This document shows, one piece after another, positions 1 to 64,000 of a stretch of 64,000 bases of DNA. Under the pieces are notes generated by a model. The model did not search any database, had not been told where the DNA came from, and saw only the letters and a list, made by a program, of their open reading frames with translations. Origin of the DNA: a phage; sequence record PV467749.1, one strand, 5' to 3'. The number at the start of each line of letters is the position of its first letter. Positions within the stretch are counted from its first letter, which is position 1. Position numbers and translations under genes: made by a program.

Positions 1-203
1 AACTTTTCTGGATACATTTCGTAATAGAAACGGTTCTTCCAAAATGTTTCACGATTCTTTTTGTTGAATTCAGCTAAATCGAATTTCATCTTACTGTGGA
101 AACGGTCTATACCGTCATGTTCCGCAATGTACTCTAACAGATTATCAATAATCTCAACTTTACCTGAATCATGGTACAACGTAAATGTTTGGTCAAAAAA
201 CAT
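1..203 (-). CDS. hypothetical protein, N-terminal part (gene runs off the left edge)
   Basis: ATG at 201-203 with GGAG 6 nt upstream; frame open to base 1 (MFFDQTFTLYHDSGKVEIIDNLLEY...). Confidence 0.5.
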   Translation of the reverse strand, partial: MFFDQTFTLYHDSGKVEIIDNLLEYIAEHDGIDRFHSKMKFDLAEFNKKNRETFWKNRFYYEMYPEK

Positions 204-293
204 ATATTTCTCCTTTAAGTTAAACTAACCTAATGGAATGTCATTCTTCCTTTACTACATGTTCTCATGGTTTAATCCTTTTGTCAATATATA

Positions 294-324
294 GAAAGAA
301 AAAATCCCTGCCAAAAGACAGGGA
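294..324 (-). terminator. intrinsic terminator
   Basis: Stem TCCCTG/CAGGGA (305-324) followed on the minus strand by a T-run; lies downstream of CDS 420..617. Confidence 0.6.
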
Positions 325-419
325 TGAAAAACTGAAATAACACATGGAGTTCTTTTTAAATTAATAAAAAGTATTATTATTCTTATGAAAGTATTTATCA
401 TGAACTCCAGTTTATTGCT

Positions 420-617
420 TCAAATGCCCCAATAACCTTTTTGTGCTACTATCTCACGGTATTGAGCACGAGTTAGAACACCTTGTTTACGTAGAGCTTG
501 AAGACCTGATAGGGTTTCTGCTTTACGTAGTTCGTAATTGCGTTGTTCTTTAGATTGAATAACTTTAACTTTCTTAACTTTTGCTACTGGTTCTTTTTTC
601 TTAGGTTGCTTTGCCAT
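420..617 (-). CDS. small Lys-rich basic protein, unknown function
   Basis: 65 aa, MAKQPKKKEPVAKVKKVKV...; GGAG-type RBS; sits between a promoter and a terminator. Confidence 0.55.
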   Translation of the reverse strand: MAKQPKKKEPVAKVKKVKVIQSKEQRNYELRKAETLSGLQALRKQGVLTRAQYREIVAQKGYWGI

Positions 618-647
618 GAGTATTTCTCCTTTGTTGTTAACAATATT

Positions 648-675
648 ATTATATCATGTATGGGACGAATGTCCC
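648..675 (-). promoter_or_regulatory. sigma70-like promoter with extended -10
   Basis: Minus strand GGGACA-N16-TATAAT with TGA immediately upstream of the -10. Confidence 0.5.
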
Positions 676-680
676 ATACA
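657..680 (-). promoter_or_regulatory. perfect 10-bp stem-loop just after the phoH stop
   Basis: TGTATGGGAC-GAAT-GTCCCATACA; no U-run follows, so not a canonical terminator; overlaps the -35 of the promoter. Confidence 0.45.
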
Positions 681-683
681 TTA

Positions 684-2123
684 TTACATATTTTCTTCAG
701 CAAATTCTGCCAGTGGTGAACGAACGACACCTTCTAGTTCGATTACACGACAACCGTCCCAGTTCTTGAACTTCTCGGTAACATAAGTTAGACCGCTGTT
801 AACTGGACTAATGAATTTAGAGTCAATCTGGCTCAAGTTGCCCATAATAACCACTTTACAGTTCATTCCTGCACGAGTCAGGATTGTTTTAGCCTGAGCA
901 GGAGTAATGTTCTGGAATTCATCCACTACTAGGATAGTGTTTGTGAAAGAACGCCCACGAACGAAGTTTAGTGCTTTGAACTGGATAACATTACGTTTCA
1001 TGATTTCTTCGATACTGCCTTGTGGGTTAGCATCATCTTTGTGTAGGAATTCCAACGCATCAATGGCAGCTCCACAGAATGGAATCACCTTCTCTGCCTC
1101 AGAACCTGGCAAGAAACCAATGTCTTCGAATTGGGAATCTTGTGTTTTGGAGAAGATGATACGGTCGTATTTTTTCTTCTCTAGTACTAGCTCCAGTGCA
1201 GTAGCAATGGTGATCAATGTTTTACCAGTACCTGCGGAACCCAACAGTACTGTTAGATGAACATCAGGATCTAGAATACTGTTGATTGCTAGTGCTTGCT
1301 GAATATTCTTAGCCTTGATACCCCACACTTTAGCACGTAAAGCGACTGATTGTCCAACGTCTTGGAATACAAGAATATCTTCTGGTGTTAAAGTACCATC
1401 GTCTTCTTCAATTGCCGATTGACCTTCGTACACAAATAGAACATCAGCATTATCATATAGGTAATCACCGATGCAAATATTTTGTGGCATGATATGTTCA
1501 ATCAAGCTTTTTGGAATGTAGTGATACAAACGGCGACCAACTTGTTCAGATTGGATAGACACATCAGTTAGATTGCTATACACATCCCAAAAATCTAGGT
1601 CGAGGTGATGTTGACCAATGTGAATCAAATCACTATCACCAATCACGATATCATGACGGTAATCTTGAACTTCTACTCCGTAGCTTAGAGCCTTGATACG
1701 CATATTGATATCACGGGTAACCAGTACTGAATCAGTTGCTAATGCTACTAAAATGATTTTATCATCTGGTACTGTGCTTTTTAGAAGAGTTTGAACTTTC
1801 TCTTCGTTACCAGCAGTACGAATTAGTGCTTCAGCTTCTTCGCTTGTAATAACAAACAATTTGCTTTCAGGACTCATATTAGTATGAACATCAGCAATAT
1901 TAACACCAGTACTACTAATTTCTTCATGTGATGCATCAGAAAGGATTGCTTCAATGTTACGGATTGCAACACGAGCATCACGGGAAACATCCACATTACG
2001 ACTTTTGATTGAATCCAATTCTTCAAGTACTGTGAACGGTAGAATGATAGCTGCTCCATCAAAAGCAATGGTAGCATTTGGATCAGATAGTAGTACGTTT
2101 GTGTCAATTGTATATTTTTTCAT
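684..2123 (-). CDS. phoH: PhoH-like ATPase with N-terminal PIN domain
   Basis: 479 aa; N-terminal YTIDTNVLLSDPNA (PIN-like); Walker A GSAGTGKT; PhoH-type FLPGSEAEKVIPF. Confidence 0.9.
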   Translation of the reverse strand: MKKYTIDTNVLLSDPNATIAFDGAAIILPFTVLEELDSIKSRNVDVSRDARVAIRNIEAILSDASHEEISSTGVNIADVHTNMSPESKLFVITSEEAEALIRTAGNEEKVQTLLKSTVPDDKIILVALATDSVLVTRDINMRIKALSYGVEVQDYRHDIVIGDSDLIHIGQHHLDLDFWDVYSNLTDVSIQSEQVGRRLYHYIPKSLIEHIMPQNICIGDYLYDNADVLFVYEGQSAIEEDDGTLTPEDILVFQDVGQSVALRAKVWGIKAKNIQQALAINSILDPDVHLTVLLGSAGTGKTLITIATALELVLEKKKYDRIIFSKTQDSQFEDIGFLPGSEAEKVIPFCGAAIDALEFLHKDDANPQGSIEEIMKRNVIQFKALNFVRGRSFTNTILVVDEFQNITPAQAKTILTRAGMNCKVVIMGNLSQIDSKFISPVNSGLTYVTEKFKNWDGCRVIELEGVVRSPLAEFAEENM

Positions 2124-2184
2124 AAAACATCCTTGAGTTATGAGTACATCCTTGTACTCGACTAATGGTTAGTGACTCGGAATA

Positions 2185-2487
2185 TTACATGCTCGGTTCG
2201 TATTCAACATAACATCTTGAACCACGAGCCTTTTCCTCCCAGCATTCCTGGTAAACTAGTTGACCAATTGATACTGGATCTCTTGATAACCCATTACGAA
2301 CTTCACCAGTACTGGTTTTATAAGTAAATGAGCATTTATTTTCATTACATTGACCTAATCCTATTACAGTCGCTGTATTGTAATGAATATTATAACGTTT
2401 AGTGTTCTCATGATATGAACTGAACCATAGAACACCTATACCTAACAGTGTTGTGCAAATAAGACTCTTGATATGTGTTGAAATCAT
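2185..2487 (-). CDS. hypothetical secreted or membrane-anchored protein
   Basis: 100 aa; N-terminal hydrophobic segment LICTTLLGIGVLWF; 4-nt overlap with the upstream gene. Confidence 0.6.
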   Translation of the reverse strand: MISTHIKSLICTTLLGIGVLWFSSYHENTKRYNIHYNTATVIGLGQCNENKCSFTYKTSTGEVRNGLSRDPVSIGQLVYQECWEEKARGSRCYVEYEPSM

Positions 2488-2804
2488 AGTGCATTAAATC
2501 CATTAGTTAAGTAAGTTTCAATATTAACTTTCCCTACTGGATTACTACTATGTACATAGTATTTAAATGGTTCTTTAATATTATGCTCAAACATATAATC
2601 AATTAGAAATTTGGCAAAAGTGTATCCAGTTTTCTCATCTGTACTCAAGTCACCCAAGTCATGGTCAAATGAGACAAATGCTGGAATTCCATTTTTGATT
2701 ACGTATTCACATGCACTTTCGTAGTCACGACACAATACCATCTCTTGGTCAGGATAATATTTTTGATAATCACGAATATCATCCAAGAACATTGAGTACG
2801 ACAT
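2484..2804 (-). CDS. receiver-fold protein (resembles cyclic-phosphate-processing REC, cREC)
   Basis: 106 aa; FLDDIR near the N-terminus and SFDHDLG signature; family assigned from memory of the signature, not from a search. Confidence 0.5.
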   Translation of the reverse strand: MSYSMFLDDIRDYQKYYPDQEMVLCRDYESACEYVIKNGIPAFVSFDHDLGDLSTDEKTGYTFAKFLIDYMFEHNIKEPFKYYVHSSNPVGKVNIETYLTNGFNAL

Positions 2805-2813
2805 TTTAAACTC

Positions 2814-3365
2814 CTATAGATAGCTGATTAGTAAGTTTTCTTTTTGTACAAGATACTCTAATTCTTGTTTCGCAGTTCCGATGAAGTTCTGTGTCATAAG
2901 ATTATTATATCCTGCTTCTCGATTTTGTCCCTTCGAATAACGAGAGATGTGACATAAATTTACACCAGCCACCTCTGCACTAGCATGTTTGCCATATGCA
3001 TAATTATCACGAAGTTTTTTAAGTTCAGCATAAGTCATTTCATAACTATAGCTATGTGAGTGACCCTCTGGAAACAATTCAAGTGATTTTAATGGAGACA
3101 GGCGACTTTTGTCAATGATATAGTTCATTTCTTCTTGAACTTCACGCTGTAACGCATCTTCTAATGACTTATCAGTACTTTCAACTGTTCCACCACATGC
3201 ACCCAACAATCCATCCCAACGCACTTGTAGGAGTACTAAGTTAACCACTGGGATATCATTTAGTTCATAACCAGCGTATGGGGTACATTCTTTTGCATAA
3301 AAGAAACAGAATACAAAATTTGCACGTTTCCCCAGTTGTCCCAGTGGTACTTCAGCTTTACTCAT
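2814..3365 (-). CDS. Nudix-like hydrolase
   Basis: 183 aa; GGTVESTDKSLEDALQREVQEEMN resembles the Nudix box GX5EX7REUXEEXGU with a one-residue insertion. Confidence 0.6.
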   Translation of the reverse strand: MSKAEVPLGQLGKRANFVFCFFYAKECTPYAGYELNDIPVVNLVLLQVRWDGLLGACGGTVESTDKSLEDALQREVQEEMNYIIDKSRLSPLKSLELFPEGHSHSYSYEMTYAELKKLRDNYAYGKHASAEVAGVNLCHISRYSKGQNREAGYNNLMTQNFIGTAKQELEYLVQKENLLISYL

Positions 3366-4114
3366 CGCATTCGTTCCTTAATTATAGTTTCAACCTGTGG
3401 AATTGCTTTCGTCGCAGGTTTGATGACTTTCTCATTAAAAAGAAAATCATTATCATTTTTTCGGATGTTAACATTTACACTATAGCATGGAAGTGCACCA
3501 GCTAGTCTGGACCATACCAGTACTGTATCACTACTTCCAATAACTACAACTGTATCATTTTCTGTGAGACTTTTCAACACTTCATTTCGTTCTTCATAAA
3601 TGGGGAGACGTACCCCATCAACGTAGCGATGATACTCACCAATCATCACTACATTTGGTTTTGCAAAAACATCAGCTTTAGGGATATATGGTTCATAACC
3701 ACAATTAATGACATTGTAATCATCGGTATTAATAGAAAAGTTCTCAATTACTTCACATAAATTGCCGTGTAGTTTGAGTTCGGTTCCACCAATTCTAGTA
3801 TATAGATCATCCATATTAGAAGTCATGTGTAAAAAACAATCACCATACAAATCTTCTAATGATTTAATAAAGTAATGCATTTCATTAGGATGACATTCAC
3901 CTAATTTTACACGCAATGTATTATAAAATGAATGAACTATATGATACTTAGAACTAAGTCGTGCAATGTTACAAACATCATTAATTTTGAAATTGTCCCA
4001 CAACCCATCATCAAAGCGGAATGGTTCCATCCCGCTCTCAACTGAAAGACCTGCCCCTGAAATTATAAGTAATCTTTTGTTCCCAGCATTTTGTATAAAT
4101 TTATCTGATATCAC
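3362..4114 (-). CDS. Sir2-family NAD-dependent protein
   Basis: 250 aa; GAGLSVESGMEPFR (GAGxSxxSGIPxFR-type NAD site) and HGN catalytic-His context; ATGA overlap with the Nudix-like gene. Confidence 0.8.
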   Translation of the reverse strand: MISDKFIQNAGNKRLLIISGAGLSVESGMEPFRFDDGLWDNFKINDVCNIARLSSKYHIVHSFYNTLRVKLGECHPNEMHYFIKSLEDLYGDCFLHMTSNMDDLYTRIGGTELKLHGNLCEVIENFSINTDDYNVINCGYEPYIPKADVFAKPNVVMIGEYHRYVDGVRLPIYEERNEVLKSLTENDTVVVIGSSDTVLVWSRLAGALPCYSVNVNIRKNDNDFLFNEKVIKPATKAIPQVETIIKERMR

Positions 4115-4123
4115 ATTTACTCC

Positions 4124-4315
4124 TTATATAAAAAGTATCAAGTTTAATACTAAAAATACAATGATAGCAATATGATAGACATACATCCACTTATTGTGTC
4201 CATGTTTATTACCATTCCTGAATTCTCGGTATAAACATTTAGTATGATTGTATAACACCACACAAATAAACACAACTATGAAACAAAAAATCCACTCGTA
4301 AACTATGTATGCCAT
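4124..4315 (-). CDS. small membrane protein
   Basis: 63 aa; two hydrophobic segments (IFCFIVVFICVVL, IAIIVFLVLNLILFI). Confidence 0.5.
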   Translation of the reverse strand: MAYIVYEWIFCFIVVFICVVLYNHTKCLYREFRNGNKHGHNKWMYVYHIAIIVFLVLNLILFI

Positions 4316-4346
4316 CAGATATACTCTCTCTTTATAATTATTATTC

Positions 4347-4940
4347 TCAGTATTTCAAAATATCAAACTCTGGACTAACACTTGTTACATTATCACTGAC
4401 AATTTTGAAAATAGACTCAACACGTTCATGTAACTGAACATTGGTTTCTTCTTGAACTTCAATATACGCTGACATGGATGCAATTGCATGATAAGTCCCA
4501 CTTCCGACAGCAGTAATTTGTGTTTTAGGTTGCAGTACTGAAAAGTCTTCTTGAACTTCATAAATCGTATGATTATGAAGAATAATGAACTGACCACCAC
4601 CAACGTCTTGTGATGCATCACGAGCACCCCATTCATCTTTAAACATTTGACGAATGATAGGAATAACTTTCAGTACTAGATACTGTGAAAAGGTTTCCCC
4701 TGCAACTTGTTCTGGTAGAGTTAGGTTGTAATTCAACAACTGTCCCATGCGGAACGAGGTAGTATACCCCAACGCCATTACTTCTTTAGTGCGAGTAAGA
4801 CCATCCTCATTGAGTTTAATGAACTCTTTCTCAAACACTTTAGGCTCAGTTTGAACTGCTTTAGTGAAACCATTGCTTCCTAATTTATCACCAGCGATGA
4901 AGGAAGATGTGCCATTTGTGTGAGCGATAATACAAGTCAT
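4347..4940 (-). CDS. HslV/proteasome-beta-like Ntn hydrolase
   Basis: Start moved to ATG 4940 (GGAG RBS, ATGA overlap with the upstream stop), giving MTCIIAHTNG...; N-terminal Thr after Met, GD, conserved Lys, GSGTYHAIAS like HslV GSGG. Confidence 0.55.
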   Translation of the reverse strand: MTCIIAHTNGTSSFIAGDKLGSNGFTKAVQTEPKVFEKEFIKLNEDGLTRTKEVMALGYTTSFRMGQLLNYNLTLPEQVAGETFSQYLVLKVIPIIRQMFKDEWGARDASQDVGGGQFIILHNHTIYEVQEDFSVLQPKTQITAVGSGTYHAIASMSAYIEVQEETNVQLHERVESIFKIVSDNVTSVSPEFDILKY

Positions 4941-5197
4941 GAAATAACTCCTTGTGCAAAAAGTGCCGTATACAACCAGTATATCAGCAACCCTAGTGTA
5001 AGTAAACATGCTCCGTAAGAAATTGATAGAACATAGTAAATTCCTGCTTCTAACTTGGATGCAAATTTGTGTGTACTGGAATCCATAAAACCACGTTTGT
5101 AGTCTTTATAGATGAAACATGTTAAAACTAATGTAATGCAATATACAATAGTTGTTGCATAAAAAACAAGAGATGTTAAGTTTTGTAAATTTGTCAT
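4937..5197 (-). CDS. membrane protein
   Basis: 86 aa with 2-3 hydrophobic helices; translationally coupled to the Ntn hydrolase gene. Confidence 0.55.
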   Translation of the reverse strand: MTNLQNLTSLVFYATTIVYCITLVLTCFIYKDYKRGFMDSSTHKFASKLEAGIYYVLSISYGACLLTLGLLIYWLYTALFAQGVIS

Positions 5198-5289
5198 AGT
5201 TTATACACTCCTAGTGTATGTGAACTTATAACAAAGGATGTACCACTTTATCATCCTCTTATTATAATATTATTATTTTGTATCTAATA

Positions 5290-5898
5290 CTAATGAATGA
5301 TACTACCTAATTCGAGCAACTGATCTGGTGTAAGTCTCACAACTTCATTACCACGAACCTTACTAACCTCCACTAACAATTCTGGAGGAATACCATTCGC
5401 TGCATATAACGCAAATAGAACACCAACCTTAGTTGATAGCTGTTCAGCAAAAATAGTCATTTGGCGAACTGATATGTATGTGTCATCACTATTTCGTGCT
5501 TTACTTTCGATTGACACATTATGTAGACCTAGAATTGAGTCCTTCATCATGTATCTGTTTTCTATATTAGCACTAAAGAATGCGATAGTGCAAGAAGAAT
5601 TACAATATCTTTCAACAATAATTGTTAAATTGTTATCATTGACAAAATTTCCTAGTGCCACTCCCGCATCAAAATCACCACCAGGTGACGTAATGATGAT
5701 AGTGTCAAATGGGTGTGTTTCTCTAAAAACCATCAAACGGTTTACAGTATTTTCAGTTAAAGTTGAAATGAACTGAACTGTCTGTTTAGATTCATCATAT
5801 CTAATGATACTTTTTCTTTCAACACCTGCACTTGCAGGAAAGTTAATTAAGAAAATAATAATAATAGATTGGATGATTTCTTTACATAATCGTACCAC
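5290..5898 (-). CDS. secreted ClpP/crotonase-fold protein (possible serine protease)
   Basis: 202 aa; GTG start with GAGGG RBS; signal-like N-terminus ending ASAG; IIITSPGGDFDAG motif typical of ClpP/S49-type folds. Confidence 0.45.
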   Translation of the reverse strand: MVRLCKEIIQSIIIIFLINFPASAGVERKSIIRYDESKQTVQFISTLTENTVNRLMVFRETHPFDTIIITSPGGDFDAGVALGNFVNDNNLTIIVERYCNSSCTIAFFSANIENRYMMKDSILGLHNVSIESKARNSDDTYISVRQMTIFAEQLSTKVGVLFALYAANGIPPELLVEVSKVRGNEVVRLTPDQLLELGSIIH

Positions 5899-6033
5899 TG
5901 GTTAACCCTCTTAGTTGATTGTTGATTACATAAATAATATTATAGGAAGATTTAACTTAAGTCAAATTGTTTTTTATATCACTTCACAAATTCCCTCACA
6001 GAATCACCCCGCCTTTTTACCTTCTTTTGAATG

Positions 6034-6061
6034 ATTATATCACACTAATGTATAATGTCTA
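6034..6061 (-). promoter_or_regulatory. sigma70-like promoter with extended -10
   Basis: Minus strand TAGACA-N16-TATAAT with TGA upstream of the -10. Confidence 0.55.
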
Positions 6062-6150
6062 TGCTTTTGTCAACAAATAACGTGGTAGTACTGAACTCGT
6101 TGTTGGTTCTAAGAGTTTTCCTGAAATTCAAATTATCGTGTACTAACAAA

Positions 6151-6180
6151 AGAAAAAGGAGCCTTATGGCTCCTTTTTTT
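6151..6180 (-). terminator. intrinsic terminator
   Basis: GGAGCC-TTAT-GGCTCC flanked by A-run and T-run; immediately after the stop of 6179..6445. Confidence 0.75.
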
Positions 6181-6445
6181 ATTCTACAGTATTAAGCTTC
6201 TGACAAATCATGTCAGCTTCAACACGGTCTTTATAATAAATGGTAAAACCAAATTTACCAGTTACTTTATACTCTTTACAAGTTAAACAATTTACAATGT
6301 AGTACTTGTTGTTTTGTGCTGAAAATCGTACTTCATGATTACGCATCACTGGTGGAGTAGTATTATCATTTAATACCATCATCACTAAGAGTACAAGAAT
6401 CACAACTGCAAATGGAATACCTAAAATCAAGAAAGTCAAAGTCAC
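6179..6445 (-). CDS. membrane-anchored hypothetical protein
   Basis: 88 aa; N-terminal TM segment LTFLILGIPFAVVILVLLVMMVL. Confidence 0.6.
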   Translation of the reverse strand: MTLTFLILGIPFAVVILVLLVMMVLNDNTTPPVMRNHEVRFSAQNNKYYIVNCLTCKEYKVTGKFGFTIYYKDRVEADMICQKLNTVE

Positions 6446-6918
6446 AACCCCTTATCATAAATGCAATTTACAATAATCCCAGCATCTTCCAGTACTTTAA
6501 TAGCTTCTGGTGGAGTGCGAGGATAACTTTTGTGATAAATCACGCGAGCAATACCACTTCCCGCGATCAACTTAGAACAAGTATAGCATGGTTGCAGCGT
6601 TGTGTAAAGTGTTGCTCCCTGACGTTCGGTAGGTGAACTGTATAACAATGCATTCATTTCAGCATGGATTTCATGGATATTACTCCATTCATGGTGTTCA
6701 TGCTTTGCGTCATCGCTAACCCAGTCTTGGAAACGTCCACCATTAACTAAGTGCTCATTAGCGTCACAGCAGTTAGGTTGTTTAGATGGAGTGCCATTAT
6801 AACCAGTACTCAATACTCGGTTATTTTTAACAATAACACAACCAACTTTCTGTGAAATGCATTTACTCTCTTCAGCCACGACTTCGGCTATCTTCAACCA
6901 CGTCAAGTGTTTCATCAT
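6442..6918 (-). CDS. dCMP (deoxycytidylate) deaminase
   Basis: 158 aa; zinc-binding motifs HAEMNAL and PCYTCSKLI. Confidence 0.9.
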   Translation of the reverse strand: MMKHLTWLKIAEVVAEESKCISQKVGCVIVKNNRVLSTGYNGTPSKQPNCCDANEHLVNGGRFQDWVSDDAKHEHHEWSNIHEIHAEMNALLYSSPTERQGATLYTTLQPCYTCSKLIAGSGIARVIYHKSYPRTPPEAIKVLEDAGIIVNCIYDKGL

Positions 6919-7399
6919 ATACTCCTAGGGATTGTAATTTGGTTTTACAGTTCGAATGTATTTTAAGAACACGAAGGTAGTTTAGCACATCTGATTCTTC
7001 AATGTCAAATGGTTTCGCTGCATAAACGTCCCATGCTCCCATTAATTCTGTACAGAACTTGATATCACCCGAACCCAGCAACTTGTCACGGAATTGTTTA
7101 AACTCGATTTCTTCATCGGATAATGAAAAACCCAAATCCATAAAGCACATACCACCAGCACTGAAGCATGACCCAGATGATGTACCAATTAAAATATCAT
7201 CCATCCCATATAAACCGTAAAAAATATTGGAGTACCAAGTACTAAGTTTACTTCGGTGATGATATTTAAGAACATTCTTCTTGATATTTACATCTAATGA
7301 ATTAGCTGATGATATCACTTTTTTGGTTAAAATAATAGTTTTGTTCAAATTACTCAACCATACTTTAGTATCAGTTGGGCTAAGAGCAGTGTATTTCAT
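6872..7399 (-). CDS. hypothetical protein
   Basis: 175-aa ORF; 47-nt overlap with the deaminase start. Confidence 0.6.
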   Translation of the reverse strand: MKYTALSPTDTKVWLSNLNKTIILTKKVISSANSLDVNIKKNVLKYHHRSKLSTWYSNIFYGLYGMDDILIGTSSGSCFSAGGMCFMDLGFSLSDEEIEFKQFRDKLLGSGDIKFCTELMGAWDVYAAKPFDIEESDVLNYLRVLKIHSNCKTKLQSLGVYDETLDVVEDSRSRG

Positions 7400-7400
7400 G

Positions 7401-7925
7401 TTAATCCTCTAAATTCCATTCATCAACCATAGTTGAGCATAATTCCATGTGTCGGAAATATTTCTCATTAAGTGAATATGGACTCTTATAAAATTGTCGT
7501 ACATCAGTGAATATATCATAGTTTCTATATATAAATGACATATTTTTATTCATGAATTCTATAATCTTCCATAACTTTTCTGTATCGTTTCGTATAGTTT
7601 CTGCACTCAATCCCGTCAATTTCATTAGACGCTTGATTTTGAAGCCTGACTCTATTGACGTATTATTATGCTTAGTTAAGTAACTATAGCCGATAGAACT
7701 CTGTATTAGTTCGATACTATCAGTACTGGTTATTGTTCCTAGAAATGATCTTAAATTTCTATTCAACCAATACCATTTTTTGTTCTTGTTATAGTAAGAA
7801 TACCATTTTTTAACTATATCTATTGCCTCTGAATTTAATCTCTCGGCAAATTCATCAATTAAAAACATGTGATTGAAAAATAAATCACTTTGATCTTCAG
7901 ATAATTTATATTGCTGCATATCCAC
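7401..7925 (-). CDS. hypothetical protein
   Basis: 174-aa ORF, tightly packed. Confidence 0.6.
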   Translation of the reverse strand: MDMQQYKLSEDQSDLFFNHMFLIDEFAERLNSEAIDIVKKWYSYYNKNKKWYWLNRNLRSFLGTITSTDSIELIQSSIGYSYLTKHNNTSIESGFKIKRLMKLTGLSAETIRNDTEKLWKIIEFMNKNMSFIYRNYDIFTDVRQFYKSPYSLNEKYFRHMELCSTMVDEWNLED

Positions 7926-8001
7926 CTACCCTATTAACAATTACACCTTGGGTATTTACCTCGTATGGATCAATTTTTGATCAATAATTTTTGATATGCA
8001 G

Positions 8002-8031
8002 CAAATAAAATGGGAATCATGAAAGATTCCC
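8002..8031 (-). terminator. intrinsic terminator
   Basis: GGGAATC-ATGAAA-GATTCCC stem followed on the minus strand by ATTTTATTT; after the stop of 8039..8485. Confidence 0.6.
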
Positions 8032-8038
8032 TAAGTAA

Positions 8039-8485
8039 TTATTTCTGGAATGGAGTGTACTGGTACTGCTCACAATCAGATACAGTTAGTACACCTTCAT
8101 CATAACCGTACTGGAGAATAAGATCAAATGCTTTATCAACCATAGCTACAACGTCTTTGTAACGAACGATGGTATGTGCCTGTTTCTCAACTGCTTTCAT
8201 AATACCCATCAACATCCAGCGACCTTCATCAGTGTGAAGTTTAGCAAAACGAGGACGTTTAGTTGCTGCCATAATGTCAGTCCATTCTGCTTTAAACACT
8301 GATGGACGTTTAGGAATATCATACAGAGTTGTTGGGAATGTTACGTTGTTTTTCTTCATAGCTTCAGCTTGTGCAGCACGATAACCTTGACGGAATAGTG
8401 GGTGCTGTGATTTTAGCTGTTCATTGTTAAAAACTACTTTGTTTTTAAACGCGTCATAACCTTCTTTGTGTTGTGCATTAGACAT
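8039..8485 (-). CDS. hypothetical protein
   Basis: 148-aa ORF. Confidence 0.65.
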   Translation of the reverse strand: MSNAQHKEGYDAFKNKVVFNNEQLKSQHPLFRQGYRAAQAEAMKKNNVTFPTTLYDIPKRPSVFKAEWTDIMAATKRPRFAKLHTDEGRWMLMGIMKAVEKQAHTIVRYKDVVAMVDKAFDLILQYGYDEGVLTVSDCEQYQYTPFQK

Positions 8486-8486
8486 A

Positions 8487-8777
8487 TTATTCTTTCCCCT
8501 CGTCAGTACTGATGAATTTTTTATCTGAGAATGTGCCGTGTTCTTGACGCATAGCTTCTGCGTGTTGAACTGCGTTAATTGGATTAATGTTCTTTTTAAT
8601 AAGAACTTCTTGCATTAATTCGAGAACAATAGAAAAACCATTGAGTACTCGCTCTGCCTCGTCAACACCTTTCAATTCAATAGCCACTGCACTAATCTGA
8701 TCTAATGCGGTATTAATAAACTCTGAATCATCTAACACATCATTGACTTCAGTATTATTACGTACAAGAACTTTCAT
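8487..8777 (-). CDS. hypothetical protein
   Basis: Start moved to ATG 8777 (GGAG RBS), 96 aa: MKVLVRNNTEV... Confidence 0.6.
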   Translation of the reverse strand: MKVLVRNNTEVNDVLDDSEFINTALDQISAVAIELKGVDEAERVLNGFSIVLELMQEVLIKKNINPINAVQHAEAMRQEHGTFSDKKFISTDEGKE

Positions 8778-8828
8778 ATAATCTCCAGAAATAAGATGCC
8801 CCAAATGAGGCATCAAATGAAATTCAAA

Positions 8829-9524
8829 TTAGACCCACTCTTCCACGCCACCGCGACGTTTGACGAGATACTTACCTTCTTCGTTGCGTGGACCAAGGAT
8901 GATACCATCAATGAAACCATGTTCACCGTATTCGAGTGCTTCTTCAGCGTTCAACCACAGGTCACGATCCGCATCTTTCAGTAGTTGTTCGTGTGATACA
9001 CCAACTGCTTCAGCGATTTCTTTAGTCAGTAGTGTGTTCAATGCATCAGAGTGTTTCAAGGAAATCTTCTGATCAGTAATCAGACCCTGAGTACCGGAAC
9101 TTACTTGGTGACACATGAAGTAAGAACGCTTACCACCTAGACGGAAACCTTTAGTACCAACTACTGATTGTGTATAGCAACCCATTGATGCTGCATAACC
9201 CATTACTACTGTACGGATAGGAGATACACAAGACTTAGCAATGTCAGCGATACCCAAACCTGCGTGTACTGAACCACCAGGAGAACTAATGTAGAAGGTA
9301 ATTGGTTCAGAACCCTGAGAATCCAACCACACCAATTGTTGCTTGATGATATGTGCCATTTGGTCATTGAAGTCAGTATCAAGGAAAATGATACGGTCTT
9401 GCATCATACGAGATGCTAGATCATAAGTACGTTCTGCACCATTAACTTTTTCAACTACATAAGGAATAGAAATGTTGCGAACTTCACCACCAGCATAACC
9501 ACCAAAATTGAATTGTTCAACCAT
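8829..9524 (-). CDS. clpP: ATP-dependent Clp protease proteolytic subunit
   Basis: 231 aa; SSPGGSVHAGLGI, active-site context GYAASMG, and His in MCHQV. Confidence 0.9.
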   Translation of the reverse strand: MVEQFNFGGYAGGEVRNISIPYVVEKVNGAERTYDLASRMMQDRIIFLDTDFNDQMAHIIKQQLVWLDSQGSEPITFYISSPGGSVHAGLGIADIAKSCVSPIRTVVMGYAASMGCYTQSVVGTKGFRLGGKRSYFMCHQVSSGTQGLITDQKISLKHSDALNTLLTKEIAEAVGVSHEQLLKDADRDLWLNAEEALEYGEHGFIDGIILGPRNEEGKYLVKRRGGVEEWV

Positions 9525-9558
9525 TGTTATTTTCCTCTATTGTTTCATTGATGTGAGT

Positions 9559-9586
9559 ATTATATCACAGTGTTCGTATTTGTCTA
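9559..9586 (-). promoter_or_regulatory. sigma70-like promoter with extended -10
   Basis: Minus strand TAGACA-N16-TATAAT with TGA; the TAG of the -35 is the stop codon of 9584..9967. Confidence 0.55.
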
Positions 9587-9967
9587 CAAGTTTCTTAAAA
9601 AATCTAGTAAACCGCAAATTGTATGTTTATTAAACATATCGTGGTCAATCTTTAACAACTTAACCATAGCATTATCATACACCGTAGAGTCGGTAATGTC
9701 AAACAAAGAATTTGTGTAATAACGTTCATTTTCTACATAAATGTATAATTCATTTGATTTGTCAAGATCTTCATAGAAGTTAGCATCAAAGTACTCTGCA
9801 TTTCCATCAATCCAAACCTCAACTGAATCATCATCTAAGCAGTAGTTTCTTGCTTCTTTTGAATATATTTCCAGCTTTCTGGCTGCACTGGAGTAATGTT
9901 TATAACCATTAATTACGTACTTTATTTCATCATTGTACTCAATTACATACACAACGATATTTTCCAT
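9584..9967 (-). CDS. hypothetical protein
   Basis: 127-aa ORF. Confidence 0.6.
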   Translation of the reverse strand: MENIVVYVIEYNDEIKYVINGYKHYSSAARKLEIYSKEARNYCLDDDSVEVWIDGNAEYFDANFYEDLDKSNELYIYVENERYYTNSLFDITDSTVYDNAMVKLLKIDHDMFNKHTICGLLDFLRNL

Positions 9968-10362
9968 CAGTACACCCCTATTGACGCAAGAGCATGAAGA
10001 AATTCATATCGTATACCAACTGGGATGTCATCAAAATCAATCTCAATCATTCTTAGTGAATTTGAAAATTGTTCGTATTTAAAGAACGTATTAATTGATA
10101 AAGTACTGAATGGTAACACATCACCACGACTATCATCATGTACAAGAACATACACCTTTCCCACAAATGAATCTAAATCGTCTGCTTGTCTTACATCACT
10201 GATGAAGTTATACCTATCTTTCATCACAGTGCCAGTACCATCAGGATTGTAGTATTGGGTTTTATCACAAGAGTATAGTATACGCATACCCCATCGTCGA
10301 TACAAATGACAGCTACCCAATATAACAAGCATTTTGTCTTTTATATGCAATGTATATATCAT
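9967..10362 (-). CDS. hypothetical protein
   Basis: 131-aa ORF; start uncertain. Confidence 0.55.
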   Translation of the reverse strand: MIYTLHIKDKMLVILGSCHLYRRWGMRILYSCDKTQYYNPDGTGTVMKDRYNFISDVRQADDLDSFVGKVYVLVHDDSRGDVLPFSTLSINTFFKYEQFSNSLRMIEIDFDDIPVGIRYEFLHALASIGVY

Positions 10363-10371
10363 AGTAATTCC

Positions 10372-11163
10372 TTAGATTTCAAATACAAATTTAGGATCGT
10401 AATCGAAGTTCTCACATGCACCACTGTAAGATTCATAACCTCTTGGATTACAAATGATACGAGTTTTCCCAATGTTGTAGTCAAAGCTACTATGAACGTG
10501 ACCATGAATCCAAACATCAGCACCCAAATCTTCGATGTACTGGTCCATATCAGAACAATAACATCCATTCAGTGAGTCATTCTTGTATCTCGGAGATACA
10601 CTCTGATAACTTGGTGCATGATGTGTTACCACCACAACCTTGAAATCATTATCATTCATTAGACGAACTGTGTTAACTGAATTTTTGATAAATTGTTTAT
10701 CCTGATGATGCATGAACTCAACATCATCAGGTTTGAGCTTACGTTTCCACGGTTCTGATGTTGTTCCATGACGAATGTGTTTATAATCATTCATCTTTTG
10801 TTGAGCATCAAACTTAACCAGTGCGTTGCCTTTATCAAAGTCAGTCCACAGTGTACTACCAACCAGCAGTACACCATCCAGCCATACAAATTTGTTTTGC
10901 AAAAAGATGAAATTTGGAATCTCATCTTGCATATCGGACAGTACTTTATTAGTCTTGTGAATGTTTGAACCGTAGTACTCATGATTACCAGGAACCAGTA
11001 CTACATTCTTGAACTGCTTGCACAGGGATTCGATACCAGTACGATAACGACTGCGTTTAGCTTCATCAAAGTCCCCTGCAATAATCAGTACTGTATCACT
11101 GTAATCACCACTATGGAGGTAATCAGTGCCACCGTGTACGTCTGACGTTACAACAAATTTCAT
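10372..11163 (-). CDS. calcineurin-like metallophosphoesterase
   Basis: 263 aa; DVHGG, GDFDE, GNHEYY, THHAP, GHVHSS motifs. Confidence 0.85.
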   Translation of the reverse strand: MKFVVTSDVHGGTDYLHSGDYSDTVLIIAGDFDEAKRSRYRTGIESLCKQFKNVVLVPGNHEYYGSNIHKTNKVLSDMQDEIPNFIFLQNKFVWLDGVLLVGSTLWTDFDKGNALVKFDAQQKMNDYKHIRHGTTSEPWKRKLKPDDVEFMHHQDKQFIKNSVNTVRLMNDNDFKVVVVTHHAPSYQSVSPRYKNDSLNGCYCSDMDQYIEDLGADVWIHGHVHSSFDYNIGKTRIICNPRGYESYSGACENFDYDPKFVFEI

Positions 11164-11182
11164 AATTACCTCCTATAAATGA

Positions 11183-12601
11183 TTAACCAAGTGATTCAAG
11201 AATACTGTTAGAGAACACCTCAACAGCACTATCACGAATTTCTAAGATACGAGTATAGTCGTCACAAGTGTTTTTGTCAAATCTAAATTCAATAAACACA
11301 GGTAAAAATAGTGATGGTTCGCCAGTACGCTGATCATACACTATATCATTGCACTCCACGGTTACTACTTGACCAATGAGTTCTTGCATTCTTTCCCAAA
11401 TGGTTTTAAACGTCCATTCTGCGTCTTTCTCTTTAATTCCAGTACCTACATTAACTTTCAATGTACCACAAGCACTTTCCAGTTGTAAAGAACCAAGGCT
11501 ACCTTTACGCTTACCTTCACCTTCATTGAAACCAACAATACGCAAGTCCAATTGCATTTTAAGTTTCATTTTCAATTGCTTAGGAGAAGTGTGAGATTTC
11601 CAGATACCATCTTCACATTTCAGTACTGAACCCTCTTCACCTTCGTTCATTAGTTCACTATTGTACTCAAATGCTTCTTTGATGTTTAGAACTTTACGGA
11701 ATCCAACCATACGAACAAAATCACTACCGAGTTCGTTAATTGCATCTACTAAGATCTCGCGGCGTTCTTTGCGTTTTACATTCCATACACCTTCACAAAA
11801 TGCATCATATGGAACAACATCCCAGAGAACGAATACAGTACGCATTGCTTCATTCTGACTGATGCTATCTTTACCAGCTTTCTGGATAATACCGTTACCA
11901 GTAGTGCGTGGGAGAATGGTTTCTCCATCATTGTCCAGTACTACACCTTCACCCATAAAGACTACACCACTACTAAAACGTTCATCTTTACTTTGGATGA
12001 TGTGAGCAAGACCTGCCATTTCACCATCACGACAACCCAGGAAGTCGTATAGTTTACCATTACGGGATGTAGAAGTTAATGAACCATTAATGACAACGTG
12101 GTTCAAGTACTGACCATCCATTTTAACTTCTGATATAGCATAACCATAATCTTTGAAGTTAATGTTCTTTGCAGTCTTTTTGTCAATCAACGAACAACGC
12201 ATGTATGGTTCGTCTTTGATAAAACCTTTCCCGAACACATCATTGCAGTTCTTTTCTTGGATACCACAATCAAGGTTCTTCGTGAGCATTTTACGAAGAA
12301 CTTCCTGGTCATCTTCTGATACAGAACCCAGCACTGAAGCAATGAAGTCACGCCCAGCATTTCCGGTCACACCACGTTTGTAAATGCATTCTAGCTTATC
12401 AATTGCTTCGTCTAATGTCATATGTTGGTATACATCATCAGCTTGTGGTAGCTTTTTATACCCACTTACAATTGAAGGGTCTAGTGTATATTTCAGTACT
12501 TTTTGTAATGTTTGGTTATCTTTGTTTTGTTCAAGGATAGCTTTTTTACCCAGAGTACTGCTAGTATTTTTAATGCTTTCAAGAATTGCTAAAATGCTCA
12601 T
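11183..12601 (-). CDS. ATP-dependent DNA ligase
   Basis: 472 aa; adenylation motif I EVKMDGQ (KxDG); size and layout like T4-type ligases. Confidence 0.85.
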   Translation of the reverse strand: MSILAILESIKNTSSTLGKKAILEQNKDNQTLQKVLKYTLDPSIVSGYKKLPQADDVYQHMTLDEAIDKLECIYKRGVTGNAGRDFIASVLGSVSEDDQEVLRKMLTKNLDCGIQEKNCNDVFGKGFIKDEPYMRCSLIDKKTAKNINFKDYGYAISEVKMDGQYLNHVVINGSLTSTSRNGKLYDFLGCRDGEMAGLAHIIQSKDERFSSGVVFMGEGVVLDNDGETILPRTTGNGIIQKAGKDSISQNEAMRTVFVLWDVVPYDAFCEGVWNVKRKERREILVDAINELGSDFVRMVGFRKVLNIKEAFEYNSELMNEGEEGSVLKCEDGIWKSHTSPKQLKMKLKMQLDLRIVGFNEGEGKRKGSLGSLQLESACGTLKVNVGTGIKEKDAEWTFKTIWERMQELIGQVVTVECNDIVYDQRTGEPSLFLPVFIEFRFDKNTCDDYTRILEIRDSAVEVFSNSILESLG

Positions 12602-12612
12602 TGTATATTCCC

Positions 12613-13815
12613 TTATAGATAATACTTTCCAATGTAAAGTTTATTACTTAGTGATAGCTGGACGTGACAAGGTTTTTCTTGGTAGTAACGAGTTGATGAT
12701 GTTTTATTTTCAGTCGGTGGGAAGAAAGGAGAACGGTATCCGTTCCATGTACCAAATGATACATGTTCGTTTAAATCCACATCCATTGTCATAATACCAT
12801 TAGCATCAATTTCAACTGGATACGCACTGTATCGTTCAAATACATCAGTGTATTGAAGAATATAATCACCATTACGACCATAATAACTTCTGGTTGTATT
12901 GTTCTTTACACCAAAGAACACACGATATGCTTGGTCACCAACTTTAGACATGAACGGTACGTTCTCGTTGAATCGTCCATTACTCATTATATCATCAGGA
13001 TTGATTTCTTCGTACTTTACTTTCAAATCTTGTGCTTTAAACGACTTATCACTTATCAGTACTGGAATATTGCTTTCACATAATGGGTTACTGCGATTTC
13101 GTTGGATATTTTGCCAAAATGCATTAGCTTTAACAATTTCATCTTGAACTGTAGTTTTTACATTCAGTGCAGCACTTGGTTCTAACGCATAAGTTTCAAG
13201 ACGAGCATTAAGAGCATATGTCCCACGAGTAGTATTATATACTAAGTGATACTTGGAACTCTTATCAGAAAATGAAAACTCTTTAGTTTTCTTGATACAA
13301 ATAGCATTTACTTTACCACAATAATAGTAATCTTCTTTATTGTGTCTAAAACCATCACCCACTTTCAATTTAGAAACAACTTCTTTTTGATGTTCTTTCT
13401 TATTCTCCTTCTCAACCAATTTAGCAAAGGTTTTAGTTTTACCGTTAATTAGTTCTAAACTATTATTAAAGAACATAGGTTCAACAAATACACCCTTAAC
13501 AATATCATTGTTGATGATAAGGTCGTTCATGTTTTTAGCACTCACCAAGAACTCGAAACCTTCAGGGTGACGTATGGTGAAGTATGTTTCGCGAGCATGA
13601 ACAGTGAGCTTATGTACCACAGAAAACCCAATTGTAGGCACATTATCAATCCATAGTGAAGGTAGATTGTTTTTCTTAGCCCAGTACTCGGCCTTTTCTT
13701 TTTTAGTCTCAAACGCTTTTGTGTGTGATTTTGTAGCATCTATAATGTAACCAGTAACTTGGTTATGATTTACATATGAACGAGCCACAAATAACTTCTC
13801 TGGAAAATCCATCAA
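12613..13815 (-). CDS. hypothetical protein
   Basis: 400-aa ORF. Confidence 0.7.
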   Translation of the reverse strand: MMDFPEKLFVARSYVNHNQVTGYIIDATKSHTKAFETKKEKAEYWAKKNNLPSLWIDNVPTIGFSVVHKLTVHARETYFTIRHPEGFEFLVSAKNMNDLIINNDIVKGVFVEPMFFNNSLELINGKTKTFAKLVEKENKKEHQKEVVSKLKVGDGFRHNKEDYYYCGKVNAICIKKTKEFSFSDKSSKYHLVYNTTRGTYALNARLETYALEPSAALNVKTTVQDEIVKANAFWQNIQRNRSNPLCESNIPVLISDKSFKAQDLKVKYEEINPDDIMSNGRFNENVPFMSKVGDQAYRVFFGVKNNTTRSYYGRNGDYILQYTDVFERYSAYPVEIDANGIMTMDVDLNEHVSFGTWNGYRSPFFPPTENKTSSTRYYQEKPCHVQLSLSNKLYIGKYYL

Positions 13816-14231
13816 ACAGTCCTCATTGTGCTAATTGCTTTTAATGTGTTAAACAATGCACCATATTTTACTTGCATTAGTTGATCCCCAGTAGGAAGAT
13901 TCATACGCATAACAGACATGTCTTCAACCATTTCAGATGTACATAGTACTGCTACACATGTAGTTGCATCATTTAATCCGGCTTCATTGAATTTAGCGAA
14001 TGGCACTTTTCCCTGCTTACAAAGGTCATCATAATAAGAATTTAACTTATCATGACCACCAGCATTTAGTACTACAATAGTTTCGTGGTCATAATACCAT
14101 TCATCAATAATAGTACTGAAAGCAGTACCTTCATATTCTTTAATTAGTTTTATGCCAGCATGAAATGCTTGAATGCCAGCTTGGACACCTTGACAGTACA
14201 TGTTTGTTAAACAATATAATTTCATTTCCAT
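13812..14231 (-). CDS. hypothetical protein
   Basis: 139 aa; faint resemblance to the Pth2-like pattern (QGVQAGIQAFHA) is not enough to call. Confidence 0.6.
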   Translation of the reverse strand: MEMKLYCLTNMYCQGVQAGIQAFHAGIKLIKEYEGTAFSTIIDEWYYDHETIVVLNAGGHDKLNSYYDDLCKQGKVPFAKFNEAGLNDATTCVAVLCTSEMVEDMSVMRMNLPTGDQLMQVKYGALFNTLKAISTMRTV

Positions 14232-14449
14232 ACCTCTTGTTTTTCTACAAACCCTTTACCATCACAATGTGGACAAGCATAATAACTGCGATAGTCTTCA
14301 GATGGAACTTGTTGTGTACCATTACATGTAGGGCACACTTTACGTGTACCAGAAATAATACGTTCATGGTGTTCAGCTTGTTTTGCTGAATCAAAAATAC
14401 GACCATCTTCGGTTTGGTATTTTTCTACCATAACTTGAATTACTTTCAT
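14222..14449 (-). CDS. small zinc-finger protein (DnaJ-type CxxCxG motifs)
   Basis: 75 aa; CPTCNGTQQV and CPHCDGKGFV. Confidence 0.6.
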   Translation of the reverse strand: MKVIQVMVEKYQTEDGRIFDSAKQAEHHERIISGTRKVCPTCNGTQQVPSEDYRSYYACPHCDGKGFVEKQEVWK

Positions 14450-14459
14450 TTCTATTTCC

Positions 14460-14729
14460 TTATAAAAATGTTAAATATTCAGTACTTAATTGTAATAATT
14501 TACCATCATATTCAATTTCAACATATACATCTTGGTCATAAACAGCAACTACACGACTAATAACTCCACTCTTCACCACATTCTTTTTGTAGTTGAATTC
14601 AACTGAGCAACCAATAAGTTTCTTTGATAGAATCTCACGTATTTGATTAGCATGGTCTTTTAGGATAGAATTAATAGATTTTTTCACAACATATCTATCA
14701 TTTAAGTATTTTTTAACTACATCATGCAT
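14460..14729 (-). CDS. small helix-plus-beta protein, unknown function
   Basis: Start moved to ATG 14729 (AAGG RBS), 89 aa; N-terminal helix then KLIGCSVEF... Confidence 0.55.
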   Translation of the reverse strand: MHDVVKKYLNDRYVVKKSINSILKDHANQIREILSKKLIGCSVEFNYKKNVVKSGVISRVVAVYDQDVYVEIEYDGKLLQLSTEYLTFL

Positions 14730-14733
14730 ATTA

Positions 14734-15477
14734 TTACCTTTTGAAGCGGTTAAATGAGTACTCATCTTTTTCTTTACGTAAGTATCTCATCCCTCCACTT
14801 TGGGGAGTTGCAAGAGTCAAATCACCAGTTAAGAACTGACTATCAATCCAGATACGATTACCATAAATGAGTGGGTCGGATACTGCGGTATGACCACTAA
14901 AGACGCAATGGATACCATCAAGTCTAGGGACGTAATATGTGTTATTTTTCTTGCAGTAGTCGAATGTATCACGGTCCCACAAGCACTTCTCAATTATATC
15001 AGCACTAAGTGATTTTGTCCCACTAACGAAACGTTCCCATGTTGTATATTCCAATGGAACACCAGCATGAACTAGTCCAATCTTCAATCCTCGGTGATTG
15101 ATTTGGATAATCATAGGGAGATCCTTTAAGTACTGACGGAAGAACTGTATACCTGTCTCACCAACTTCATCAATGAACTTATCTCCACCATTTTGTACCC
15201 AACAGTGATGCCAGTCACGGTGAGTTTCAGAATCAACACACATGATCTCGTGGTTCCCAGCAATCATAAAACGGTTTTCACCGAAAAGGAATTCAAACAG
15301 TAGTTTGGAATTCTGGTCACCACGGTCAATAACATCACCTACACAAAAAACATAGTCATTATTGGTGATACCAAATTCTTTCTTGGTAGCATCCCACAGT
15401 TTTCCGTTGCCGTGTAAATCACCAACGATATATAAATCTTTATCATCCGGTACTGTAACTTCCAAAAAATGTTTCAT
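14734..15477 (-). CDS. Ser/Thr protein phosphatase-family metallophosphoesterase
   Basis: Start at ATG 15477 (TAATG overlap), 247 aa; GDLHGN, GDVIDRGDQN, GNHE, HAG, GHT motifs. Confidence 0.85.
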   Translation of the reverse strand: MKHFLEVTVPDDKDLYIVGDLHGNGKLWDATKKEFGITNNDYVFCVGDVIDRGDQNSKLLFEFLFGENRFMIAGNHEIMCVDSETHRDWHHCWVQNGGDKFIDEVGETGIQFFRQYLKDLPMIIQINHRGLKIGLVHAGVPLEYTTWERFVSGTKSLSADIIEKCLWDRDTFDYCKKNNTYYVPRLDGIHCVFSGHTAVSDPLIYGNRIWIDSQFLTGDLTLATPQSGGMRYLRKEKDEYSFNRFKR

Positions 15478-15731
15478 TATTGTTCCAACCATATAATGTT
15501 AGTGTGTTTTGTAACTTGTGTTCCTGCAAAAGAACCATCTTTAAGATACGTATTAACTTTGAAACGCCATTCACCACCGCTAATATACATATCAGCGATA
15601 ATGTACTTCCCATAACCCCTTGAGTTTATCAAACGTACTTCTTGTCCAATATACTTCGGCTTCAAATCATTAATAAAATCATCAGCCAAAGACATAAGAT
15701 ATCGCAAATGTGAATAGTCGGTGTTGAACAT
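15477..15731 (-). CDS. small helix-plus-beta protein, unknown function
   Basis: Start moved to ATG 15731 (TAATG overlap), 84 aa: MFNTDYSHLRYLMSLADDF...KYIGQEVRL. Confidence 0.55.
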   Translation of the reverse strand: MFNTDYSHLRYLMSLADDFINDLKPKYIGQEVRLINSRGYGKYIIADMYISGGEWRFKVNTYLKDGSFAGTQVTKHTNIIWLEQ

Positions 15732-15946
15732 TATTTCTTTCTCTTGAAGTGGGATATAATATCTTTTGTTATTGAGATAAAAAGATACACCATAGTTACA
15801 GGCCAAATTATAGCCATCAGTGCTGCTGATTGTAGACTCATTGCAGTTATGATTTCATCTTTGAAACATTTCCAATTCAGTACTAGAAAGTTACATATAA
15901 ATGAGCAAAACGCAACAAATCCATATATTGCAAAAAAGGTAGTCAT
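15731..15946 (-). CDS. small membrane protein
   Basis: 71 aa, two hydrophobic helices. Confidence 0.5.
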   Translation of the reverse strand: MTTFFAIYGFVAFCSFICNFLVLNWKCFKDEIITAMSLQSAALMAIIWPVTMVYLFISITKDIISHFKRKK

Positions 15947-15948
15947 TA

Positions 15949-16281
15949 TTATTCCTCATCAACTTGAATAAGATATTCTAAACTTATTTCATCACCAAAG
16001 GCAGCGGCATCAATTGCATCGTGATTGATGTATTCTACTTGTGCAATTAAACGTATACCGTATTTCATAATTTCAATAATTCTCATTCTTGTATTGGGAT
16101 TTATGTACTGGTAGTATGATTCATACTCTGGATCATCGTCCATTTCCGCATATCGGTTGATGTACTCGTCAGTAAATTTTACTATCTTACCGACGAGTTC
16201 TGTTTCTGCACTTTTATAGAAATCATCTTTCATTTGATGCAACGCAATCAAGTACTGATTATATTGTGCAAGATGTTTCAT
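15949..16281 (-). CDS. hypothetical protein
   Basis: 110-aa ORF. Confidence 0.6.
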   Translation of the reverse strand: MKHLAQYNQYLIALHQMKDDFYKSAETELVGKIVKFTDEYINRYAEMDDDPEYESYYQYINPNTRMRIIEIMKYGIRLIAQVEYINHDAIDAAAFGDEISLEYLIQVDEE

Positions 16282-16283
16282 TG

Positions 16284-16880
16284 TTAATCACAGCTACCGG
16301 AACTAGAACTTGAGCTTGAATCACAACTAGAGCTATCATATGAACCAGTATCAGCAGAAGAGATATATGGTGTCACGACTGCTGCTGCGGTAGTTGCTGC
16401 AATAATATGGGAAGTATGGTCGTGTGTACCTTGTTGTGGTTCATCTTGGACTTTGTTTTTATTCTTCCCTTTAGTATAGCGAGCTTTCTTTGTAGTTTTG
16501 GTGTTCTTTGGTGCTTTAGTACTTTTCGGTGCTGCTTTAGGCTTTACTTCATTAACTACAGGAACAACAGTAACATTAACTTTAGGGTCAGATTCATCAA
16601 GTGCATTGTGAACATTCACTTGCATTTGAACTTCAACTTTAAGTTCTTCTTGTTCTTCAGGAATAACTTTTTCAGGTTCTGGTGTAACCTGATCACGTTT
16701 ATCATTAATCATGAAGTTGATATTACGTTCACCTAGCACTAATAAAGTAACGATGGTGAGTACTGGGGTTAGTACTAGACTAAGTAGTACATAGCCGATA
16801 ACACTACGATTGTAATTGTATGCAAGCATACCTGCAATAACTACACCAAGTACACTAATAACTGCTGCGATTGTTAACAT
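16284..16880 (-). CDS. membrane protein with Lys-rich linker and Ser/Cys-rich tail
   Basis: 198 aa; two N-terminal TM helices, KPKAAPKSTKAPKNTKTTKKARYTKGKNKNK, C-terminus SSCDSSSSSSSGSCD. Confidence 0.6.
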   Translation of the reverse strand: MLTIAAVISVLGVVIAGMLAYNYNRSVIGYVLLSLVLTPVLTIVTLLVLGERNINFMINDKRDQVTPEPEKVIPEEQEELKVEVQMQVNVHNALDESDPKVNVTVVPVVNEVKPKAAPKSTKAPKNTKTTKKARYTKGKNKNKVQDEPQQGTHDHTSHIIAATTAAAVVTPYISSADTGSYDSSSCDSSSSSSSGSCD

Positions 16881-17184
16881 ATTCTACTCCTTTGTATATA
16901 AATTTACCAATATCTTCGATGTATAAACAGATTCCATCTCGTTCATTTAACACAAGCCAATCACCAAAACCACAACTGATGTTGCATATATTAAATTCTT
17001 CAATACCATCCGGTGAATACGCAATGAATGGACATATTTCATCTGATATACCATTTACATAGTTATTACATATTAAATCAAATGTATGTGAACTATAAGA
17101 ATTATCAGTACTGAAAATGTGCATTAATGAACTAGATAGAATTACTATTGTTTTTTCCCACATTTTTAAAAAATCGTTATTCAC
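16855..17184 (-). CDS. hypothetical protein
   Basis: 109-aa ORF downstream of a promoter. Confidence 0.55.
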   Translation of the reverse strand: MNNDFLKMWEKTIVILSSSLMHIFSTDNSYSSHTFDLICNNYVNGISDEICPFIAYSPDGIEEFNICNISCGFGDWLVLNERDGICLYIEDIGKFIYKGVEYVNNRSSY

Positions 17185-17215
17185 AACAACTACTCCATGT
17201 CAGTGTTGTAATGAA

Positions 17216-17243
17216 ATTATATCACCGAATCAAGATATGTCTC
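17216..17243 (-). promoter_or_regulatory. sigma70-like promoter with extended -10
   Basis: Minus strand GAGACA-N16-TATAAT with TGA; -35 overlaps the TGA stop of 17242..17547. Confidence 0.55.
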
Positions 17244-17547
17244 ATGAGATTCGCATTTCATCCAGATATAAACTACATGCTTCGAAATTGTTGTCAGCAC
17301 TTAAACCTAAATCAACCATCAGACCACAATGCGTTCCACAGAATTTCTTTATGTATAGTTTCTTATTGTTTGTACCTAAGTCGTATACATATTCATTTTC
17401 GAAAATAGTTTTTAAATCATTACAAATACTTTTTACTATCTTCATTACATCATTATGATACTCATATGGTATTCCATCTAGTTCATCAATGATAATAGCA
17501 AAACCATTGTCATAGTACTTTAGTTTATTGAATGTTTGTATATCCAT
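17242..17547 (-). CDS. hypothetical protein
   Basis: 101-aa ORF. Confidence 0.6.
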   Translation of the reverse strand: MDIQTFNKLKYYDNGFAIIIDELDGIPYEYHNDVMKIVKSICNDLKTIFENEYVYDLGTNNKKLYIKKFCGTHCGLMVDLGLSADNNFEACSLYLDEMRIS

Positions 17548-17844
17548 TTAATATATAATCTCACTTACTTCTATGGTGTAGACACCATCATCAGTCATTA
17601 ATCTAACTGCAACTTTAATATTACTAGACATTCGTGTAACTATCAATCCAATAATTATACCATTCTTTAAAGTACCATTATGGTATCTAACTTTTACTTC
17701 AGTTTTATTATCAATTAAGTATCTTCTAATTATGTGTATTTCCGTTCTAAACAGTTCTAAATAAACTTCACTATACTCCTTATCAGAACCATCAGCACAG
17801 CTATACAATAAATGTACCTGTTCTAACAAAAGTTTTAAATTCAT
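17548..17844 (-). CDS. small helix-plus-beta protein, unknown function
   Basis: 98-aa ORF. Confidence 0.6.
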   Translation of the reverse strand: MNLKLLLEQVHLLYSCADGSDKEYSEVYLELFRTEIHIIRRYLIDNKTEVKVRYHNGTLKNGIIIGLIVTRMSSNIKVAVRLMTDDGVYTIEVSEIIY

Positions 17845-18143
17845 AAGAACCTCACAGATTTAATATTACTTGTTACATGTTTAAACACAGTGTTATTGAA
17901 TACATAACAAATAGTATTAAGAGATTTATAAAAATTAACATCAGTTATTACTGCTTTGGAACCATTGATTAAGCACTGTGATGACGGTAATTTATTTTCT
18001 AATATATTCTTTTCATCTGAACAAAGTGTTCCAATACAATCATAATATAAAGGCTCACCAACTTTATCAGTACTAAGAAAATCGAAAGCAAGATCATCTA
18101 TTAGTTTTATGTAATTGAATAAATTTTGATAGTACTCATTCAT
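17841..18143 (-). CDS. hypothetical protein
   Basis: Start moved to ATG 18143 (8-nt overlap with the upstream stop), 100 aa. Confidence 0.55.
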   Translation of the reverse strand: MNEYYQNLFNYIKLIDDLAFDFLSTDKVGEPLYYDCIGTLCSDEKNILENKLPSSQCLINGSKAVITDVNFYKSLNTICYVFNNTVFKHVTSNIKSVRFL

Positions 18144-18390
18144 TGTCAATCCTCTTGAATTTAGCATTATTCGAATAAGTATATGAATGTCCAAAATCAT
18201 TTACACCATGCACATTCAATACACCGTCGATGAAATAGATTCGGTCAATGGTGAGTTCACGTTTATAATCCGAATCATCATACCAGCACAGAACACGAAT
18301 ACCTTTATACTTTGTAGTTAGCTCTTTTTCTAATGTAACTAAGTACTCAATATAACTTTTGAATAGCTCTAAGTCCTGCTCAAACATCAC
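18136..18390 (-). CDS. small helix-plus-beta protein, unknown function
   Basis: 84 aa; helix then KYKGIRVLCWYD. Confidence 0.6.
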   Translation of the reverse strand: MMFEQDLELFKSYIEYLVTLEKELTTKYKGIRVLCWYDDSDYKRELTIDRIYFIDGVLNVHGVNDFGHSYTYSNNAKFKRIDNE

Positions 18391-18647
18391 TGTTCCTCGT
18401 ATAATTCTATGTCATCGACACCAACTTGGCGAATTGCATTGCTTCTTTTGAATGTATCTTTTTCAAATAAACACACAGTTAAACGTATTTCACACTTCAA
18501 TGCACTGTAATAAATCATATCAATAACACCATATGTTTCATACATTTCTACGTATACATTTCGTCCTAAGTACTTTTCTTCTAAATCAGTAATTAGACTA
18601 TTGATAAGATTACCTATCTGTGATATATCTGTGTGAAATTTATCCAT
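18387..18647 (-). CDS. small helix-plus-beta protein, unknown function
   Basis: 86 aa; helix then KYLGRNVYVEMY. Confidence 0.6.
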   Translation of the reverse strand: MDKFHTDISQIGNLINSLITDLEEKYLGRNVYVEMYETYGVIDMIYYSALKCEIRLTVCLFEKDTFKRSNAIRQVGVDDIELYEEQ

Positions 18648-18805
18648 TACAATAATCCTCTCACATAAAACATTGATGAAAATAGATAATCTTCAGTACT
18701 AGAATTTAGTAGTTTATCAAAACTATAATTTTTATGCTTATTTTCATACAAAGACATTCTATAGTATCGTTCTATATTTTCTAAGTAGTCTTTTCGTAAT
18801 AACAT
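18647..18805 (-). CDS. possible small protein (52 aa), below the ORF-track cutoff
   Basis: ATG 18805, MLLRKDYLENIERYYRMSLYENK...; TAATG overlap with the next start; no clear RBS. Confidence 0.35.
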   Translation of the reverse strand: MLLRKDYLENIERYYRMSLYENKHKNYSFDKLLNSSTEDYLFSSMFYVRGLL

Positions 18806-18841
18806 CTGCGTTGTTACATTCACTATAATGTACCTTAAAAG

Positions 18842-18869
18842 AAAAAGGGACCAATATATGATCCCTTTT
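18842..18869 (-). terminator. possible intrinsic terminator (weak stem)
   Basis: AAAGGGA...TCCCTTT stem with adjoining T-run, just after the pseT stop. Confidence 0.4.
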
Positions 18870-18872
18870 GTA

Positions 18873-19805
18873 TTAGAAATTTCCTTCAGCCACTTGGAAA
18901 ACTTTCAACCCAAGTAACTTACGCCACATGAATACAACTTGATTGCGGTCATCATAAACCTTTTTAACATCGTAATGATCAACCACATTTTTCATGTACA
19001 GGTCGAATTTTACAACATCATCAGGACGTTTATCATCAATGTCTCGCATAAACAATGCATCATAAGGAACACCCCAATTCTTAAGCCACTGTTCGGTATC
19101 AGCACGACACCCTTCAGTACGCCCACTCATGACGATAATCTTGCGTTTATGAAAAACTGCTTCTGCGATAATAGACAAAATAACTTCGTCGTCTGGTGTA
19201 TCCTGGAGTACAGTACTTTCATCGAACGGGTTACGTCCCCATTTATGAGCAAGAGTACCGTCGATATCAACGATAATAGCAGCTTCTCGTGAATTACCAT
19301 AGTAACCAATGTGTAATGCCTTACTATAATAGTACGTATCTGCCATAGTGTCAATGATATTATCTTGTACTGAACGCTCACGCTGGAGGTTATATTTCTT
19401 ACAAAGTTTTACGAACTCTTTAATCTTAAAGAATTCATGAACATCTGCACCACGGTCTTCATTAGGTACAAAATCATCATAGAAGTTCTTTTCTTTGTAA
19501 TCATAACCATTATCTATAGCCCATACTTTCCATAGATTACGGAAATGTTGTTTAAGGTTCGTATCGGATATGATGATGTTCCAACCATTCTCTGCTGCTG
19601 AATTTGCTGCACTGAACTGTAAATTAGTTACGTACTGCTCATTAGCATCGTTGAATTTGTAAGCATCATGTGACCCAGCCATAGATTCACGAATATCATC
19701 ACGGTTGATGTTGATAGTCTTGGATTTGGCTTTTTTAATCTCTTGCACTGCCCATGTAGTTTTACCACACCCAGGCAATCCAACTGTTAGTGTGATAGTT
19801 GGCAT
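18873..19805 (-). CDS. pseT: polynucleotide 5'-kinase/3'-phosphatase (T4 PseT-like)
   Basis: 310 aa; P-loop GLPGCGKTT, NINRDDIRE, HAD motif IVDIDGTLA, C-terminus DDRNQVVFMWRKLGLKVFQVAEGNF closely parallels T4 Pnk as I recall it. Confidence 0.9.
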   Translation of the reverse strand: MPTITLTVGLPGCGKTTWAVQEIKKAKSKTININRDDIRESMAGSHDAYKFNDANEQYVTNLQFSAANSAAENGWNIIISDTNLKQHFRNLWKVWAIDNGYDYKEKNFYDDFVPNEDRGADVHEFFKIKEFVKLCKKYNLQRERSVQDNIIDTMADTYYYSKALHIGYYGNSREAAIIVDIDGTLAHKWGRNPFDESTVLQDTPDDEVILSIIAEAVFHKRKIIVMSGRTEGCRADTEQWLKNWGVPYDALFMRDIDDKRPDDVVKFDLYMKNVVDHYDVKKVYDDRNQVVFMWRKLLGLKVFQVAEGNF

Positions 19806-19808
19806 CCT

Positions 19809-20120
19809 TTAATCCTCTAAAAATTTAACATGCTCTATATTATGATAGGTGAGCCATTCCTGTGGTGTTCCCTTGCGTATTAAAACACCAATATACGCAA
19901 TACCATTAATTAGACCATTACTATCAGTATTCACATCAACTTTCACAATCTCGGAATCGTACCAGTGTTTGAATGTGTAATCCCAACATCTGACTTTCTT
20001 TCCAATAAGATTGCTCTTGTATTTGTCAATCATTTCATCGACGATAGTTTGTACTGAATTTTTAATTTCAGCTTCTACTGACTTTATATGTAGTAAATTA
20101 CTTTGTGCATTGTTTATCAT
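19809..20120 (-). CDS. small helix-plus-beta protein, unknown function
   Basis: Start moved from a TTG to ATG 20120, 103 aa; helix then NLIGKKVRCWDY. Confidence 0.55.
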   Translation of the reverse strand: MINNAQSNLLHIKSVEAEIKNSVQTIVDEMIDKYKSNLIGKKVRCWDYTFKHWYDSEIVKVDVNTDSNGLINGIAYIGVLIRKGTPQEWLTYHNIEHVKFLED

Positions 20121-20334
20121 TGTATTTCCCAATCCCAAATCGCTTGGAGATTTTCACAAGTACAGATTCATCACAACGAATACTAGCAGTATCATTGGAT
20201 GAACTGTACTTTAATGGGGTCCACTGTAATTGAGATTCTTCTAGGAACTTGATACATCTGAAATAATCTTTCAAGGAAAGAAATTTAACTACTGACATAT
20301 CCTGAACAATACTATGCTGAACTTCAACTTTCAT
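20098..20334 (-). CDS. hypothetical protein
   Basis: 78-aa ORF. Confidence 0.5.
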   Translation of the reverse strand: MKVEVQHSIVQDMSVVKFLSLKDYFRCIKFLEESQLQWTPLKYSSSNDTASIRCDESVLVKISKRFGIGKYNDKQCTK

Positions 20335-20343
20335 ATGAACTCC

Positions 20344-20601
20344 TTATAGTGGGTCGAATTTATTTTCACGTTTCGATGTATAGCGAGTTACATCATGTAT
20401 TCTCGGCTTAACACCTTTTGGTTTCCTTTTCTTCTTGTATTCAGTACTACTACACCCGAAAGTATTCTCGATTCGTTTCTTACTAATCTTCACACCTTTC
20501 TTAGAGCGTTTGTGCTGTAATTCATCGATTTCTTCTTGTATTTTCCTGAATTCTGTCGGAGAAAGGGAACCGTCATTTTTATACTTAGGTTTAGCCATCA
20601 C
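20344..20601 (-). CDS. small Lys/Arg-rich basic protein
   Basis: 85 aa, MMAKPKYKNDGS...KKKRKPKGVKPR. Confidence 0.55.
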   Translation of the reverse strand: MMAKPKYKNDGSLSPTEFRKIQEEIDELQHKRSKKGVKISKKRIENTFGCSSTEYKKKRKPKGVKPRIHDVTRYTSKRENKFDPL

Positions 20602-20627
20602 TTCTCCTTGTGCTAGGCTAGATAGTA

Positions 20628-21770
20628 CTAAAAATCCTTTAGTACAATTTTCATGTACTTAATAAGAGTCTCTTTGTAATCGACTTTCTTATTGTTGTAC
20701 ATTGCAAAGGCCAAGCCCTGACGATTCAGTTCATTAGTTAAACACTCCTGAACCTTCTTAGCGAATTCCTTTCGCTCCAAGTGCTTGTGTTCCTTGACGA
20801 AGCTTTCAACTTCATCTTGTAAAGCATTATAGCACGAAAAGACTAGTTGTTCCATTCTTAATATCTTTTGGGTAGCATATTCGTCAGTACTGAACAACTG
20901 TTTTAAATCATCACTCGAACCATTTAATACAGCTTCATATAAATGGGAATCGATTATAATACTGTCTTTCGTTAAATGCAAAGAACAATACCAGTCGGTT
21001 TTGATTTTGCACATTGTACCATTATTTAGGATGCACACAAAACCTTCAATGTCAAGCATTTTCTTAACTTCTTCAACACTTTCTTTGAATGTAGCACGAA
21101 CAGGGAAAGTGTAATGAATATCTTTACCTGTCATGTTAGTACTGTACTGTGCAAGGCATGGAAACTTGTTACGTAATGCAGAACCACATAATAGTTCACC
21201 ACTCTTGCGATGGCGAACGTTTAGTACAAATATTTGTTCAACCTGGTATGGTAATACAATACGGTACTCTGGACTTGTATACTCCAGATTAACAGTATAG
21301 CCCAAACGGTCTGCTTCGTCAATGTATTGATACAAATTTTGGTTCTCATTGAGAAGACGAGTACTGTTAATCGCATGGTCTGAATACAATGCAGTATGTG
21401 ATTTACAACGAATTACACCATCATTATCACGGTAAGTACTGATTACTGAACCATCCAACTTAGGCATCACTACTGCAATGTCATCGAATGTGGTATCAGC
21501 AGGGAACATTGTAGCAGGATTTTCGTAAGCATTGAAGAACTTTTTCATAGTACGAGCAGCACAACGAATCATATCACCGTCTTCATCAATTTCCCACATA
21601 GAACCACGGGTTTCTAATGCATTGGGTTGCATGAAATCGGTATATGATGCTAGACGATAACTGAATACACGATACGTTCCACCAGCAGGACTTTTATGAT
21701 CCACATAAAAGAAAGCCTCACGGGTATTACATAAGTGCATTAAATCTTCATATATTTGTAAAAGGGTCAT
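20628..21770 (-). CDS. rnlA: RNA ligase 1 (T4 RnlA-like)
   Basis: 380 aa; FFYVDHKSPAGGTYRVFSYRLASYTDF parallels the T4 Rnl1 N-terminus as I recall it; adenylation motif PKLDGS. Confidence 0.85.
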   Translation of the reverse strand: MTLLQIYEDLMHLCNTREAFFYVDHKSPAGGTYRVFSYRLASYTDFMQPNALETRGSMWEIDEDGDMIRCAARTMKKFFNAYENPATMFPADTTFDDIAVVMPKLDGSVISTYRDNDGVIRCKSHTALYSDHAINSTRLLNENQNLYQYIDEADRLGYTVNLEYTSPEYRIVLPYQVEQIFVLNVRHRKSGELLCGSALRNKFPCLAQYSTNMTGKDIHYTFPVRATFKESVEEVKKMLDIEGFVCILNNGTMCKIKTDWYCSLHLTKDSIIIDSHLYEAVLNGSSDDLKQLFSTDEYATQKILRMEQLVFSCYNALQDEVESFVKEHKHLERKEFAKKVQECLTNELNRQGLAFAMYNNKKVDYKETLIKYMKIVLKDF

Positions 21771-22030
21771 TTTATTACCTCTATATCTACATCTGTGCCA
21801 TAGTAGGAAACGTAACCATTATCCGACTTACATTGAATTGATAACTCAGATTCATAGTATGTTACTTTGATCACTGTTAGTACTTTTTCTTCAATTTCTC
21901 CCGTTAAATAATCCATTTCACGAACACGAACATTGGTTCCTTTTGGGAGTTCTTGTGCAATTTTATTAACAAGTTCAAAAGCAGCTTCTTCAAGTGTGTG
22001 CAACAATTGCAATCTATCTTGGATATTCAT
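21767..22030 (-). CDS. small helix-plus-beta protein, unknown function
   Basis: Start moved to ATG 22030, 87 aa: MNIQDRLQLLHTLEEAAF... Confidence 0.55.
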   Translation of the reverse strand: MNIQDRLQLLHTLEEAAFELVNKIAQELPKGTNVRVREMDYLTGEIEEKVLTVIKVTYYESELSIQCKSDNGYVSYYGTDVDIEVIK

Positions 22031-22031
22031 A

Positions 22032-22721
22032 TTATTTCCACCAAGTTGTATCTCGACCACCAGACAAAGATTCGTTGTACTGATGCCTGAAATTAGTATT
22101 TGGATTATTTGTCATTGTACTAATAAAATCAAATTTAACATTCTCTTGAATGTAATTAATAACATTATCTTTAAATTTAATAGTACTGAAATCTAAATCC
22201 AAATGTTCATACAATACAGGATGACAAAACTCATGTGTACGCAATGATGGCATGGTATCCTTAATGTATTGCACAGTGTTAATCATTGCATTGTACTCAG
22301 GCATAGCACGCATCATCATTAGCTGAAAGTGTTCTTCCTCTGACATTGACTCATCCAAATCAATAACTACTTCATCATTTTTAGAGTCATATACTTTAAT
22401 GGAACTCTTTGTTGGATCAAGCATAGCCCACTCTGGATACAGGCATGTTTTCCAAAAAGGATTATTGCACTGAAACATACTAATGAGATTTTGATTTTTA
22501 TCAAAAATAGCAAATCCAAGATCCGAACTTGGCTGTACTTCACATACACAAATATCATAAGGGGAGTCTTCAGTACTGAATGATCCAACTACATTTGATA
22601 TATGTGAATATGGAGTTTCTCTTGATTTTAATTCAAAGGCTCTCTCCATACGATTAACCTGCGGTTGTAATGTAATTACACCCCTCAGTACATATAAAAT
22701 TCTATCTAAATCTTTAATCAA
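22032..22721 (-). CDS. hypothetical protein
   Basis: 229-aa ORF. Confidence 0.65.
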   Translation of the reverse strand: MIKDLDRILYVLRGVITLQPQVNRMERAFELKSRETPYSHISNVVGSFSTEDSPYDICVCEVQPSSDLGFAIFDKNQNLISMFQCNNPFWKTCLYPEWAMLDPTKSSIKVYDSKNDEVVIDLDESMSEEEHFQLMMMRAMPEYNAMINTVQYIKDTMPSLRTHEFCHPVLYEHLDLDFSTIKFKDNVINYIQENVKFDFISTMTNNPNTNFRHQYNESLSGGRDTTWWK

Positions 22722-23296
22722 AATTCTATCCTCGTATCGGTTAATTTCGTTCCGTCCATGTACTTAACAGTTATTTCAATGCGACGTTCAGTACTCAATT
22801 TTTGAAGATCATTGTAGTACAATTTAAATTCTTCAAAGAACTCAAGTGGGGGAATATCGTATAAAGTACCAATCTGGAAGTGCTCAGGTAATCCAAATTC
22901 CAATATATCAATCTTAGGCATAAGTCCATCTGCTGCTGCACCTTCTGGAGTACTGCTGTCTGCTATATAAAACATAGAATTACCATGACGCTGGATAACG
23001 AATATGCAATCATCTTCACTTACATAAATCATATTTCCAAGGTATGGATCGTTATCACACAAATTATCATGGACGAGTTGTTGAACTTGAAGTAAATCTT
23101 TTATAATTCCCTGACCACTATCGTCAACTAGAATATGTAAACCAGAACAATCTTTGCTCAACCAGCGGTATCTTGCATCACATCCTGATTCCATAAATGG
23201 ATATTTTGAAAAATCCATATCAGTACCATTATAAAACCAATCGTACCACTCATTACGCATAGTAATCAGCTTAGTACATAATTCTAATACATTCAT
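22718..23296 (-). CDS. hypothetical protein
   Basis: 192-aa ORF; ATGA overlap. Confidence 0.65.
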   Translation of the reverse strand: MNVLELCTKLITMRNEWYDWFYNGTDMDFSKYPFMESGCDARYRWLSKDCSGLHILVDDSGQGIIKDLLQVQQLVHDNLCDNDPYLGNMIYVSEDDCIFVIQRHGNSMFYIADSSTPEGAAADGLMPKIDILEFGLPEHFQIGTLYDIPPLEFFEEFKLYYNDLQKLSTERRIEITVKYMDGTKLTDTRIEF

Positions 23297-23303
23297 TTTA
23301 GTT

Positions 23304-23603
23304 TTATCCTCTTAGTTTAATAGTACTGGCTGGATAATCTACCATAGTACTATCTGGTAATCCTATACAGTAATAAGGAAAATATCCCATCATATTAATA
23401 CCAATTAACATTCCTGTTTTATATGAAGTATTAATTTCATAGTGGTCGTCTATATCAACCGCCAGTCCATATAAGGATATGTTACAATCCTTGATGTATC
23501 GTTCAAAGATTTTATACATTGATGGGTATACAGTTCCATTGGATTCTCTCACTACATCAGCCAACAACTTTATAGTACTGTTAATTAAATCTATACTAAT
23601 CAT
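23304..23603 (-). CDS. hypothetical protein
   Basis: 99-aa ORF. Confidence 0.6.
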   Translation of the reverse strand: MISIDLINSTIKLLADVVRESNGTVYPSMYKIFERYIKDCNISLYGLAVDIDDHYEINTSYKTGMLIGINMMGYFPYYCIGLPDSTMVDYPASTIKLRG

Positions 23604-23615
23604 CTTTGTACCTGC

Positions 23616-23640
23616 GAAAAAAGACCAGCAAACGCTGGCC
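23616..23640 (-). terminator. intrinsic terminator
   Basis: Minus strand GGCCAGC-GTTT-GCTGGTC followed by TTTTTT; after the stop of 23648..23929. Confidence 0.7.
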
Positions 23641-23647
23641 TTAAAAT

Positions 23648-23929
23648 TTAAATTATTTCATATAGACAATATACACCATCAACGCCATCACAAGGAAAAT
23701 CAACATAGAAATTCACACTAACAGTATCATAATCAATTTCAGTGATGTGTCCGGTTTTACCTACACTCTTTACAAATAGTTCAGAACCAAGATATACAAA
23801 CTCAAACTCATCTGCATACTCTTTTATAATATCAGCGAAATCACAACCATATCTGGGATCAGTATTAATAATCTCAAGATATAATGTAATGTATTGTTCG
23901 TATGACCATGTGTGTAGGTAAAAATCCAT
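23648..23929 (-). CDS. hypothetical protein
   Basis: 93-aa ORF. Confidence 0.6.
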   Translation of the reverse strand: MDFYLHTWSYEQYITLYLEIINTDPRYGCDFADIIKEYADEFEFVYLGSELFVKSVGKTGHITEIDYDTVSVNFYVDFPCDGVDGVYCLYEII

Positions 23930-23938
23930 AACAGTTCC

Positions 23939-24667
23939 TTAGAAATATACCATACCCATCAATTCTGAATCTTCAGGACGAGTATAACTTTGTTTTTTAA
24001 CTTTAAAGTAGAAGGATTCATTATCTTCTAAATTATAACGTTTCTTTAAGCAACGGGTGTATGTTTGGCAATTAGGTGAAACCCATTCATAAACATGAAC
24101 ACCATTTTCATCATAACCATTAATACTACAACGGTTTCCTTCGTGTTTCTTGAAGTTTTTACTCTTCTCAGTGAATTCTTTTACCGATGTAGAGGCTGGT
24201 TTTTTATATTCAAATGGAACTTCTGTTATACGAAAATAGAAATATTGTTCGTCTTCATCATATCCAACGAGCACTGTGTTAGTTTCACGTACATTGTAAT
24301 GATTCTTACTTTTCAATTCATTTTCGTATATATCTTTTAATACCTCATCGAATACAATATCACTTGCTGCATTTGGGTCTGAAACCCCACTAATACGGCG
24401 TTCAATAATAAAATCGGTGAATTTGCGGTCTTCTGAAATATCTTCATTCATATAAAGACCTACGAACTTATCCTTGTATGTCTTTACGCTATATTGTTTG
24501 CTTTGAACTTCACTATAAACATCAGCTAACATGTTAGCTTGTCCACATTGTATACCACTAGATGAATATGCAGCAGCATGTTCAGCCATAACAGATGTTA
24601 ACATTTGGAAATTTGCAATATTGAGTTGATTCGCCATTTCTGTTGCAAATTTTATATTATCTATCAT
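23939..24667 (-). CDS. hypothetical protein
   Basis: 242-aa ORF. Confidence 0.65.
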   Translation of the reverse strand: MIDNIKFATEMANQLNIANFQMLTSVMAEHAAAYSSSGIQCGQANMLADVYSEVQSKQYSVKTYKDKFVGLYMNEDISEDRKFTDFIIERRISGVSDPNAASDIVFDEVLKDIYENELKSKNHYNVRETNTVLVGYDEDEQYFYFRITEVPFEYKKPASTSVKEFTEKSKNFKKHEGNRCSINGYDENGVHVYEWVSPNCQTYTRCLKKRYNLEDNESFYFKVKKQSYTRPEDSELMGMVYF

Positions 24668-24692
24668 TTCACATTCCTTGTGTTTATGATTT

Positions 24693-25625
24693 TCATATTT
24701 TTAATTTATTTTCGAGTAAACATTTACATATATAATCAATAACAAGATTTATATCTTGTAAATCAAATGTTTCAGTATACCCATCGCCAAAATAATCCTT
24801 TGGCAATTTACTACTATTTTTAAGCAGATTTAAAATATTATATTCTACACTTTTAATAACTTCGGTATTACCAGTAAAATAATATAATTCCTCTACTATA
24901 AAATTAGTTTTTGACCTAATACTAATTAGTCTCGATTTATCAATCTTTGTAGAAATACCAACTTTATATTTTATTAAAATATTTTGTTCATATATTCCTA
25001 AAATATATAATTTACTTTCTTCTGGGATTGGTCTGATACAATTGCAGTTAAGAGTTCCACATTTAACTCTACTATAATTAATATATTTGTCAAAATTACA
25101 CGCTGTACAATAAAATCTAACCTTATATTGTGTGCCACGATATGTAGATTTATCCATATATATTGTATTTGAGTAATCTTTTATTTTATTCATAATAGTA
25201 TTATATGCTTCGTCGATATTTAACGGCATACAATATAATGAATGACATTTACAATATGAACCTCTAGACTTAACATCATGTACAGTCATATATCTTTCAA
25301 AGGCACAATCATCACAATAAAATCTAGATTTGTTTTTTGTAGTTGTGAATGTGGAAATATCTAATTTTAATTTTGAATTAATTTCACCCAATTTATTATA
25401 TAAAGTTTTAAATGTGGGACAATGACAAAATATCCCATTTTTGTACACATTCCTAACTATGATATTTTTACAAAACCCACATTCATCACAGAAAAAAGTT
25501 GATTTGTTTGATATGGTTGTGTATGTTGTTCTATCCATTTTTACCGATGAACCAATTGAACTCAATTTTTCATCAACCAGTCTGAATACTTCAGAATCTG
25601 GCTTTTTACTTGGCACTTTACACAC
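24693..25625 (-). CDS. triple zinc-ribbon repeat protein with C-terminal GIY-YIG-like (T5orf172-type) domain
   Basis: 310 aa; three internal repeats (F-C-D-x-C-x-F...G-x-x-C-x-C); C-terminal YILGIYEQNILIKYKVGIST...R pattern; start uncertain (GTG at 25625 or 25616). Confidence 0.45.
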   Translation of the reverse strand: MCKVPSKKPDSEVFRLVDEKLSSIGSSVKMDRTTYTTISNKSTFFCDECGFCKNIIVRNVYKNGIFCHCPTFKTLYNKLGEINSKLKLDISTFTTTKNKSRFYCDDCAFERYMTVHDVKSRGSYCKCHSLYCMPLNIDEAYNTIMNKIKDYSNTIYMDKSTYRGTQYKVRFYCTACNFDKYINYSRVKCGTLNCNCIRPIPEESKLYILGIYEQNILIKYKVGISTKIDKSRLISIRSKTNFIVEELYYFTGNTEVIKSVEYNILNLLKNSSKLPKDYFGDGYTETFDLQDINLVIDYICKCLLENKLKI

Positions 25626-25656
25626 TCCTTGTGTTAGTTATTGTTCCTCATCCAAT

Positions 25657-25684
25657 ATTATATCACTACTTGAGCTATTGTCCC
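25657..25684 (-). promoter_or_regulatory. sigma70-like promoter with extended -10
   Basis: Minus strand GGGACA-N16-TATAAT with TGA; overlaps the 3' end of 25675..25959. Confidence 0.55.
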
Positions 25685-25959
25685 GCTTTGTAACAATAAA
25701 GATTCTCAAATTTAAAGTTCTCTATATCACATTCCTCACGAACTCGGTTCTTGTTCCAGAACAGAATACGAATCCTTTCATAATCACGATAAACACTAAT
25801 AATACTTTTGTGTTTAGATTTGTAGTACTGCTGTATAACCTGAAGAGTTATATCCCTCAACTTGGACTTAATTGGGTAAGACATATCATTACTAGTTGTT
25901 ATGGTATAAACCATCTTCATCGTTTCAGCAACAAGTACTTCATTCGATTTATTTGCCAT
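25675..25959 (-). CDS. hypothetical protein
   Basis: Start moved to ATG 25959 (AAGGA RBS), 94 aa. Confidence 0.55.
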   Translation of the reverse strand: MANKSNEVLVAETMKMVYTITTSNDMSYPIKSKLRDITLQVIQQYYKSKHKSIISVYRDYERIRILFWNKNRVREECDIENFKFENLYCYKAGQ

Positions 25960-26122
25960 TAAAATCCTTACAAACACTATGTAAAGTAAATCCTAAACCT
26001 ACACCTACGAATGGGAATAGTAAATTAATGTACCAGACATTCATTGTCGAAAGGAAACAAATCCCACTTACTGTCAGTACTGCTAGTGAGAAAAGACTCC
26101 AGATAAAAAATAATGCTCTCAT
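25949..26122 (-). CDS. small two-TM membrane protein (57 aa), below the ORF-track cutoff
   Basis: MRALFFIWSLFSLAVLTVSGICFL...LLFPFVGVGLGF; ATGA overlap with the stop of 26119..26409. Confidence 0.5.
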   Translation of the reverse strand: MRALFFIWSLFSLAVLTVSGICFLSTMNVWYINLLFPFVGVGLGFTLHSVCKDFNGK

Positions 26123-26409
26123 AAAAATGTTACCTCGTTAGATGAGTAGTTACGATATATTTGTGAATTATGTTCCACACCATGAATTGTTATATGCCCG
26201 TTGTAGAAAAAAGTAATATCTACAACTTTGAGTTCTTTACGTTTTTTAGTACTGAAATATCTACCAACTAACGCAGCATATATATAATCCCTGTACTCTT
26301 GAGTAATGAATTTATACATATTATGATTTGCACTGCACTTTTCATCATAAGTATTAGTATATTCTTTCATCAGTAGAGCATATGTTTTTTGTATTAATAT
26401 GATATTCAT
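26119..26409 (-). CDS. family B small protein
   Basis: 96 aa, MNIILIQKTYALLMKEY... Confidence 0.6.
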   Translation of the reverse strand: MNIILIQKTYALLMKEYTNTYDEKCSANHNMYKFITQEYRDYIYAALVGRYFSTKKRKELKVVDITFFYNGHITIHGVEHNSQIYRNYSSNEVTFL

Positions 26410-26669
26410 CTGTAGTTTAATATTGAAATGGGAAGACTATATATATGTACGTGAAGTTTATCAACTCGTTCCATATTAACTTTTAAAGTACTTCCATAAC
26501 GACTAATGCTATCTATACGATAAAGCACGTCATTCAGCATCATTACGGTATCGGTGTAATCTTCACTAAGAGATTCAATGTAGATATCTTCAAGTTTCAC
26601 ATCCATGCGTGGTATATCTAAATCCCTCAATAAACGCAGTGTTTGCACGATCAGTTCAGCTTTAGTCAT
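26406..26669 (-). CDS. small hypothetical protein
   Basis: Start moved to ATG 26669 (8-nt overlap with the upstream stop), 87 aa: MTKAELIVQTLRLL... Confidence 0.55.
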   Translation of the reverse strand: MTKAELIVQTLRLLRDLDIPRMDVKLEDIYIESLSEDYTDTVMMLNDVLYRIDSISRYGSTLKVNMERVDKLHVHIYSLPISILNYR

Positions 26670-26862
26670 GAATACGCTCACATGCCAGACAATAAATGCA
26701 CTCAATGTCAGGTCGCCATGATTTATCAAAATCTTTGTGCTGTTCTTCAGTGTATTCCGAATCATCATTGATGGGAAAGAAATCACCAGCACCAGAGGCC
26801 CAGTCTGAATCTAAACGGAAACGAGCTAATTGAGTACTGTTGCAATATGGACATTTATTCAA
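26662..26862 (-). CDS. small zinc-ribbon protein
   Basis: 66 aa; CPYC...CIYCLAC (two CxxC pairs). Confidence 0.55.
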   Translation of the reverse strand: MNKCPYCNSTQLARFRLDSDWASGAGDFFPINDDSEYTEEQHKDFDKSWRPDIECIYCLACERIHD

Positions 26863-27139
26863 AATTTATTCCTTCTAACTGATATACGTTTAATGAAAAT
26901 GACCCACTATTATTATCGCATCTGAAACACAGTGTTAAAGAACCATTAAAACTAACAACATCAGTACATATACATTTTTCACCATTGGATATGATAGATT
27001 TTCCTATATATAAATCTCTTACTATAGTACGGTAATGTTGCCATAAAAAATAATACACACTTTCATAGTACTCATCTTTTACATATGACAAGTATAAGAA
27101 TTTATAAAATACTTGTATTTCCTTTAAGTTGTTTTTCAT
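26855..27139 (-). CDS. family B small protein
   Basis: 94 aa, MKNNLKEIQVFYKFLYLSY... Confidence 0.6.
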   Translation of the reverse strand: MKNNLKEIQVFYKFLYLSYVKDEYYESVYYFLWQHYRTIVRDLYIGKSIISNGEKCICTDVVSFNGSLTLCFRCDNNSGSFSLNVYQLEGINFE

Positions 27140-27413
27140 TCTCCAACTCCAGTAAATTTACACCAATCCAATCAACATCACTATCAGTACTTAATTCCAA
27201 TCGTAGCTTACCGCTATGACTAACAATATCTCGGAATTTGTATATTTTATTATCACGAACTATACACAAATCATGGTAATATTCATGTAATTCATCCAAA
27301 AACTTTATCCATACCGAACGATAGATTTCACCGTAGAGATATTCTCCAGCATCAACCGTAGCGTATTGGATATACAAAAATTTGTATGTGAATTGTATAT
27401 CATTAAGATTCAT
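27102..27413 (-). CDS. family B small protein
   Basis: 103 aa, MNLNDIQFTYKFLYIQY... Confidence 0.6.
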   Translation of the reverse strand: MNLNDIQFTYKFLYIQYATVDAGEYLYGEIYRSVWIKFLDELHEYYHDLCIVRDNKIYKFRDIVSHSGKLRLELSTDSDVDWIGVNLLELENEKQLKGNTSIL

Positions 27414-27423
27414 ATGTCAATCC

Positions 27424-27735
27424 TTATAGGTCTGTCAACTTCAAAACTTTGATCTCCATAAATTCCCTATCAGTTTTTTCAAGAAATTCAACATGGATAA
27501 TACCTTGATAAGATTTGACACCTGAGTATTCGAATATATCATCGCCATCAGTGTAAGTACTGTAATTCTTTTTTATATATTCAGCAATAGAATCTAAGTA
27601 ATCATAGTAATTATTAATAAATGGTGATTCTTTTGATTCGACATGTTCACCAATCTTCCCACTAAAAAGATACATGTCATACAAACCATATATATTTTTA
27701 TATGTGAATTGAACATCATTCAAATTTAATTTCAA
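27424..27735 (-). CDS. family B small protein
   Basis: 103 aa, MKLNLNDVQFTYKNIYGLY... Confidence 0.6.
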   Translation of the reverse strand: MKLNLNDVQFTYKNIYGLYDMYLFSGKIGEHVESKESPFINNYYDYLDSIAEYIKKNYSTYTDGDDIFEYSGVKSYQGIIHVEFLEKTDREFMEIKVLKLTDL

Positions 27736-27992
27736 GGGAATATCTCCAGAGGAACACTCGTAAATCCAAAATCAGTGTAGAACTGTACCTCTACTTTACC
27801 ATCGAGCTTAATGATTATATCTGAAAATTCTGCATGATCGTTGTTGATAATTACAGTACTGAATTTTTCTTTAATCCTCTCACGCACAATATTAATCATT
27901 TCAATACATGTATCTTCTAAAAATATACTATTATTTTTATTTGCTAGGTCACGAATGCACTTGAATGTTAATTGGAAATCTTTATAATTCAT
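27732..27992 (-). CDS. family B small protein
   Basis: 86 aa, MNYKDFQLTFKCIRDL... Confidence 0.6.
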   Translation of the reverse strand: MNYKDFQLTFKCIRDLANKNNSIFLEDTCIEMINIVRERIKEKFSTVIINNDHAEFSDIIIKLDGKVEVQFYTDFGFTSVPLEIFP

Positions 27993-28258
27993 ATATTCAC
28001 CAAATCAACAGAGAATAAGTCGTTATCAAATTTATATGAAAGTACTAATCTACCACCAAAACTATCGACTCTAAGTATCTTTCGTTTTTTTCCATTAATG
28101 AAAATTTCAGTATTAACAAAATACTCACGTAATTCTTCTAGGTAATTTGACCATAATTTATGAGTAAACGCATTTTTATTAATTGTATTAGTACTTCTAT
28201 TATTGTGGTGTAATTTAAATAATTCCATATAAGTGAATTGTATATGTTTGTAATTCAT
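27989..28258 (-). CDS. family B small protein
   Basis: 89 aa, MNYKHIQFTYMELFKLH... Confidence 0.6.
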   Translation of the reverse strand: MNYKHIQFTYMELFKLHHNNRSTNTINKNAFTHKLWSNYLEELREYFVNTEIFINGKKRKILRVDSFGGRLVLSYKFDNDLFSVDLVNI

Positions 28259-28269
28259 ATTTCCCCTTA

Positions 28270-28297
28270 CAAAAAAAGCCCGAACTTATGTCGGGCT
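28270..28297 (-). terminator. intrinsic terminator
   Basis: AGCCCGA-N7-TCGGGCT followed on the minus strand by TTTTTTT; after the stop of the acidic-protein gene. Confidence 0.8.
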
Positions 28298-28304
28298 ATA
28301 TGTA

Positions 28305-28919
28305 TTATTCATCGTCATCATCGTCGTCGAGATCTAGGTAAATGTCACCATCACCATCATCGAAGTACTCAACCACTACACCAGGAATGTTCAGTGCTGT
28401 AAACATCGCATCATATTTTTCATCAGATGGGATAAGAACAAACTCATCAATGCTTTGAATTTCAGGCATACGATCTTCAGGAATACCCATTTGCAACAAG
28501 GATTGGATGATTTTTTCCTTGTATTCTTGGAACTTCTCTTCTGATTCGAAATCCATAATAAGTTGTGCTACATAACCATCTTCGTTACCAAATGCGATTG
28601 ACATTTGTGCATCAGTACCGACATATGACCATGTACGCTTGCCAGTATTTTTCTCAATGAAGTTCTGAATTTCAAGAACGATTTCATGACGAGAACTATT
28701 GGCAATGTTGTTAAGGTTAGCAACACCAGCAATAATTTCTGAACTATCATTGGATTCTTCGAATGTACCATAGTCACCTAATACATATTGAACACCATCA
28801 CAATGTAATGCATATGCATAATCCAAATCAGCAAGTGAATCACACTTACCACGGATTGGGCGTAGGGAAAGCCCTAGGCGAAGATAACGAAAGTATGTAT
28901 TAGTATTTGTATTTGTCAA
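28305..28919 (-). CDS. strongly acidic protein with poly-Asp C-terminus
   Basis: Track ORF 28305..28964 starts at a TTG; TTG 28919 has GGAG 7 nt upstream (204 aa). Ends DGDGDIYLDLDDDDDDE. Confidence 0.55.
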   Translation of the reverse strand: MTNTNTNTYFRYLRLGLSLRPIRGKCDSLADLDYAYALHCDGVQYVLGDYGTFEESNDSSEIIAGVANLNNIANSSRHEIVLEIQNFIEKNTGKRTWSYVGTDAQMSIAFGNEDGYVAQLIMDFESEEKFQEYKEKIIQSLLQMGIPEDRMPEIQSIDEFVLIPSDEKYDAMFTALNIPGVVVEYFDDGDGDIYLDLDDDDDDE

Positions 28920-29187
28920 CGTAATGCTCCTTAACAATATAAAAGTAGTTGCTGTTGTTGTCAAAAAAGATGACTAATCCTTTGTAGACATTTACACCAA
29001 TCTTGATTTGGCATATTTTATTCGATTTACAAGCCTCAGTCAATAACATTTTGTGCTCTTTACTGAAAGTGTGGAAGAGTGGTTTTACATGCCACATCTC
29101 CACACCATCGAGTACTGGAAAATGTTCACTGAATTTGATCATTGATTCTTGTAAAAAATAACCTGTTAGATTCGAATCATCAGACAT
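28900..29187 (-). CDS. hypothetical protein
   Basis: Start moved to ATG 29187 (8-nt overlap with the upstream stop), 95 aa. Confidence 0.55.
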   Translation of the reverse strand: MSDDSNLTGYFLQESMIKFSEHFPVLDGVEMWHVKPLFHTFSKEHKMLLTEACKSNKICQIKIGVNVYKGLVIFFDNNSNYFYIVKEHYVDKYKY

Positions 29188-29473
29188 GTAAGTTCGCCAG
29201 GAAGTCAATTACTTCGTCATGTGTTAACTTATCACTACGCTCTAGAACATTGATGATGAATGGTGTTTGACTATATAATTCAGCCAGAAAAGCAACTTCA
29301 TCAGATGTATAAGAATATCCCATAGGAACAACTTGTGCAGTCCAGTTTCCTAAAGTTTTGTTTGCAATGATTGCAACCACCGTATTACCTTTGAATTCAA
29401 CATGGATTGAACGGAAACCCGAATCCTCATTCTGATCCCAAAGTACTGGGTTAGTTTTGAACAGTACTGACAT
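29180..29473 (-). CDS. hypothetical protein
   Basis: 97-aa ORF. Confidence 0.6.
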   Translation of the reverse strand: MSVLFKTNPVLWDQNEDSGFRSIHVEFKGNTVVAIIANKTLGNWTAQVVPMGYSYTSDEVAFLAELYSQTPFIINVLERSDKLTHDEVIDFLANLHV

Positions 29474-29475
29474 AG

Positions 29476-30009
29476 TTATTTCCTCATGTATTTTATTACA
29501 TCTTCAAATAGTTTAGTTTTCAGTGCATCATCATTACCAGGTAGAAAAGTACTGAAGCTATTAAAATCTTCATTCTTGGCAAACTCACGCATCTGTGTGG
29601 AACTGTAGCGACTTACATTTCGGTCAATTCCAGCTTGAACTGCCTTGATTGAACAAAAATTATATAACTTCCCATTGTACGTGTCAAGTGTTTTTTGGAA
29701 TGGTTCAAGTCTGTCTGAACCACATATGAAAAGAACATCTAAGTACTTTCCATCCAGTTCTCTCATTATATCAAACAGATTATCTTCTGTATAGATATTT
29801 TCTTGTACAGATGGGTAAAATCCTTCTGTATAGTACATTTTCAGTTCAGGAGGTAATGGGTTTTTGACGGCATCAGTACTGGTACTAAGGAATATTTTCA
29901 AATCAGCATTGTACTGTTCTTGTAGTGCTTGAGCTTTTTCAAACACTAAACCATGACCTCGATGTATTGGGTTACATCTCATGAATGATAGTATACATGT
30001 TTCTTTCAT
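29476..30009 (-). CDS. HxGH-superfamily nucleotidyltransferase (NMN/NaMN adenylyltransferase-like)
   Basis: 177 aa; N-terminal NPIHRGH (HxGH-type) and C-terminal SSTQMRE (ISSTxxR-type) motifs. Confidence 0.6.
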   Translation of the reverse strand: MKETCILSFMRCNPIHRGHGLVFEKAQALQEQYNADLKIFLSTSTDAVKNPLPPELKMYYTEGFYPSVQENIYTEDNLFDIMRELDGKYLDVLFICGSDRLEPFQKTLDTYNGKLYNFCSIKAVQAGIDRNVSRYSSTQMREFAKNEDFNSFSTFLPGNDDALKTKLFEDVIKYMRK

Positions 30010-30530
30010 ATGTTCTTCATCACCTGACCAATAGATTTAAGATAGTTGATTTTAGCTGGAGTCAAATACTTATCCAGTACTATTAAACAACTAGGGAATG
30101 GTGCACTGTCCGTCTTTTTATCTGGTTCTTCAGGGATACCGAACTTTAAGCGACCTTTTATAAAACAAATACAGTCGCATTCTTTTGATGCATAGTTCTG
30201 AAACGCAACCGTATCGGTACGTGAAGGTACAAGTATCAGTACTGTAGCACCTTTGTTGTATGCATCAACTGCCTTAGATAACCACGTTTTCAAATCACTG
30301 TACGGTGGGTTGAGCCACACGATATTGTTTCCCCAGTCCTGTTCAAGTGAATTGTCTTCTGGTGTAAAGAACTTATCACACAATGCAGTTTCTTTAACAC
30401 AAGCTGCATCTAGTGTAAATTCCCAGAGTTCATCCAAATCTTCAAAGAAATCCTTTGGAGTAGTCCAGTTATCTTTTCCAGTACTGAAATGTACTGATTG
30501 TTTTTTCTTCGAAGCATCCTTCTTCGACAT
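30006..30530 (-). CDS. phage-type DNA N6-adenine methyltransferase
   Basis: 174 aa; catalytic NPPYS; N-terminal WTTPKDFFEDLDELWEFTLDAAC typical of the phage N6A-MTase family. Confidence 0.85.
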   Translation of the reverse strand: MSKKDASKKKQSVHFSTGKDNWTTPKDFFEDLDELWEFTLDAACVKETALCDKFFTPEDNSLEQDWGNNIVWLNPPYSDLKTWLSKAVDAYNKGATVLILVPSRTDTVAFQNYASKECDCICFIKGRLKFGIPEEPDKKTDSAPFPSCLIVLDKYLTPAKINYLKSIGQVMKNI

Positions 30531-30546
30531 ACATAATTTCCTTTGA

Positions 30547-31092
30547 TTATAGACAGTTAAGTACTATGTCATCAAAAGTACTACTGTCAATGTTGTATTC
30601 ATATAAAAATTTAAAATGTGATCCATAACGCATCATCAGATTAAACTCTTCTTCAGTATTAAATTTGTAATCATGAAGAGTTTCAAGGGTACATGTTAAA
30701 CCTAAAAACTCAATAATTTCTGATGTTACATCATTTCCTGAATTGAAGTATTTAACCCAAACACATTTTCCTTGTGGGTTGAATTTTCTATATTCTCCTT
30801 CTAGTTCTCCATTGACGATATGTGCTTTCGCACTGATTAGATTATTACTATAACGCTCTTCGTAGTAGTTCCCATAACGAGCTTTAAGAATTGTAGGCTT
30901 CTTGGTTGGGAATAACTTAATGGAAGTTAATTCAAAACCGCACTGCAACTCTTTGATGTACGAAATACATCCCTTTTCTTTAATCACAACAAAACCAGTA
31001 AAATTCTCTTGGTCTTGGTTCTGATTGTCTGAATCAACAAATTCTAGTGTTTTATAAGTGACGCTTTTAGATTTTTTAATAAATGACATCAT
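30547..31092 (-). CDS. hypothetical protein (possible MORN/YwqK-like repeats)
   Basis: Track start is GTG 31143; ATG 31092 has an AGGA RBS (181 aa). NGELEGEYRKFNPQGKCVWVKYFNSG resembles MORN-variant repeats. Confidence 0.5.
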   Translation of the reverse strand: MMSFIKKSKSVTYKTLEFVDSDNQNQDQENFTGFVVIKEKGCISYIKELQCGFELTSIKLFPTKKPTILKARYGNYYEERYSNNLISAKAHIVNGELEGEYRKFNPQGKCVWVKYFNSGNDVTSEIIEFLGLTCTLETLHDYKFNTEEEFNLMMRYGSHFKFLYEYNIDSSTFDDIVLNCL

Positions 31093-31156
31093 TATTCCTA
31101 TGGAAACATCAATGACTGTACATGGCGTTGACTTCATCAACACCAGTCGAATTATA

Positions 31157-31741
31157 CACGCTTCGCATGTCTAATTCGACGAAAGTACTATGATTTGTTT
31201 TAATTAATATTGACGGGGTTTGCTTGAGCATATTTCATCCCCCCGCAGGGGAAAGAACAAAAAAAGTTTGACGCTGGTGGCCTTCACATAGTTCATATCA
31301 CGAATTCTCTTACGAGGCGAAAGCGGGTTGCTCTGTTTCTCTCTATCGCGGTTCTTGTAGCAACGGTCGTCGGTCTTAAACATCCCGACACATAATACAA
31401 ATACCATATGACCAGTACTTGTATTTGATTTCACGAATTTTGGACGCAACTATATTGTATAAATTACGACCGCAAATTTCTCATGAAATCTCCCTTAGAT
31501 AATTGGTAAGGTGCGATCCTTATATGTCTATCGAGGAACTCTCTTTATCCTATTGGAGTTCTTTATACAGCCGCATTGCCGTGAGTGGTTCAAACTATGC
31601 CATCATCTAACGGGTTTCATTTGCTGTTCGTACTGAAAGGACTACTCATCTACCCTCTACTTTTCGAGTGGATTAGGCTTTAATCATTTCCATATGGAAC
31701 CTTTCAGGATTAAAAAAAGGCGACAACATATTCTGCTGTCA
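31157..31741 (-). ncRNA. candidate structured noncoding RNA or cis-acting element (family not recognised)
   Basis: About 600 nt with no credible ORF; visibly higher GC than its surroundings; own promoter upstream; several complementary segments and a 12-nt palindrome; 3' end undefined. Confidence 0.35.
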
Positions 31742-31743
31742 CC
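31712..31743 (-). terminator. intrinsic terminator
   Basis: Minus strand GGTGACAGC-AGAATAT-GTTGTCGCC (two G-U pairs, which form only in the minus-strand transcript) followed by TTTTTTT. Confidence 0.75.
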
Positions 31744-31747
31744 TTAC

Positions 31748-31775
31748 ATTATATCATAAACTTATGGTATGTCTC
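31748..31775 (-). promoter_or_regulatory. sigma70-like promoter with extended -10
   Basis: Minus strand GAGACA-N16-TATAAT with TGA; -35 overlaps the TGA stop of 31774..32622; sits directly upstream of the terminator hairpin. Confidence 0.5.
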
Positions 31776-32622
31776 AGTTGTATTCTGTTTTTTCAGTGAA
31801 ATTAGTTAAGATATCTGCACTTAAGCTTCTCATAACCTCAATCTTACTTGGCATGAACCTGTGCTTGTTTTTTACATACAACTCATCATCTTCAATGAAA
31901 GATGTGAACATGAATACCATATCTTCACGTGGAATTGAGAGAATATTACAGTTTTCATTTTCAGCAACAGGGGAATCATTGTAGTACTTAGAGAATGCAG
32001 TACTTTGACGACCGATTATGATAGAATTTCGGATTAGAAAATTACTACAGTACTGAAAATCTTTGTAGTACTTGTCAAGGATATATGGCATTATCGCTTC
32101 TTTCACTTCTTCATATCCATTTGAACTATCAATTGCAGTACAATAATCTTCTCGGTCTTTATTCCCTCGATGATTATCAAACTCGTACTCAAAGAATAAA
32201 TTTTCATTTAATGAATTATTTGAACCAACTGATCCACTATAGTATGATTTTCTATCATTCATTCGATCATCGGGGCATGATGCATACATAGAAATGTCAT
32301 GTGTTGACGTACCGATATAAATTTTCTTAGTAATGTGATTGTACGCGATGTAATCATAATCTTGTACTCCAGTGAGCATTAACTGGAACATCAATTCATC
32401 AGGAACATCAATCAACGGGTACTCAAACTTCGAATATCTACTACGACAGAAATTCTTTTCAAATGCTCGATATGCGATGAAATCTTTTAGGTTTGTAATA
32501 GATTCATGCTCATGTGTATTACTGGTGCGTACATTGACATTAGTAGACGAGCAATACCCTTCAGATTCTTCTGTGTAGTCATAATAACCCTTACTGTAGT
32601 CAACGATTAGATAAAGTTTCAT
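31774..32622 (-). CDS. hypothetical protein
   Basis: 282-aa ORF. Confidence 0.7.
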   Translation of the reverse strand: MKLYLIVDYSKGYYDYTEESEGYCSSTNVNVRTSNTHEHESITNLKDFIAYRAFEKNFCRSRYSKFEYPLIDVPDELMFQLMLTGVQDYDYIAYNHITKKIYIGTSTHDISMYASCPDDRMNDRKSYYSGSVGSNNSLNENLFFEYEFDNHRGNKDREDYCTAIDSSNGYEEVKEAIMPYILDKYYKDFQYCSNFLIRNSIIIGRQSTAFSKYYNDSPVAENENCNILSIPREDMVFMFTSFIEDDELYVKNKHRFMPSKIEVMRSLSADILTNFTEKTEYN

Positions 32623-32632
32623 ATATCTCCAG

Positions 32633-32665
32633 ACAAAAAAAGGACGAGATATTATATCCCGTCCT
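32633..32665 (-). terminator. intrinsic terminator
   Basis: Long stem AGGACG-A-GATAT...ATATC-C-CGTCCT followed on the minus strand by TTTTTTT; after the stop of 32674..32979. Confidence 0.75.
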
Positions 32666-32673
32666 TTGGTTTA

Positions 32674-32979
32674 TTAGTGGCTTGCCCAGCAGTAAACAGG
32701 ACGTAGATTTTCCATTGGGTTTACTTCAGGCTTCAGTACTGTAACACGAACTTCATACGGAGTACCATCTGCATGATGGAACGTTTCGTAATGAATACTC
32801 TCAATGAAGGTTTCATATTCTTCTTGAGAACGAGCACGAACTGATGGGGAATATTTCTTTTTGGTATCTGATTTTAGTGTAACACTTACTAGTTCTGATT
32901 CTTCACCATTTTCAAGTTTATTGAAATCGAACTCTGGTACACCTTCAAACATATCAAATTTCATTCCGTTGTCTTCCAT
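32674..32979 (-). CDS. hypothetical protein
   Basis: 101-aa ORF. Confidence 0.65.
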   Translation of the reverse strand: MEDNGMKFDMFEGVPEFDFNKLENGEESELVSVTLKSDTKKKYSPSVRARSQEEYETFIESIHYETFHHADGTPYEVRVTVLKPEVNPMENLRPVYCWASH

Positions 32980-33030
32980 TTTAAATTCCTTTTTATATAA
33001 TGTTAGTTAGATAGTTTTTAATAAATCAGA

Positions 33031-33417
33031 TTAGATTACGTCATACGGTAGAGTACCGTGACGGAATTTATCAAGTTGTGCAAGAACTTCTTTACGTTCG
33101 ACAATCTCTGGCACATCTTCTTGCAGTTGGTCACATACTTCAACGATGAAATCCCAATCGCTCTCACAACTCACACGTACTGCTTCAATTGTTTTCCAAT
33201 CAGCACTAATTTCACCTTCAGGATTTACATACGAAGGCCATACCTTTCCATAGTCTTGTACTGATTTGTCGTTAAGAACACGAATAGCATTGAAAATCTG
33301 TCCAGTACTGAAGTGTTTAGTATTCTTCATGTCTTCTAAGCAACATAGCTTAGGTTCACCCTGGACTTCAATCAGAAGTACACCACCAATAGCTTTTAGA
33401 ACAGAACTTGTATTCAT
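33031..33417 (-). CDS. hypothetical protein
   Basis: 128-aa ORF downstream of a promoter. Confidence 0.65.
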   Translation of the reverse strand: MNTSSVLKAIGGVLLIEVQGEPKLCCLEDMKNTKHFSTGQIFNAIRVLNDKSVQDYGKVWPSYVNPEGEISADWKTIEAVRVSCESDWDFIVEVCDQLQEDVPEIVERKEVLAQLDKFRHGTLPYDVI

Positions 33418-33450
33418 CTATATCTCCATTTATCAAAAAAAGATGTGAAC

Positions 33451-33479
33451 ATTATATCACAAGGAATTGTCATGTCCAC
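33451..33479 (-). promoter_or_regulatory. sigma70-like promoter with extended -10
   Basis: Minus strand TGGACA-N17-TATAAT with TGA. Confidence 0.55.
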
Positions 33480-33488
33480 AATATTTTA

Positions 33489-33782
33489 TCAAATAGTCAA
33501 ACTTTCGTGCCAGTTATTGAAATCGTTAATAGCCAGCATAAACATATTCTCATCATTAAATTCTAGAATATGTTCATTGTATAAGTAGCTAATGTACTTA
33601 TTACTACAGTGTTTGCTATTCATAATTAGCATTTCAACTGCACGTTCATACGAACATGGGCTGAGATACAATTTTGTTCCATCAGGATGCTCAATCTCCA
33701 CAGCACCAGGTGGAATAAAACGTTCACCAGTATAAGGGATATACGGCTCTGTTTTGAAAATAAGTTTGAATTTAGTATCCAT
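33489..33782 (-). CDS. hypothetical protein
   Basis: 97-aa ORF. Confidence 0.6.
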   Translation of the reverse strand: MDTKFKLIFKTEPYIPYTGERFIPPGAVEIEHPDGTKLYLSPCSYERAVEMLIMNSKHCSNKYISYLYNEHILEFNDENMFMLAINDFNNWHESLTI

Positions 33783-33798
33783 ACCAAATCCTCCATAA

Positions 33799-34647
33799 TT
33801 ACATTGTTTCTTTTATGTTGCGTAACATAGTATTAACTATGTTCATCTTCCCGCCCAACTTGAAGTAATATTCCAATTTATTAATAATATTACTTTTTAA
33901 TATCTCAAATATTTGATATTCATTTGTTTTGAAACTAAGTTCGAATTGGAAAGTATATAAATTGTTGAATAGATGTACCAACGATGCATCAGGTGATTCC
34001 ATTGTAAATGTGTAGTTGGCACGATAACCAGTACTAATCACTACATCCGATGTTTCACCATTCATTGATATGTCAATATTATACATCATTGGGCGACCAG
34101 TTGCAATATCTTTCATTCGGAAGAATGCAGTACTACGATACACAACACCATCTTCGGTAACCTGTTCTTGTATAGTGATATTTGAAACTTCACTCTCTTT
34201 GAATTTGGATTCGAATGAATGAATACGATTTGATTTTTCATCATCCGTATACATAGTGCATGTATATTTTCCAAAATCATCTCTAGATGTATAAGATTTA
34301 TCACTGGCGGTTTTATAAAACGAAACTCCATTGATGTGTTCTTCTTTGTACATCATAGTGTCATTGGATTTGTAGTATGAACAATTAGGTGTTGAAAGAG
34401 ATTCAAAATTGTTCACATCATGACAGTAAGAAATAGAAGAATCGCTATACAGTACAACATCACGAATTGCAACTTCTTTTGAAGTACCTTTTTTGACAGA
34501 AATTTGAAAGTCATTGCATGGGAAGATTCTATATCCATCGTATGTATCTGATGTACTGATGCCAAATGGTGTTGGGGAATTCAGAAATTCGTTGATATGT
34601 TCAAGTACTGAATACTTTTTGAAATTACGAAAATCTGTGATATCCAT
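33799..34647 (-). CDS. hypothetical protein
   Basis: 282-aa ORF. Confidence 0.7.
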   Translation of the reverse strand: MDITDFRNFKKYSVLEHINEFLNSPTPFGISTSDTYDGYRIFPCNDFQISVKKGTSKEVAIRDVVLYSDSSISYCHDVNNFESLSTPNCSYYKSNDTMMYKEEHINGVSFYKTASDKSYTSRDDFGKYTCTMYTDDEKSNRIHSFESKFKESEVSNITIQEQVTEDGVVYRSTAFFRMKDIATGRPMMYNIDISMNGETSDVVISTGYRANYTFTMESPDASLVHLFNNLYTFQFELSFKTNEYQIFEILKSNIINKLEYYFKLGGKMNIVNTMLRNIKETM

Positions 34648-34673
34648 CGTAATACAATCTCCTAAATTTCGGA

Positions 34674-34703
34674 CAAAAAATTAGTCGAGAATAAATCTCG
34701 ACT
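34674..34703 (-). terminator. intrinsic terminator
   Basis: AGTCGAGA-ATAAA-TCTCGACT followed on the minus strand by AATTTTTT; overlaps the stop of the small CDS. Confidence 0.65.
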
Positions 34704-34812
34704 TGTGTTTTACTTTACCATTCTTCATTGCTTTTTTACGGTCCACATGTGTTTGAGGTTTATTAAACTCATTCATATGCTTTTGTACAAAGTTGTTTAC
34801 ATTTTTAGCCAT
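34681..34812 (-). CDS. small Lys-rich basic protein (43 aa), below the ORF-track cutoff
   Basis: MAKNVNNFVQKHMNEFNKPQTHVDRKKAMKNGKVKHKSRFILD; fills the gap between flanking genes. Confidence 0.45.
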   Translation of the reverse strand: MAKNVNNFVQKHMNEFNKPQTHVDRKKAMKNGKVKHKSRFILD

Positions 34813-34814
34813 AC

Positions 34815-35288
34815 TTACTCCAAATCGGGATCTTTAACTGTTAGGCTTTCAATATCACTTGCGTAAAGAACTACATTAGTTTGTGTCTCTGATACTTTAA
34901 AATCATGATAACTATCTTTCACTTTAAAATTATCCAAAATAAACCCTTTACTACAACACATCATGATTTTATCATCTTTGATAGTGTATGTATTCTTTTT
35001 CTTACGTACTTCAGATTGTGGGGTAATATTATCATTGTTACGAATAACACAATCAATGTACTCGTCATTTGTACTCATAGGCATACCCATGATAAACGAA
35101 TTACTAGTACTGATTGTTAGTATAAAAACATTAGTATTTGGATTGTGAAAGAAGTCGTGCATAGTTTTACTGCATAAAAACAAGCACTGAATTATGTCCT
35201 TTACATTGAACATTATATCATGAACTTTGAATGCGTCCAACTCTAAAATGTCATCTATCTTTCCATTCTCAACAGTTTTAATCTCCAT
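34815..35288 (-). CDS. hypothetical protein
   Basis: 157-aa ORF; no FQ motif. Confidence 0.6.
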   Translation of the reverse strand: MEIKTVENGKIDDILELDAFKVHDIMFNVKDIIQCLFLCSKTMHDFFHNPNTNVFILTISTSNSFIMGMPMSTNDEYIDCVIRNNDNITPQSEVRKKKNTYTIKDDKIMMCCSKGFILDNFKVKDSYHDFKVSETQTNVVLYASDIESLTVKDPDLE

Positions 35289-35330
35289 GATCTATCCTTG
35301 ATCTTCAAAGGCACTCCATGTGCACATATA

Positions 35331-35831
35331 TTAGGTCACAGCTTTGTATTTCTCCATTGCTTCGGTGATATTCAATACTGCTTGCGGTACGTCACTTTTG
35401 TTGTATGCAATGGTTAGTTTTTCCATGTTATTGAGAAGACTTAGAAACAATGGAAGTACTTCTGCATTGTCACTGAAGTTACAATCATTGACAGTACTCA
35501 ATTGAAATAACTCACCCGCATCAACATTGAGTGTGTTGTATTCTTTAACAATGTTTTCTTCAGTATTGAAGATGTAGAATACAGTCCCCATGTGGTGTAA
35601 GTATACACCAGTTTCATTCTGAATATGACATGGGGTGATTACAATTGCTGTGTTATCAATATTATTTACTATTGTCAAACGCAGACTATGTAACCCAAAG
35701 ATTACAGTACAATCCTTTGTACTGTGTTGGATCTGGTCACTAGTAAAGGAAGACCCACTATGATTTTTAGAACCATTTAGTATTTCTTTGATAATTTTAA
35801 ATGAAATCTTCATCGAATTAGTTAAAAGCAT
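35331..35831 (-). CDS. FQ-motif family protein
   Basis: 166 aa; NVDAGELFQLSTVND, 56 aa from the C-terminus. Confidence 0.7.
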   Translation of the reverse strand: MLLTNSMKISFKIIKEILNGSKNHSGSSFTSDQIQHSTKDCTVIFGLHSLRLTIVNNIDNTAIVITPCHIQNETGVYLHHMGTVFYIFNTEENIVKEYNTLNVDAGELFQLSTVNDCNFSDNAEVLPLFLSLLNNMEKLTIAYNKSDVPQAVLNITEAMEKYKAVT

Positions 35832-36231
35832 GAACTTTACCTTTAAGTAGATTAATTAATGTTCGCATAGATTCAGTACTGACAGTACCAAAATCAACAC
35901 CTAAGCACTCGTATTGAAAGAACTCAATAGAATCAATTGAGTCCAAAGGAATCTCAACAACCTGATTCCCTATACCAGACATAGTAACATTGCTTTTATT
36001 AATCGTCAAGAAGTTTTTTGAATAAGTATTAAATTTTAGTGAAATCGCGTCGGGGTGCTTTGTAACAATGCAGTACTGGGAACCATACACATATAGTACT
36101 TTACTTTCACTAAGATCTGTTTTAAAAAAATGAATCCCATTGAAGTATTTCTCATTGGCTCCCATCGCCGCGATTAGTTCATCTGTTGTTGTTAACCTTG
36201 TTTCGTTCTTCGTTAAACTGTTGAAAAGCAT
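35818..36231 (-). CDS. FQ-motif family protein
   Basis: 137 aa; DSIEFFQYECLG. Confidence 0.65.
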   Translation of the reverse strand: MLFNSLTKNETRLTTTDELIAAMGANEKYFNGIHFFKTDLSESKVLYVYGSQYCIVTKHPDAISLKFNTYSKNFLTINKSNVTMSGIGNQVVEIPLDSIDSIEFFQYECLGVDFGTVSTESMRTLINLLKGKVHAFN

Positions 36232-36652
36232 AGAATACTACCTTAACCATTTGTAGTGTTTCAGACATTACTTCTGATGAAAATTCAACATCATTGAATT
36301 TCAGCATAGTGTTCTGTGTAAAGAAAGTTGCTTCTAAGTCTTCTAGATTGAAGGGTTCATCAAACAAATTAGTACTGAACATGTCAGTCTTCTTCTTGTA
36401 TGTGAACAAGAATTTGGAATTATAACGAAGAACTATTTCATCTTTATTGACCAGAATACGTGCAATGTTCTGACGTGCTAATGTGGTAATGTTTAAATTG
36501 AACACGTTCTTGCGTGTTTCTGTGATATCAACAAAATACCCATCTCCCTGATGGATATTACATCGTACATCCAACCCTTTCTGTACTGTATTGAACAGTG
36601 CATCTTGAATAAAATAATTTGCTGTATCGATGTTTCCTAAAATGTCTAACAT
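36179..36652 (-). CDS. FQ-motif family protein (degenerate motif)
   Basis: 157 aa; LEATFFTQNTML at the equivalent position. Confidence 0.6.
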   Translation of the reverse strand: MLDILGNIDTANYFIQDALFNTVQKGLDVRCNIHQGDGYFVDITETRKNVFNLNITTLARQNIARILVNKDEIVLRYNSKFLFTYKKKTDMFSTNLFDEPFNLEDLEATFFTQNTMLKFNDVEFSSEVMSETLQMVKVVFYAFQQFNEERNKVNNNR

Positions 36653-37164
36653 AACTTCTCCTTGATTGCTGTCATATTTAGAAGAAATTCTTCAAGCAAT
36701 TCCTCTGTAACATACTCAACATACCAGAATATCACAATATCTTTTGAAAGTCGAGTATTCTTAAAAATATCTACTAACTCTTTGTAGTACTCAAGATCAT
36801 ATACATCTTTTATAATTAGTGAGTACTGAAATAGTGATTCTTCAGTTAACTTAAATTCTGGATATAGTAGATCATTAAATTCCTTTGACCCAATTAGGAC
36901 TTTAATTTCTTTAAAATTATTTGTTATACCACCATTGCTTCCATATAACGCCGCATATTCCATGAATTTGGCTTTGGGGTTCCAGTCCAGAACCGTTTCC
37001 CCTTTATATGATAAACGATAGAACGCAGAGAACTTGGTTATTTCCCACGGTTGCTTAATGCCTAATTCATGTATATCAATCCCACTGTACAAAATATCAG
37101 TGAATATCTCACCAATCTTCAATAATAATTTAGTACGTGCTAGTACTGTCATAGGTTCAATCAT
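36646..37164 (-). CDS. FQ-motif family protein
   Basis: 172 aa; LTEESLFQYSLII. Confidence 0.7.
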   Translation of the reverse strand: MIEPMTVLARTKLLLKIGEIFTDILYSGIDIHELGIKQPWEITKFSAFYRLSYKGETVLDWNPKAKFMEYAALYGSNGGITNNFKEIKVLIGSKEFNDLLYPEFKLTEESLFQYSLIIKDVYDLEYYKELVDIFKNTRLSKDIVIFWYVEYVTEELLEEFLLNMTAIKEKLC

Positions 37165-37577
37165 TATACACCTTCATATTCATCAAGGAAATCTTCGATG
37201 ATCATTTCAGCTTCATCCATGTGCATAGCATCAACTTCAACAATGCGAACCTTAGACGTATCCCAAATCATATAGCTAGGAACTGTATCTGGTTCGTAAT
37301 CGTTTTTGTACTGAACTGCATCATAGCCGTTAATTTCGCAGTACTCAATCACTCCACGCCATTCGTCGTCACTGCCCATATCCGTCCACAGAAGCACGTT
37401 ATCAACATCAACTTCTAAGGTATGTAAGTATACTGTATCAGCGTCAACAACGTTCAGTGGGCTTCTCAGCTTGCGTAATGCAGCTTCTAAAGCACTGTGT
37501 TTACCTCCCATATGAAGGCCACCATACGGGATATAAAAGTTATCAATTTTTACAGTACTCGCATGATACAGTTTCAT
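37164..37577 (-). CDS. hypothetical protein (not an FQ-family member)
   Basis: 137 aa; MKLYHASTVKIDNFYIPYGGLHMGGKHSALEAA...; acidic C-terminus. Confidence 0.65.
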   Translation of the reverse strand: MKLYHASTVKIDNFYIPYGGLHMGGKHSALEAALRKLRSPLNVVDADTVYLHTLEVDVDNVLLWTDMGSDDEWRGVIEYCEINGYDAVQYKNDYEPDTVPSYMIWDTSKVRIVEVDAMHMDEAEMIIEDFLDEYEGV

Positions 37578-37586
37578 TATTCATTC

Positions 37587-38171
37587 CTATTTCAGTACTT
37601 TGACCAGGGCTTTAACCGCTGTTTCAAGTTGTGCAAAGTCGTTGATTGTAAGATAATGAATACCCAATGTACTCATTTCTGAATCTATTTTACTATACAA
37701 ATCGAACATGTCAAGTAGATATTGATATGTATATGACTCCGATGACACACATGATTCTTGAAATAGACGTTCTTCCATATCATTTACTACTTCATCATTT
37801 GCGTCTCGAATCACACCATCTTTGTATGTGTAGTAAATCTCATCCCATTCATCTGATAAGCGGAATAGTAAAGGTTTACCATTAAACATCTCAAGGTCAT
37901 ATGCATTGACTTCACTCAATAACATATCATCAGGATCAGGTGTGAAATCGAATTGAGCGAGTGAAGAACCATCATAATCCTTAAGGAATATACCAATAGC
38001 ATTCAATTTAACTTCGCCATAATTGCCATTCTTGAACTTTACACGAATATTAATATCAATGTTTTGAACAGTATCATCATCTTGGAATTGATAATCAATT
38101 TTATACTTTTCCCAAAGTTTTTTAATATCTTTAAAGTACTTAATTTTACTTTCTATTTCTTTAAAGTTCAT
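37587..38171 (-). CDS. FQ-motif family protein
   Basis: 194 aa; DMEERLFQESCVS. Confidence 0.7.
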   Translation of the reverse strand: MNFKEIESKIKYFKDIKKLWEKYKIDYQFQDDDTVQNIDINIRVKFKNGNYGEVKLNAIGIFLKDYDGSSLAQFDFTPDPDDMLLSEVNAYDLEMFNGKPLLFRLSDEWDEIYYTYKDGVIRDANDEVVNDMEERLFQESCVSSESYTYQYLLDMFDLYSKIDSEMSTLGIHYLTINDFAQLETAVKALVKVLK

Positions 38172-38763
38172 CTGGAACCGCCATCTCTTGTATGTTCTTG
38201 CATTTTATCATTGCACAATTAGTATGTAAAATGATAGCGTACTTGTGTAATGATTTAATTTTATAACACTCATTAAGTACTGAAATGATGCCCCATAACT
38301 CTTCTACATCAATAGTGATAGGTTCACTAGTACTAAGTTGCATTAGTGCTGCTTCCACATCATCTTTGTTATTGATTTTGAACTGCATACCACGTTTCAG
38401 TATTTTGGTTTTTGGGTTATACTCTGCCATTACATCACCTTCAGGGTAACCCTCGTGTAATAATAATGTAGTCTCATAATCTCCACAATTGAAATTAATT
38501 TCATCATAGTCAGGAACACAAATCATTCCTTCACCATATTGATTATCTACTGATTCGATTGTTAAAATACGCTGATGTTCATTACTCAGGATAATAGAAT
38601 CATGCCAGTACTGCGTAGTGAATTTACTACGTTTCTTTTGACAGCACATACTTGACATGGGACCATACTTTTTATATAGGGACTTCTTGAATGCTATCGC
38701 ATCAGGAGCCACCTTAATAACTTCTCGAATTAGGTCAATAGCTTCTTGATAACTTTTTCTCAT
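38161..38763 (-). CDS. FQ-motif family protein (degenerate motif)
   Basis: 200 aa from ATG 38763 (ATGA overlap); VEAALMQLSTSE. Confidence 0.6.
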   Translation of the reverse strand: MRKSYQEAIDLIREVIKVAPDAIAFKKSLYKKYGPMSSMCCQKKRSKFTTQYWHDSIILSNEHQRILTIESVDNQYGEGMICVPDYDEINFNCGDYETTLLLHEGYPEGDVMAEYNPKTKILKRGMQFKINNKDDVEAALMQLSTSEPITIDVEELWGIISVLNECYKIKSLHKYAIILHTNCAMIKCKNIQEMAVPDEL

Positions 38764-39311
38764 TTGTCGTACCCATATAAAATATGATCTAAAGTGCATT
38801 GAACTTCTTCATGGAAGAACAGTGGGTAAATTTGTATCAATTTTTCTTTAAGTTCAAGTGAATGACATAATTCTAATGCTTTGATACAATCTTCATATTT
38901 GACTAAATTATGCAATGTACTTAACTGAAAATGTTGTTCTTCAGAGTAAGCTAAATCATATACCAAATTATCATCTAAAAGGTTTGATTTCTTTGAAGGA
39001 TCAAGTACTGTGTTGCTATGACCTACCCAGAAAAAAGCATTGGTGTTCATATTATTACAACCCCAACCTGCCCCCATTTTCTGGTGAATAGCAAAGACAC
39101 AACTATCATAGAGAATAATACCAAGACGCTCTTCGTTGACATAAATCGTAACACCATCGATTGTCATGGTTATTTGGAAACGCATTGAACCTTCACTTCG
39201 TGAACGTGCACAGAAGCCAAGATAACGGTTAATAATTGTATTGATTTTATCTGCCCATCCTTCCACATCTTTGGATGCACATAATTTAAAAAGATCATGA
39301 CTTTGATTCAT
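38760..39311 (-). CDS. FQ-motif family protein
   Basis: 183 aa; YSEEQHFQLSTLH. Confidence 0.7.
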   Translation of the reverse strand: MNQSHDLFKLCASKDVEGWADKINTIINRYLGFCARSRSEGSMRFQITMTIDGVTIYVNEERLGIILYDSCVFAIHQKMGAGWGCNNMNTNAFFWVGHSNTVLDPSKKSNLLDDNLVYDLAYSEEQHFQLSTLHNLVKYEDCIKALELCHSLELKEKLIQIYPLFFHEEVQCTLDHILYGYDK

Positions 39312-39322
39312 GTAGTTCTCCG

Positions 39323-39904
39323 TTAATCAAGCATAAGTGGCATCATCGCCCATATCTTTTTCATAATCATATCTTCAGTAAAAACAAACGTTTTAGGTGC
39401 AGTATATGATATTGACAACCCAAATGGAAGTACGATTGCATCATCAATTATATTATGAATATCAAACCATGTTTTTACACAATCATATGGTGGAAGTTCA
39501 TGTATTGTACTTAACTGAAAGTATTGTTCTTCACCAAATGTACTGCAATCAATATCACAAATTTTAGTGAATTGATGATTCCATTTAGATATAATACTGT
39601 TTTTATTATTGAACATATTAGTTCTATGCATGAAACCATTTCTGCTAATATGATTTGATATTGCGTTTTCTTCAATATCATTGCTTATTTTAAAATTCAT
39701 GTCAAAGTTGTAGTGCGAACTCGACGATTCTTTGAATTTTAAATGAAAATAACGATTGTTATTAATTTCCATTTCAATACAAAACACATCTGAATCAAAA
39801 CGATTAAACTTGTAATCGTTGTCTTCAGGTAGAGTTTGTAATTTTTTCATAACACCAAGCATAGGGTGCACTAAGCTTCTAATAAAATCATTAGTTATTT
39901 TCAT
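39323..39904 (-). CDS. FQ-motif family protein
   Basis: 193 aa; FGEEQYFQLSTIH. Confidence 0.7.
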   Translation of the reverse strand: MKITNDFIRSLVHPMLGVMKKLQTLPEDNDYKFNRFDSDVFCIEMEINNNRYFHLKFKESSSSHYNFDMNFKISNDIEENAISNHISRNGFMHRTNMFNNKNSIISKWNHQFTKICDIDCSTFGEEQYFQLSTIHELPPYDCVKTWFDIHNIIDDAIVLPFGLSISYTAPKTFVFTEDMIMKKIWAMMPLMLD

Positions 39905-40397
39905 AGTATTCCTTTAGAACTTTAAATGATTCAACAATACTATCTTGTGTGTAATTAGAACTATATACAATTGCATTTGATTTGATTGACCACAGATATG
40001 ACATAAAGGTTATAACACTACTACATGAACTTAATGTATTGTTTTGGAATTCATTTTCTTCAATGTTATCAGTACTGGTATTGATGAATTGGATAGTATC
40101 TTGTTTCTGATTAGACATTGAAACTAAAGTACAATCAGTATAAGGAGTGTACAAAAACGTCTCATTACTAATTGAACTATCATTAGTATATGATGGTTTG
40201 GTAATATAAATCAAACGCATGATATCACGCTCAATACCCGATTTACGACTTTCCACTAAAGAAATCATATCTATATTTTTCATATGATCAACATTGACAT
40301 GGAACTTTTTGTTTAGAATTACATCTTTTGGGGAATTTTTATATGAAGATAAGATCTCATACATCTCAACTAATTCTCGTGCATTTAATAAACTCAT
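39891..40397 (-). CDS. FQ-motif family protein
   Basis: 168 aa; NIEENEFQNNTLS. Confidence 0.7.
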   Translation of the reverse strand: MSLLNARELVEMYEILSSYKNSPKDVILNKKFHVNVDHMKNIDMISLVESRKSGIERDIMRLIYITKPSYTNDSSISNETFLYTPYTDCTLVSMSNQKQDTIQFINTSTDNIEENEFQNNTLSSCSSVITFMSYLWSIKSNAIVYSSNYTQDSIVESFKVLKEYYENN

Positions 40398-40822
40398 GTT
40401 TTGTCTCTTAATGAAAGAATATCCTTAGTATAAACTGATACAGAAATGTGATTGTATTTCATCATTAATTTATACACATAAGAAGCTAGTACTAAATCGT
40501 AAATTAATTTAGTATCATACAGTACTCCGTATTGTAAAGCAAGTGAATCAATATCATCTTTACTTTCAATATCCAGAAATGTGCCGAAATATGTAGTACC
40601 GTGGAGATGAAAATTGGAATTAATGCAATCAATGCATTCATTGTCCAACAGAGTAGATGATGATGCCCTCGGTGAATCCCAAATAGTCACTGCGTGTATG
40701 CCCTCAACGAACAAATCTATCCATATTTTGTGTCGTTGTCTTTTTTTTGTTTTATAATTTTCTGGATTTGAAAGTGTAGTTTCAATTATATCCCATATGT
40801 ATAAGCATTCATCTCTTGTCAT
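40394..40822 (-). CDS. FQ-motif family protein (degenerate motif)
   Basis: 142 aa; IDSLALQYGVLYD. Confidence 0.6.
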   Translation of the reverse strand: MTRDECLYIWDIIETTLSNPENYKTKKRQRHKIWIDLFVEGIHAVTIWDSPRASSSTLLDNECIDCINSNFHLHGTTYFGTFLDIESKDDIDSLALQYGVLYDTKLIYDLVLASYVYKLMMKYNHISVSVYTKDILSLRDKT

Positions 40823-41400
40823 TATAGCACCTTATCCATTGCTGCATTTAATGCTTTTAAACGATCAACATTCAAAGTATTGAAGATGTACGTTCCTAAA
40901 ATGTGGAAATCGAACTGGTTCTTTTTGTATGTGTGATAAATTAAACTACAAAAAACAACAGTACTAAGAACCTCTTCCGGTATAACGGTGCTCATCTGAA
41001 ACAGTTCTTCATCAACTGTACTTGATTCTGGATTGATAGCTTTTAACTCATACTCTTTATCACCGAATAGTACTTTAATATTATATAAAACACCAACAGT
41101 ACTAATATGAAATGGGTGGTGTGAAAAACTTCCATCATCATTAATTTGGATATCGGATCTAATCTCGCACTCTTCATTACTTTTACTATTATTTTTTACA
41201 ATACAAATATTCCTGGCACCAGAAATAGTAAGAATACCGTGATCGTAATATTCTTTGGACATACATTTAGATGAAAATGACACATCACGAATGAGGTAAT
41301 GTTTGTTAATTTCTTTGGCACTACCAACAATGTGTAGCATCTTTGTACTGATATCATATAGCTGTTGGTGTCTGGCTGTCATATAACTATAAGCGTTCAT
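40822..41400 (-). CDS. FQ-motif family protein
   Basis: 192 aa; TVDEELFQMSTVI. Confidence 0.7.
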   Translation of the reverse strand: MNAYSYMTARHQQLYDISTKMLHIVGSAKEINKHYLIRDVSFSSKCMSKEYYDHGILTISGARNICIVKNNSKSNEECEIRSDIQINDDGSFSHHPFHISTVGVLYNIKVLFGDKEYELKAINPESSTVDEELFQMSTVIPEEVLSTVVFCSLIYHTYKKNQFDFHILGTYIFNTLNVDRLKALNAAMDKVL

Positions 41401-41971
41401 ATGTATCCTTGATGTTTTTGATTGCCGTGTGTAGCTCTTTTAATGTATCGGATTCACAGTTAATGAACTTACTATACATTACCAATTCACCAGTGTCAAT
41501 AGCTTTTGCAGTTTCATAGCAAAGCATCATGTACTCAAACTCCTTGAAGTTGTCAAGTACTGATCTCTGGAAAATGTATGCTTCACGAATGTCTTCACTT
41601 TGATCTAGTTCTGGTGGAATTTCCAAATATGTATCATTCTCTACGTCATCAAAATTAGATTCAACAATTCGATTAATATCTTCGTGTAAAGCATTGACAA
41701 ATATCATGTTTGGAGTAATGGAACCGATTTGCTCACTATGCCTTGATGTGCGGATATACATTGCCATAGTATCCCATGAACCTTTTTTCGTCGTTCCATA
41801 ATCGTAAACTTTATAAGACTCCAGTACTACTGAACCAAAACGATATGGTGATTTGCATTCAACTTTAAGACGATAATTTCCAATAGGCTCATGTTCAGTA
41901 ATGTTGTGCTTTTCAGATAGTTCTGCAATGTCATGCATCAATTTCATAATTTGAATATGTTCAGCTTGCAT
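41387..41971 (-). CDS. FQ-motif family protein
   Basis: 194 aa; IREAYIFQRSVLD. Confidence 0.7.
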   Translation of the reverse strand: MQAEHIQIMKLMHDIAELSEKHNITEHEPIGNYRLKVECKSPYRFGSVVLESYKVYDYGTTKKGSWDTMAMYIRTSRHSEQIGSITPNMIFVNALHEDINRIVESNFDDVENDTYLEIPPELDQSEDIREAYIFQRSVLDNFKEFEYMMLCYETAKAIDTGELVMYSKFINCESDTLKELHTAIKNIKDTYERL

Positions 41972-42534
41972 TATAAGTCCTCTAATTTAACAGGTACATG
42001 TTCATTGATGAACGTCTTAAGAGCCAGTACTAGATCTTCTAATTCTTCTGTACTGAATTTTAATATAGTTTTAAAGATTATCAATTCATTTCTTTCTATA
42101 ATCTTTGGAATTTCATATGCTAACATAAGATTGCGAACAGTACCAGCGTTGTGTATGAGGTTCGCATTGAATAAAAGTACATCGTACTCGTCTTTTTTAA
42201 TTTTATAATTGTACTCTTCAATTACTTCATGTGTGTATGTATTCTTATAAGCAATTTTATTTTTATGAAATTTATAACCAACAGTAACACTATCATCATA
42301 AAATGTAGAACGATAATCTTGTTTTCTATCGCCGGACGAAATGATGTGTAATGCTGTGTATTTGTCCTCAACATCTAACTCAATGTTTGCATAACTGTTA
42401 ACAGTTTCATTCTTTAGGACGTTAATGTTATATTTCTCATTAACTTTAATGTACTGGCGTGAACCATTATCATCAATGAACTTAAAACAATGCTTTACCA
42501 ACAATGTGATTTCTTTAATTAATTCAGTACTCAT
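41971..42534 (-). CDS. FQ-motif family protein (degenerate motif)
   Basis: 187 aa; DEYDVLLFNANLIH. Confidence 0.6.
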   Translation of the reverse strand: MSTELIKEITLLVKHCFKFIDDNGSRQYIKVNEKYNINVLKNETVNSYANIELDVEDKYTALHIISSGDRKQDYRSTFYDDSVTVGYKFHKNKIAYKNTYTHEVIEEYNYKIKKDEYDVLLFNANLIHNAGTVRNLMLAYEIPKIIERNELIIFKTILKFSTEELEDLVLALKTFINEHVPVKLEDL

Positions 42535-42561
42535 ATCTTCTCCTGTACTCTGTTAAAAGCG

Positions 42562-42590
42562 ATTATAACACACCTGAATGCTCATGTAAA
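42562..42590 (-). promoter_or_regulatory. sigma70-like promoter with extended -10
   Basis: Minus strand TTTACA-N17-TATAAT with TGT upstream of the -10; directly after the terminator. Confidence 0.6.
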
Positions 42591-42600
42591 GCACTAAACA

Positions 42601-42621
42601 CAAAAAGACCCATAAGGGTCT
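42601..42621 (-). terminator. intrinsic terminator
   Basis: AGACCC-ATAA-GGGTCT followed on the minus strand by TTTTTG; abuts the stop of 42622..43140. Confidence 0.7.
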
Positions 42622-43140
42622 TTATTTTGGTAAAACGCTGTCAATGTACGCTAGAGCCTCATCTCGGAGGTACGTTCCATCTATCGTTATGTAATAGTTC
42701 TTAGGGATATCACTACCAATCTTCTCGTAAATTTTCATACATGATATCACATCTTCATCACAAATGGTACTCAATTGAAACTGTACTTCATCAGTTAAAG
42801 GTACGATATCATGTTTAGATGGGGGGTTGGTATTTTCATTCAAAACAATATCAAACAAATTAGGAGTATTCTTTGACGAAATGTAACGATGTTTACTACG
42901 AATTACCATTCTCGACAGAGAAATACTGGAACTCCATCTTGGGTCCACATCTTCGTATGTTAACGCAATTAACATTTCATAATAATCTTGGAATTTCATT
43001 GATGCATAATATGTTTTGTCCTCACCGTACATTCCAAATGATTTGAATTCAATGTCACCTACATTGTGTGTATCGCTATCACTATTCACGAATTTTAACA
43101 GACTGTTGATTAGTCTGATTAGAATATCATCTTTATTCAT
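42622..43140 (-). CDS. FQ-motif family protein
   Basis: 172 aa from ATG 43140 (8-nt overlap with the upstream stop); LTDEVQFQLSTIC. Confidence 0.7.
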   Translation of the reverse strand: MNKDDILIRLINSLLKFVNSDSDTHNVGDIEFKSFGMYGEDKTYYASMKFQDYYEMLIALTYEDVDPRWSSSISLSRMVIRSKHRYISSKNTPNLFDIVLNENTNPPSKHDIVPLTDEVQFQLSTICDEDVISCMKIYEKIGSDIPKNYYITIDGTYLRDEALAYIDSVLPK

Positions 43141-43699
43141 TATCAGATAACTCCCTGTGCATGTTGTATAAATCTCTAAAGTCCTGATAGAAATCTTTTT
43201 CTTCAAGAATATCTTTTAAACTAGGAATCTCATCCATAATCTCATCGATATCAGTTTCAATAGTAAAACCTGATTTATAATTTTGTAAGAGATAACTAAA
43301 AGCAACAATGTAAAGAATTTCATTTGGTTTATGGATTAACATGTGTTGGAACATAACTGATTCTAAATCAGATTCAGTACTAAGGTCAGCATAACATGTA
43401 TCGTTTATGTCAATTCGTACTTTACTTGAATTTGGATTCCATGTAAAGCAATGTGTTCCAACTGTTCCCAAACATCCTACTCTTGTACTATCATTTGTTC
43501 CCAAAAAGATATCAAAATACGTTTCATCTGTATAATCGTATTTTTGTACTTTACCTTTTTTAAGGCATAAATCATTATCCTTTCGAAAAGTTTTAGATGA
43601 TAGTGTATCAATGATGCACATTAATGTTTTTGCAAATGCAATACAATGACGTAATTCAAGTCTATGGAAATTATAATTAGTAAAATTCAAAAAATTCAT
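43133..43699 (-). CDS. FQ-motif family protein
   Basis: 188 aa; DLESVMFQHMLIH. Confidence 0.7.
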   Translation of the reverse strand: MNFLNFTNYNFHRLELRHCIAFAKTLMCIIDTLSSKTFRKDNDLCLKKGKVQKYDYTDETYFDIFLGTNDSTRVGCLGTVGTHCFTWNPNSSKVRIDINDTCYADLSTESDLESVMFQHMLIHKPNEILYIVAFSYLLQNYKSGFTIETDIDEIMDEIPSLKDILEEKDFYQDFRDLYNMHRELSDNE

Positions 43700-44238
43700 A
43701 ATTGTACCTTCAATATTTTATCAGCAATTGATATAACCTTGTCATTGAATACATTACCAATTTCAATTCTTATATACATCGCAGGTGGAATCTTTCCCTG
43801 AAGTGCATAATATGTTTGTATACCTAAGTACTCATTATTTGATAATGAAAATTTGATTCTCTCCATATCTATGTCTGATTTTGGTAAATCTAAGAATTCA
43901 TGATGGAAGTCAACATTTTCAGTGTATATCTGTTCGACGTAATTTGAATAGTCACTACTAATGTAGATGCTATCATCACGAACAATTACTTTATAATCAG
44001 AAGGTTCAAACTTATCTTTAGGAGAAAAGAAGACATCATCTATCTTCTCTTCTCGTATACCGAATAACAATTTACCATCGTACTTTACATCAAGCATACT
44101 ACCTAGAATAGTAATTACACAATGTTCATCAATGTCATGACGTAATGAACGAGTCTTGTATTTTGGGTTAATGAAAATTTTCATTAATTTTATACAAATG
44201 TCGGCAATGCATTTTACATTATCATTTTCTATGTACAT
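43696..44238 (-). CDS. FQ-motif family protein (degenerate motif)
   Basis: 180 aa; DMERIKFSLSNNE. Confidence 0.6.
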   Translation of the reverse strand: MYIENDNVKCIADICIKLMKIFINPKYKTRSLRHDIDEHCVITILGSMLDVKYDGKLLFGIREEKIDDVFFSPKDKFEPSDYKVIVRDDSIYISSDYSNYVEQIYTENVDFHHEFLDLPKSDIDMERIKFSLSNNEYLGIQTYYALQGKIPPAMYIRIEIGNVFNDKVISIADKILKVQL

Positions 44239-44716
44239 CGTAAATCCTCTTTAATTCTTTTACATTTTTAATGAATACTTTCATTGCAGAAATCTCAAAA
44301 GCTAATGATTTAAATTTGCAGTACTTTTTAAAGTACGACATAATGAATAGCATTTTGAGTTCTTTTTCTGTGTAAATTAAACTATTTTGAAAGTAACTTT
44401 CTTCTGATAAATCATCAAGAAAAGGATATACAACTCCATTTGGAGTCAAGAACATGACACGTTCACTCCAAGATCTAAATGAAATGTAATCAGTCTTACC
44501 ACATTCATATAAGGAGTTTATCATTCCGTCAATCATTAAGGAGAACTCAATACTGTATCCTAATCGTTGACACTTGTATCTCTTATCTTCTTTCTTTGTA
44601 ATTACAAAGTGACGACCCAATGCGTCTTTGTTATCGAAAATGAAATCAACTGTCTCTAAACACTCCTTAGCGAACTTTATAGTTTCTCTGTACTTTCGGT
44701 TCATTAGTCTCTCCAA
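44222..44716 (-). CDS. FQ-motif family protein
   Basis: 164 aa; LSEESYFQNSLIY. Confidence 0.7.
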   Translation of the reverse strand: MERLMNRKYRETIKFAKECLETVDFIFDNKDALGRHFVITKKEDKRYKCQRLGYSIEFSLMIDGMINSLYECGKTDYISFRSWSERVMFLTPNGVVYPFLDDLSEESYFQNSLIYTEKELKMLFIMSYFKKYCKFKSLAFEISAMKVFIKNVKELKRIYDVHRK

Positions 44717-45117
44717 ACTTTACCAGGGAAGTGTTTCTCGTAGAACTCATCATCACTTAACATATAATCAGGTGTTTCTACTTCTATGGGTTTGTAGAAT
44801 GTTTCTGGAATGTGTGTAATTTTATTGGGTAGTACTTTATGTTCGCGTAAAACCTTCTGTATAGCTCCTAGACGTTGTAAATCAATACAGCCCGGCAGAA
44901 CTAAGCTGTACTGAAATAGCTCATCAGGGGTCATTATAGATACATCCTTGGCTTGTTTGATTTTATTGTTGGCATTAATGAATATATCAAATCCAAGTAC
45001 TGCATTATAGCTTACATATGTTGTTTTGTTTTTGTCAATAGCTGCACTTAAACTATATCCATATATTCCATGTTGGTCAACAATGCATCGTTGCATAATT
45101 TTAATCATTTCGAACAT
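44704..45117 (-). CDS. FQ-motif family protein
   Basis: 137 aa; MTPDELFQYSLVL. Confidence 0.7.
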   Translation of the reverse strand: MFEMIKIMQRCIVDQHGIYGYSLSAAIDKNKTTYVSYNAVLGFDIFINANNKIKQAKDVSIMTPDELFQYSLVLPGCIDLQRLGAIQKVLREHKVLPNKITHIPETFYKPIEVETPDYMLSDDEFYEKHFPGKVWRD

Positions 45118-45463
45118 AATTTACCTCGTATGTGTTATAATTCCACGTTTTAACACTATCCATTTGTATATCCTGAACTTCATGGAAATATTTAAGTACC
45201 TTCTGGTATTCCATTAGTTCGTACACATCTTCAGTATTGACAGTGCTCTCCTGAAACAATTCCTCTTCTGATAAAGTACTATAATCAGGGATTTTTATTT
45301 CAGAATATATCTCATTCATATATGAATCATTTTGGTAAATCTGTAGATAAAACTGATTATATTCAGGGATATAGGTTACGAAATGGTTCTTGATGAATTC
45401 ATATCTTGAAGCAAAGCAATCATTGCCATCCGTCATGTACTGAATTGTTGTTGTATTATGCAT
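45101..45463 (-). CDS. FQ-motif family protein (short form)
   Basis: 120 aa; LSEEELFQESTVN. Confidence 0.7.
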   Translation of the reverse strand: MHNTTTIQYMTDGNDCFASRYEFIKNHFVTYIPEYNQFYLQIYQNDSYMNEIYSEIKIPDYSTLSEEELFQESTVNTEDVYELMEYQKVLKYFHEVQDIQMDSVKTWNYNTYEVNYVRND

Positions 45464-45938
45464 TCAAATAATCCACGCATTTATGGTATACATCTAAATC
45501 TAAAAAGAATCGTTGTTTGTATTTGTAATGATGAAGTAGTGCACCATAAAGTAATATAGCATTAAGTACTTTTGCATCATGAATACAAGACCCTTGGAAG
45601 TACATTTCTTCTGTCATGAAAACTAACTCATTGTACGGGATAAGCACTGAATCTCTAAATGTATCAATGTTAATCTTCAAATCGGACCCTTGGCAATATG
45701 AAATATATTCACCTCGGTAATGAAAGTCATTATCGTCAAAGTACTCAGCATATACTTGATTGTTCCTATTATTTTTAAAGGCAAGTCTTCCTTTGGTTGA
45801 ACTGAATTGGTCATATTGGAACATTCCACCAAAAGGCATTCCACCGAAAGGTTGGGGACTTCTGAACTCCTTTGCAATGCGATGAATGTTAGATGCAAAT
45901 TCTAAAACACCATCGTAATCATATTCTGTTGTAATCAT
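45456..45938 (-). CDS. FQ-motif family protein
   Basis: 160 aa; MTEEMYFQGSCIH (EEMYFQGS encoded at 45588-45611). Confidence 0.7.
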   Translation of the reverse strand: MITTEYDYDGVLEFASNIHRIAKEFRSPQPFGGMPFGGMFQYDQFSSTKGRLAFKNNRNNQVYAEYFDDNDFHYRGEYISYCQGSDLKINIDTFRDSVLIPYNELVFMTEEMYFQGSCIHDAKVLNAILLYGALLHHYKYKQRFFLDLDVYHKCVDYLNA

Positions 45939-46414
45939 AGACCATTTTTCTCCATGTACTCAATGATTTCATCTACGAAGTTTAAATCCATATAGAATCT
46001 ATCATTTGCGTCATTGAGTTCATCTTTAAGTACTGTAAAAATTGTAGAACTAAACACGATTCTCTCATTGTACAAAGTACTGTACTGGAAGAATTCTTCT
46101 TCTGATCTAACATTAAATGTGTCATATTCATCATCATCATTAGATCTAGGATGATAGTACTTAAAACTATCAGATGTATGGAAACAATATGAGATAAAAT
46201 CCCCTGATGGTGCATCGTCAAGTACACGAATACCACAGAAATTCTCATCTGTAGTATGCAACAAATTGCTATTCATTGACAAATAATTTTTGTACGCATA
46301 AAGTGTGCATCGTGGGAGAATTATATTCTCTTTAACTGTTACAAGGAACTTATGAAGTTTAATGATATTTTGTGCGATTTTTTGTGCATTGCTAAATGAT
46401 AGGTCTTTGGACAT
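45935..46414 (-). CDS. FQ-motif family protein
   Basis: 159 aa; RSEEEFFQYSTLY; C-terminal FYMDLNF. Confidence 0.7.
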   Translation of the reverse strand: MSKDLSFSNAQKIAQNIIKLHKFLVTVKENIILPRCTLYAYKNYLSMNSNLLHTTDENFCGIRVLDDAPSGDFISYCFHTSDSFKYYHPRSNDDDEYDTFNVRSEEEFFQYSTLYNERIVFSSTIFTVLKDELNDANDRFYMDLNFVDEIIEYMEKNGL

Positions 46415-46447
46415 TGTGATATAACCCTTTACAATTAATATAAAGAG

Positions 46448-46477
46448 ATTATATCACAAAGATTTGGAGGGTGTCAA
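46448..46477 (-). promoter_or_regulatory. sigma70-like promoter with extended -10
   Basis: Minus strand TTGACA-N18-TATAAT with TGA; -35 overlaps the TGA stop of 46474..47007. Confidence 0.6.
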
Positions 46478-47007
46478 GAGTTCTCACGAAGTTCTACCAT
46501 TTCTTTCCATACTAAATGGTAATCTTCTAAGTCCAGATAGAAGTCTTCATTTAAGTGCTCATATAAGTACTTGTACATGAATAGTACACCTAAATTGTAT
46601 TCAGTAGTAAGCAATGATTGTTGGAAGTAGTTTTCTTCATTTAGTTCTATATCCATGAACTCAAATCTACCTAGACCTTTTAATGTACGTATCTCAACAT
46701 GTGAAGTATCTGTTTTACTGAAGCACATGAATCCACCTCTAAATTCGGGATCATATTCACATTCATACTGTCCACTGTTATTATAGAAATCTCTATTACC
46801 ATCCTTATCTTTTGGCTTAACAACTGATACGTGAAGGTCGTCATCTTTGTACATTGTACGTTCTGGCGTTTTCACACATTTTAACTTATTTTCTTTAATG
46901 TACTTGATAATATCAATTATATCTTGTGCAGTACTGATTGCTGCCTCGAACGTATCCAACTTAAGATGATTGTATAGAGTTCCCTCGTTCTTTATTTTAT
47001 CTAACAT
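46474..47007 (-). CDS. FQ-motif family protein
   Basis: 177 aa from ATG 47007 (GAGG RBS); LNEENYFQQSLLT; FYLDLEDY. Confidence 0.7.
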   Translation of the reverse strand: MLDKIKNEGTLYNHLKLDTFEAAISTAQDIIDIIKYIKENKLKCVKTPERTMYKDDDLHVSVVKPKDKDGNRDFYNNSGQYECEYDPEFRGGFMCFSKTDTSHVEIRTLKGLGRFEFMDIELNEENYFQQSLLTTEYNLGVLFMYKYLYEHLNEDFYLDLEDYHLVWKEMVELRENS

Positions 47008-47014
47008 ACTAACC

Positions 47015-47353
47015 TCATAGTTCATACATCTTTGATTTGAATTGCATTGGTCCACCAACTTCACATGGATAATTTTCCATAATACGATTCAAAAGTATCT
47101 GGTACTGTTGTAGTACTTCAATTTCCAAATGTATACTACTATCCAGTACTAATGACTCCTGAAACAATTCACCTGTATCTAAACCTGAAAAATCATTTAT
47201 AGTTAGCATTGGCTTATCATTTGTACGCAATGTAAATGATTCCTCATTTCGGATTAATGTACAGAATTCATTATGTTTTCTGTTATAATTCATTTTAACT
47301 AATAATAACTTAGTGTGAGTTGCGTACATTATTTTTACTAATTCAGTCTTCAT
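47015..47353 (-). CDS. FQ-motif family protein (short form)
   Basis: 112 aa; LDTGELFQESLVLD. Confidence 0.7.
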   Translation of the reverse strand: MKTELVKIMYATHTKLLLVKMNYNRKHNEFCTLIRNEESFTLRTNDKPMLTINDFSGLDTGELFQESLVLDSSIHLEIEVLQQYQILLNRIMENYPCEVGGPMQFKSKMYEL

Positions 47354-47702
47354 AACGGAATAAAATTCTCCTGTACTGCTCCGGCTTAGTACTCAATCTC
47401 TTCACCGGATAATTGTCGAAGATCCTTTTCATTTCTTTCTGGATTAAACAAAGAAAATCAAAATCACAATAGTATTTTTTATCCCATACTAAACTTTCTT
47501 GAAATAACTCATCTTCTTGCATTAGCGTAGTATCAATCGTATCTTCACGTGTATTTGAGTACGCTTCATGACATTGAAATCCATCTTCTGACAATTCTAA
47601 TGTATATGCCGCCATTTCAAACATATCATCATTTGTCTTTAACGAAAGTAAACAACAAACGTATTTTTTCGTTGTGTAGTACGTAATACTAATGGTATTC
47701 AT
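47343..47702 (-). CDS. FQ-motif family protein (short form)
   Basis: 119 aa; MQEDELFQESLVWDKKY. Confidence 0.7.
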   Translation of the reverse strand: MNTISITYYTTKKYVCCLLSLKTNDDMFEMAAYTLELSEDGFQCHEAYSNTREDTIDTTLMQEDELFQESLVWDKKYYCDFDFLCLIQKEMKRIFDNYPVKRLSTKPEQYRRILFRYED

Positions 47703-47707
47703 GGCAT

Positions 47708-48310
47708 TTAAACCTCAGTATAAAGCTTACAATAGCTTTCATCGAAATCAAAAATACTTCTCAAGAACTGACAAAGGTCAGTAAAAATATTTACATTTGC
47801 TATATACACATTATCAAATTCTGTTCTTTCGAAGAATGTATGCATAGAATTTGTAATATATCTCATTGCAGATTCACGCTGCATTGTTATATCATTTGTG
47901 AACATCGCATCTTCATCAGTACTGACTAATTCAATATCAAATGATTGCATATATGGGATACTCTTCCCTAGTGCAAAGCTATCACCGTATGATGCTTCAA
48001 CTGCACCTTTAGAATACACCAATTGATATAAGTCCGAAATAGGGTTATAAAAAGTACGACATATTGATGAACATAATTTATTATCTATCCAAAAGAAAAC
48101 CCTATTTGTATTACCGTCAAATGCTATACGCAATCCATCACCATCTAACGATATATCACCATCGAGATTAAAAGAGAACTGAACTAATGCTTTTTCTAAG
48201 TCCATTCTTTTGTGATAAATGATTTCTTGCATATAGATAATATCATTTACTAATTTCTTAAAATACAAATGAACCTCAGTACTACAACATTTATTTGCAT
48301 TTAATAACAT
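47708..48310 (-). CDS. FQ-motif family protein (degenerate motif)
   Basis: 200 aa; STDEDAMFTNDIT. Confidence 0.6.
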   Translation of the reverse strand: MLLNANKCCSTEVHLYFKKLVNDIIYMQEIIYHKRMDLEKALVQFSFNLDGDISLDGDGLRIAFDGNTNRVFFWIDNKLCSSICRTFYNPISDLYQLVYSKGAVEASYGDSFALGKSIPYMQSFDIELVSTDEDAMFTNDITMQRESAMRYITNSMHTFFERTEFDNVYIANVNIFTDLCQFLRSIFDFDESYCKLYTEV

Positions 48311-48855
48311 AGTAGTTCCTTATACATTGCGTGTATTCTTTCAATATCTCTGTAATAACTCATATCTTCACGAGTATCATTAAAAATAGTAACACTGAAT
48401 ATATTAATACTAATTGAACTATTATCAATGTACTCTTTTAATTTATTATAAAGATATATACATTTAGTAGATGTATCATCCCACATAAGACTATTTTGAA
48501 AGATGTTTTCTTCTGTATTAGGATATAAGTACTGGTCAATATTGTACTCCAATGAACTATCACAGTTTTTATATACAGAAATAGATGGAAAATTTTTATT
48601 GTACATAATACTAATAACATTATCATTGTATGTAGAAATTAAACTGGTACTGGATGCTACACTTTCATCATAATTCAGTACTGAAATTCTTGCATTATCT
48701 GTGCAGTACAGATGTTTCATTCCACCTCTCATAGCCATAGTAAGAAATTTATCAGTGAACCATATTCCTTTTGTTTTCAGTATAGTTTCATGCATAAGAT
48801 AAGTTTCAATGAAGATTTTTACACGCTCAAATGCTAAGTCAAGTTCATTGTACAT
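48301..48855 (-). CDS. FQ-motif family protein
   Basis: 184 aa from ATG 48855 (AAGGA RBS); NTEENIFQNSLMWD. Confidence 0.7.
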   Translation of the reverse strand: MYNELDLAFERVKIFIETYLMHETILKTKGIWFTDKFLTMAMRGGMKHLYCTDNARISVLNYDESVASSTSLISTYNDNVISIMYNKNFPSISVYKNCDSSLEYNIDQYLYPNTEENIFQNSLMWDDTSTKCIYLYNKLKEYIDNSSISINIFSVTIFNDTREDMSYYRDIERIHAMYKELLCY

Positions 48856-49036
48856 AACGGATATCCTTCTGTAAAGAATCAATATATTCTTTAACAACTT
48901 GTTCCTGATACTGTGTGCCCAAATACATCAGTACTTTTAACTCTTTGAATTCAGTACTATATGAGTCGGTTTGCATCATTTTAGAAGAATATATATTGAA
49001 TAGTTTGGCAATATCATCTTGGTCTATTATTTTCAT
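48845..49036 (-). CDS. LGT-Q motif small protein (family C)
   Basis: 63 aa; MKIIDQDDIAKLF...LMYLGTQYQEQVVKEYIDSL. Confidence 0.6.
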   Translation of the reverse strand: MKIIDQDDIAKLFNIYSSKMMQTDSYSTEFKELKVLMYLGTQYQEQVVKEYIDSLQKDIRYVQ

Positions 49037-49241
49037 ATATTCTCTTCTGGATTAGTTCCTGTAAGTGCTGAATATAACCCTTCATTGCAACATCCTGTTT
49101 GTTAGAGCCAACGAAGAACAATAGCTTAAAGTCATGGTAATCCATTTTTGGTTTAGTAGTGAACCATATGTCCCACACTGCCCTCACAGTTCTCATGTAT
49201 TCAATTCGATTAAATGTTTTTGAATACTTCATCGAAATCAA
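49014..49241 (-). CDS. LGT-Q motif small protein (family C, divergent)
   Basis: 75 aa; LLFFVGSNKQDVAMKGYIQHL. Confidence 0.55.
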   Translation of the reverse strand: MISMKYSKTFNRIEYMRTVRAVWDIWFTTKPKMDYHDFKLLFFVGSNKQDVAMKGYIQHLQELIQKRIYENNRPR

Positions 49242-49743
49242 CCTTTAATAAATTGATATTTAAATTACTGTTAAATGCCATCTGCAATTCCATATAGAAC
49301 TGAATAATAGCATAGTCAGGATCAGTACAAGATAGTTGAAAGCACTGTTCTTCAAATGAATTGTAATTGTACTTAGGAATATTAATAGTACGATATAACT
49401 CTGGATAACCCCATATCATAGTGTACACGTCAATTTCAGTACACTTTTTCTTAAAAGTCATCTGTCGAATAGTTTCAGATCTGGATTCAAGGTATACAAC
49501 ATTCTTATGAACGGCTGAACCAATTGAAAGCAATGATGTATCAATGACGTGTTTCTCACGTATCTCACACTTCTGGAATGCACCATTCCCTTGTAGAAGT
49601 TTATGGAAATCGTACTTCTCACTAATAACTGTACTAGGATCAATTAATCCAGTACTGCATTTTTTCAGTACTGGTACGATAGTGCGAATTTTTTTTGATA
49701 AATCTTGTAATGCATCATAATCATTAATGTTAATTTTTCTCAA
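49210..49743 (-). CDS. FQ-motif family protein
   Basis: 177 aa; NSFEEQCFQLSCTD. Confidence 0.7.
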   Translation of the reverse strand: MRKININDYDALQDLSKKIRTIVPVLKKCSTGLIDPSTVISEKYDFHKLLQGNGAFQKCEIREKHVIDTSLLSIGSAVHKNVVYLESRSETIRQMTFKKKCTEIDVYTMIWGYPELYRTINIPKYNYNSFEEQCFQLSCTDPDYAIIQFYMELQMAFNSNLNINLLKVDFDEVFKNI

Positions 49744-50185
49744 AGGATGCCTCTTCTATAGTAACGAAATCAACTAACCTATCCAGATTTTCAGTGTCAA
49801 GATAAAATACATCCAGTACTGACTTCTGATATAGTACACTAAATGTACATAGATTGTCAAGTGTTCCTTCATTATAAACAGTACTTCCCTGGAAGTACCC
49901 TTCTTCTGTACTCAGAGATAAAATATCAGAAATTTTAAAAGATTCTTCATTCTCATGACGCTCTATCGTAACTTCATCATATTTTCTGTTCAATGAAATA
50001 TAATCGTATGCTAACTCAATTAGACTATAATTATCCGCATTAGTATCAAATAAAGAATCAATTGTAATCTTCGTGCCATTAGAAACTTCTCTTCGTTCAT
50101 CATCTACGTATTCAGGATTTTCTTTGAAGAACTTAACAACTTTTAGAATATCATTTGCTTTCTTGATTGCACTTTCGTAACTCAT
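49730..50185 (-). CDS. FQ-motif family protein
   Basis: 151 aa; LSTEEGYFQGSTVY (EEGYFQGS encoded at 49883-49906); FYLDTENL. Confidence 0.7.
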   Translation of the reverse strand: MSYESAIKKANDILKVVKFFKENPEYVDDERREVSNGTKITIDSLFDTNADNYSLIELAYDYISLNRKYDEVTIERHENEESFKISDILSLSTEEGYFQGSTVYNEGTLDNLCTFSVLYQKSVLDVFYLDTENLDRLVDFVTIEEASFEKN

Positions 50186-50624
50186 TTTTTCTGGACTCCA
50201 TATATATTACCTGATTTAGTTCATATACATAATCTAAATCAATGAATATAGAATTATTAAAGTTCTCTTGCAGGAATGCATTAAAAACTACTAAAGCTCT
50301 TAACGCCCCATTTGGGTATATAGTACTGTACTGGAAGTAAGCATCTTCTGAATTTAAAAATAGTACTTCTTCTTCTGTGAATTCAAAATATTTTCCACCT
50401 TCCTCTATATAATAGAAAGTTCCAGAATCCCATACGAAGTACTTGAATTCCAAATCATAATCATGGGACTCGTACTTATATTCATTACCTAATCCTAGAA
50501 TATCTGTACCAACACTTATAGTACTAATATATGCCCCTTTATAGTCTAAGTACTTTACATTATTTTGAAAGAACTTTACTATATTAACTAATTCCTCAGC
50601 GTGCTTAAGATCACTTTCGTACAT
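50151..50624 (-). CDS. FQ-motif family protein
   Basis: 157 aa; LNSEDAYFQYSTIY; IFIDLDYV. Confidence 0.7.
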   Translation of the reverse strand: MYESDLKHAEELVNIVKFFQNNVKYLDYKGAYISTISVGTDILGLGNEYKYESHDYDLEFKYFVWDSGTFYYIEEGGKYFEFTEEEVLFLNSEDAYFQYSTIYPNGALRALVVFNAFLQENFNNSIFIDLDYVYELNQVIYMESRKNELRKCNQESK

Positions 50625-50938
50625 TATATTTCAATCTCTATATATTTTTGGGTAATTAAGTAATCCCAGTAGTACTTCACATGTTTTTGTATCTCAAGTA
50701 AAGCATAAAAATTAATTCTCTTATCCCATACAAGTGATTCCTGAAAAATAAATGATTCATGATCATCTCTGTAATCACATTCAAGGAAGTCAGGAAGATA
50801 ATCACAATCGTGAAGATATTCAATCATTAAAGATTCATTACATCTTCTAACGGCAAGGTGCTGGAAATTATCATGATCGAAGAAATACATTAAACTAATT
50901 GTACCTGGAATGTACTGAATACTGTATAATAATTTCAT
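50624..50938 (-). CDS. FQ-motif family protein (short form)
   Basis: 104 aa; DDHESFIFQESLVWDKR. Confidence 0.7.
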   Translation of the reverse strand: MKLLYSIQYIPGTISLMYFFDHDNFQHLAVRRCNESLMIEYLHDCDYLPDFLECDYRDDHESFIFQESLVWDKRINFYALLEIQKHVKYYWDYLITQKYIEIEI

Positions 50939-51378
50939 CGTTTACCCTTATGTTCGGCACGTACATATTCATAATCCAAATAAAACCTTGTACTATCAAT
51001 ACTTTTAAAGTACCACATAATAACTAAAGTATCTAGTACTTCATCATCATACAAAGTACTATTCTGAAAGTAATACTCTTCACTATCCCACGGACCTTTC
51101 AGTACTTCAAAGTTCAATTTTAAAGGTCTGCTGCGATTATAAAAACGGATTTCACCACCATAAGCATAACTGATAAATTCTGCATCTGGATTGTATTGTG
51201 AAAAATCTGCGGGACTTTTGGAATTCAGCCCAAGAATAACTGTAGTTGTGGTAAAATCACTATCCTTGTAGTAGTTACCATTCTCGGCTTTGTATACTTC
51301 TTCGAACTTCCCAGCCTTAATATCTTCAATATATGCCTGTAGTTCTTTTGCTTTATCAAGAGCACTTTGTAATGACAT
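50935..51378 (-). CDS. FQ-motif family protein (GPW subgroup)
   Basis: 147 aa; MSLQSALDKAKEL...GPWDSEEYYFQNSTLY...FYLDYEYV. Confidence 0.75.
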   Translation of the reverse strand: MSLQSALDKAKELQAYIEDIKAGKFEEVYKAENGNYYKDSDFTTTTVILGLNSKSPADFSQYNPDAEFISYAYGGEIRFYNRSRPLKLNFEVLKGPWDSEEYYFQNSTLYDDEVLDTLVIMWYFKSIDSTRFYLDYEYVRAEHKGKR

Positions 51379-51844
51379 TATCTTCCCCTACAGTATTCTC
51401 TACGTATTCATAATCGAAATAGAAACTATCAGAACCAATACTTTTAAAGTACCACATAATTACAATAACATCTAATTCTTCTTCATTGTACACAGTACTG
51501 TTCTGGAAGTAATATTCTTCACTATCCCACGGACCTTCTAGTACTGAATACGGAATGATTGTGTCATAATCATCGTAATCAGGGCTGTAAATTATAATAT
51601 CTTCATCTCTACAATAACTAATGTACTGATTGTACATATGATATTCACAGTCATCAGTATCACCCGTATCAGTGTGTAGTACTAACGTTTCTGCATGTAT
51701 CTCTGACTCATCATAATCGTCGCGGTCTTTTACAAAAAATTCAGTATCAGATGTTTTATACACACCAGGCACTGAACCTTCTTGTACCATAATCATGTAC
51801 TCATGAATCTTCTTTGCTTCTTTCAATGCACTTTCTAATGACAT
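51356..51844 (-). CDS. FQ-motif family protein (GPW subgroup)
   Basis: 162 aa; MSLESALKEAKKI...GPWDSEEYYFQNSTVY...FYFDYEYV. Confidence 0.75.
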   Translation of the reverse strand: MSLESALKEAKKIHEYMIMVQEGSVPGVYKTSDTEFFVKDRDDYDESEIHAETLVLHTDTGDTDDCEYHMYNQYISYCRDEDIIIYSPDYDDYDTIIPYSVLEGPWDSEEYYFQNSTVYNEEELDVIVIMWYFKSIGSDSFYFDYEYVENTVGEDNVITKCS

Positions 51845-51846
51845 TA

Positions 51847-52287
51847 CTAATCCCCTGTACTTAAATATTCACATGCTCCCCAGTCAAGGAAGAAGGGTTC
51901 AAAATTCAATTCCTTAAAGTACCACAAAACAACCAAGGAATCAAGCATTTCTTGGTTAAAAATAAGACTCTGTTGGAAGTAATACTCTTCAGTACCCCAC
52001 GGTCCATCAAGTACCCCGAAGTCAACAGGTGTATTTGATGTGTCAAAAGTAATCTTAGTACCTGGAATATATACAAAAAAACTAGTATATTGACTACATG
52101 AAGAGTACTGTATAGTATTGTCTTTATCATGGCCCATAAGTAAAATATCATCAGAGTATGTCTTTATACCTGATAGATAATACTCATTACCAAATGCACT
52201 TACTTTATCACCATAGAAACCACTTTTTATGTTATCGTGGAAGTGATGTATTTTGTGTGCCAGTTTAAGTGCACTTGCTAAACTCAT
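51847..52287 (-). CDS. FQ-motif family protein (GPW subgroup)
   Basis: 146 aa; MSLASALKLAHKI...GPWGTEEYYFQQSLIF...FFLDWG. Confidence 0.75.
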   Translation of the reverse strand: MSLASALKLAHKIHHFHDNIKSGFYGDKVSAFGNEYYLSGIKTYSDDILLMGHDKDNTIQYSSCSQYTSFFVYIPGTKITFDTSNTPVDFGVLDGPWGTEEYYFQQSLIFNQEMLDSLVVLWYFKELNFEPFFLDWGACEYLSTGD

Positions 52288-52754
52288 ATATCCTCTTTAA
52301 TAACTCGTAGTAGATCCAAGTCCAGATAGAAGCTAGGACAATCGGTATTATTAAAGTACCACAGAATGACAAGCTTGTCAAGCACATATTCCTCGTAGAT
52401 AGTATTCTGCTGGAAGTAGAACTCTTCACTTCCCCAGTCATTATCCAGTACTGAATACGGAAGATGTTTCTCTGCTGCACCAGTTTTAATGTCAGTATCT
52501 TGTATTAAAATATCAGCATCACGACAGAAGTACATGTAATTATCTTCCAGATTAACAACACACCCATTGAGTGTTGTTTCAGAAGAATCTAAGTTTTCTT
52601 CATACATGTGAATGTACTCACTACTGTCATCGTATATCATTCGACAATAAGCTTTACCTTCCTTGAATAGATACCCATTGAGACGATTGAGTACTATTTC
52701 CTTTTTACATAAATCAATTAACTTAGCAATTTCTAATGCTCTTGCAAAACTCAT
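52284..52754 (-). CDS. FQ-motif family protein (GPW subgroup)
   Basis: 156 aa; MSFARALEIAKLI...NDWGSEEFYFQQNTIY...FYLDLDLL. Confidence 0.75.
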   Translation of the reverse strand: MSFARALEIAKLIDLCKKEIVLNRLNGYLFKEGKAYCRMIYDDSSEYIHMYEENLDSSETTLNGCVVNLEDNYMYFCRDADILIQDTDIKTGAAEKHLPYSVLDNDWGSEEFYFQQNTIYEEYVLDKLVILWYFNNTDCPSFYLDLDLLRVIKEDI

Positions 52755-52755
52755 A

Positions 52756-52941
52756 TCAACTCCTGTGTTGTGTCTTGATATAATCTCGGTAAACCATGTG
52801 AATATTAGCTATATACAATTCACTAATATCATATGTACCGAAGTACATGTCATTCCTAATGCTGTTGTTATGTCTAATATCAATTACGAATCGTCGAAGT
52901 ATTGTATTCATGAATGATTCCATTTGTTCTTTTTTATTCAT
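52756..52941 (-). CDS. small hypothetical protein (possibly a divergent family C member)
   Basis: 61 aa; fills the gap exactly, with an ATGA overlap upstream. Confidence 0.5.
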   Translation of the reverse strand: MNKKEQMESFMNTILRRFVIDIRHNNSIRNDMYFGTYDISELYIANIHMVYRDYIKTQHRS

Positions 52942-53282
52942 AGCTTAAAACGATACCTATCTTTGGAATCAGTCTCTATACAGATTCTTCTATATTCTTT
53001 CATCTTCTGTTGGAGTTCAATAACTTCCTCTAGTGTACACAAGTACTTCTTGTCAAATATTAATGACTCTTGAAATATTTCAGCCTCACCCTGTACAGTT
53101 GTATAGTCTTTCATATTTTCTACAACTGTTCCTTTGGACTGATAATCAATTAAGCTAAAGTAAGAACCATTAAATTTAATGTACTGATCCATTTTGTGTT
53201 CATAATCACCTTTGTTAAGATTGCAATACACTTCCAGTGAAGTACTAATCTTAGGTATAAACATAGAAAAATCATATGTCAT
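52938..53282 (-). CDS. FQ-motif family protein (short form)
   Basis: 114 aa; CNLNKGDYEH...VQGEAEIFQESLIFDKKYLCTLEEV. Confidence 0.75.
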   Translation of the reverse strand: MTYDFSMFIPKISTSLEVYCNLNKGDYEHKMDQYIKFNGSYFSLIDYQSKGTVVENMKDYTTVQGEAEIFQESLIFDKKYLCTLEEVIELQQKMKEYRRICIETDSKDRYRFKL

Positions 53283-53638
53283 TATGTAATTCCTATATTG
53301 AATTTGTATTCTTGATTAATACTTACATTGGATGTATTCAAAGCAGCATACTCTTTCATTTCATTTTGTATTGTAATAACTTCTTCAAATGTACACAAGT
53401 ACTTCTTATCAAATACTAATGCAGCTTGGAATAGTTCAGCGGCATCCATTACTGTATAATCCGGCATATCTTGATGTGGATACTGTAATGAATCGTAATC
53501 AATAAATGTAAATTTACCCTGAGTGTAATGAATATACTCATTTGCACTGTGCATTAAATCACCTTTGTTTAAATTACAAAAGTACTGAAAACTGTTCTTA
53601 AAAGAATGTACTGATATTACAAAATCAAATTCCATCAC
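53282..53638 (-). CDS. FQ-motif family protein (short form)
   Basis: 118 aa; CNLNKGDLMH...VMDAAELFQAALVFDKKYLCTFEEV. Confidence 0.75.
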   Translation of the reverse strand: MMEFDFVISVHSFKNSFQYFCNLNKGDLMHSANEYIHYTQGKFTFIDYDSLQYPHQDMPDYTVMDAAELFQAALVFDKKYLCTFEEVITIQNEMKEYAALNTSNVSINQEYKFNIGIT

Positions 53639-54012
53639 TCTTCCCCTAGATTGAAATGATTACTAAAATTAGTTTCACCAGTTTTACACCATTTATCTAT
53701 ACATTCCCTGTGAATGCATTTAATTCTACGCTGGATTTCAACAATCTCTTCTAATGTACAGATGTACTTCTTGTCAAATACTAATGACTCCTGAAATAGT
53801 GCAGCATCATCCATTAAGGTATAGTCCAGCATATCGGTTGCTTTACAACTAAATCCAGTACCAAGATCCATTAAATAAAATTGTGAATTCCAGAACTTTA
53901 TAACCTTGCCCCTTGTGTAGTTTAAATCACCTTTGTACAAATTACAACACGTAATCAACTCACCCGTGTACATCCATGTCCCTATACAAAATTCATTATA
54001 TTTTATTTCCAT
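53635..54012 (-). CDS. FQ-motif family protein (short form)
   Basis: Track start is TTG 54048; ATG 54012 gives 125 aa, collinear with its two neighbours; LMDDAALFQESLVFDKKYICTLEEI. Confidence 0.7.
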   Translation of the reverse strand: MEIKYNEFCIGTWMYTGELITCCNLYKGDLNYTRGKVIKFWNSQFYLMDLGTGFSCKATDMLDYTLMDDAALFQESLVFDKKYICTLEEIVEIQRRIKCIHRECIDKWCKTGETNFSNHFNLGEE

Positions 54013-54210
54013 AATAATCTCTACTGTAATTAATAAGGTAAACTCCAATATAAGGAGAACGTTTGCGGGGGCGGGGTATTTTTTGTTTCAGGAAACATGA
54101 ACTGTACTCTGTGAACACATTTTAAAACTTTATATTAAACATATACCTTAACATGTTTTTCAGCGAAAATTTTTTTGACCCCCCCAGCGGCCTGTGAAAA
54201 CGAAACGTCT

Positions 54211-54426
54211 CTATTTATTCAGCCTAGAAATCTTGATTTCTTCAATCCTTTTCATTGCACAAAGCCTTCGACTCGTCTTCTCGTATATATTCAATACTCG
54301 TTGTACTGCATTATCTGCATCTGCAATCTGAACCAAATATGTATCCTTCAAAATCGAATCCATCATGTATTCAAAACCTTTCACACTATAGCAATATACC
54401 ACTTCCGGCTCTTCAAACGTAATCAT
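54211..54426 (-). CDS. small hypothetical protein
   Basis: 71-aa ORF. Confidence 0.5.
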   Translation of the reverse strand: MITFEEPEVVYCYSVKGFEYMMDSILKDTYLVQIADADNAVQRVLNIYEKTSRRLCAMKRIEEIKISRLNK

Positions 54427-54616
54427 AATTCCAATCCCCTATCCCATCTAACCTTCTAAGATATCTTGCGTAAATTATTTCGAAATATCTGTGCAACGAA
54501 ATTACGGATTGCTCATAATCATCATTCCTGTACATTGTGCATGTAAGAAAATCATTTAAACCGTAATCTAAACTGCACTTGAACTTCTCCTTTGCAACAT
54601 CTCTAAAATTATCCAT
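54413..54616 (-). CDS. small hypothetical protein
   Basis: 67-aa ORF. Confidence 0.5.
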   Translation of the reverse strand: MDNFRDVAKEKFKCSLDYGLNDFLTCTMYRNDDYEQSVISLHRYFEIIYARYLRRLDGIGDWNYDYV

Positions 54617-54770
54617 AATATGTCCTCTGCACAGCGTAGGTGTACTGTGAACTCAGCACCGTTAATAGGTAATCTATGTTGTAAGCACGATTTCCTCGTT
54701 GACTAGCACGGCTAGAATAAAGAATATTATCCACATATGTATCGAACTGTTCTTCAAATAACTCTTTCAT
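54609..54770 (-). CDS. possible small protein (53 aa), below the ORF-track cutoff
   Basis: MKELFEEQFDTYVDNILYSS...; ATGGATAA overlap with the next start; AAGGGTG upstream. Confidence 0.4.
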   Translation of the reverse strand: MKELFEEQFDTYVDNILYSSRASQRGNRAYNIDYLLTVLSSQYTYAVQRTYYG

Positions 54771-54779
54771 CAGCACCCT

Positions 54780-55334
54780 TTAGCACCCTTTAACAACTTT
54801 TGAAATGTAATCTTCTAATGCACCAATGTTCTTTGTATTCGTTCGAACTAAAAGATAACTTAAATCCTCGAACTCCTGAACATAATGCTTAACAGCGTAC
54901 ATGCATCGTAATTCAAAATCTGTATGAACCGTTTTGTACTGAAATAACATCTCTTCTGAAGCCTCTAAAAGCTCTGTGGCTTGTTCTGTACTGAACTTAA
55001 AGGGATTCTGTACTCCTGAACTAAAACACTTTTGTTCGTTCGTCTGGACACCCTGTGATAGATATAATCCTGTGCTACCATCTTGTGTTGATATCGAATT
55101 GAAACCATTACTTGCAACCATTAAATCTGAACTCAATACAAATAATAATTTATCTTCCTTATGAATTAATAAATCTGACTTCAGGGATTTTATTCCTGTA
55201 CTGGTTATATCACCTATACTAAGATTGTCACTGAACTTCTCAGCGTTGTTCGCAATGCTCTGGACAAGATTTTTTAATCTCTTAATGGCACTTCTGTCTT
55301 TTTCTAATGTATCTAATAAACTCATTGAACTCAT
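54780..55334 (-). CDS. FQ-motif family protein
   Basis: 184 aa from ATG 55334 (AAGGAAAG RBS); MSSMSLLDTLEKD...EASEEMLFQYKTVH. Confidence 0.7.
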   Translation of the reverse strand: MSSMSLLDTLEKDRSAIKRLKNLVQSIANNAEKFSDNLSIGDITSTGIKSLKSDLLIHKEDKLLFVLSSDLMVASNGFNSISTQDGSTGLYLSQGVQTNEQKCFSSGVQNPFKFSTEQATELLEASEEMLFQYKTVHTDFELRCMYAVKHYVQEFEDLSYLLVRTNTKNIGALEDYISKVVKGC

Positions 55335-55344
55335 TGTACTTTCC

Positions 55345-55689
55345 TTACATATTTGTACCGAACAAAACGGAACTTTGAATGCCATTAATCGACACTTCAT
55401 GTACATATATATTTTGTCTGAATACCTGAAGCAATTGAACTAAACTCTGTTGCATAATAATATGCATCGCTAAATTATCAAAGGCCGTTTCGTATTGGAA
55501 TCGTGCAGCTTCATCTTCTATGAAATTCGGAACTTGGACTGGATTTTCAAAATTTGTCCTTGTACTGAACTGTACATCATTGTCCTGTACCTTAATACCA
55601 TATGAATTATCATTGTTATCAACTACATCAAATTCAATTAAACTACCATCTTTACTGACGTTTACTATATAAACTGAAAATCTACTCAT
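55345..55689 (-). CDS. FQ-motif family protein (short form)
   Basis: 114 aa; IEDEAARFQYETAFD. Confidence 0.65.
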   Translation of the reverse strand: MSRFSVYIVNVSKDGSLIEFDVVDNNDNSYGIKVQDNDVQFSTRTNFENPVQVPNFIEDEAARFQYETAFDNLAMHIIMQQSLVQLLQVFRQNIYVHEVSINGIQSSVLFGTNM

Positions 55690-56204
55690 AATCCTATTTC
55701 CTTTAAATCTTCCAAAAATGTTTCATAATCACTTAAGGAAAAAAAGATATCCGTATCGATGTTCGCATCTAATACATTATACAAATTCTGCATCTGTAAC
55801 ACATCAGGAGCATCAATCAATGATTGCTGGAAATATGCAGCTTCATCTTCTAAAATATCCCTGAATGATCTCTCTCGTACTCTGTGGTGTACTGAATTGA
55901 ATATTGATTTCTCATCCTTAAGCATTGGTAGGTATCGAATGTACATGTGTTCTCTTAGCTCTGGACTGATGGAACCCCTGAACTGTAACACGTATTCGAA
56001 GCACATAACAACATCCTGAAGGTAATTGGCACTGTAATTATTGCTGTAAACAATCTTATGACTTCTGAACTCATCATCATTTCTGAACCAATTGTCACCT
56101 ACTCTGGTGTACTTATGACTAAGCAATCCACCCTCTAACGCTTTGATGATCTTCAAAATGTTGTGTGCAAATGCATATGATGTATTGTACTTGGCCTGAT
56201 ACAT
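55686..56204 (-). CDS. FQ-motif family protein
   Basis: 172 aa from ATG 56204 (GAGG RBS); LEDEAAYFQQSLID. Confidence 0.7.
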   Translation of the reverse strand: MYQAKYNTSYAFAHNILKIIKALEGGLLSHKYTRVGDNWFRNDDEFRSHKIVYSNNYSANYLQDVVMCFEYVLQFRGSISPELREHMYIRYLPMLKDEKSIFNSVHHRVRERSFRDILEDEAAYFQQSLIDAPDVLQMQNLYNVLDANIDTDIFFSLSDYETFLEDLKEIGL

Positions 56205-56217
56205 GTGTGCCTCAACC

Positions 56218-56412
56218 TTATCTTGTGTTAAAATATTCACTGAAATGATTATAACACAAAAGCACCACGATGTTAAGCACTCTGTTGTCAAAATCATCTT
56301 GTGATGTAGGATGCAAGGACGCATTGATGTTAAAATTCACTATATCATTGTGGAATTGGTATGTGAACAAATCAAACTTCGTATGCCTTTGTTTGATATC
56401 ATAGGCGGTCAT
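56218..56412 (-). CDS. small hypothetical protein
   Basis: 64 aa; fits exactly between its neighbours once the downstream start is corrected. Confidence 0.5.
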   Translation of the reverse strand: MTAYDIKQRHTKFDLFTYQFHNDIVNFNINASLHPTSQDDFDNRVLNIVVLLCYNHFSEYFNTR

Positions 56413-56413
56413 A

Positions 56414-57022
56414 TTATATATTCAACCCTTTAACAATGGAAATAAATTCTTTGTATACATTTTCAGGTAAAGCTCTACTACCATAAAGAACACTAAATTC
56501 AGGTAACATATCCGAAATCTCTTTCGCTAAATTTATTTCATCCCTGAACATTTGCACAGGCATGATATCCTGTACCAATGATAACTGAAAGAAAAATGAT
56601 TCAATATCTTCATGCACCTCTGAATTTAAATAAATCTCTTCTGGAAACTGGGCTGTACTGTAATAATAAAATACGTCAATTCTTTTTTCATTATTTTGTA
56701 CAAGAGGTAAATTTCTTTCGTCTCTCTTATTAATATTTGTTTTCCATGACTCAATGTTATTCGGAACCCAAAACTCATAAGGTGTCTTCTCTCCTGAAAT
56801 ATTATCCAGCTTCAATCCATAATATTCACTTTCGCCGTACTTTTGCTTCAAAACAATACCTGTACTACTAATGTTTACAATGTACGTATCAACAATCCCT
56901 TCTGTGGTAAAAGGAATATTTAACTCTGAACCTTCAGGGTACTTAGCATTGAATGCATCTAATGCTTTACTTAGCACTGGAATTGCACTTGTACTGTACT
57001 TCATTAATTGGTCTATGTTCAT
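56414..57022 (-). CDS. FQ-motif family protein
   Basis: 202 aa; EDIESFFFQLSLVQD. Confidence 0.7.
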   Translation of the reverse strand: MNIDQLMKYSTSAIPVLSKALDAFNAKYPEGSELNIPFTTEGIVDTYIVNISSTGIVLKQKYGESEYYGLKLDNISGEKTPYEFWVPNNIESWKTNINKRDERNLPLVQNNEKRIDVFYYYSTAQFPEEIYLNSEVHEDIESFFFQLSLVQDIMPVQMFRDEINLAKEISDMLPEFSVLYGSRALPENVYKEFISIVKGLNI

Positions 57023-57567
57023 TTTAATTCCCCTGTAATCATACTGATATTTGAACGATACATATCGTACACTGTACTTTCTTTCTTGTGCACAATGAAA
57101 TCATAAAGATCAACAAATGCAGGAATAATAATCTTGAATGATTTATTTGGGTACGTCCCAAAATCAACTGTACTCAATTTTGCAACGAGCATAACAACAA
57201 AGATTTCTTCTGGACTATGCAATGTACTGTACTGAAAATATTCCTCAGCACTCATGGCACTTATTGCATTTATATCTTGTGTTTGTAATGTAATATTAAG
57301 ATATTCAAAAATAGAATAAAACTCTGATTTTGTTTGTATTTTGTATTTGTCAATTGGGGTATCTCTCATGAACCATAAACGGTCCTGACCATAAAAAGGA
57401 ATGATTGAATTTGGGGAACCCAAAAAAACTTCTTCTCTATCAATATCCTTTAACTCAATTTGCATACCGGATGAATTGGCAATAATTAATTCATTAAAAA
57501 TGTAATGAACCTTGTGTACAATCTCTTGTACTGAATTGAAATCATCTGGTATTTTAAAATTTTCCAT
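57019..57567 (-). CDS. FQ-motif family protein
   Basis: 182 aa from ATG 57567 (AAGGAG RBS); MSAEEYFQYSTLH. Confidence 0.7.
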   Translation of the reverse strand: MENFKIPDDFNSVQEIVHKVHYIFNELIIANSSGMQIELKDIDREEVFLGSPNSIIPFYGQDRLWFMRDTPIDKYKIQTKSEFYSIFEYLNITLQTQDINAISAMSAEEYFQYSTLHSPEEIFVVMLVAKLSTVDFGTYPNKSFKIIIPAFVDLYDFIVHKKESTVYDMYRSNISMITGELK

Positions 57568-57593
57568 AGGTATCTCCTTAAAAATGATTACAC

Positions 57594-57622
57594 ATTGTAC
57601 CATGCATTTGTACTCGTGTCAA
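57594..57622 (-). promoter_or_regulatory. sigma70-like promoter
   Basis: Minus strand TTGACA-N17-TACAAT with TGG upstream of the -10; directly after the terminator. Confidence 0.65.
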
Positions 57623-57623
57623 A

Positions 57624-57653
57624 CAAAAAAAGCCCATATCTTACGATACAGGC
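57624..57653 (-). terminator. intrinsic terminator
   Basis: Minus strand GCCTGTATC-GTAA-GATATGGGC followed by TTTTTTT; overlaps the stop of 57641..58138. Confidence 0.7.
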
Positions 57654-58138
57654 ATGTTTATTTGAATTTCATTGTACAAATCATCAATATATAGACATGA
57701 AAACGATAAACTTTCTTTAACTATATTGTTGTGATAAAGCATTTTAAACACTATATAGAAAAATAAATCAATATCATCATGAACTAAATTCTGCTGGAAC
57801 CACCACTCTTCTGTTAAATCTTGTGCATTAAAATCATCAGGAACTTCAATTGACGACATATCAGCATCTTCTTTGTACTCAAACCACATGTCGTCATTTG
57901 GAAAACGTTCATGCTTCTCTGGGTAACAATTGCTGGGATTAAATGCTAAAATATAAAATACCGTCGCAGAATGTTCTTTATTAAAAAATGAATTATTCCA
58001 CACCTGATACCTTTCACCAACATCAAGCTCTTTTGATACTGATGTTATTGCACATAATGTACGATATATTGTTTCTATTTTGTGAACAAATTTAAAGGCT
58101 GCATCTAAACTAAACTCTAAATCAGACATGCGGTGCAT
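57641..58138 (-). CDS. FQ-motif family protein
   Basis: 165 aa; DLTEEWWFQQNLVHD. Confidence 0.7.
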   Translation of the reverse strand: MHRMSDLEFSLDAAFKFVHKIETIYRTLCAITSVSKELDVGERYQVWNNSFFNKEHSATVFYILAFNPSNCYPEKHERFPNDDMWFEYKEDADMSSIEVPDDFNAQDLTEEWWFQQNLVHDDIDLFFYIVFKMLYHNNIVKESLSFSCLYIDDLYNEIQINMPVS

Positions 58139-58458
58139 AAAATTACCTCAACTAAAATAAGAACGGTATTGAATTCGAGGCAACCTTTGATACCTTGATT
58201 GTACATGTACTTTGCTACTACATATTTCTGTACTAAATTATAATTATTAAATTCCTCAAAATTGTAATTTAGAATGAAATTTGTACTCAAAAATAACTTA
58301 TGCATCTCTAATGCACTCTGATAATATTTGTACAACTCACTGATATCAATACTTTGTAAATCACTTTGTTCATATGTATGATAAGGAATGGCGTCAATAT
58401 CAATATTATTAAACCATTCTCTTAACTTATTAATATCAAATGTATTATTCAGCTTCAT
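58117..58458 (-). CDS. hypothetical protein (possibly a very degenerate FQ-family relative)
   Basis: 113 aa; NFEEFNNYNLVQKY is only loosely similar. Confidence 0.5.
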   Translation of the reverse strand: MKLNNTFDINKLREWFNNIDIDAIPYHTYEQSDLQSIDISELYKYYQSALEMHKLFLSTNFILNYNFEEFNNYNLVQKYVVAKYMYNQGIKGCLEFNTVLILVEVILCTACLI

Positions 58459-59023
58459 AACTCAATACCTCCATTAAGCACTCATAAACACCATCAATCG
58501 CATAAGCACAAAAACTGAAATTAATTTTGTTATTCTTGTGTAATGGACTATCGTGTACTGTACTCAACATAACACTATAAAACAAAGAACGTTCATGTGT
58601 AAATAATGATTCCTGAAAAAATGCTTCCTCTGATTTAATTTTATTATATTCAATCGATTGATCATTAGAATAAAATGAATCTTGATTTGAATTGTACCAT
58701 GTGTAATCCAAATCATTCTTTGATATAACTGGTGTTGGATTAAACTGTAAAAGACTAATAACACTACGGGCATTTGGGGTATCAGGTGTATTGAATCGTT
58801 TATCAAAATGACTCGTGCACGCAATATGTGAATCAAAATCAGATGGTTTAAACCCCATGAATGCGTTAATGATTCTTGTATATGGTTTTTTATTATGTGC
58901 TGCTTTCTGTACATTATATAAGGCTGCAACAATACAAGCTAACTTTTGTCCCATAAGGATTGCATTAGCGTAGGTGTACTGAATTTCATTGTACTCATTG
59001 CTTTCATTGTACTTCGAGATCAT
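58445..59023 (-). CDS. FQ-motif family protein
   Basis: 192 aa; IKSEEAFFQESLFT. Confidence 0.7.
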   Translation of the reverse strand: MISKYNESNEYNEIQYTYANAILMGQKLACIVAALYNVQKAAHNKKPYTRIINAFMGFKPSDFDSHIACTSHFDKRFNTPDTPNARSVISLLQFNPTPVISKNDLDYTWYNSNQDSFYSNDQSIEYNKIKSEEAFFQESLFTHERSLFYSVMLSTVHDSPLHKNNKINFSFCAYAIDGVYECLMEVLSYEAE

Positions 59024-59345
59024 GGAACAGCCTCACTTTGCCTAACTCGTCATTGGATATAAATTCGTTAACAGCTTTCTGTATATTCCTTAATAATAGC
59101 ACATCAAATCCTTTTGTGTCAAGCACACATTGCATTTGGAAGAATTCTTCTTCTGATAATGTATTAAAATCCACAAAATTGTCTAATATTACGTCATTAT
59201 CCAAATGTGCCATGTGCCATGTATTTCTTTCGGAGCGTTTAATAAAATTCCATCCATCTGGATAATCGGGTTCTAATTCTACATATATCCCCGATACTGT
59301 ATAAAGCATTTTATATATCATAACTATTGTACTCATTGCTTTCAC
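59004..59345 (-). CDS. FQ-motif family protein (short form)
   Basis: 113 aa (or 105 aa from ATG 59321, collinear with its neighbour); TLSEEEFFQMQCVLD. Confidence 0.7.
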   Translation of the reverse strand: MKAMSTIVMIYKMLYTVSGIYVELEPDYPDGWNFIKRSERNTWHMAHLDNDVILDNFVDFNTLSEEEFFQMQCVLDTKGFDVLLLRNIQKAVNEFISNDELGKVRLFHDLEVQ

Positions 59346-59653
59346 TGTACGTCGATGTCATAATACGCTCCTACCTCATAATCTTTCTTGCTTTGGAATT
59401 CATTAACGACTTTCTGTATATTTCTTAATGTTACCATGTCATGTCCGTACATGTCAACCACCAATTGCATTTGGAAAAATTCTTCTTCAGATAATGTATT
59501 AAAATCTATAAAATAATCCGTAACAACATGTTCGTCTAAATTTGCCATGTACCATTGATTGGTATCGACCTCTTTAACCAAATTCCATGCATCTGGATCG
59601 GATTCTAATTCTACATATATTAATGTTAATGTATACAGCATTTTATACTTCAT
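59342..59653 (-). CDS. FQ-motif family protein (short form)
   Basis: 103 aa; MKYKMLYTLTLIYVELE...TLSEEEFFQMQLVVD. Confidence 0.75.
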   Translation of the reverse strand: MKYKMLYTLTLIYVELESDPDAWNLVKEVDTNQWYMANLDEHVVTDYFIDFNTLSEEEFFQMQLVVDMYGHDMVTLRNIQKVVNEFQSKKDYEVGAYYDIDVQ

Positions 59654-60203
59654 AACTATATCCTTGCATTAAAAGAACATAAGCAATATCAACTAATTCT
59701 AAACGAATGAAAAATTTTAAATTATCTTTCAATAGATTCAAATGCATTATACTAAACAACATAAGATACTTCATTTGATTTGTATTGTATATTAGGGATG
59801 TCTGAAATACTTCTGCTTCATTGTAAGGATCAATAAATTTTATACCTTCTTCACTGTAATCCGTTTTGGAATTCTGATATATAAAATAATCATCACCAGC
59901 ATTGTACCACAAATAACCTTCAAAACTAGAATCAAATTCTGAATTTTCATTTCGCATTAAAGGTGATACTGAAATTGGATTTGAACCAACTGTTGCACAA
60001 ACCTCAATGTAAGCATCTTCACTTCCCTTAACTTCCTCTTTGATTTTATCATTGTACTGTCCTGCAAAACCAGCTTTTACTTCCAAATATAAACTACTCC
60101 CAACTTTATTAATTCTTAAAAGGGAACTCTGTACTGTATTCGCATTGTTCAGCACTAACGATATTGTGCAAATCTTATGTACCAATAACTCAATATCATT
60201 CAT
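59643..60203 (-). CDS. FQ-motif family protein
   Basis: 186 aa; PYNEAEVFQTSLIY. Confidence 0.7.
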   Translation of the reverse strand: MNDIELLVHKICTISLVLNNANTVQSSLLRINKVGSSLYLEVKAGFAGQYNDKIKEEVKGSEDAYIEVCATVGSNPISVSPLMRNENSEFDSSFEGYLWYNAGDDYFIYQNSKTDYSEEGIKFIDPYNEAEVFQTSLIYNTNQMKYLMLFSIMHLNLLKDNLKFFIRLELVDIAYVLLMQGYSYEV

Positions 60204-60214
60204 ATTGGTATTCC

Positions 60215-60397
60215 TTAATTTGGTGGATTTGGATGTAATAAACGATCTTGATAATTTAAATGCTCTTGTAATATTGCACTAAGATAATAACTAAAATCAT
60301 TAATTCCACCCTTTAAATGTATATTGTAATACATCTTAATGCTTGTAATCAATGAATTATTTAAATCATCAAATGTTCTTGCTTCATATGATTTCAT
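60215..60397 (-). CDS. small hypothetical protein (possibly a divergent family C member)
   Basis: 60-aa ORF. Confidence 0.5.
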   Translation of the reverse strand: MKSYEARTFDDLNNSLITSIKMYYNIHLKGGINDFSYYLSAILQEHLNYQDRLLHPNPPN

Positions 60398-60519
60398 TAA
60401 AATTCTTCCCTCAAATAACGCTTAATGGCACAATCTAAATAAAAATCATAATACATCATATCTCTATTCTTAACCCATACACAATAATCTGCATTAATAT
60501 TTCTTAATAATATATTCAT
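60397..60519 (-). CDS. possible small protein (40 aa), below the ORF-track cutoff
   Basis: MNILLRNINADYCVWVKNRDMMYYDFYLDCAIKRYLREEF; TAATG overlap with the next start. Confidence 0.35.
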   Translation of the reverse strand: MNILLRNINADYCVWVKNRDMMYYDFYLDCAIKRYLREEF

Positions 60520-60536
60520 ATTATAATCTTCACACC

Positions 60537-60947
60537 CTAATCGTGCCATTTAATAGGATACTCCGTTCCATTTATTGTATAAGATATAATCCATCCGTAA
60601 TGAATAGGATGATTTTTGTCTGAAACAGGAATAAAATATAAAGATGTACTAGGATTATAACTGAATAAATCGTTGTTACCAATTGTAAAATGTGATAACT
60701 CAATCTTCCTTGTACCTGTACTTGGACGAAGAACATTCTTAACACCGAAGACTGTACCTTGATATTTCTCGGAAAATTCAAACAATGCATCTGCAATTAA
60801 ATCACGAAACTCCGCATGTATGGTTTCAAAAAAATCTATATTACACGATGTTTTAATATCCTTGAACTCCTTATATAAAGAGCTTCTTGTATTCAAAAGA
60901 AATATTACTTTTTTAAGATCCTGAACTATTTCTGGATTCATATTCAT
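60537..60947 (-). CDS. hypothetical protein (not an FQ-family member)
   Basis: 136-aa ORF. Confidence 0.6.
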   Translation of the reverse strand: MNMNPEIVQDLKKVIFLLNTRSSLYKEFKDIKTSCNIDFFETIHAEFRDLIADALFEFSEKYQGTVFGVKNVLRPSTGTRKIELSHFTIGNNDLFSYNPSTSLYFIPVSDKNHPIHYGWIISYTINGTEYPIKWHD

Positions 60948-61188
60948 TTATCTCATTCTGTAACTTAAGCATCAAAATTTGCATATTAATTTTTTGTACA
61001 AGATGATTGAGAAATTTCTGTACTGTATCTTCTTGTTCTTTTGTACCAAGATAAAATAACATATTAAATTCAGATAATCTCAGAGCGAAATCTTCCTCTC
61101 CCCCTAGTAAACAAAAATCCCTGTACTTTGAAGCATACAAATAAGCATCTATCTTTTTATAATTCACTGTACTTCCTTTCATATGCAT
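60913..61188 (-). CDS. LGT-Q motif small protein (family C)
   Basis: 91 aa; MLFYLGTKEQEDTVQKFLNHL. Confidence 0.6.
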   Translation of the reverse strand: MHMKGSTVNYKKIDAYLYASKYRDFCLLGGEEDFALRLSEFNMLFYLGTKEQEDTVQKFLNHLVQKINMQILMLKLQNEINEYESRNSSGS

Positions 61189-61199
61189 TAGGTATCTCC

Positions 61200-61511
61200 T
61201 TATATATTGACATGTTTTGTTATCCCTGCTGTACCTTGTATTAAATTATCATACATATCGAGCATCACTTTTTGAATACTAATTAATACTGGCATCGTGC
61301 AAATATCAATGTCGTATATTAAGCTGTACTGGAATAATTCCTCTTCCTGCATTTGTACTAAATTAGGTAAAAGATAATTGTCTGCCTCTTCATCCTGGTA
61401 CTTGAAATGCATAACACCATCCTTTTTGTACAAAAGAATGTCAATATCACCTAACTCTTCTGCATAACCAAAAATACATATACTCGATGTTTTTGCTATA
61501 TTAAATTTCAT
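61200..61511 (-). CDS. FQ-motif family protein (short form)
   Basis: 103 aa; QMQEEELFQYSLIYD. Confidence 0.7.
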   Translation of the reverse strand: MKFNIAKTSSICIFGYAEELGDIDILLYKKDGVMHFKYQDEEADNYLLPNLVQMQEEELFQYSLIYDIDICTMPVLISIQKVMLDMYDNLIQGTAGITKHVNI

Positions 61512-61520
61512 ATTCTTCTC

Positions 61521-61844
61521 TTATATGTAGAATTCACATACGCGTTGAACAAAATTCTTTGGAAGATGACAATGTGCAATCATCTGCTTTTGTACTTCCT
61601 TCATGTCTTCGAATGTAAATCCTAAAGAATCATCATGTACTAACAAGTACTGAAACTCTTCTTCTTCAGAGATAGAACATAAATTCGGTACTGAAATTGT
61701 TTTTGCTTTTCTTGCACCCAATTTCCAATGAAAAGAATTATTGCATTTTCTGTACTCAAATATCTTCAACCCAGAACCTGTATTAAAATCAGCTACTACA
61801 ATGTAACATGAATTCTTACGTACAATACAATTGAACTTACGCAT
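61521..61844 (-). CDS. FQ-motif family protein (short form)
   Basis: 107 aa from ATG 61844 (GGAG RBS, TAATG overlap); SISEEEEFQYLLVHD. Confidence 0.7.
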   Translation of the reverse strand: MRKFNCIVRKNSCYIVVADFNTGSGLKIFEYRKCNNSFHWKLGARKAKTISVPNLCSISEEEEFQYLLVHDDSLGFTFEDMKEVQKQMIAHCHLPKNFVQRVCEFYI

Positions 61845-62089
61845 TATCTCCACCTCTCTCCGTCTGTACAAGAGTACTGGTACGTTGTCGTTAGGGTAGG
61901 GACCATGTTTGTAATGGGCATATTATTAACAATAACGGTAACAGGCATAAGAATCGTCTCTTCTCTACTCTGTCCTGTCCTTGTGCAATTCATCTTTTGC
62001 ATTTCATCGGACTCCATGAAATACAATACAAATGGTGCAATCCCAAGAACAATACACAAGACGATAAGGAAATTTAAAAAATTCAACAT
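61844..62089 (-). CDS. small membrane-anchored protein
   Basis: 81 aa; N-terminal TM segment FLNFLIVLCIVLGIAPFVLYF; downstream of a promoter. Confidence 0.55.
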   Translation of the reverse strand: MLNFLNFLIVLCIVLGIAPFVLYFMESDEMQKMNCTRTGQSREETILMPVTVIVNNMPITNMVPTLTTTYQYSCTDGERWR

Positions 62090-62118
62090 AATTTTTACCC
62101 CATGATTAACGTACAGGT

Positions 62119-62147
62119 ACTATATCAGTAATGAAAAGTACTGTCAA
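62119..62147 (-). promoter_or_regulatory. sigma70-like promoter with extended -10
   Basis: Minus strand TTGACA-N17-TATAGT with TGA; -35 lies in a tandem 10-mer AGTACTGTCA x2 (62137-62156). Confidence 0.6.
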
Positions 62148-62153
62148 GTACTG

Positions 62154-62369
62154 TCATTTGCATTTGGACTTTATTTGACACATCAACCCCCAAATTAAAT
62201 ATCGAACACTATCAGCTTGATAGTTTGTTCCTACTGTGTGTTTTAAGATTAACTCATCTTTCAGTACTGAACATTCTGCATTAGATATAGGAAGAGAATT
62301 AATTCTTTTAATTTCTGGTTGTAAAGTCCTGATAAGATTGGTGTAATCTTTGTATGATAATCTTTTCAT
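62154..62369 (-). CDS. LGT-Q motif small protein (family C, divergent)
   Basis: 71 aa; MKRLSYKDYTNLIR...LKHTVGTNYQADSVRYLIWGL. Confidence 0.55.
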   Translation of the reverse strand: MKRLSYKDYTNLIRTLQPEIKRINSLPISNAECSVLKDELILKHTVGTNYQADSVRYLIWGLMCQIKSKCK

Positions 62370-62372
62370 TGT

Positions 62373-62714
62373 TCAGTACTCAACGATGTGTTCTTCATAA
62401 CCATTAAACTCCGGTTTAGTTTCTTTCATTAGGACTACCATTTTATGTACTAATGGCATAGGAAATTCTAAATCCCATACTAATGATTCTTGAAAGTATT
62501 CTTCTTCAGATAAAGTACTTAAATCTTTAATATCAACGTGCTTGTATATTTTATTTTCGTAATTAAGAAATGATATATATAAATCATTAACATAAGAATC
62601 ATAAGTAATTGTGAATGGCTTACCCTTGTAGTCCATTACATCTTTACATAGACTGCATTTGATATATGTATGTTCTTCTGAACTGTATACATTGAGTTGT
62701 ATATTAGTTTTCAT
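62373..62714 (-). CDS. FQ-motif family protein (short form)
   Basis: 113 aa; TLSEEEYFQESLVWDLEFPMPLVHKM. Confidence 0.75.
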   Translation of the reverse strand: MKTNIQLNVYSSEEHTYIKCSLCKDVMDYKGKPFTITYDSYVNDLYISFLNYENKIYKHVDIKDLSTLSEEEYFQESLVWDLEFPMPLVHKMVVLMKETKPEFNGYEEHIVEY

Positions 62715-62728
62715 AGTTACCTTATATA

Positions 62729-63067
62729 TTAATACTCAATAATGTGATCTTCATAACCATTAGGTACAGGCTTAGTTTCTTTTATTAGTACTATCATCTT
62801 ATGTACTAATGGCATAGGAAACTCCAAATCCCATACTAATGATTCTTGAAAGTATTCCTCTTCAGATAAAGTACTTAAATCTTCAATGTCAATGTGTTCG
62901 TACATGTTATATTTGTAATCAGCAAAAGATATATAAAAACCTCTTGTATTATCATAAGTAAGTGCAAATGGCTTACCTTTGTAGTCCATTACAGAGTTAC
63001 ATGTATGGCATTTGATGTATGTACTTGCAAATGATTTATATACCTTGAGTTTTATATTAGTTTTCAT
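62729..63067 (-). CDS. FQ-motif family protein (short form)
   Basis: 112 aa; the closest pair in the array with 62373..62714 (long identical stretches, e.g. MDYKGKPF and LSTLSEEEYFQESLVWDLEFPMPLVHKM). Confidence 0.75.
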   Translation of the reverse strand: MKTNIKLKVYKSFASTYIKCHTCNSVMDYKGKPFALTYDNTRGFYISFADYKYNMYEHIDIEDLSTLSEEEYFQESLVWDLEFPMPLVHKMIVLIKETKPVPNGYEDHIIEY

Positions 63068-63308
63068 ATTTCTCTTTATTAGCTTGTTTAGATTGTTTGG
63101 TTTTATAGTGAATGAAATCTATTAATGTAATCAAGTACAACGTCAAATAGTACTCTTGTTGATCTGTACCTAATGATACAAAGAACTTGTGCTCATAGAT
63201 TAAAACCTGTTTCTCTTCAAATGGACATTTAATCCTCTGTATAGGCTTAAGTAAATGATAGTACTTATTAAATCTATGATACATTTCTAGTTCTGTCAGT
63301 ACTTTCAT
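63057..63308 (-). CDS. LGT-Q motif small protein (family C)
   Basis: 83 aa from ATG 63308; MKVLTELEMYHRF...FFVSLGTDQQEYYLTLYL. Confidence 0.6.
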   Translation of the reverse strand: MKVLTELEMYHRFNKYYHLLKPIQRIKCPFEEKQVLIYEHKFFVSLGTDQQEYYLTLYLITLIDFIHYKTKQSKQANKEKYEN

Positions 63309-63309
63309 A

Positions 63310-63531
63310 TTAAACATGTACTCCATTAGCTGTAGCATCACGTAAAGCTCTCAAATACTTCTGTACTGCTTGCTCTTGATGATCTGTACCTAAAAGTATA
63401 TACATCCATAATTCACTGTAATGTACATCTTGTGTATAAGGGTTGTTGTAACTTTTTGATAATATAGCATCAAATTCAGATGCATGAACCCTTGCGAACT
63501 TAAGCATATCTTGTTGTGTTATGATTCTCAT
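63310..63531 (-). CDS. LGT-Q motif small protein (family C)
   Basis: 73 aa; MRIITQQDMLKFAR...YILLGTDHQEQAVQKYLRAL. Confidence 0.65.
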   Translation of the reverse strand: MRIITQQDMLKFARVHASEFDAILSKSYNNPYTQDVHYSELWMYILLGTDHQEQAVQKYLRALRDATANGVHV

Positions 63532-63743
63532 ATCTTTTCCTGTACTATCTGCATAAGAATCTCTATGTGTGAATTAACAGTTCTCTCTTGATGCTGTGTT
63601 CCTAAGAGTGTCAGTACTATCATCTCTGAACGCAAAAGATTTTTTTCAAGTTCACTTATATCAGTTCTTGAATCAAGTGCCATATATTTGTGATTATTCT
63701 TCCTGAATAGTGCCAAGTACTCTTGATTTGATATTTCCTTCAT
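63528..63743 (-). CDS. LGT-Q motif small protein (family C)
   Basis: 71 aa; MKEISNQEYLALFR...LTLLGTQHQERTVNSHIEIL. Confidence 0.65.
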   Translation of the reverse strand: MKEISNQEYLALFRKNNHKYMALDSRTDISELEKNLLRSEMIVLTLLGTQHQERTVNSHIEILMQIVQEKI

Positions 63744-63970
63744 AGTTTATTCCTGATGCCATTTAAAAGTGCTCTAATATGCTCCTGTACGAATTTGTAC
63801 TGACTGTCTGTTCCTAGAGTGAGTAGTAATCTTAAATCTGAACTTTTGATATGATATTCTAAATCATTATTTGATTCTTGCATCAGTTTCTTAAAGGATG
63901 AGAAGTTTGCAGCCATTAGTTCAATGTATTCTGCTGTTCCTAGTGGTTTGTGTATTGGCTGTTTGTGCAT
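63740..63970 (-). CDS. LGT-Q motif small protein (family C)
   Basis: 76 aa; LLLTLGTDSQYKFVQEHIRAL. Confidence 0.65.
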   Translation of the reverse strand: MHKQPIHKPLGTAEYIELMAANFSSFKKLMQESNNDLEYHIKSSDLRLLLTLGTDSQYKFVQEHIRALLNGIRNKL

Positions 63971-64000
63971 TTTAATTTTATTACCCTTTTGAGTGTATTA

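Follow-up and report, generated by a model that had tools for sequence, protein, structure and literature searches.

Short sequence words that occur far above compositional expectation, such as Chi GCTGGTGG, the KOPS of FtsK, the USS of Haemophilus and the DUS of Neisseria, are scattered through coding DNA in all frames, are kept there by selection or drive and allow own DNA to be told from foreign DNA. All are non-palindromic words of 8-12 nt, which populate cellular chromosomes at about 0.2-1 per kb and are served by a cognate nuclease, translocase or uptake system. The hexamer AGTACT of a jumbo phage shares their excess, their scatter, their maintenance by selection and, potentially, the capacity to mark own DNA, but it is a palindrome of 6-8 bp, occurs in a virus, reaches 2.7 copies per kb and has no known cognate system, while the polarity typical of Chi and KOPS is found in the phage only in one stretch, termed block A below.

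Equally, DNA-coating proteins offer a partial parallel. SPO1 TF1 (hmU DNA) and phi29 p6 are genome-coating regulators that prefer phage DNA, with TF1 depending on the modified base and p6 on bendability. An abundant chromosome-wide protein of this kind, repressing early promoters, would fit the distribution of AGTACT and its placement at promoters; TF1 and p6 differ, however, in reading no defined hexamer, and we know of no such protein for Rak2-like phages. The Trp repressor reads the half-site GNACT in its operator GTACTAGTTAACTAGTAC, and GTACT/AGTAC is a proven helix-turn-helix half-site; in AGTACT, however, the half-sites overlap instead of being separated, and nothing suggests that TrpR is connected with the phage. 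Phage genomes normally avoid restriction sites. The sites of type II restriction-modification systems (ScaI/Eco255I, AGTACT; RsaI/CviQI, GTAC) are the same compact 6-8 bp palindromes with symmetric flanks; unlike these avoided sites, AGTACT is enriched 8-fold while 27 other palindromes are absent. Methyltransferases specific for AGTACT do exist in viruses, as in mollivirus (PMC7253447).

Excess of AGTACT in the window and in related phages

The window, that is, the whole stretch of 64,000 nt analysed, derives from an Asteriusvirus (PBECO4/121Q-like, Rak2-like) jumbo coliphage. Exact counting found 187 copies of AGTACT, an 8.7-fold enrichment over composition, and bore out the strong over-representation in more than one reading frame described in a first-pass annotation of this DNA, whose hand counts (11 in 1-5000, 17 in 33000-38000 and 21 in 45000-50000) were all exact. 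Independent bases predict 21.5 copies, an order-1 Markov model 17.5 and an order-3 Markov model, one of the checks proposed at that time, 78.9 (z = 12). Shuffling synonymous codons gave 55.6 +/- 6.3 copies within genes (maximum 75 in 300 shuffles) and 49.6 +/- 6.1 across genes, and shuffling codon order gave 32.8 +/- 4.6; the count is thus not reproduced by codon-preserving shuffles (33-56 against 187) and codon bias is rejected as its source. By order-3 z-score AGTACT ranks first among hexamers in the window and is the only palindromic hexamer to exceed 2.2-fold, and 27 of the 64 palindromic hexamers do not occur there even once, in agreement with the contrast to the usual palindrome avoidance that had been drawn before.

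The sites are, as had been claimed, not tied to one peptide: 69 lie in the frame AGT-ACT, 66 in xxA-GTA-CTx and 43 in xAG-TAC-Txx, a frame credited earlier with only a few, and nine are intergenic. Copies of the GTAC core are shared evenly among the frames (184/170/187), and the excess of AGTACT is equal in all three. Leucine codons of the CTN type, thought to be unusual, make up 45% of all leucine codons, and the site at 31414, assigned to an ORF-free island, exists but sits within a possible small ORF (31204..31449). Choice among synonymous codons follows the word, with AGT-ACT used for 70 of the 140 Ser-Thr pairs (19 expected) and TAC exceeding TAT 43 to 9 for tyrosine in the context AG-TAY-T. 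The preference for C on the left and G on the right was confirmed, each being present at 79 of the 187 sites in the window (C at -1 in 463 and G at +1 in 427 of the 975 sites of EC.P1), and the extended consensus CAGTACTG has 35 copies in the window where 0.6 are expected; as an octamer the word is 57-fold enriched. Flank information beyond +/-1 is about zero in the window and in EC.P1, which leaves a compact palindrome of 8 bp as the recognition unit, a form typical of type II enzymes.

The whole genome of EC.P1, examined as a further check, holds 975 copies against 120 expected. This 8.1-fold enrichment is, as in the window, the reverse of the under-representation with which a restriction site would behave. 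Samples of RaK2 (119 copies), GAP32 (253), CBB (162) and Yen9-04 (215), with 17 expected in each, extend the excess to five genera of enterobacterial Rak2-like phages. Samples of PA5oct (4 observed, 17 expected), XacN1 (0 and 12) and T4 (12 and 17) do not show it, and neither does the sample of the host E. coli (3 and 12). The excess is clade-specific and not host-general, and phage DNA has about 45 times the density of AGTACT found in the host sample. Averaged over the 350-kb genome, one site occurs about every 370 bp; density is maximal in the 22-kb terminal repeat and early region, with 5-10 sites per kb as compared to about 2.4 per kb in the core genome. Core-genome sites show Poisson scatter without phasing. 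No earlier report of AGTACT enrichment was found in the literature.

Table 1. Features of the window related to AGTACT
Feature	Position	Strand	Basis
Field of AGTACT sites, extended consensus CAGTACTG	1..64000	.	n=187; ~3.3 per kb outside two motif-free stretches
Motif-free stretch, 29% GC; genes 23648..23929, 23939..24667, 24693..25625	23575..25823	-	no AGTAC/GTACT over 2250 bp
Dam-family N6-adenine methyltransferase, candidate modifier only	30006..30530	-	PF05869, E = 4e-33
Block A, without AGTACT, ~17 genes of unknown function	53587..61645	-	exact site positions and GTAC flank counts
Dense stretch, 14 AGTACT in 2.4 kb	61646..64000	-	adjoins block A
Sigma-70-like promoter, -35 bracketed by two overlapping sites	62119..62152	-	11/12 in promoter scan

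Selection and turnover

In comparison with PBECO4, 75% of the AGTACT sites are intact as opposed to 49% of phase-matched neighbouring hexamers (p = 2e-11), and AGTACT ranks first in conservation among the 335 hexamers that have 40 or more copies. The sites are under purifying selection. Between orthologues of the window and of GAP32, each carrying 13 sites, just three positions are common, and one-mismatch neighbours of AGTACT are mildly enriched, as decaying sites would give; individual sites decay and others take their place, with the overall density held. Frames, shuffles, synonymous bias, enrichment in non-coding DNA, conservation and persistence in five genera all support the earlier proposal of selection at the DNA level, and this selection acts on the DNA itself, overriding codon and even dipeptide choice.

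Association with early promoters

The tandem AGTACTGTCA x2 noticed previously at 62137-62156 is present and was further recognised as the -35 region of the minus-strand promoter listed in Table 1, which reads AGTAC-TTGACA-GTACT followed by a 17-nt spacer and a TG-extended TATAGT and which, placed at 62147, points towards block A. About 56 early promoters of EC.P1 have the same AGTACT-bracketed architecture. On the coding strand of this genome, NATAAT is preceded by a site at a distance of 7-8 nt in 31 cases and of 27 nt in 25, the latter overlapping the -35 element, as compared to eight and three at the same distances on the control strand. Pairs of sites 20-24 bp apart are likewise in excess. 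The fixed distance to -10 and -35 expected of a promoter element or operator is therefore seen for a subset of the sites, which could be copies inherited from one duplicated promoter cassette. As 845 of the 975 sites in EC.P1 are located in coding DNA, with non-coding DNA being enriched too, a role at promoters is not the whole explanation.

A block with the word on one strand

The complete absence of AGTACT from 53582-61645 and from 23575-25823 had been overlooked in the first-pass annotation. The former corresponds to block A, which contains 84 GTAC where 23 are expected, of which 75 read TGTAC and 45 TGTACT on the + strand, the latter corresponding to AGTACA on the coding strand of the block; AGTAC is found on the + strand just once. 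GTACA occupies all three frames (24/23/26), and the Ser-Thr pairs of the block are encoded by AGT-ACA in 16 of 18 cases and by AGT-ACT in none of the 18. The block is shared with PBECO4 (7.7 kb), EC.P1 and WPEC3, its one-sidedness is common to two lineages about 80% identical there, and TGTACT is conserved in 61% of cases against 40% for flanking hexamers. Searches of its genes against PHROGs and Pfam found no function. The arrangement suggests a region that escapes the activity of the full site while keeping half-site contacts. Next to it lies the dense stretch of Table 1 and, past the end of the window, an array of very small paralogous genes poor in GTAC, with the terminal repeat beyond it.

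Possible readers of the word

Our favoured, though tentative, reading, held with somewhat less than even confidence, is that positive selection has made AGTACT / CAGTACTG a signature word of enterobacterial Rak2-like jumbo phage chromosomes, recognised in double-stranded DNA by a phage-encoded, two-fold symmetric reader, either a DNA-binding dimer or a modification enzyme resembling those of type II. Because the word is so much denser in the phage, such a reader would tell phage from host DNA, leading to protection, organisation or preferential use; at the sites abutting the -35 and -10 of the early sigma-70 promoters the same reader would switch early transcription, and in block A full palindromes would be forbidden, with one-sided sites in their place. 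Against symmetry speaks that the two flanks of GTAC are nearly independent, A-GTAC-T occurring at only 1.08-1.23 times the product of the flank frequencies even though 36% of the GTAC cores are palindromic, as a strict dimer should couple the halves more tightly. Furthermore, AGTAC is avoided on only one strand of block A with GTACT enriched there, two strand arrangements that a symmetric reader of double-stranded DNA cannot separate. The unphased Poisson scatter of the core-genome sites also counts against the favoured reading. It is possible, if rather doubtful, that enterobacterial Rak2-like phages with their ordinary unmodified bases use a 'self' code in the sequence which replaces base modification of the T4 type, whereby a dedicated phage reader of (C)AGTAC(T/G) about every 370 bp would tell phage from host DNA and so serve protection, replication priming or transcription. 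The early 8-kb block beside the terminal repeat would then be held to a one-sided dialect, CAGTACA.

The same near-independence of the flanks favours the main rival, which we nevertheless judge unlikely, namely a word tied to one strand, 5'-(C)AGTAC-3', that would be recognised in single-stranded DNA or by an enzyme tracking along the DNA. On this view a palindrome would simply be the least costly means of putting the word on both strands of a densely coding genome with forks moving both ways, and block A a stretch always traversed in one direction, consistent with AGTAC on its coding strand only and strictly none opposite in two lineages. T4 origins are promoter-primed, and a strong promoter precedes the block, whose position is about 9-17 kb inside the terminal repeat. 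Among the non-palindromic sites, coding-strand AGTACN outnumbers NGTACT by 106 to 79 in the window outside block A, as derived from the GTAC flank tables, and by 77 to 45 in Yen9-04. The word could be a start site for a T4-type gp61 primase on the lagging-strand template or a Chi-like attenuator of a helicase-nuclease, for which the density contrast between phage and host would suit a self signal. To our knowledge, the primases characterised so far recognise trinucleotides, and no enrichment of such sites is known, which weakens the former candidate, even though these phages encode gp61/gp41 homologues, as reported for CBB (PMC5259590). An additional primase or Chi site would be harmless and leaves the strict exclusion from one strand unexplained, and fixed placement by -35 and -10 elements is not expected of a strand-specific word. 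Equally, no genome-wide switch in AGTAC orientation was demonstrated: strict one-sidedness is confined to one 8-kb block, and the opposite polarity of a block B rests on about eight paralogous sites and provides no solid origin-like switch.

That the word is a functionless by-product of a mutation or repair drive (such as very-short-patch repair at CCWGG), of dipeptide or codon preference or of a dispersed repeat is very improbable. Biased repair could yield enrichment and apparent conservation together, but a drive consumes a source sequence and no one-mismatch neighbour is clearly depleted: AGGACT/AGTCCT, the lowest pair, stands at 0.40 times expectation, within the genome-wide range of hexamers, and the other eight pairs at 0.99-2.24 times, on which grounds a drive of the very-short-patch type is rejected. 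A dispersed repeat (USS/DUS, REP or MITE) is rejected by the lack of flank information past +/-1 and by Poisson spacing. Enrichment in all frames and in non-coding DNA, the failure of the shuffles, the sharp switch to another variant in block A of the same genome and sites at fixed promoter positions all speak against a by-product. Hardly credible, and the least probable of these readings, is a protein of the Enterobacterales host that reads AGTACT and is exploited by the phage, for example SlmA, with phage DNA blocking cell division. All phages in which the enrichment was seen infect Enterobacterales, the sampled E. coli DNA has few copies of AGTACT, and the SlmA site GTGAGTACTCAC, from the order of the phage's host, has AGTACT as its 6-bp core (PMC3020112). 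SlmA requires, however, G and T as the first two bases of its site, followed by a purine (PMC3020112). These outer bases are absent in the phage: the third position is occupied by C at 46% of the sites and by G at only 8.5%, and the first two are at background. These flank classes, together with zero copies of the compatible site GT[AG]AG[CT][AG]CT[CT]AC in EC.P1 (356 kb) and in the window, largely refute SlmA as the reader, and AGTACT is not enriched in T4, a phage of the same host.

The only DNA-modifying enzyme encoded in the window is the methyltransferase of Table 1, which has orthologues in GAP32 and Yen9-04. Its family is spread through T1-like, Stx and other unrelated phages and has no known specificity for AGTACT, so that a link of this enzyme to the word is unsupported; the RaK2 paper reports methylation and does not name an AGTACT motif.

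Implications and a second motif-free stretch

Phages are known to avoid short palindromes; in this clade, too, the majority are avoided, but one is enriched 8-fold across 350 kb, with the choice of codons and dipeptides and the layout of promoters all bending to it. The excess implies that a system specific for this sequence operates in jumbo phages that are poorly understood as a group and have no assigned function for about 70% of their genes, and the word itself is a handle for finding this system by oligonucleotide pull-down, modification calling and primer mapping; digestion with ScaI and RsaI should be highly informative. If the reading as a 'self' code were true, it would represent a novel class of DNA signal, spread over the whole viral genome and read by a protein dedicated to it. 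Recoding and engineering of these phages must respect AGTACT.

The word might furthermore be used as a metagenome signature, both for these phages and for newly acquired DNA inside them. The second motif-free stretch of Table 1 has a GC content of 0.293, and within it 24691-25613 does not align to PBECO4; to judge from these features, it is probably recently acquired DNA which has not yet gained the word.

Over-representation of AGTACT in the window

The palindromic hexamer AGTACT is found 187 times in the window by exact count, above the expectation of every null model applied, which amounts to 21.5 sites for independent bases, 17.5 for an order-1 Markov model, 78.9 for an order-3 Markov model, 55.6 +/- 6.3 and 49.6 +/- 6.1 for synonymous-codon shuffling within and across genes, respectively, and 32.8 +/- 4.6 for shuffling of codon order. 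As none of 900 shuffles under the three latter nulls exceeded 75 sites, codon shuffling does not reproduce the count, and the over-representation that the first-pass annotation had proposed from three local hand counts, all exact upon recounting, is real. Ranked by order-3 z-score, the top three hexamers of the window are AGTACT, GTACTG and CAGTAC, the latter two overlapping the first, and AGTACT alone among the palindromic hexamers is enriched more than 2.2-fold. The general background of the window is palindrome avoidance, since 27 of the 64 palindromic hexamers, including GGATCC, CTGCAG, GTCGAC, CCATGG, GAGCTC and GGTACC, are without any copy; GATC is present at half of its expectation (93 versus 194). 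The GTAC core occurs 565 times versus 194 expected and the extended word CAGTACTG 35 times versus 0.6 expected, and no flank information was found in the window beyond +/-1 of AGTACT.

The first-pass annotation had read this enrichment as a signal of the DNA and not of an encoded peptide, a reading that holds. The word occurs 69, 43 and 66 times in the three frames and nine times between genes, with 184, 170 and 187 copies of GTAC per frame. Equally, synonymous choices are biased, as Ser-Thr is written AGT-ACT in 70 of 140 pairs versus 19.4 expected from codon usage, Val-Leu is written GTA-CTN in 85 of 174 pairs versus 31 expected, and Tyr in the context AG-TAY-T is TAC 43 times and TAT nine times, with TAC at 42% overall. 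In the related Escherichia jumbo phage EC.P1, AGTACT is denser in non-coding (5.25 per kb) than in coding DNA (2.55 per kb). Codon or dipeptide bias is consequently ruled out as the cause by the three shuffle nulls, the even frame spread and the non-coding enrichment.

Distribution in the genome and the clade

Because a 12-kb piece of the window is 96.8-98.6% identical to EC.P1, WPEC5, WPEC3, Ecwhy_1, TH47 and other Escherichia jumbo phages and ~86% identical to PBECO4 and slurp01, the window can be placed by sequence identity in Asteriusvirus, within the 'Rak2-like' group of ~350-kb myoviruses. Nearly all window genes are carried by the minus strand, and the region constitutes the early and nucleotide-metabolism arm running towards the terminal repeat.

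Throughout the EC.P1 genome, AGTACT occurs 975 times versus 120 expected and CAGTACTG 216 times versus 3.8 expected, with 5-42 AGTACT in every 5-kb bin except one motif-free block. Apart from the early region, the sites follow a Poisson scatter without periodicity (mean 2.43 and variance 2.49 per 1-kb bin); this spacing and the lack of information in the flanks rule out a dispersed repeat as the cause. In 50-kb samples of Rak2-like phages of other hosts, versus 17 expected in each, AGTACT was counted 119 times in RaK2 (Klebsiella), 253 times in GAP32 (Cronobacter), 162 times in CBB (Pectobacterium) and 215 times in fHe-Yen9-04 (Yersinia). Samples of the same size from the more distant relatives PA5oct (Pseudomonas) and XacN1 (Xanthomonas) held 4 versus 17 and 0 versus 12 expected, whereby the zero in XacN1 is generic and not AGTACT-specific avoidance, because at least 10 other palindromes are also missing. 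A general coliphage or host property is ruled out by the samples of T4 (12 versus 17 expected) and E. coli K-12 (3 versus 12 expected), which are not enriched; in the sampled DNA, with the host represented by this single 50-kb E. coli sample, phage AGTACT density is ~45 times that of the host.

Coordinates of features in the window and in related phages
Feature	Genome	Position	Strand	Description
NAD-/ADP-ribose-related gene cluster	window; PBECO4	684-4114; gp086-gp095		PhoH-like, Nudix hydrolase, Sir2
Low-GC stretch	window	23575-25823		three genes, 29% GC, ~2.2 kb
Part of low-GC stretch	window	24691-25613		no alignment to PBECO4
Dam-family methyltransferase	window	30006..30530		
Paralogue arrays	window	38000-53700		genes of ~110-200 aa, function unknown for all
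Six-member paralogue family	window	44222-52754		
Five-member paralogue family	window	47015-54048		
Block A	window	53587..61645	minus (genes)	AGTACT-free
Predicted promoter	window	62147	minus	AGTAC-TTGACA-GTACT, 17-nt spacer, TG-TATAGT; 11-of-12 match
Two very large ORFs	EC.P1	207572..212506; 212656..218376	plus	
Counterpart of window	EC.P1	~275.5-340 kb		
Motif-free block	EC.P1	330-335 kb		
Strand-composition change	EC.P1	~340,000 (L007:40000)		gene orientation unchanged
Block B	EC.P1	342,681-347,423 (L007:42681-47423)		beyond right end of window, abuts inner edge of terminal repeat
Early promoter cassettes	EC.P1	L001:1-17000; L007:45000-50000; L008		
Terminal repeat	WPEC3	1-22,503 = 361,629-384,131		exact 22,503-bp direct repeat
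Terminal repeat	CBB			22,456 bp
Terminal repeat	Sharanji			20,668 bp
HTH_37 regulator and sigma-70-family sigma factor	CBB	330,631-332,095 (L013:30631-32095)		early region

Selection and turnover of sites

AGTACT is maintained by selection. The window was aligned with its 71-kb orthologous region in PBECO4, to which it is 84% identical, and no other hexamer among the 335 that occur at least 40 times is as well conserved as AGTACT, with 130 of 173 sites intact compared with 45% for all hexamers and a per-base change of 8.5% inside the sites versus 15.8% overall. The 75% of intact sites compare with 49% for codon-phase-matched hexamers at most 30 nt away (Fisher p = 2e-11). Each lineage holds ~45 private AGTACT, with totals of 187 in the window and 199 in the PBECO4 region. 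In the comparison with GAP32 orthologues (40-58% amino-acid identity), either phage carries 13 sites, of which only 3 have a common position; individual positions turn over at a maintained density. A non-functional by-product is very improbable. Equally, a repair drive of the VSP type is ruled out: one-mismatch neighbours of AGTACT are mostly mildly enriched and none is clearly depleted, with a minimum of 0.40 for AGGACT/AGTCCT, which gives no indication of repair converting a source word into AGTACT. AGTAC and GTACT are absent from the three genes of the low-GC stretch, which is probably a recent insertion that has not yet gained the word.

A one-sided block near the terminal repeat

Block A is located ~9-17 kb inward from the right terminal repeat, with the promoter at 62147 upstream of it. 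It holds no AGTACT and a single AGTAC on the plus strand. GTAC keeps its usual enrichment in the block (84 versus 23 expected), with 75 of the 84 copies reading TGTAC and 45 TGTACT on the plus strand, equivalent to AGTACA on the coding strand. GTACA is spread over the frames (24/23/26), and 16 of the 18 Ser-Thr pairs are written AGT-ACA and none AGT-ACT. As the outer C and G flanks are retained, the local word is CAGTACAG, with one position changed on one strand. Block A is sharply bounded and is also present in EC.P1 and WPEC3, and its PBECO4 counterpart comprises 7.7 kb without AGTAC despite ~80% identity there; block A sites are conserved in 61% of cases versus 40% for phase-matched neighbours (p = 0.013, versus PBECO4). 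For its ~17 genes Pfam and PHROGs return only 'unknown function'.

Block B consists of ~22 tandem tiny paralogous genes (~70 aa) and is GTAC-poor and motif-free. GTACT is absent from its plus strand, and in coding-strand orientation the few sites present are TGTACT, a one-sidedness opposite to that of block A. This polarity deserves little weight, because the paralogues carry these sites as homologous copies at corresponding positions, which equally weakens an origin-like polarity switch between the two blocks; no iterons were found between them. A strand asymmetry at 210-220 kb of EC.P1 falls within two very large ORFs, where TGTACT makes up 6 of 32 non-palindromic NGTACT and G or C precedes most; as a guess, they may be Gly-Thr pairs, encoded GGT-ACT, in repetitive proteins.

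Promoters and the early region

In the EC.P1 early region the word stands at fixed places in strong sigma-70-type promoters, with 31 AGTACT located 7-8 nt upstream of the -10 element, for example in TTGACA-N10-AGTACTG-TATAAT, and 25 at a distance of 27 nt from it, at which AGTACTTGCAA overlaps with the -35 element, versus 8 and 3 sites, respectively, on the control strand. AGTACT pairs spaced 20-24 bp are in excess. What the first-pass annotation had described as a tandem at 62137-62156 stands as a pair of sites and is to be understood as the -35 region of a predicted minus-strand sigma-70 promoter, with the two sites bracketing the -35 hexamer. The direct terminal repeat is the densest AGTACT region of these genomes, with 5-10 sites per kb.

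In WPEC3 the repeat (L019/L020) is packed with tiny genes, each with an individual promoter, and EC.P1 has been deposited as circular without it. The early promoter cassettes of EC.P1 recur and are followed, downstream of the start site, by a conserved hairpin-like leader 'tttacatcaaGGGGAGaa..ttCTCCCC'. The early region of CBB encodes a small HTH_37 regulator and a sigma-70-family sigma factor, possible candidates in relatives to read the promoter-associated sites.

What reads the word

Genomes are known to contain over-represented functional words, such as Chi, KOPS and USS/DUS. A selected palindromic hexamer across a virus that otherwise purges palindromes, combined with a conserved one-sided block, is not known to have been described before; no report of AGTACT enrichment in Rak2-like or Asteriusvirus phages was found in the literature on AGTACT, ScaI, motif and methylation, nor is it mentioned in the genome papers of RaK2, CBB and Sharanji. 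The system behind the word has a real chance of being new.

The footprint, compact at 8 bp and symmetric, and its place in promoters speak, if tentatively, for a clade-encoded reader that recognises double-stranded DNA with two-fold symmetry; it may be either a dimer that binds the word or a modification enzyme similar to those of type II. Given the density contrast between phage and host, such a reader would serve to discriminate 'self', which is attractive for T4-like phages without modified bases; a hmC pathway was not found in RaK2 (RaK2 paper). On the other hand, the flanks of GTAC are nearly independent (observed-to-product ratio 1.08-1.23), which together with the one-strand exclusion in block A counts against a simple dimer model. 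Both observations fit a polar signal, in which the word, 5'-(C)AGTAC-3', would act strand-specifically and would have to be present on either strand across most of the genome; candidates for its reader are a T4-type primase, which these phages encode (gp61/gp41 homologues in CBB, PMC5259590), and a Chi-like control of a nuclease. Such a signal, however, explains neither the promoter placement of AGTACT nor the forbidding of the other orientation and is rather unlikely. That a host factor reads the word is scarcely credible. The SlmA site contains the same core hexamer; however, it requires G and T as its first two bases and a purine as the third (PMC3020112), with which the phage flanks are incompatible, and SlmA is ruled out with 0 compatible sites in 356 kb. 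The Dam-family methyltransferase of the window is real and of a family common in unrelated phages, nothing ties this enzyme to the word, and no homologue was found in the partial genomes sampled from XacN1 and PA5oct.

Further observations in the region

Besides the six- and five-member families, smaller pairs contribute to the paralogue arrays of the window. The NAD-/ADP-ribose-related cluster (L014 in PBECO4) is adjoined by HslV-like peptidase genes and preceded in PBECO4 by a WGR-domain protein just upstream. At ~340,000 of EC.P1 strand composition changes abruptly, with GC skew passing from ~-0.2 to ~0 and AT skew from ~-0.05 to ~-0.2.

Follow-up and report, generated by a model that had tools for sequence, protein, structure and literature searches.

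Structured transcripts of about 0.5 kb, made from σ70-type promoters (middle-mode in T4), are known at the origin of ColE1, where the transcript is RNA II, and at the R-loop origins oriF and oriG of phage T4. Other large RNAs of phages and prophages, ROOL and GOLLD, have elaborate covarying structures with multiple pseudoknots and no known protein partner or function (PMC12286853). In PA5oct, a distant jumbo phage of the same broad clade as the phage studied here, there are putative long noncoding RNAs free of ORFs (ncRNA001-004, 236-619 nt), and two of them make up 1.2-5.1% of phage reads over three time points (PMC7318152); they are a precedent for abundant large noncoding RNAs in such phages. 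The window analyzed here, 64,000 nt of record PV467749.1, is 99.7% identical to Escherichia phages Ecwhy_1 and EC.P1 of the genus Asteriusvirus (Rak2-like jumbo coliphages). We propose, with a probability of roughly 0.7, that an ORF-free island in this window is the gene for a large, independently folding and autonomous noncoding RNA that represents a new class and most likely works in trans as a folded molecule.

The RNA resembles ROOL and GOLLD in its length of several hundred nt, in its covarying, multi-pseudoknot structure, in its occurrence in phages and prophage-like elements, and in being self-contained in varied mobile contexts. It differs from them in having 4-5 diverged paralogs per genome, in its distribution (Enterobacteriaceae and Xanthomonas jumbo myoviruses, as against Lactobacillales, rumen and marine sources), in the lack of an adjoining tRNA island and in matching no Rfam model in sequence or structure. 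ARAGORN found neither tRNA nor tmRNA genes in the 64-kb window. The Rfam search, proposed in the first-pass annotation with ROOL, GOLLD and HEARO in mind, was run with Rfam 15, whose models also cover OLE, raiA, group I and II introns, RNase P, tmRNA, 6S, T-box and riboswitches; at the gathering threshold there was no match in the whole window or in seven homolog loci. At E<=10, positions 31000-31850 gave three matches, all noise (14-21 bits against gathering scores of 51-60), and two of these fell on the terminator hairpin described below. These searches agree with the earlier impression, gained by eye, that the island has no likeness to tRNA, tmRNA, RNase P, 6S or group I introns. A description of the family was not found in the open-access PMC and bioRxiv literature, and relative to Rfam 15 and that literature the novelty lies at the level of RNA class. 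A covariance model of the RNA, R1, which matches the central domain of the window copy at 113 bits, was searched against three of the four PA5oct RNAs (ncRNA001, 002 and 004; L151-L153) and had no match at E<=10, and the invariant motifs are absent from these three. Like phi29 pRNA, the RNA is phage-encoded and folded, with a putative early promoter of its own and a loop-loop pairing; unlike pRNA, it is about 520 nt rather than about 174 nt long, shows no similarity to it, and satisfies the loop-tail pairing PK1 within each molecule, not between paralogs. T4-type packaging motors are not known to depend on an RNA.

No conserved ORF is present at 31094-31773, a gap bounded by flanking minus-strand ORFs at 31093 and 31774 (Table 1). 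Neither of the two phage neighbor proteins was assigned a function by Pfam or PHROGs. The gap is the longest stretch of the window without any ORF of at least 60 aa, by a mechanical ORF criterion. It had been called the only long one, which does not hold at a 90-aa cut-off, where 18201-18872 and 5899-6441 are ORF-poor stretches of like size. The G+C content was rightly described as raised (0.41 at 31200-31710 vs 0.334 for the whole window). The 81-aa ORF starting with TTG at 31204..31449, already judged not credible, has 2-10 stops in the same frame of aligned homologs, and it is broken in all non-Asteriusvirus homologs as well as in the paralogs. Homolog lengths across this region differ by non-multiples of three, and single-nucleotide indels occur inside conserved blocks of the alignment; given these stops and indels, the homologs show neither a kept frame nor indels in multiples of three. 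Mini-ORFs within the RNA with a Shine-Dalgarno sequence and AUG, one after CUAAGGGAG and one at GGGGGGAUG, were rejected for want of conservation.

Table 1. Predicted features of the RNA locus and its surroundings, with positions in the window
Feature	Position	Strand	Remarks
Upstream gene	31774..32622	-	
Promoter	31748..31776	-	-35-like TGAGAC 31776-31771, 17-nt spacer, extended -10 TGATATAAT 31756-31748; points into RNA
Intrinsic-terminator hairpin and U-run	31710..31745	-	12-bp stem 31745-31717; from terminator scan
Conserved ncRNA body	31203..31707	-	From P1 5' strand to terminal motif CCCCGUCAAUA
5' domain	31562..31709	-	P1, P2, P3, P4, P5, P5b, P6
P1	31707-31700 / 31640-31633	-	5' domain
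P2 hairpin	31699-31688	-	5' domain
P3	31676-31666 / 31657-31650	-	5' domain
P6 pseudoknot	31645-31643 / 31632-31630	-	5' domain; crosses P1; 100% paired
P4	31627-31623 / 31571-31567	-	5' domain; 100% paired
P5	31613-31606 / 31584-31579	-	5' domain
P5b	31602-31600 / 31588-31586	-	5' domain
Linker region	31426..31561	-	Covarying column pairs of alignment A3
Linker hairpin GAACUC/GAGUUC	31561-31556 / 31541-31536	-	
Linker hairpin UAAGG/CCUUA	31522-31507	-	Loop AUCGCA 31517-31512
PK2 pseudoknot	31517-31512 / 31474-31468	-	AUCGCA with UGCGGUC; weaker, 4 bp, 1 covarying pair
Invariant CUAAGGGAG	31498-31490	-	Linker region
Movable module hairpin	31474-31442	-	Linker region; conserved loop UACAAUAUAG
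Central domain	31288..31425	-	Pa, PK1, Pb, Pc, P2b, P3b, P4b
Pa	31425-31415 / 31404-31394	-	Central domain
PK1	31412-31406 / 31298-31292	-	Pa loop with 3' tail; 99.5% paired, 6/7 pairs covarying
Pb	31389-31385 / 31373-31369	-	Central domain
Pc pseudoknot	31364-31360 / 31331-31327	-	Central domain
P2b	31350-31346 / 31303-31299	-	Central domain
P3b	31343-31339 / 31323-31319	-	Central domain
P4b	31316-31314 / 31309-31307	-	Central domain; GUAA tetraloop cap
3' region	31203..31287	-	Alignment A6
Motif CCAGCGUCAAAC	31277-31266	-	3' region
U7 run	31265-31259	-	3' region
G-rich hairpin CCCC-UGC-GGGG	31251-31239	-	Extended by UUCAU/AUGAA in most copies
Terminal invariant CAAAyCyCGUCAr	Ends ~31208	-	3' region
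Spacer between RNA and next gene	31094..31202	-	A+T-rich, then hairpins GUCGAAUUA...UAAUUCGAC and GGUGUUGA-UGAAG-UCAACGCC
Next gene downstream	Start codon 31093-31091	-	

In alignments of 27-76 distinct homologs, the 5' and central domains together have 74 base pairs in 13 helices that are 94-98% paired, and 52 of the pairs show compensatory changes. The central domain contributes 41 pairs (96.5% paired against about 40% in slid controls; 31 compensatory), and over 76 distinct sequences it is 98.1% paired, with 24 of 28 pairs compensatory. In the 5' domain, which has 33 pairs, 93.8% of cells are paired against 30-42% in the slid controls, and 21 pairs are compensatory. Overall, the slid controls were 30-49% paired and none of 500 shuffles reached the observed values; these slid and shuffled alignments are, unlike R-scape, uncorrected for phylogeny. 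At least three of the predicted helices are pseudoknots, PK1, Pc and P6 being 99.5-100% paired. Read on the minus strand, there are 99 G·U cells and 8 A·C cells, which identifies the minus strand as the RNA strand; RNAalifold energies by themselves do not tell the strands apart. GUAA, GAAA and GCAA loops cap P4b, and UUCG or UACG tetraloops cap P5 in short variants (L045, L076), in both cases on the minus strand only. An RNA from the plus strand was rejected on the G·U/A·C count, the tetraloops, the promoter and the folding z-score. This z-score, a check that had also been suggested earlier, gave a weak signal for a single sequence: on the minus strand it was -1.83, a marginal gain over shuffled controls, and on the plus strand -0.34. 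The case for a structured RNA rests on covariation and not on folding energy. Compensatory helices far above controls, on a defined strand, mark the region as a structured noncoding RNA.

The first-pass annotation had read the island as a candidate large structured RNA, which the covariation, the pseudoknots, the G·U bias and the strand-specific GNRA and UNCG loops all support. Its coordinates were exact throughout, and of the five pairings it had noted by eye, four correspond to helices with covariation among the homologs: CTGAAAGG with CCTTTCAG is P1, the palindrome TTCCATATGGAA is P2, GTCGG with CCGAC is Pb, and GTTGCT (31327-31332) with AGCAAC (31359-31364) is the pseudoknot helix Pc. The fifth was a C6 run (31239-31244) proposed to pair with either of two G4 runs. 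The hairpin that uses 31248-31251 is conserved; the alternative at 31215-31218 is not, because most homologs show UCUC at that site. The direct repeat AT[A/T]TCACGAATT at 31295-31306 and 31428-31439 is present as described and reflects the movable hairpin module, which occurs in 0-2 copies and at two alternative insertion points among the paralogs.

The junctions GAUGAGNAG, GAAACCCGU and CGGCAAUGCGGC of the 5' domain are invariant. In the linker, the covarying columns of alignment A3 are 477-482/500-505, 434-438/447-450, 391-394/441-444 and 452-454/518-520. Near the 3' end of the RNA there is an invariant G6 run, followed by A+T-rich DNA. In paralogs c2-c4 a terminator-like hairpin with U6-7 is inserted ahead of the G-rich hairpin, and conserved sequence extends past it; the window copy, of c1 type, is without this insertion. 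The core at 31200-31683 has about 70% nucleotide identity to distant genera in which the flanking DNA is unalignable, and full-length homologs with the same limits occur in a Serratia fonticola chromosome and an E. coli island. The downstream spacer is conserved within a paralog type only; the other types have at the same position a different conserved hairpin pair, with loop ACGnAGUGA and UUGAC-hairpin-GGCAAAU.

The promoter reported at the upstream (minus-strand) end is real as a motif. Its consensus, TGrGAC-N16-18-TGnTATAAT, has about 10 further occurrences on the minus strand of the window, and nearly all homologs have an equivalent motif at this end (alignment columns 755-800). A promoter class with a -35 TGAAACG and a classic -10 has been described in CBB and GAP32 (PMC5259590). 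Judging from the motif, this phage-type σ70-like promoter is presumably active and would drive minus-strand transcription of the RNA, beginning near 31741 and extending at least to 31203. The expected start, about 7 nt past the -10 box, lies within the 5' arm of a terminator stem, so that promoter-initiated transcripts would be without the base of this hairpin. The terminator hairpin, with the -10 box on one side and the RNA body on the other, is that of the upstream gene and occurs in c1-type paralogs only; the annotations of G17, GAP32 and Munch include it as a terminator. With a terminator at this place, promoter-driven transcripts may be attenuated in the window copy.

When R1 was searched against the complete, closely related TH47 genome, exactly four copies were found, all on one strand, at about 49.5, 146, 262 and 346 kb. 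A 13.6-bit match in TH47, considered as a fifth Asteriusvirus copy, falls within a 236-aa ORF and was dismissed as noise. The four paralogs, of which the window copy is c1, are dispersed, co-oriented and 61-74% identical; the other three lie outside the window, in which the element has no further repeats. Related Rak2-like genera have 4-5 copies per genome, partly at syntenic sites, and in every genome examined the copies are spaced every 55-140 kb on one strand. Homologs of about 70% identity were found in Mimasvirus, Eneladusvirus, Munch-like and Xanthomonas jumbo phages, always in unannotated gaps of about 700 bp; roughly 100 loci were collected in the present analysis. The c3 copy lies between genes of opposite orientation, and in Asteriusvirus and CBB it runs head-on into plus-strand genes. 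In Asteriusvirus, c2 directly adjoins the stop codon of the ORF before it and is without a phage-type promoter; thus, not all copies are independent transcription units. The paralogs, and the family across all Rak2-like genera and chromosomal islands, had been missed on first reading.

Single full-length homologs also occur in chromosomes of Serratia, Enterobacter, Silvania and E. coli (LR-29-1 among the carriers), within small islands. These adjoin serine or tyrosine integrases, have the same promoter type as the phage copies, and lie between integrase and repressor; in most islands examined (L079, L083, L088, L095, L114, L147) the RNA converges on a CI-like repressor gene. Island and phage copies are 54-70% identical. 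Such divergence matches that among the paralogs, and the island copies are therefore old lineages. No common protein partner was found: the phage neighbor (282 aa) is unrelated to the island neighbors (286 and 303 aa).

From the sequences compared, we infer that the RNA is expressed and works on its own in trans. Its fold has three covarying domains joined by at least three pseudoknots, with helices capped by GNRA and UNCG loops, and the RNA might serve as an RNA scaffold, an RNP component or a ribozyme-like molecule of the kind of ROOL, GOLLD and OLE. Counted in favor of autonomy were the four dispersed copies, the position of c3 amid opposite genes and the island homologs with the same promoter type. 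Counted against this reading were the syntenic, one-strand sets of 4-5 diverged paralogs, which fit a position-dependent cis role more easily than redundant trans RNAs, together with the terminator between the -10 box and the RNA in the window copy, the promoterless c2 and the marginal folding energy.

A cis role of this kind could be that of a replication-origin primer: a structured transcript of about 0.5 kb that forms a persistent RNA-DNA hybrid, is processed by RNase H and primes the leading strand. There would then be 4-5 co-oriented cis origins per 350-kb genome and one per small island. We consider this rather unlikely, although the one-strand, partly syntenic copies every 55-140 kb suggest a position-dependent role, and the dispersed copies recall the multiple origins of T4 in a large T4-like genome. 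The size and layout also resemble those of RNA II, with a σ70-type promoter, about 550 nt, the G6 run near the 3' end and A+T-rich DNA after it; the promoter type, the size and the G-run recall the T4 origin transcripts too. Such origins may act without a dedicated initiator protein, and an origin module that needs no protein would agree with the lack of a protein common to the compared phage and island loci. In CBB, promoters of this class are linked to DNA-synthesis genes (PMC5259590). Set against this, the RNA has no sequence similarity to RNA II or the T4 origins, from which so dense a tertiary structure, with its long invariant junctions and three or more pseudoknots, is not known. No antisense copy-control element like RNA I was seen, the island RNA lies between integrase and repressor with no recognizable replication module, and there was no match among 72,556 plasmid records.

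It appears improbable that the RNA is a cis-acting leader for downstream genes, whether a giant riboswitch, a sensor like the T-box or a put- or EAR-type processive antiterminator. Copies c1, c2 and c4 do have co-oriented genes 105-150 nt downstream, c1 is without an obvious terminator ahead of the next gene, and the terminator-like hairpin and U-run past the big fold in c2-c4 are arranged like an expression platform behind an aptamer. However, conserved sequence runs on beyond that hairpin, the gene after c2 has a possible promoter of its own (TTGACA-N17-TAGAAT), and the genes after c1, c2 and c4 have no obvious mutual similarity on informal comparison. With c3 head-on to plus-strand genes and the RNA converging on the repressor gene in most islands, the element has no constant place upstream of co-oriented related genes, and 0.5 kb exceeds by far any riboswitch known to us.

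It is very improbable that the RNA is a mobile or self-processing element, a degenerate intron-like or ribozyme-based selfish RNA spread among phage intergenic sites and islands. Several copies per genome, unrelated mobile contexts, an apparent promoter of its own, a hairpin module at differing positions and CUGAnGA-like strings on the plus strand could be taken for such an element. A hammerhead reading of these strings was rejected; they are on the wrong strand, the core is not conserved and the essential A9 is missing in the window copy. At E<=10, Rfam introns and ribozymes gave no match except 14-bit Hatchet noise, and we saw neither a split host gene nor a target-site duplication, and no associated reverse transcriptase or endonuclease. 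With 61-74% identity the paralogs are old, and some of them keep syntenic positions across genera, which means that recent movement has not taken place. Least credible of all are a signal at the DNA level (an origin bound by protein, a pac-like site or a regulatory array) and a protein gene that has decayed or been recoded, alternatives that the first-pass annotation had entertained in part and for which one could cite the repeated GACG-containing motifs yTGACGrG, TGACGmTG and GGACGsA or the 81-aa ORF of the window copy: duplex DNA and coding leave the compensatory changes and the one-strand G·U excess unexplained, and the stops in homologs, with indels that are not multiples of three, refute the gene.

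A more far-reaching reading, which we offer tentatively, is that the RNA is a self-sufficient module common to Rak2-like jumbo phages and small integrative islands, either as an RNA-II-like primer for replication or maintenance or as a new ribozyme or RNA-only assembly. As a primer, it might be a protein-independent element that provides a giant phage genome with multiple origins; in an RNA-only assembly, the 4-5 diverged paralogs might cooperate. The islands that carry the RNA may be satellites of jumbo phages or anti-phage islands.

To our knowledge, large RNAs with so much conserved tertiary structure are rare, and nearly all known ones are ribozymes, RNP cores or, recently, RNA-only cages. 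In at least 62-71 deposited jumbo-phage genomes, the present RNA fills gaps that carry either no annotation or a mistaken 'hypothetical protein'. It occurs in the easily grown, well-studied coliphages 121Q, PBECO4, phAPEC6 and G17 and in chromosomes of E. coli, Serratia and Enterobacter, so that genetics, structure probing and cryo-EM are feasible now. The integrase-adjacent island copies with their phage promoter type hint at unexplored satellite or defense relations of jumbo phages. If the reading as a shared module is true, it would define, for enterobacterial jumbo phages, the first class of large RNAs with a catalytic, architectural or origin role, and it would tie these phages to chromosomal islands at the molecular level.

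The gap that carries the RNA lies in a region (30900-32000) that is 99.3-99.8% identical to the Escherichia phages Ecwhy_1, fEgEco12 and EC.P1 and to other Asteriusvirus phages, which are Rak2-like jumbo myoviruses of ~350 kb. When the gap alone was used as a query for sensitive blastn, 62 phage records matched, each in 4-5 separate places. Its core (~31200-31683) has ~70% nucleotide identity to sequences in Cronobacter phage GAP32, Salmonella phage Munch, Serratia phage BF and Pectobacterium phage CBB, as well as in Erwinia, Yersinia and Xanthomonas jumbo phages. GAP32, Munch, BF and XbC2 have their best match at the syntenic place, in an unannotated gap of ~700 bp on the downstream side of the Dam methylase cluster; that of Yersinia phage fHe-Yen9-04 and of CBB is a different paralog, adjoining endonuclease VII. 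TH47, whose complete genome is 99% identical to the window, carries four copies (c1-c4; that of the window is of the c1 type), and a covariance model of the RNA found exactly those four at 105-120 bits. A further TH47 candidate, at 13.6 bits and inside an ORF, was rejected as noise. Two other ORF-poor stretches of the window gave no match to the model. In every multi-copy jumbo contig all copies are on one strand; the genes around c1, c2 and c4 have the same orientation, and c3 lies between opposite-strand genes. The phage paralogs are ancient, with 61-74% identity to one another. In deposited genomes the locus is left blank or given short spurious ORFs.

Neither flanking gene has a Pfam domain, and each matches one function-unknown PHROG. 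In phage G17, the RNA has on its upstream side a 282-aa gene that matches PHROG 15199 and no Pfam family; G17_00514, of equal length (849 bp) and ~1.2 kb further upstream, may be its paralog.

Coordinates of the RNA, its copies and associated features
Feature	Record	Position	Strand	Detail
RNA body	window	31707-31203	minus	
5' domain	window	31709-31562	minus	
Central domain	window	31425-31288	minus	
Promoter of the RNA	window	31776-31748	minus	TGAGAC-N17-TGATATAAT
Predicted start	window	~31741	minus	
Terminator of upstream gene	window	31745-31717	minus	
Promoter-terminator overlap	window	31710-31776 (minus strand)		
Flanking gene	window	30547..31093	minus	hypothetical
Flanking gene	window	31774..32622	minus	hypothetical
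Ten further promoter-consensus sites	window	60548, 46476, 35240, 34106, 29686, 20854, 17244, 15022, 5966, 676	minus	
Other ORF-poor stretches	window	18201-18872, 5899-6441		no ORF of at least 90 aa
Four RNA copies	TH47	~49.5, 146, 262, 346 kb	one strand	
Copy c2	TH47 locus L005	48040-48560		~146 kb in the TH47 record
G17_00510	G17 locus L001	3866-4720		
G17_00514	G17 locus L001	5897-6745		
Island	Serratia fonticola GTA-SR07 (L086)	61-5500		
Island	E. coli LR-29-1 (L154)	9755-20650		~10.7 kb
RNA copy	E. coli LR-29-1 (L154)	13930-14545		121 bits; promoter TGGGAT-N17-TGATATAAT

Comparison shows that the element encodes a minus-strand RNA of ~0.5 kb whose pseudoknotted fold is conserved, as is its promoter motif. 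The homolog alignments consist of invariant blocks, single-nucleotide indels and variable hairpins. All coordinates in the first-pass annotation are exact in the window sequence, and the raised G+C that it described was borne out (0.41 for 31200-31710 vs 0.334 window-wide). Its view that the island holds no credible ORF also stands: the one listed, of 81 aa from a TTG, is unconserved, with 2-10 stops in the same frame in 40 of the 43 aligned homologs and with length differences that are not multiples of three. Folding energy, a check it had proposed, was weakly better than that of shuffles on the minus strand (z = -1.83; plus strand, z = -0.34). The covariation that it had called for was found in both domains tested. 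Pairs were counted in minus-strand alignments with explicit structures, using as controls partners slid by 1-3 columns and 500 shuffles. The central domain comprises 7 helices with 41 pairs; pairing holds in 96.5% of its cells vs ~40% when slid, with both-side changes in 31 pairs and 0/500 shuffles as good; in the 5' domain (33 pairs) the figures are 93.8% vs 30-42%, with 21 compensatory pairs, all against controls that ignore phylogeny and in alignments that are imperfect at helices P2 and P5b and at the linker. When 76 distinct phage, metagenome and bacterial-contig sequences were aligned with the covariance model, 98.1% of cells were paired and 24/28 pairs compensatory, figures that lean towards the structure because the alignment is fitted to the model.

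The five pairings first seen by eye correspond to helices P1, P2, Pb and Pc and a G-rich hairpin. Three helices cross others: PK1, which joins the Pa loop to the 3' tail through 7 bp (99.5% paired, with covariation at 6); Pc (GUUGC/GCAAC); and P6, across P1. Support is weaker for a fourth loop-strand pairing (AUCGCA with UGCGGUC) and for a tertiary pair of 3 bp. The direct repeat reported in the first pass is real, and proved to be the common 3' end (AAAUUCGUG) of helix P2b and of a hairpin module present in 0-2 copies, at either of two positions, varying among paralogs. Read on the minus strand, wobble cells number 99 for G·U vs 8 for A·C, and only on this strand is P4b capped by GUAA, GAAA or GCAA, and are short P5 variants capped by UUCG or UACG. 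The wobble bias, the tetraloops and the promoter thus assign the RNA to the minus strand.

The promoter was correctly placed by the first pass at the upstream end of the island. The ten further sites in the window have the consensus TGrGAC/TTGnAC-N16-18-TATAAT, mostly with TG before the -10 box; that all are on the minus strand suggests that this gene-dense region is divided into many short transcription units. The CBB genome paper (PMC5259590) describes this promoter class, with -35 TGAAACG and a classic -10 box, as also present in GAP32 and concentrated around genes for DNA synthesis. P1 is preceded in most copies by the -10 box at a distance of 15-25 nt, which puts the predicted start ~8-18 nt before P1, a position that would fit a dedicated promoter. 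The c1-type copies, that of the window among them, have the upstream gene's terminator between the -10 box and P1. Here the -10 box stops 3 nt before the 12-bp terminator stem, and the start is therefore predicted within the 5' arm of the stem. Transcripts from this point would lack the hairpin's base and might run on past it; the overlap could thus terminate the upstream mRNA while the promoter-initiated RNA escapes. The same overlap is present at the syntenic copy of GAP32, Munch, BF and XbC2. Asteriusvirus c2 directly abuts the stop codon of the ORF before it and has no TGrrAC/TATAAT promoter. Its P1 reads CUGUAGC/GCUACAG and its P2 is almost missing; a near-consensus TTGACA-N17-TAGAAT follows the RNA, before the next gene.

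Copies of types c2-c4 show, towards the 3' side, a terminator-like hairpin plus U6-7, past which conservation goes on through a G-rich hairpin and then an invariant CAAAyCyCGUCAr. Chromosomal homologs keep the same 3' limit, and the RNA body, with a provisional 3' end, was set by the conserved limits common to phage and chromosomal copies. Hairpins specific to the paralog type occur in the 105-nt spacer ahead of the next gene. In c2-c4-type copies an alignment of 3' regions revealed two more conserved hairpins, 60-130 nt past the RNA, the first with loop ACGnAGUGA and the second within AAAAUUCUUUGAC-[covarying stem]-GGCAAAU. The UUGAC of the second hairpin could be a -35 box, as TTGACT-N17-TAnnnT is present in some copies; alternatively, both hairpins could be part of the RNA.

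The RNA also occurs as single copies in integrative islands. Bacterial genomes and metagenomes were scanned once each with a 20-base degenerate motif and then the covariance model, giving 93 matches, several on bacterial chromosomes. The complete chromosome of Serratia fonticola GTA-SR07 has a full-length copy with promoter TGAAAC-N17-TATACT, flanked by a large serine recombinase and two ParB_N/RepB genes on one side and host rof-tilS on the other; two nearly identical tandem rof copies at the island edge look like a duplication from integration. In Silvania, Enterobacter chinensis, Buttiauxella and several metagenome contigs the order is integrase, RNA, a converging 208-aa ORF and a 286-aa gene. 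In this recurrent module of enterobacterial chromosomes and metagenomes (L079, L083, L088, L095, L114, L147) the integrase is interchangeably of serine or tyrosine type, a 188-aa protein is also found, and the RNA is 97-100% identical across host genera. Pfam identifies the 208-aa ORF as a CI-like S24/HTH repressor only in Silvania and Enterobacter chinensis (L083, L088), those of other islands being matched by size and position only; the 286-aa protein has no Pfam or PHROG match. One possibility is that the module is a satellite, or a small temperate element, with a link to Rak2-like phages. The E. coli LR-29-1 island, between ffs (4.5S RNA) and ybaA, has an IS3-split tyrosine integrase, several hypotheticals and a gene trio (DuOB/DUF488/DUF4326) corresponding to PDC-M45, a candidate defence system of PADLOC; among 5426 complete E. 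coli genomes just 2 have the RNA. We infer that such islands may be satellites, prophage remnants or defence islands. Their RNAs constitute separate lineages, with 54-70% identity to the paralogs of the phages. An island copy used as query matched 71 phage records; among the matches listed all are Rak2-like jumbo phages, and the organism tally added ten Klebsiella phages. Among MAG contigs, one of 2.8 kb (L087) that is binned as Clostridium sp. UBA10317 has an RNA with 98-99% identity to the type found in enterobacterial islands; this Clostridium-binned copy is probably a binning artefact and not a Firmicutes occurrence. No similarity was found among the neighbour proteins compared (282, 286 and 303 aa), and a plasmid search found the RNA on no plasmid.

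We favour a stand-alone RNA that would be expressed as a discrete molecule and act in trans through its fold, as a scaffold, RNP component or ribozyme, because it is the sole common feature across unrelated genomic contexts, has its own promoter and in one phage copy runs against the local gene direction. The main rival is that each copy is a cis-acting origin-primer RNA. The co-oriented, dispersed and syntenic copies, the G6 run and promoter class, and the failure to find a partner protein agree with priming, which fits neither the very dense tertiary structure nor the lack of plasmid copies nor the location of the RNA in the islands. A leader or riboswitch is disfavoured by the orientation of c3, the unrelated downstream genes and the island layout. 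The decayed gene or DNA element offered as alternatives in the first pass are, with any other coding or DNA-only explanation, essentially excluded.

The RNA matches no known family: Rfam 15 and ARAGORN gave zero matches, and membership failed for every Rfam family; by eye the first pass had matched it to no tRNA, tmRNA, RNase P, 6S or group I intron signature. As a stand-alone RNA it would be of one kind with ROOL, GOLLD and OLE, which are ornate RNAs of large size, encoded by phages and prophages and with no known function (PMC12286853). The distantly related phage PA5oct has lncRNAs defined by RNA-seq (PMC7318152), of which ncRNA001, 002 and 004 showed no homology to it. Since these are unrelated, no Rfam family matched and no published description was found within a limited literature and database reach, we rate the RNA as a putative new class. 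The PA5oct lncRNAs demonstrate that large abundant ncRNAs do occur in this broad clade.

Follow-up and report, generated by a model that had tools for sequence, protein, structure and literature searches.

What might a phage gain from carrying many related copies of a gene for a very small protein? The question is raised by a stretch of 64,000 nucleotides (sequence record PV467749.1; the whole stretch is called here the window), whose source is a PBECO4/121Q-like jumbo coliphage (Asteriusvirus). A preliminary description of the window had pointed to eight small open reading frames (ORFs) with a shared L-G-T-x-x-Q motif, designated here the LGT family, and had placed them among the genes of a second group of small proteins, the FQ family. 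The eight ORFs are present and all lie on the minus strand (Table 1).

The LGT family and its members

The relationship among the eight ORFs was evaluated by leave-one-out profile-HMM searches against all 446 ORFs of the window. Every omitted member was recovered, ranking 8th, right after the other seven, at E values between 4.5e-14 and 2.6e-4, and no non-member had an E value below 0.16. The ORFs constitute thus one statistically solid paralogous family, which is also distinct from FQ (hhalign probability of 0.2%). It had been called unrecognised, but it is already clustered as phrog_4148, an entry annotated as of unknown function and lacking structure or genomic-context description, with the array architecture, the position and the evolutionary behaviour being what is added here. 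All eight ORFs match this independent PHROG model (E = 2e-22 to 8e-4), six of them over approximately 66-72 of its 74 positions (E = 3e-12 to 2e-22). The other two, 49014..49241 and 60913..61188, match it in the C-terminal half only and are rescued by the leave-one-out window profiles. Three further small ORFs suggested to be degenerate members, 52756..52941, 54211..54426 and 60215..60397, have no detectable profile similarity to the family: the 8-sequence profile gave E values of 9.5, 15 and 27, respectively, and all three were absent from the matches of a 32-sequence LGT profile and had no phrog_4148 match at E <= 1.

Both motifs originally noticed, the N-terminal M-[KR]-x-I and the C-terminal h-h-L-G-T-x-x-Q, are real. 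The consensus derived from 79 non-redundant members, out of 156 collected, reads M-K-x-[LI]-[TS]-x-x-E-Y ... E-[LI]-x-L-x-x-F-L-G-T-N-Y-Q-E-x-x-V-x-x-Y-I-x-x-L-x-x-x-I-x-x-K, with the Q conserved in 100% of the members, the T in 97%, and the G and the L at profile position 62 in 91% each. Among the eight, 49014..49241 carries V-G-S in place of L-G-T, and 63740..63970 and 60913..61188 have extended N-termini. Two start codons deserve comment. The ORF 49014..49241 opens with TTG, its true start being probably the family-typical ATG (MKYSK) at 49232, which would give 72 aa. The gene 63057..63308 corresponds to an internal ATG within the longer GTG ORF 63057..63341, this ATG being the family-typical start (MKVLT) according to HMM-guided assignment, as in fEgEco12 27029..27280. 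Orthologs in the phages WPEC3 and fEgEco12 share 99% identity with 63740..63970 and with 49014..49241, and 62154..62369 is the member diverging fastest (81-83% identity to the closest phages).

Table 1. LGT genes and associated features of the window.
Position	Strand	Feature	Length (aa)	Leave-one-out E	phrog_4148 E	Remarks
35331..63067	-	Main FQ block				39 of the window's 41 FQ matches (FQ-core profile); downstream of the LGT array
48845..49036	-	LGT member, second of straggler pair	63	7.8e-13	1.4e-17	Overlaps pair partner by 23 nt
49014..49241	-	LGT member, first of straggler pair		2.2e-6	8e-4	
60913..61188	-	LGT member, straggler	91	4.3e-10	5.6e-4	Extended at C-terminus also; AAGGAG ribosome-binding site 7 nt 5' of ATG
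62119..62147	-	Sigma70-like promoter match, TTGACA-17-TATAGT with TG				11/12 consensus positions; consensus match only
62154..62369	-	LGT member, straggler in FQ region	71	3.8e-6	9e-14	
63057..63308	-	LGT member, last gene of main array	83	2.6e-4	1.7e-21	
63310..63531	-	LGT member	73	2.3e-13		Protein modelled by AlphaFold2
63528..63743	-	LGT member	71	4.5e-14	1e-18	Overlaps upstream gene by 4 nt (ATGA)
63740..63970	-	LGT member, fourth-from-last in main array	76	1.6e-12	3e-12	
63940..63999	-	Ninth LGT member, 3' end				Last 19 codons and stop, NTLKRVIKLKCTNSQYTNH; runs to window edge (64000)

The family was found only in Asteriusvirus-type genomes, and no significant sequence or structural relative was detected outside this phage genus. 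Searches of the LGT proteins against Pfam, NCBIfam, PADLOC and PDB sequences gave no match and no enzyme-like or known-family signal, apart from one spurious 16-bit match of a single member to a PADLOC Cas11 model (E = 0.0024), the other seven having none.

Array architecture and relation to the FQ genes

The run at the window edge had been expected to continue beyond it, and it does. The 3' end of a ninth member is present, its terminal residues matching the C-terminus of the WPEC3 array member L001:32280..32531, and the relatives WPEC3 and fEgEco12 carry 27-28 LGT members in a row at this place. The window holds therefore the tail of what is, in the closest relatives, an operon-like tandem array of ~28 genes. 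ATGA overlaps occur at 14 of 26 array junctions, and most LGT copies sit in this one translationally coupled array. In fEgEco12, whose direct terminal repeat of 21 kb has an experimentally confirmed end at 20,993, the array starts at 21,091, that is, 98 nt beyond the repeat and just outside it. A single 249-nt gap 5' of the array contains a sigma70-like element (TTGACT-16-TATTAT) and a GGAG ribosome-binding site, so that fEgEco12 has one putative sigma70-like promoter, a consensus match only, at the array head; a consensus scan of the terminal repeat itself returned eight perfect sigma70 promoters. The promoter match of the window (Table 1) lies in the 64-nt gap after 62154..62369, with the same element found at fEgEco12 28520..28548. 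Promoter-like sites were not enriched overall (97 versus 100.7 expected in the window; 78 versus 75.8 in a second scan).

Along the direction of transcription, the gene order in the window is LLLLFFLFFLF(19)LLF(18), where L and F denote LGT and FQ genes. The last LGT gene of the main array, 63057..63308, and the first FQ gene, 62729..63067, share 11 nt. In the relatives the 27-28 consecutive LGT genes are followed by a long FQ array with only four LGT stragglers interspersed. The idea that the two families are interleaved holds thus for the four stragglers, whereas the bulk of the LGT genes forms a separate, homogeneous array upstream of FQ. Likewise, the placement of LGT genes immediately upstream of FQ blocks is true for two of the four LGT runs of the window, but not for 62154..62369, which has a gene for a small membrane protein after it, nor for 60913..61188, followed by a phrog_29252 gene.

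Such an arrangement invites the view that LGT proteins are dedicated partners of FQ proteins (chaperones, inhibitors/antitoxins or adaptors), the two arrays making up a single two-component system. Both families occur together, adjacent and co-oriented, in 7/7 loci examined, and FQ too was found only in Asteriusvirus-type genomes. Moreover, the LGT and FQ sets were replaced together between fEgEco12 and JNE01, and the four LGT members amid FQ genes have reading frames overlapping or near-abutting those of their neighbours. However, these genomes are all related by descent, so that the co-occurrence cannot count as independent evidence. In addition, LGT and FQ genes do not alternate one to one, as most LGT genes form an unmixed run that precedes an almost unmixed FQ run; the copy numbers in the window are unequal (8 LGT versus 41 FQ), and an FQ gene comes directly after only half of its LGT runs. 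A dedicated partnership is on balance unlikely.

Divergence and selection

The number of LGT copies in four genomes was 21, 26, 31 and 32, the 26 copies of 121Q being counted in a 40-kb locus that spans the array. The paralogs are ancient, with a median identity of ~30%. In the comparison of fEgEco12 with JNE01, the median amino acid identity is 98.8% for the repeat-side genes, ~40% for the LGT members and 32% for the FQ members, and 18 of 31 LGT members have no reciprocal best match. The transition is abrupt, as a 15.3-kb block with 96.4% identity stops 2 nt short of the start codon of the first LGT gene. With its tandem paralogs, variable copy number and members that have diverged far more than the flanking genes, the locus is a hypervariable accessory array. 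The sharp difference between close relatives suggests that the products are early host-interaction or counter-defence proteins, although the break could instead have arisen when the terminal-repeat region was recently transferred by recombination, and not from fast evolution of the array.

The pooled dN/dS was 0.33 relative to 121Q and 0.46 relative to WPEC3, which indicates that the LGT genes are protein-coding and under purifying selection, of moderate strength only; values below 1 overall gave no signal of positive selection. These figures bear on the proposal that tandem duplication has produced mostly dispensable copies, each with little function of its own, which fill the headful packaging capacity. 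A genome-expansion ratchet was put forward for the same phage genus by Hua et al. 2017 (mBio, PMC5646251), who read an array of >30 genes in 121Q as driven by duplication. Their tandem-duplication idea is the one considered here, but it occupies one sentence without gene identities, which may mean FQ or another array, and comes without family definition, structure or functional proposal. Copy number does vary freely (21 to 32), and selection is relaxed when compared with typical core genes. Yet the pooled dN/dS is clearly below 1, and the paralogs, in spite of their age, retain intact frames, fold-defining residues and translational coupling. Neutral copies would become pseudogenes, and only one gene of the array looks degenerate, which makes dispensability quite improbable.

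Predicted fold and conservation pattern

The LGT proteins form a genus-restricted family of soluble, four-helix proteins of ~65-90 residues. The AlphaFold2 model of 63310..63531 is very confident (pLDDT 95.1, pTM 0.82) and consists of four helices, with a beta-bridge joining residue 2 to the T of LGT and the G-T-x-x-Q motif lying in the turn between helices 3 and 4. A paralog sharing 20% identity, modelled independently, can be superposed on it with a TM score of 0.89-0.92. Conservation is confined to the core hydrophobics, to [TS]5-x-x-E8 where helix 1 begins, and to G-T-N-x-Q-E in the turn joining helices 3 and 4. Every other position is variable, the pI ranging from 4.2 to 10 with 35% of members acidic. 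The conservation of the invariant Q and near-invariant T exceeds what simple helix capping needs, and the two residues could belong to a functional site shared by the family instead of serving a merely structural turn.

The L-G-T-x-x-Q string brings to mind the helix-turn-helix (HTH) turns of the 434 repressor (VGTTQQSIEQL) and lambda Cro (LGVYQSAINKAI). If helix 3-turn-helix 4 were such an element, with the invariant Q starting the recognition helix, LGT proteins would be small nucleic-acid-binding regulators. Besides this resemblance, Foldseek produced non-significant matches to TetR-family regulators (E = 2.4-8.2) and one member had a sub-threshold SarA-family match (E = 0.02; 15 bits versus a cutoff of 62.6). 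Against this, helices 3 and 4 have 16-17 residues and helix 4 displays a core-packing hydrophobic periodicity throughout, so that they are read as an antiparallel hairpin inside the bundle. Moreover, nucleic acid binding is disfavoured by the acidic character of more than a third of the members and by helix 4, whose conserved residues are hydrophobic or acidic, not basic, and no significant structural or profile match supported membership in the Cro/cI-like or TetR N-domain HTH groups. An HTH role is accordingly very unlikely. It is just as hard to credit that the coupled paralogs, instead of being independent binders, build a common hetero-oligomer within the cell: ATGA-coupled translation of ~28 genes would yield roughly stoichiometric co-production, and self-association could use the conserved polar pole (K2, E8, G-T-N-x-Q-E) as a shared surface, but close relatives differ in copy number and membership, with replacement of whole sets, which is difficult to reconcile with a defined multi-subunit assembly.

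A possible early host-interaction set

The reading tentatively favoured here is that the LGT array provides an early-expressed, diversifying set of small binders for host takeover or counter-defence. The sigma70-type promoter at the array head would direct early transcription by the host RNA polymerase. Each paralog would be a small protein-binding module in which a freely varying surface is mounted on a conserved scaffold, the latter made up of the hydrophobic core, the helix caps and the G-T-x-x-Q turn, predicted to link the N-terminus with the loop between helices 3 and 4. Jointly, the paralogs may act as host-interaction factors in takeover or counter-defence, with gene birth and death, together with swaps of the whole cassette behind a conserved promoter, presumably renewing their repertoire. 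The early timing, the binding function and the host or defence target are all predictions, and literature searches retrieved no transcriptome or genetics for any Asteriusvirus. The published particle proteome of a relative, phAPEC6 (62 proteins; PMC7247149), has no entry between gp347 and gp549, where the array is expected, although virion mass spectrometry can miss 8-kDa proteins. Fast-evolving phage accessory genes are described as enriched in counter-defence functions (bioRxiv 10.1101/2023.04.06.535777), and a report on T4 describes tandem amplification of a counter-defence gene, tifA, against toxIN (PMC9391042).

The LGT array has in common with T4 tifA, and with two systems of large DNA viruses, the near-terminus tandem paralogs, the copy-number variation, the rapid divergence and a presumed role in host interaction. 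Those two systems, the ASFV families MGF110/360/505 and the amplified host-range genes of poxviruses, are examples of the multigene families and "genomic accordions" of such viruses. None of the three is related to LGT in sequence or fold, and the LGT copies differ in being ancient (~30% identity) rather than recently amplified, in belonging to one translationally coupled operon and in being only candidates for immune evasion. Early host-takeover clusters at genome ends are found in SPO1 (gp37-60 of the terminal redundancy) and in the pre-early region of T5. Like the present locus, these gather numerous small genes without assigned function at or beside long terminal repeats, with host-type promoters. 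Their genes are, however, unrelated to one another and have their own promoter each, a pattern that fits the Asteriusvirus terminal repeat itself, whereas the LGT array, which lies just outside the repeat, consists of paralogs of one family and has one putative promoter, at its head. As for individual proteins, no significant fold or sequence similarity was detected between LGT proteins and solved small helical proteins with anti-defence, anti-sigma or immunity functions. In general properties (60-90 aa, all-alpha, soluble and without catalytic motifs), they are nevertheless like the small all-helical inhibitors represented by T4 AsiA, the colicin immunity proteins Im7/Im9, helical anti-CRISPRs and Acb2.

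The LGT family in the window

All eight LGT ORFs of the preliminary description (small proteins of about 65-90 residues sharing an L-G-T-x-x-Q motif) were found on the minus strand of the window, in a region of approximately 31% G+C with uniform gene orientation. At the DNA level the window is 96% identical to the Escherichia jumbo phages WPEC3 and CMSTMSU and about 85% identical to PBECO4-type phages (genus Asteriusvirus), with all the genes under these matches being annotated as "hypothetical protein". When the 446 ORFs of the window with 35 aa or more were searched, a profile made from all eight members recovered those eight only and, because a search with the all-member profile is circular, it was repeated in a leave-one-out fashion. 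The omitted member always ranked next after the other seven, with E = 4.5e-14 to 2.6e-4, and the best non-member never had an E below 0.16. Independent support came from the PHROG collection, where a single model (phrog_4148, function label unknown) was matched by 8/8 ORFs. The mutual similarity is significant and the proposed small-protein family is genuine, as indicated by complete leave-one-out recovery and the uniform phrog_4148 matches. Its initial designation as unrecognised needs correcting, the family being already present in PHROG as a cluster without annotation.

The three ORFs that had been suggested as degenerate members (52756..52941, 54211..54426 and 60215..60397) are ruled out, presenting E values of 9.5-27, no match to a 32-member profile and no phrog_4148 signal. 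This 32-sequence profile gave exactly eight members in the window, besides a truncated ninth at its edge. The LGT proteins had no match in Pfam, NCBIfam, PADLOC or PDB sequences. Homology to the FQ family, the second small-protein array of the region, is likewise ruled out (hhalign probability 0.2%), and no DNA-level repeats of relevance were found in the LGT/FQ region.

Array layout and copy number

The LGT run was expected to continue beyond the window, and it does: the final 60 nt of the window encode the C-terminus of the next member, and in WPEC3 (locus L001, oriented as the window) the main run, L001:31397..37806, lies directly past the window end and holds 27 members in 28 consecutive gene slots, from a total of 32 in the fetched locus. 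The related phages fEgEco12, 121Q and JNE01 carry 31, 26 and 21 copies, respectively, and two metagenomic contigs 29 and 9. Gene order along transcription is constant, with a long pure LGT run followed by a long FQ run containing few LGT stragglers, which in the window reads LLLL FF L FF L F(19) LL F(18) (L, LGT; F, FQ). The idea of an LGT family interleaved with the FQ array therefore fits the four stragglers only, the main LGT run being pure and ahead of the FQ genes. Tandem paralogs, copy-number variation and divergence beyond that of the flanks agree with the description of a viral multigene family.

One slot of the WPEC3 array, L001 35639..35890 (equivalent to 23007..23258 of L002, the fEgEco12 locus), has no family-profile match (2.3 bits). 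It retains "...LVLMTGTDKNAI..." (an L-x-T-G-T string in which G-T is kept) and has lost the invariant Q, for which reason it looks like a decayed copy; judging from its sequence, decay or neofunctionalisation of a family member is the probable explanation. The database protein P0188 (154 aa, from an ENA contig of 3,149 bp) has double the normal length and scores best against the diverse LGT profile (E = 1.2e-16), and may represent a fusion or read-through of two neighbouring array genes.

Fold and conserved turn

The AlphaFold2 model of the LGT protein 63310..63531, obtained with a 62-sequence family alignment, is of very high confidence (pLDDT 95.1, pTM 0.82) and comprises four helices (residues 6-15, 17-25, 31-46 and 52-68), with a beta-bridge connecting residue 2 to the L-G-T threonine. 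It superposes on the BFVD model of a 20%-identity paralog with a TM of 0.89-0.92. Among 79 non-redundant members, conserved columns fall into three groups: the hydrophobic core positions, a [TS]5-x-x-E8 capping-box pattern right where helix 1 begins, and the L-G-T-N-x-Q-E turn that links helix 3 to helix 4, where Q is invariant, T reaches 97% and G 91%. The remaining positions are variable, net charge included (pI 4.2-10). Ortholog replacements are spread across all exposed positions, the best protected parts being the turn and the C-terminal half of helix 3. Given the fold model and this pattern of conservation and replacement, the L-G-T-N-x-Q-E motif is most simply interpreted as a structural clasp that would hold the N-terminus against the loop joining helices 3 and 4. 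Since Q never varies, a common functional site at the motif pole may also exist.

Genome position and expression signals

PhageTerm and restriction mapping both confirm that fEgEco12 has direct terminal repeats with a length of 20,993 bp (PMC13070987). The LGT array of this phage (g057-g084) extends from 21,091 to 27,280, its start lying 98 nt inside the repeat boundary, and in the other relatives examined the array comes after the homologous small-gene block. Genes in the fEgEco12 repeat are spaced apart, and the gaps in the part scanned (12-21 kb) hold eight 12/12 TTGACA-16/17-TATAAT promoters. Of the 26 junctions inside the array, 14 consist of a 4-nt ATGA overlap, and the single gap of 249 nt ahead of the first LGT gene contains a TTGACT-16-TATTAT sequence followed by a GGAG ribosome-binding site. 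Such a layout fits a single putative early operon transcribed by the host RNA polymerase. Early timing is something we infer, because the promoters, that of the array included, are consensus matches, and promoter-like sites have no overall enrichment in the regions scanned. In the virion proteome of phage phAPEC6, genes lying between gp347 and gp549 have no detected product (PMC7247149), and the LGT array should lie in this interval.

The 12000-21000 segment of L002 has three copies (at 13489, 16758 and 19510) of AAAGGGATTGACTCCGGTCAGTCCCTTT, a hairpin of 28 nt. This hairpin includes the -35 element of a TTGACT-17-TATTAT promoter and is flanked by repeated intergenic segments of about 200 nt. 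In the window, the signals located at 57594..57653 may, from their sequence, mark a transcription-unit boundary within the FQ array.

Features of the LGT/FQ region and of the fEgEco12-JNE01 boundary
Feature	Position	Remarks
Strongest promoter-like site of the LGT/FQ region	62119..62147	TTGACA-17-TATAGT, extended -10 TG; precedes 61844..62089
Small predicted membrane protein	61844..62089	phrog_8826, E = 8e-28; inside the LGT/FQ region
Terminator-like hairpin + T run	57653..57632	Between two FQ genes
11/12 promoter match	57622..57594	Immediately after the terminator-like hairpin
Tiny-ORF run of three among FQ genes	54609..54776, 54413..54616, 54211..54426	Not LGT
Tiny-ORF pair among FQ genes	60397..60549, 60215..60397	Not LGT
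Conserved block end / first LGT start codon, fEgEco12	L002 21089/21091	
Conserved block end / first LGT start codon, JNE01	L003 16153/16155	

Evolution of the array

LGT paralogs of the same genome have a median identity of about 30%; they are old, yet intact and under purifying selection. Pooled LGT dN/dS was 0.33 against 121Q and 0.46 against WPEC3, with similar values for FQ (0.27 and 0.34, respectively). Between fEgEco12 and 121Q the LGT array is collinear, with orthologs sharing 47-97% identity and eight members without a reciprocal best hit. When fEgEco12 is compared with JNE01, a phage of the same genus, median amino acid identity is 98.8% for the terminal-repeat-side genes (10/54 without reciprocal best hit), 40% for the LGT members (18/31) and 32% for the FQ members (24/37). 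Their DNA shares a 96.4%-identity block of 15,260 nt that stops 2 nt ahead of the first LGT start codon, past which just short patches of 67-83% identity are found. Repeat, promoter and ribosome-binding site are common to both phages, and the entire LGT+FQ module behind them differs. The difference stems either from very rapid divergence of this module or from recombinational exchange of cassettes (or of the repeat region) at the boundary; from its sequence, the block end resembles a recombination or cassette junction that coincides with the translation start.

Possible roles of the LGT proteins

We tentatively favour the view that the array encodes an early-expressed set of small binders, undetected in virions, devoted to host takeover or counter-defence. 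This is because it adjoins the terminal repeat behind a host-type promoter, its members have no enzyme signature, their conservation is that of a kept scaffold with a varied surface, copy number varies, and the hypervariable array abuts near-invariant flanks. By analogy, the enrichment of fast-evolving phage accessory genes for counter-defence (10.1101/2023.04.06.535777; PMC9391042) would point in the same direction. One constant four-helix scaffold would thereby present 20-30 diversified surfaces to the host, and gene birth and death together with cassette exchange would renew the repertoire. A bolder version, which we regard as unlikely, holds that these are interchangeable mini-binders with some 20-30 specificities, produced from one early operon in the first unique DNA entering the cell, whose paralogs would neutralise different host defence or physiological targets and whose cassettes would be swapped behind a conserved promoter, possibly along with the FQ array. 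ASFV and poxviruses have terminal multigene families, to which such a repertoire would be the phage counterpart.

Co-location and co-replacement speak for LGT proteins as dedicated partners of FQ proteins, a reading that is improbable; the lack of a one-to-one organisation and the confounding of co-occurrence by phylogeny speak against it. Somewhat more improbable is that the copies are duplication ballast, as Hua et al. 2017 would support, since they are ancient and kept under purifying selection; if they were ballast, they would directly support the model in which jumbo genomes grow by a capsid-size ratchet. A role as HTH-type regulators is highly improbable considering fold and charge, and L-G-T-x-x-Q as a helix-turn-helix is ruled out by these two features and by the lack of any HTH match. 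It is just as hard to believe that the paralogs form a hetero-oligomeric assembly, given that membership varies.

Neither the fold nor the operon-like gene arrangement appears to have been described in the literature searched, and the same holds for the location of the array at the terminal-repeat boundary and for the sharp hypervariability boundary; an array in 121Q receives one passing mention there (Hua et al. 2017, PMC5646251). A terminal, fast-evolving multigene family in a large virus is of a known kind, to which LGT adds an orphan fold. Jumbo phages are in development for therapy, yet over 80% of the genes they carry lack an assigned function. A concrete module is defined here: an orphan fold in about 30 copies, one putative operon that in fEgEco12 begins just within the terminal repeat and, in sister phages, a very sharp boundary at which near-identical and almost unrelated sequence meet. 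Host-range or counter-defence determinants usually have such a pattern. If LGT members bind host proteins, the array would supply dozens of natural, very small and well-folded inhibitor scaffolds, and, by way of array swaps between fEgEco12-type and JNE01-type phages, would be a tractable system for studying how phage repertoires diversify.

The FQ family and neighbouring ORFs

The model of the short FQ protein 62729..63067 has a five-stranded sheet plus helices (pLDDT 79.5), with the E-E-E-Y-F-Q-E-S-L-V-W motif confidently predicted as a helix. The general FQ motif (window 35331-63067) is E-x-x-[YF]-F-Q-[SGNQ], for example "STEEGYFQGS" in 49730..50185 and "SEEEYFQES" in 62729..63067, and resembles ENLYFQ↓S/G, the TEV/3C protease recognition site. 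A TEV/3C-like cleavage site is nevertheless unlikely, because the motif is modelled as an alpha-helix (69-79) in the most confident part of the structure. The "DUF2283" label on an FQ-like match is unsupported (13.9 bits vs a cutoff of 23). Among the tiny ORFs lying between FQ genes, four had no PHROG match, and 54609..54776 matched phrog_29794 (an unknown family; E = 6e-37).

Distribution

An exhaustive HMMER profile scan of 1.84 billion cluster representatives returned 58 LGT matches, all with 52-96 aa bar one protein of 1460 aa, probably spurious. In two word-indexed searches each source-named match came either from an Asteriusvirus phage or from a record labelled "E. coli". LGT relatives outside Asteriusvirus are supported by neither approach, and the FQ family was not found outside Asteriusvirus-type genomes in the searches made. 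Divergent LGT representatives occur on other Asteriusvirus genomes or on unsequenced relatives with the same architecture. Numerous members are filed under "Escherichia coli" (database matches P0015, P0023, P0034, P0042, P0088 and others), and most of these lie on contigs of about 345-358 kb; Asteriusvirus genomes apparently sit unrecognised in bacterial assemblies, as contamination or carried phage.
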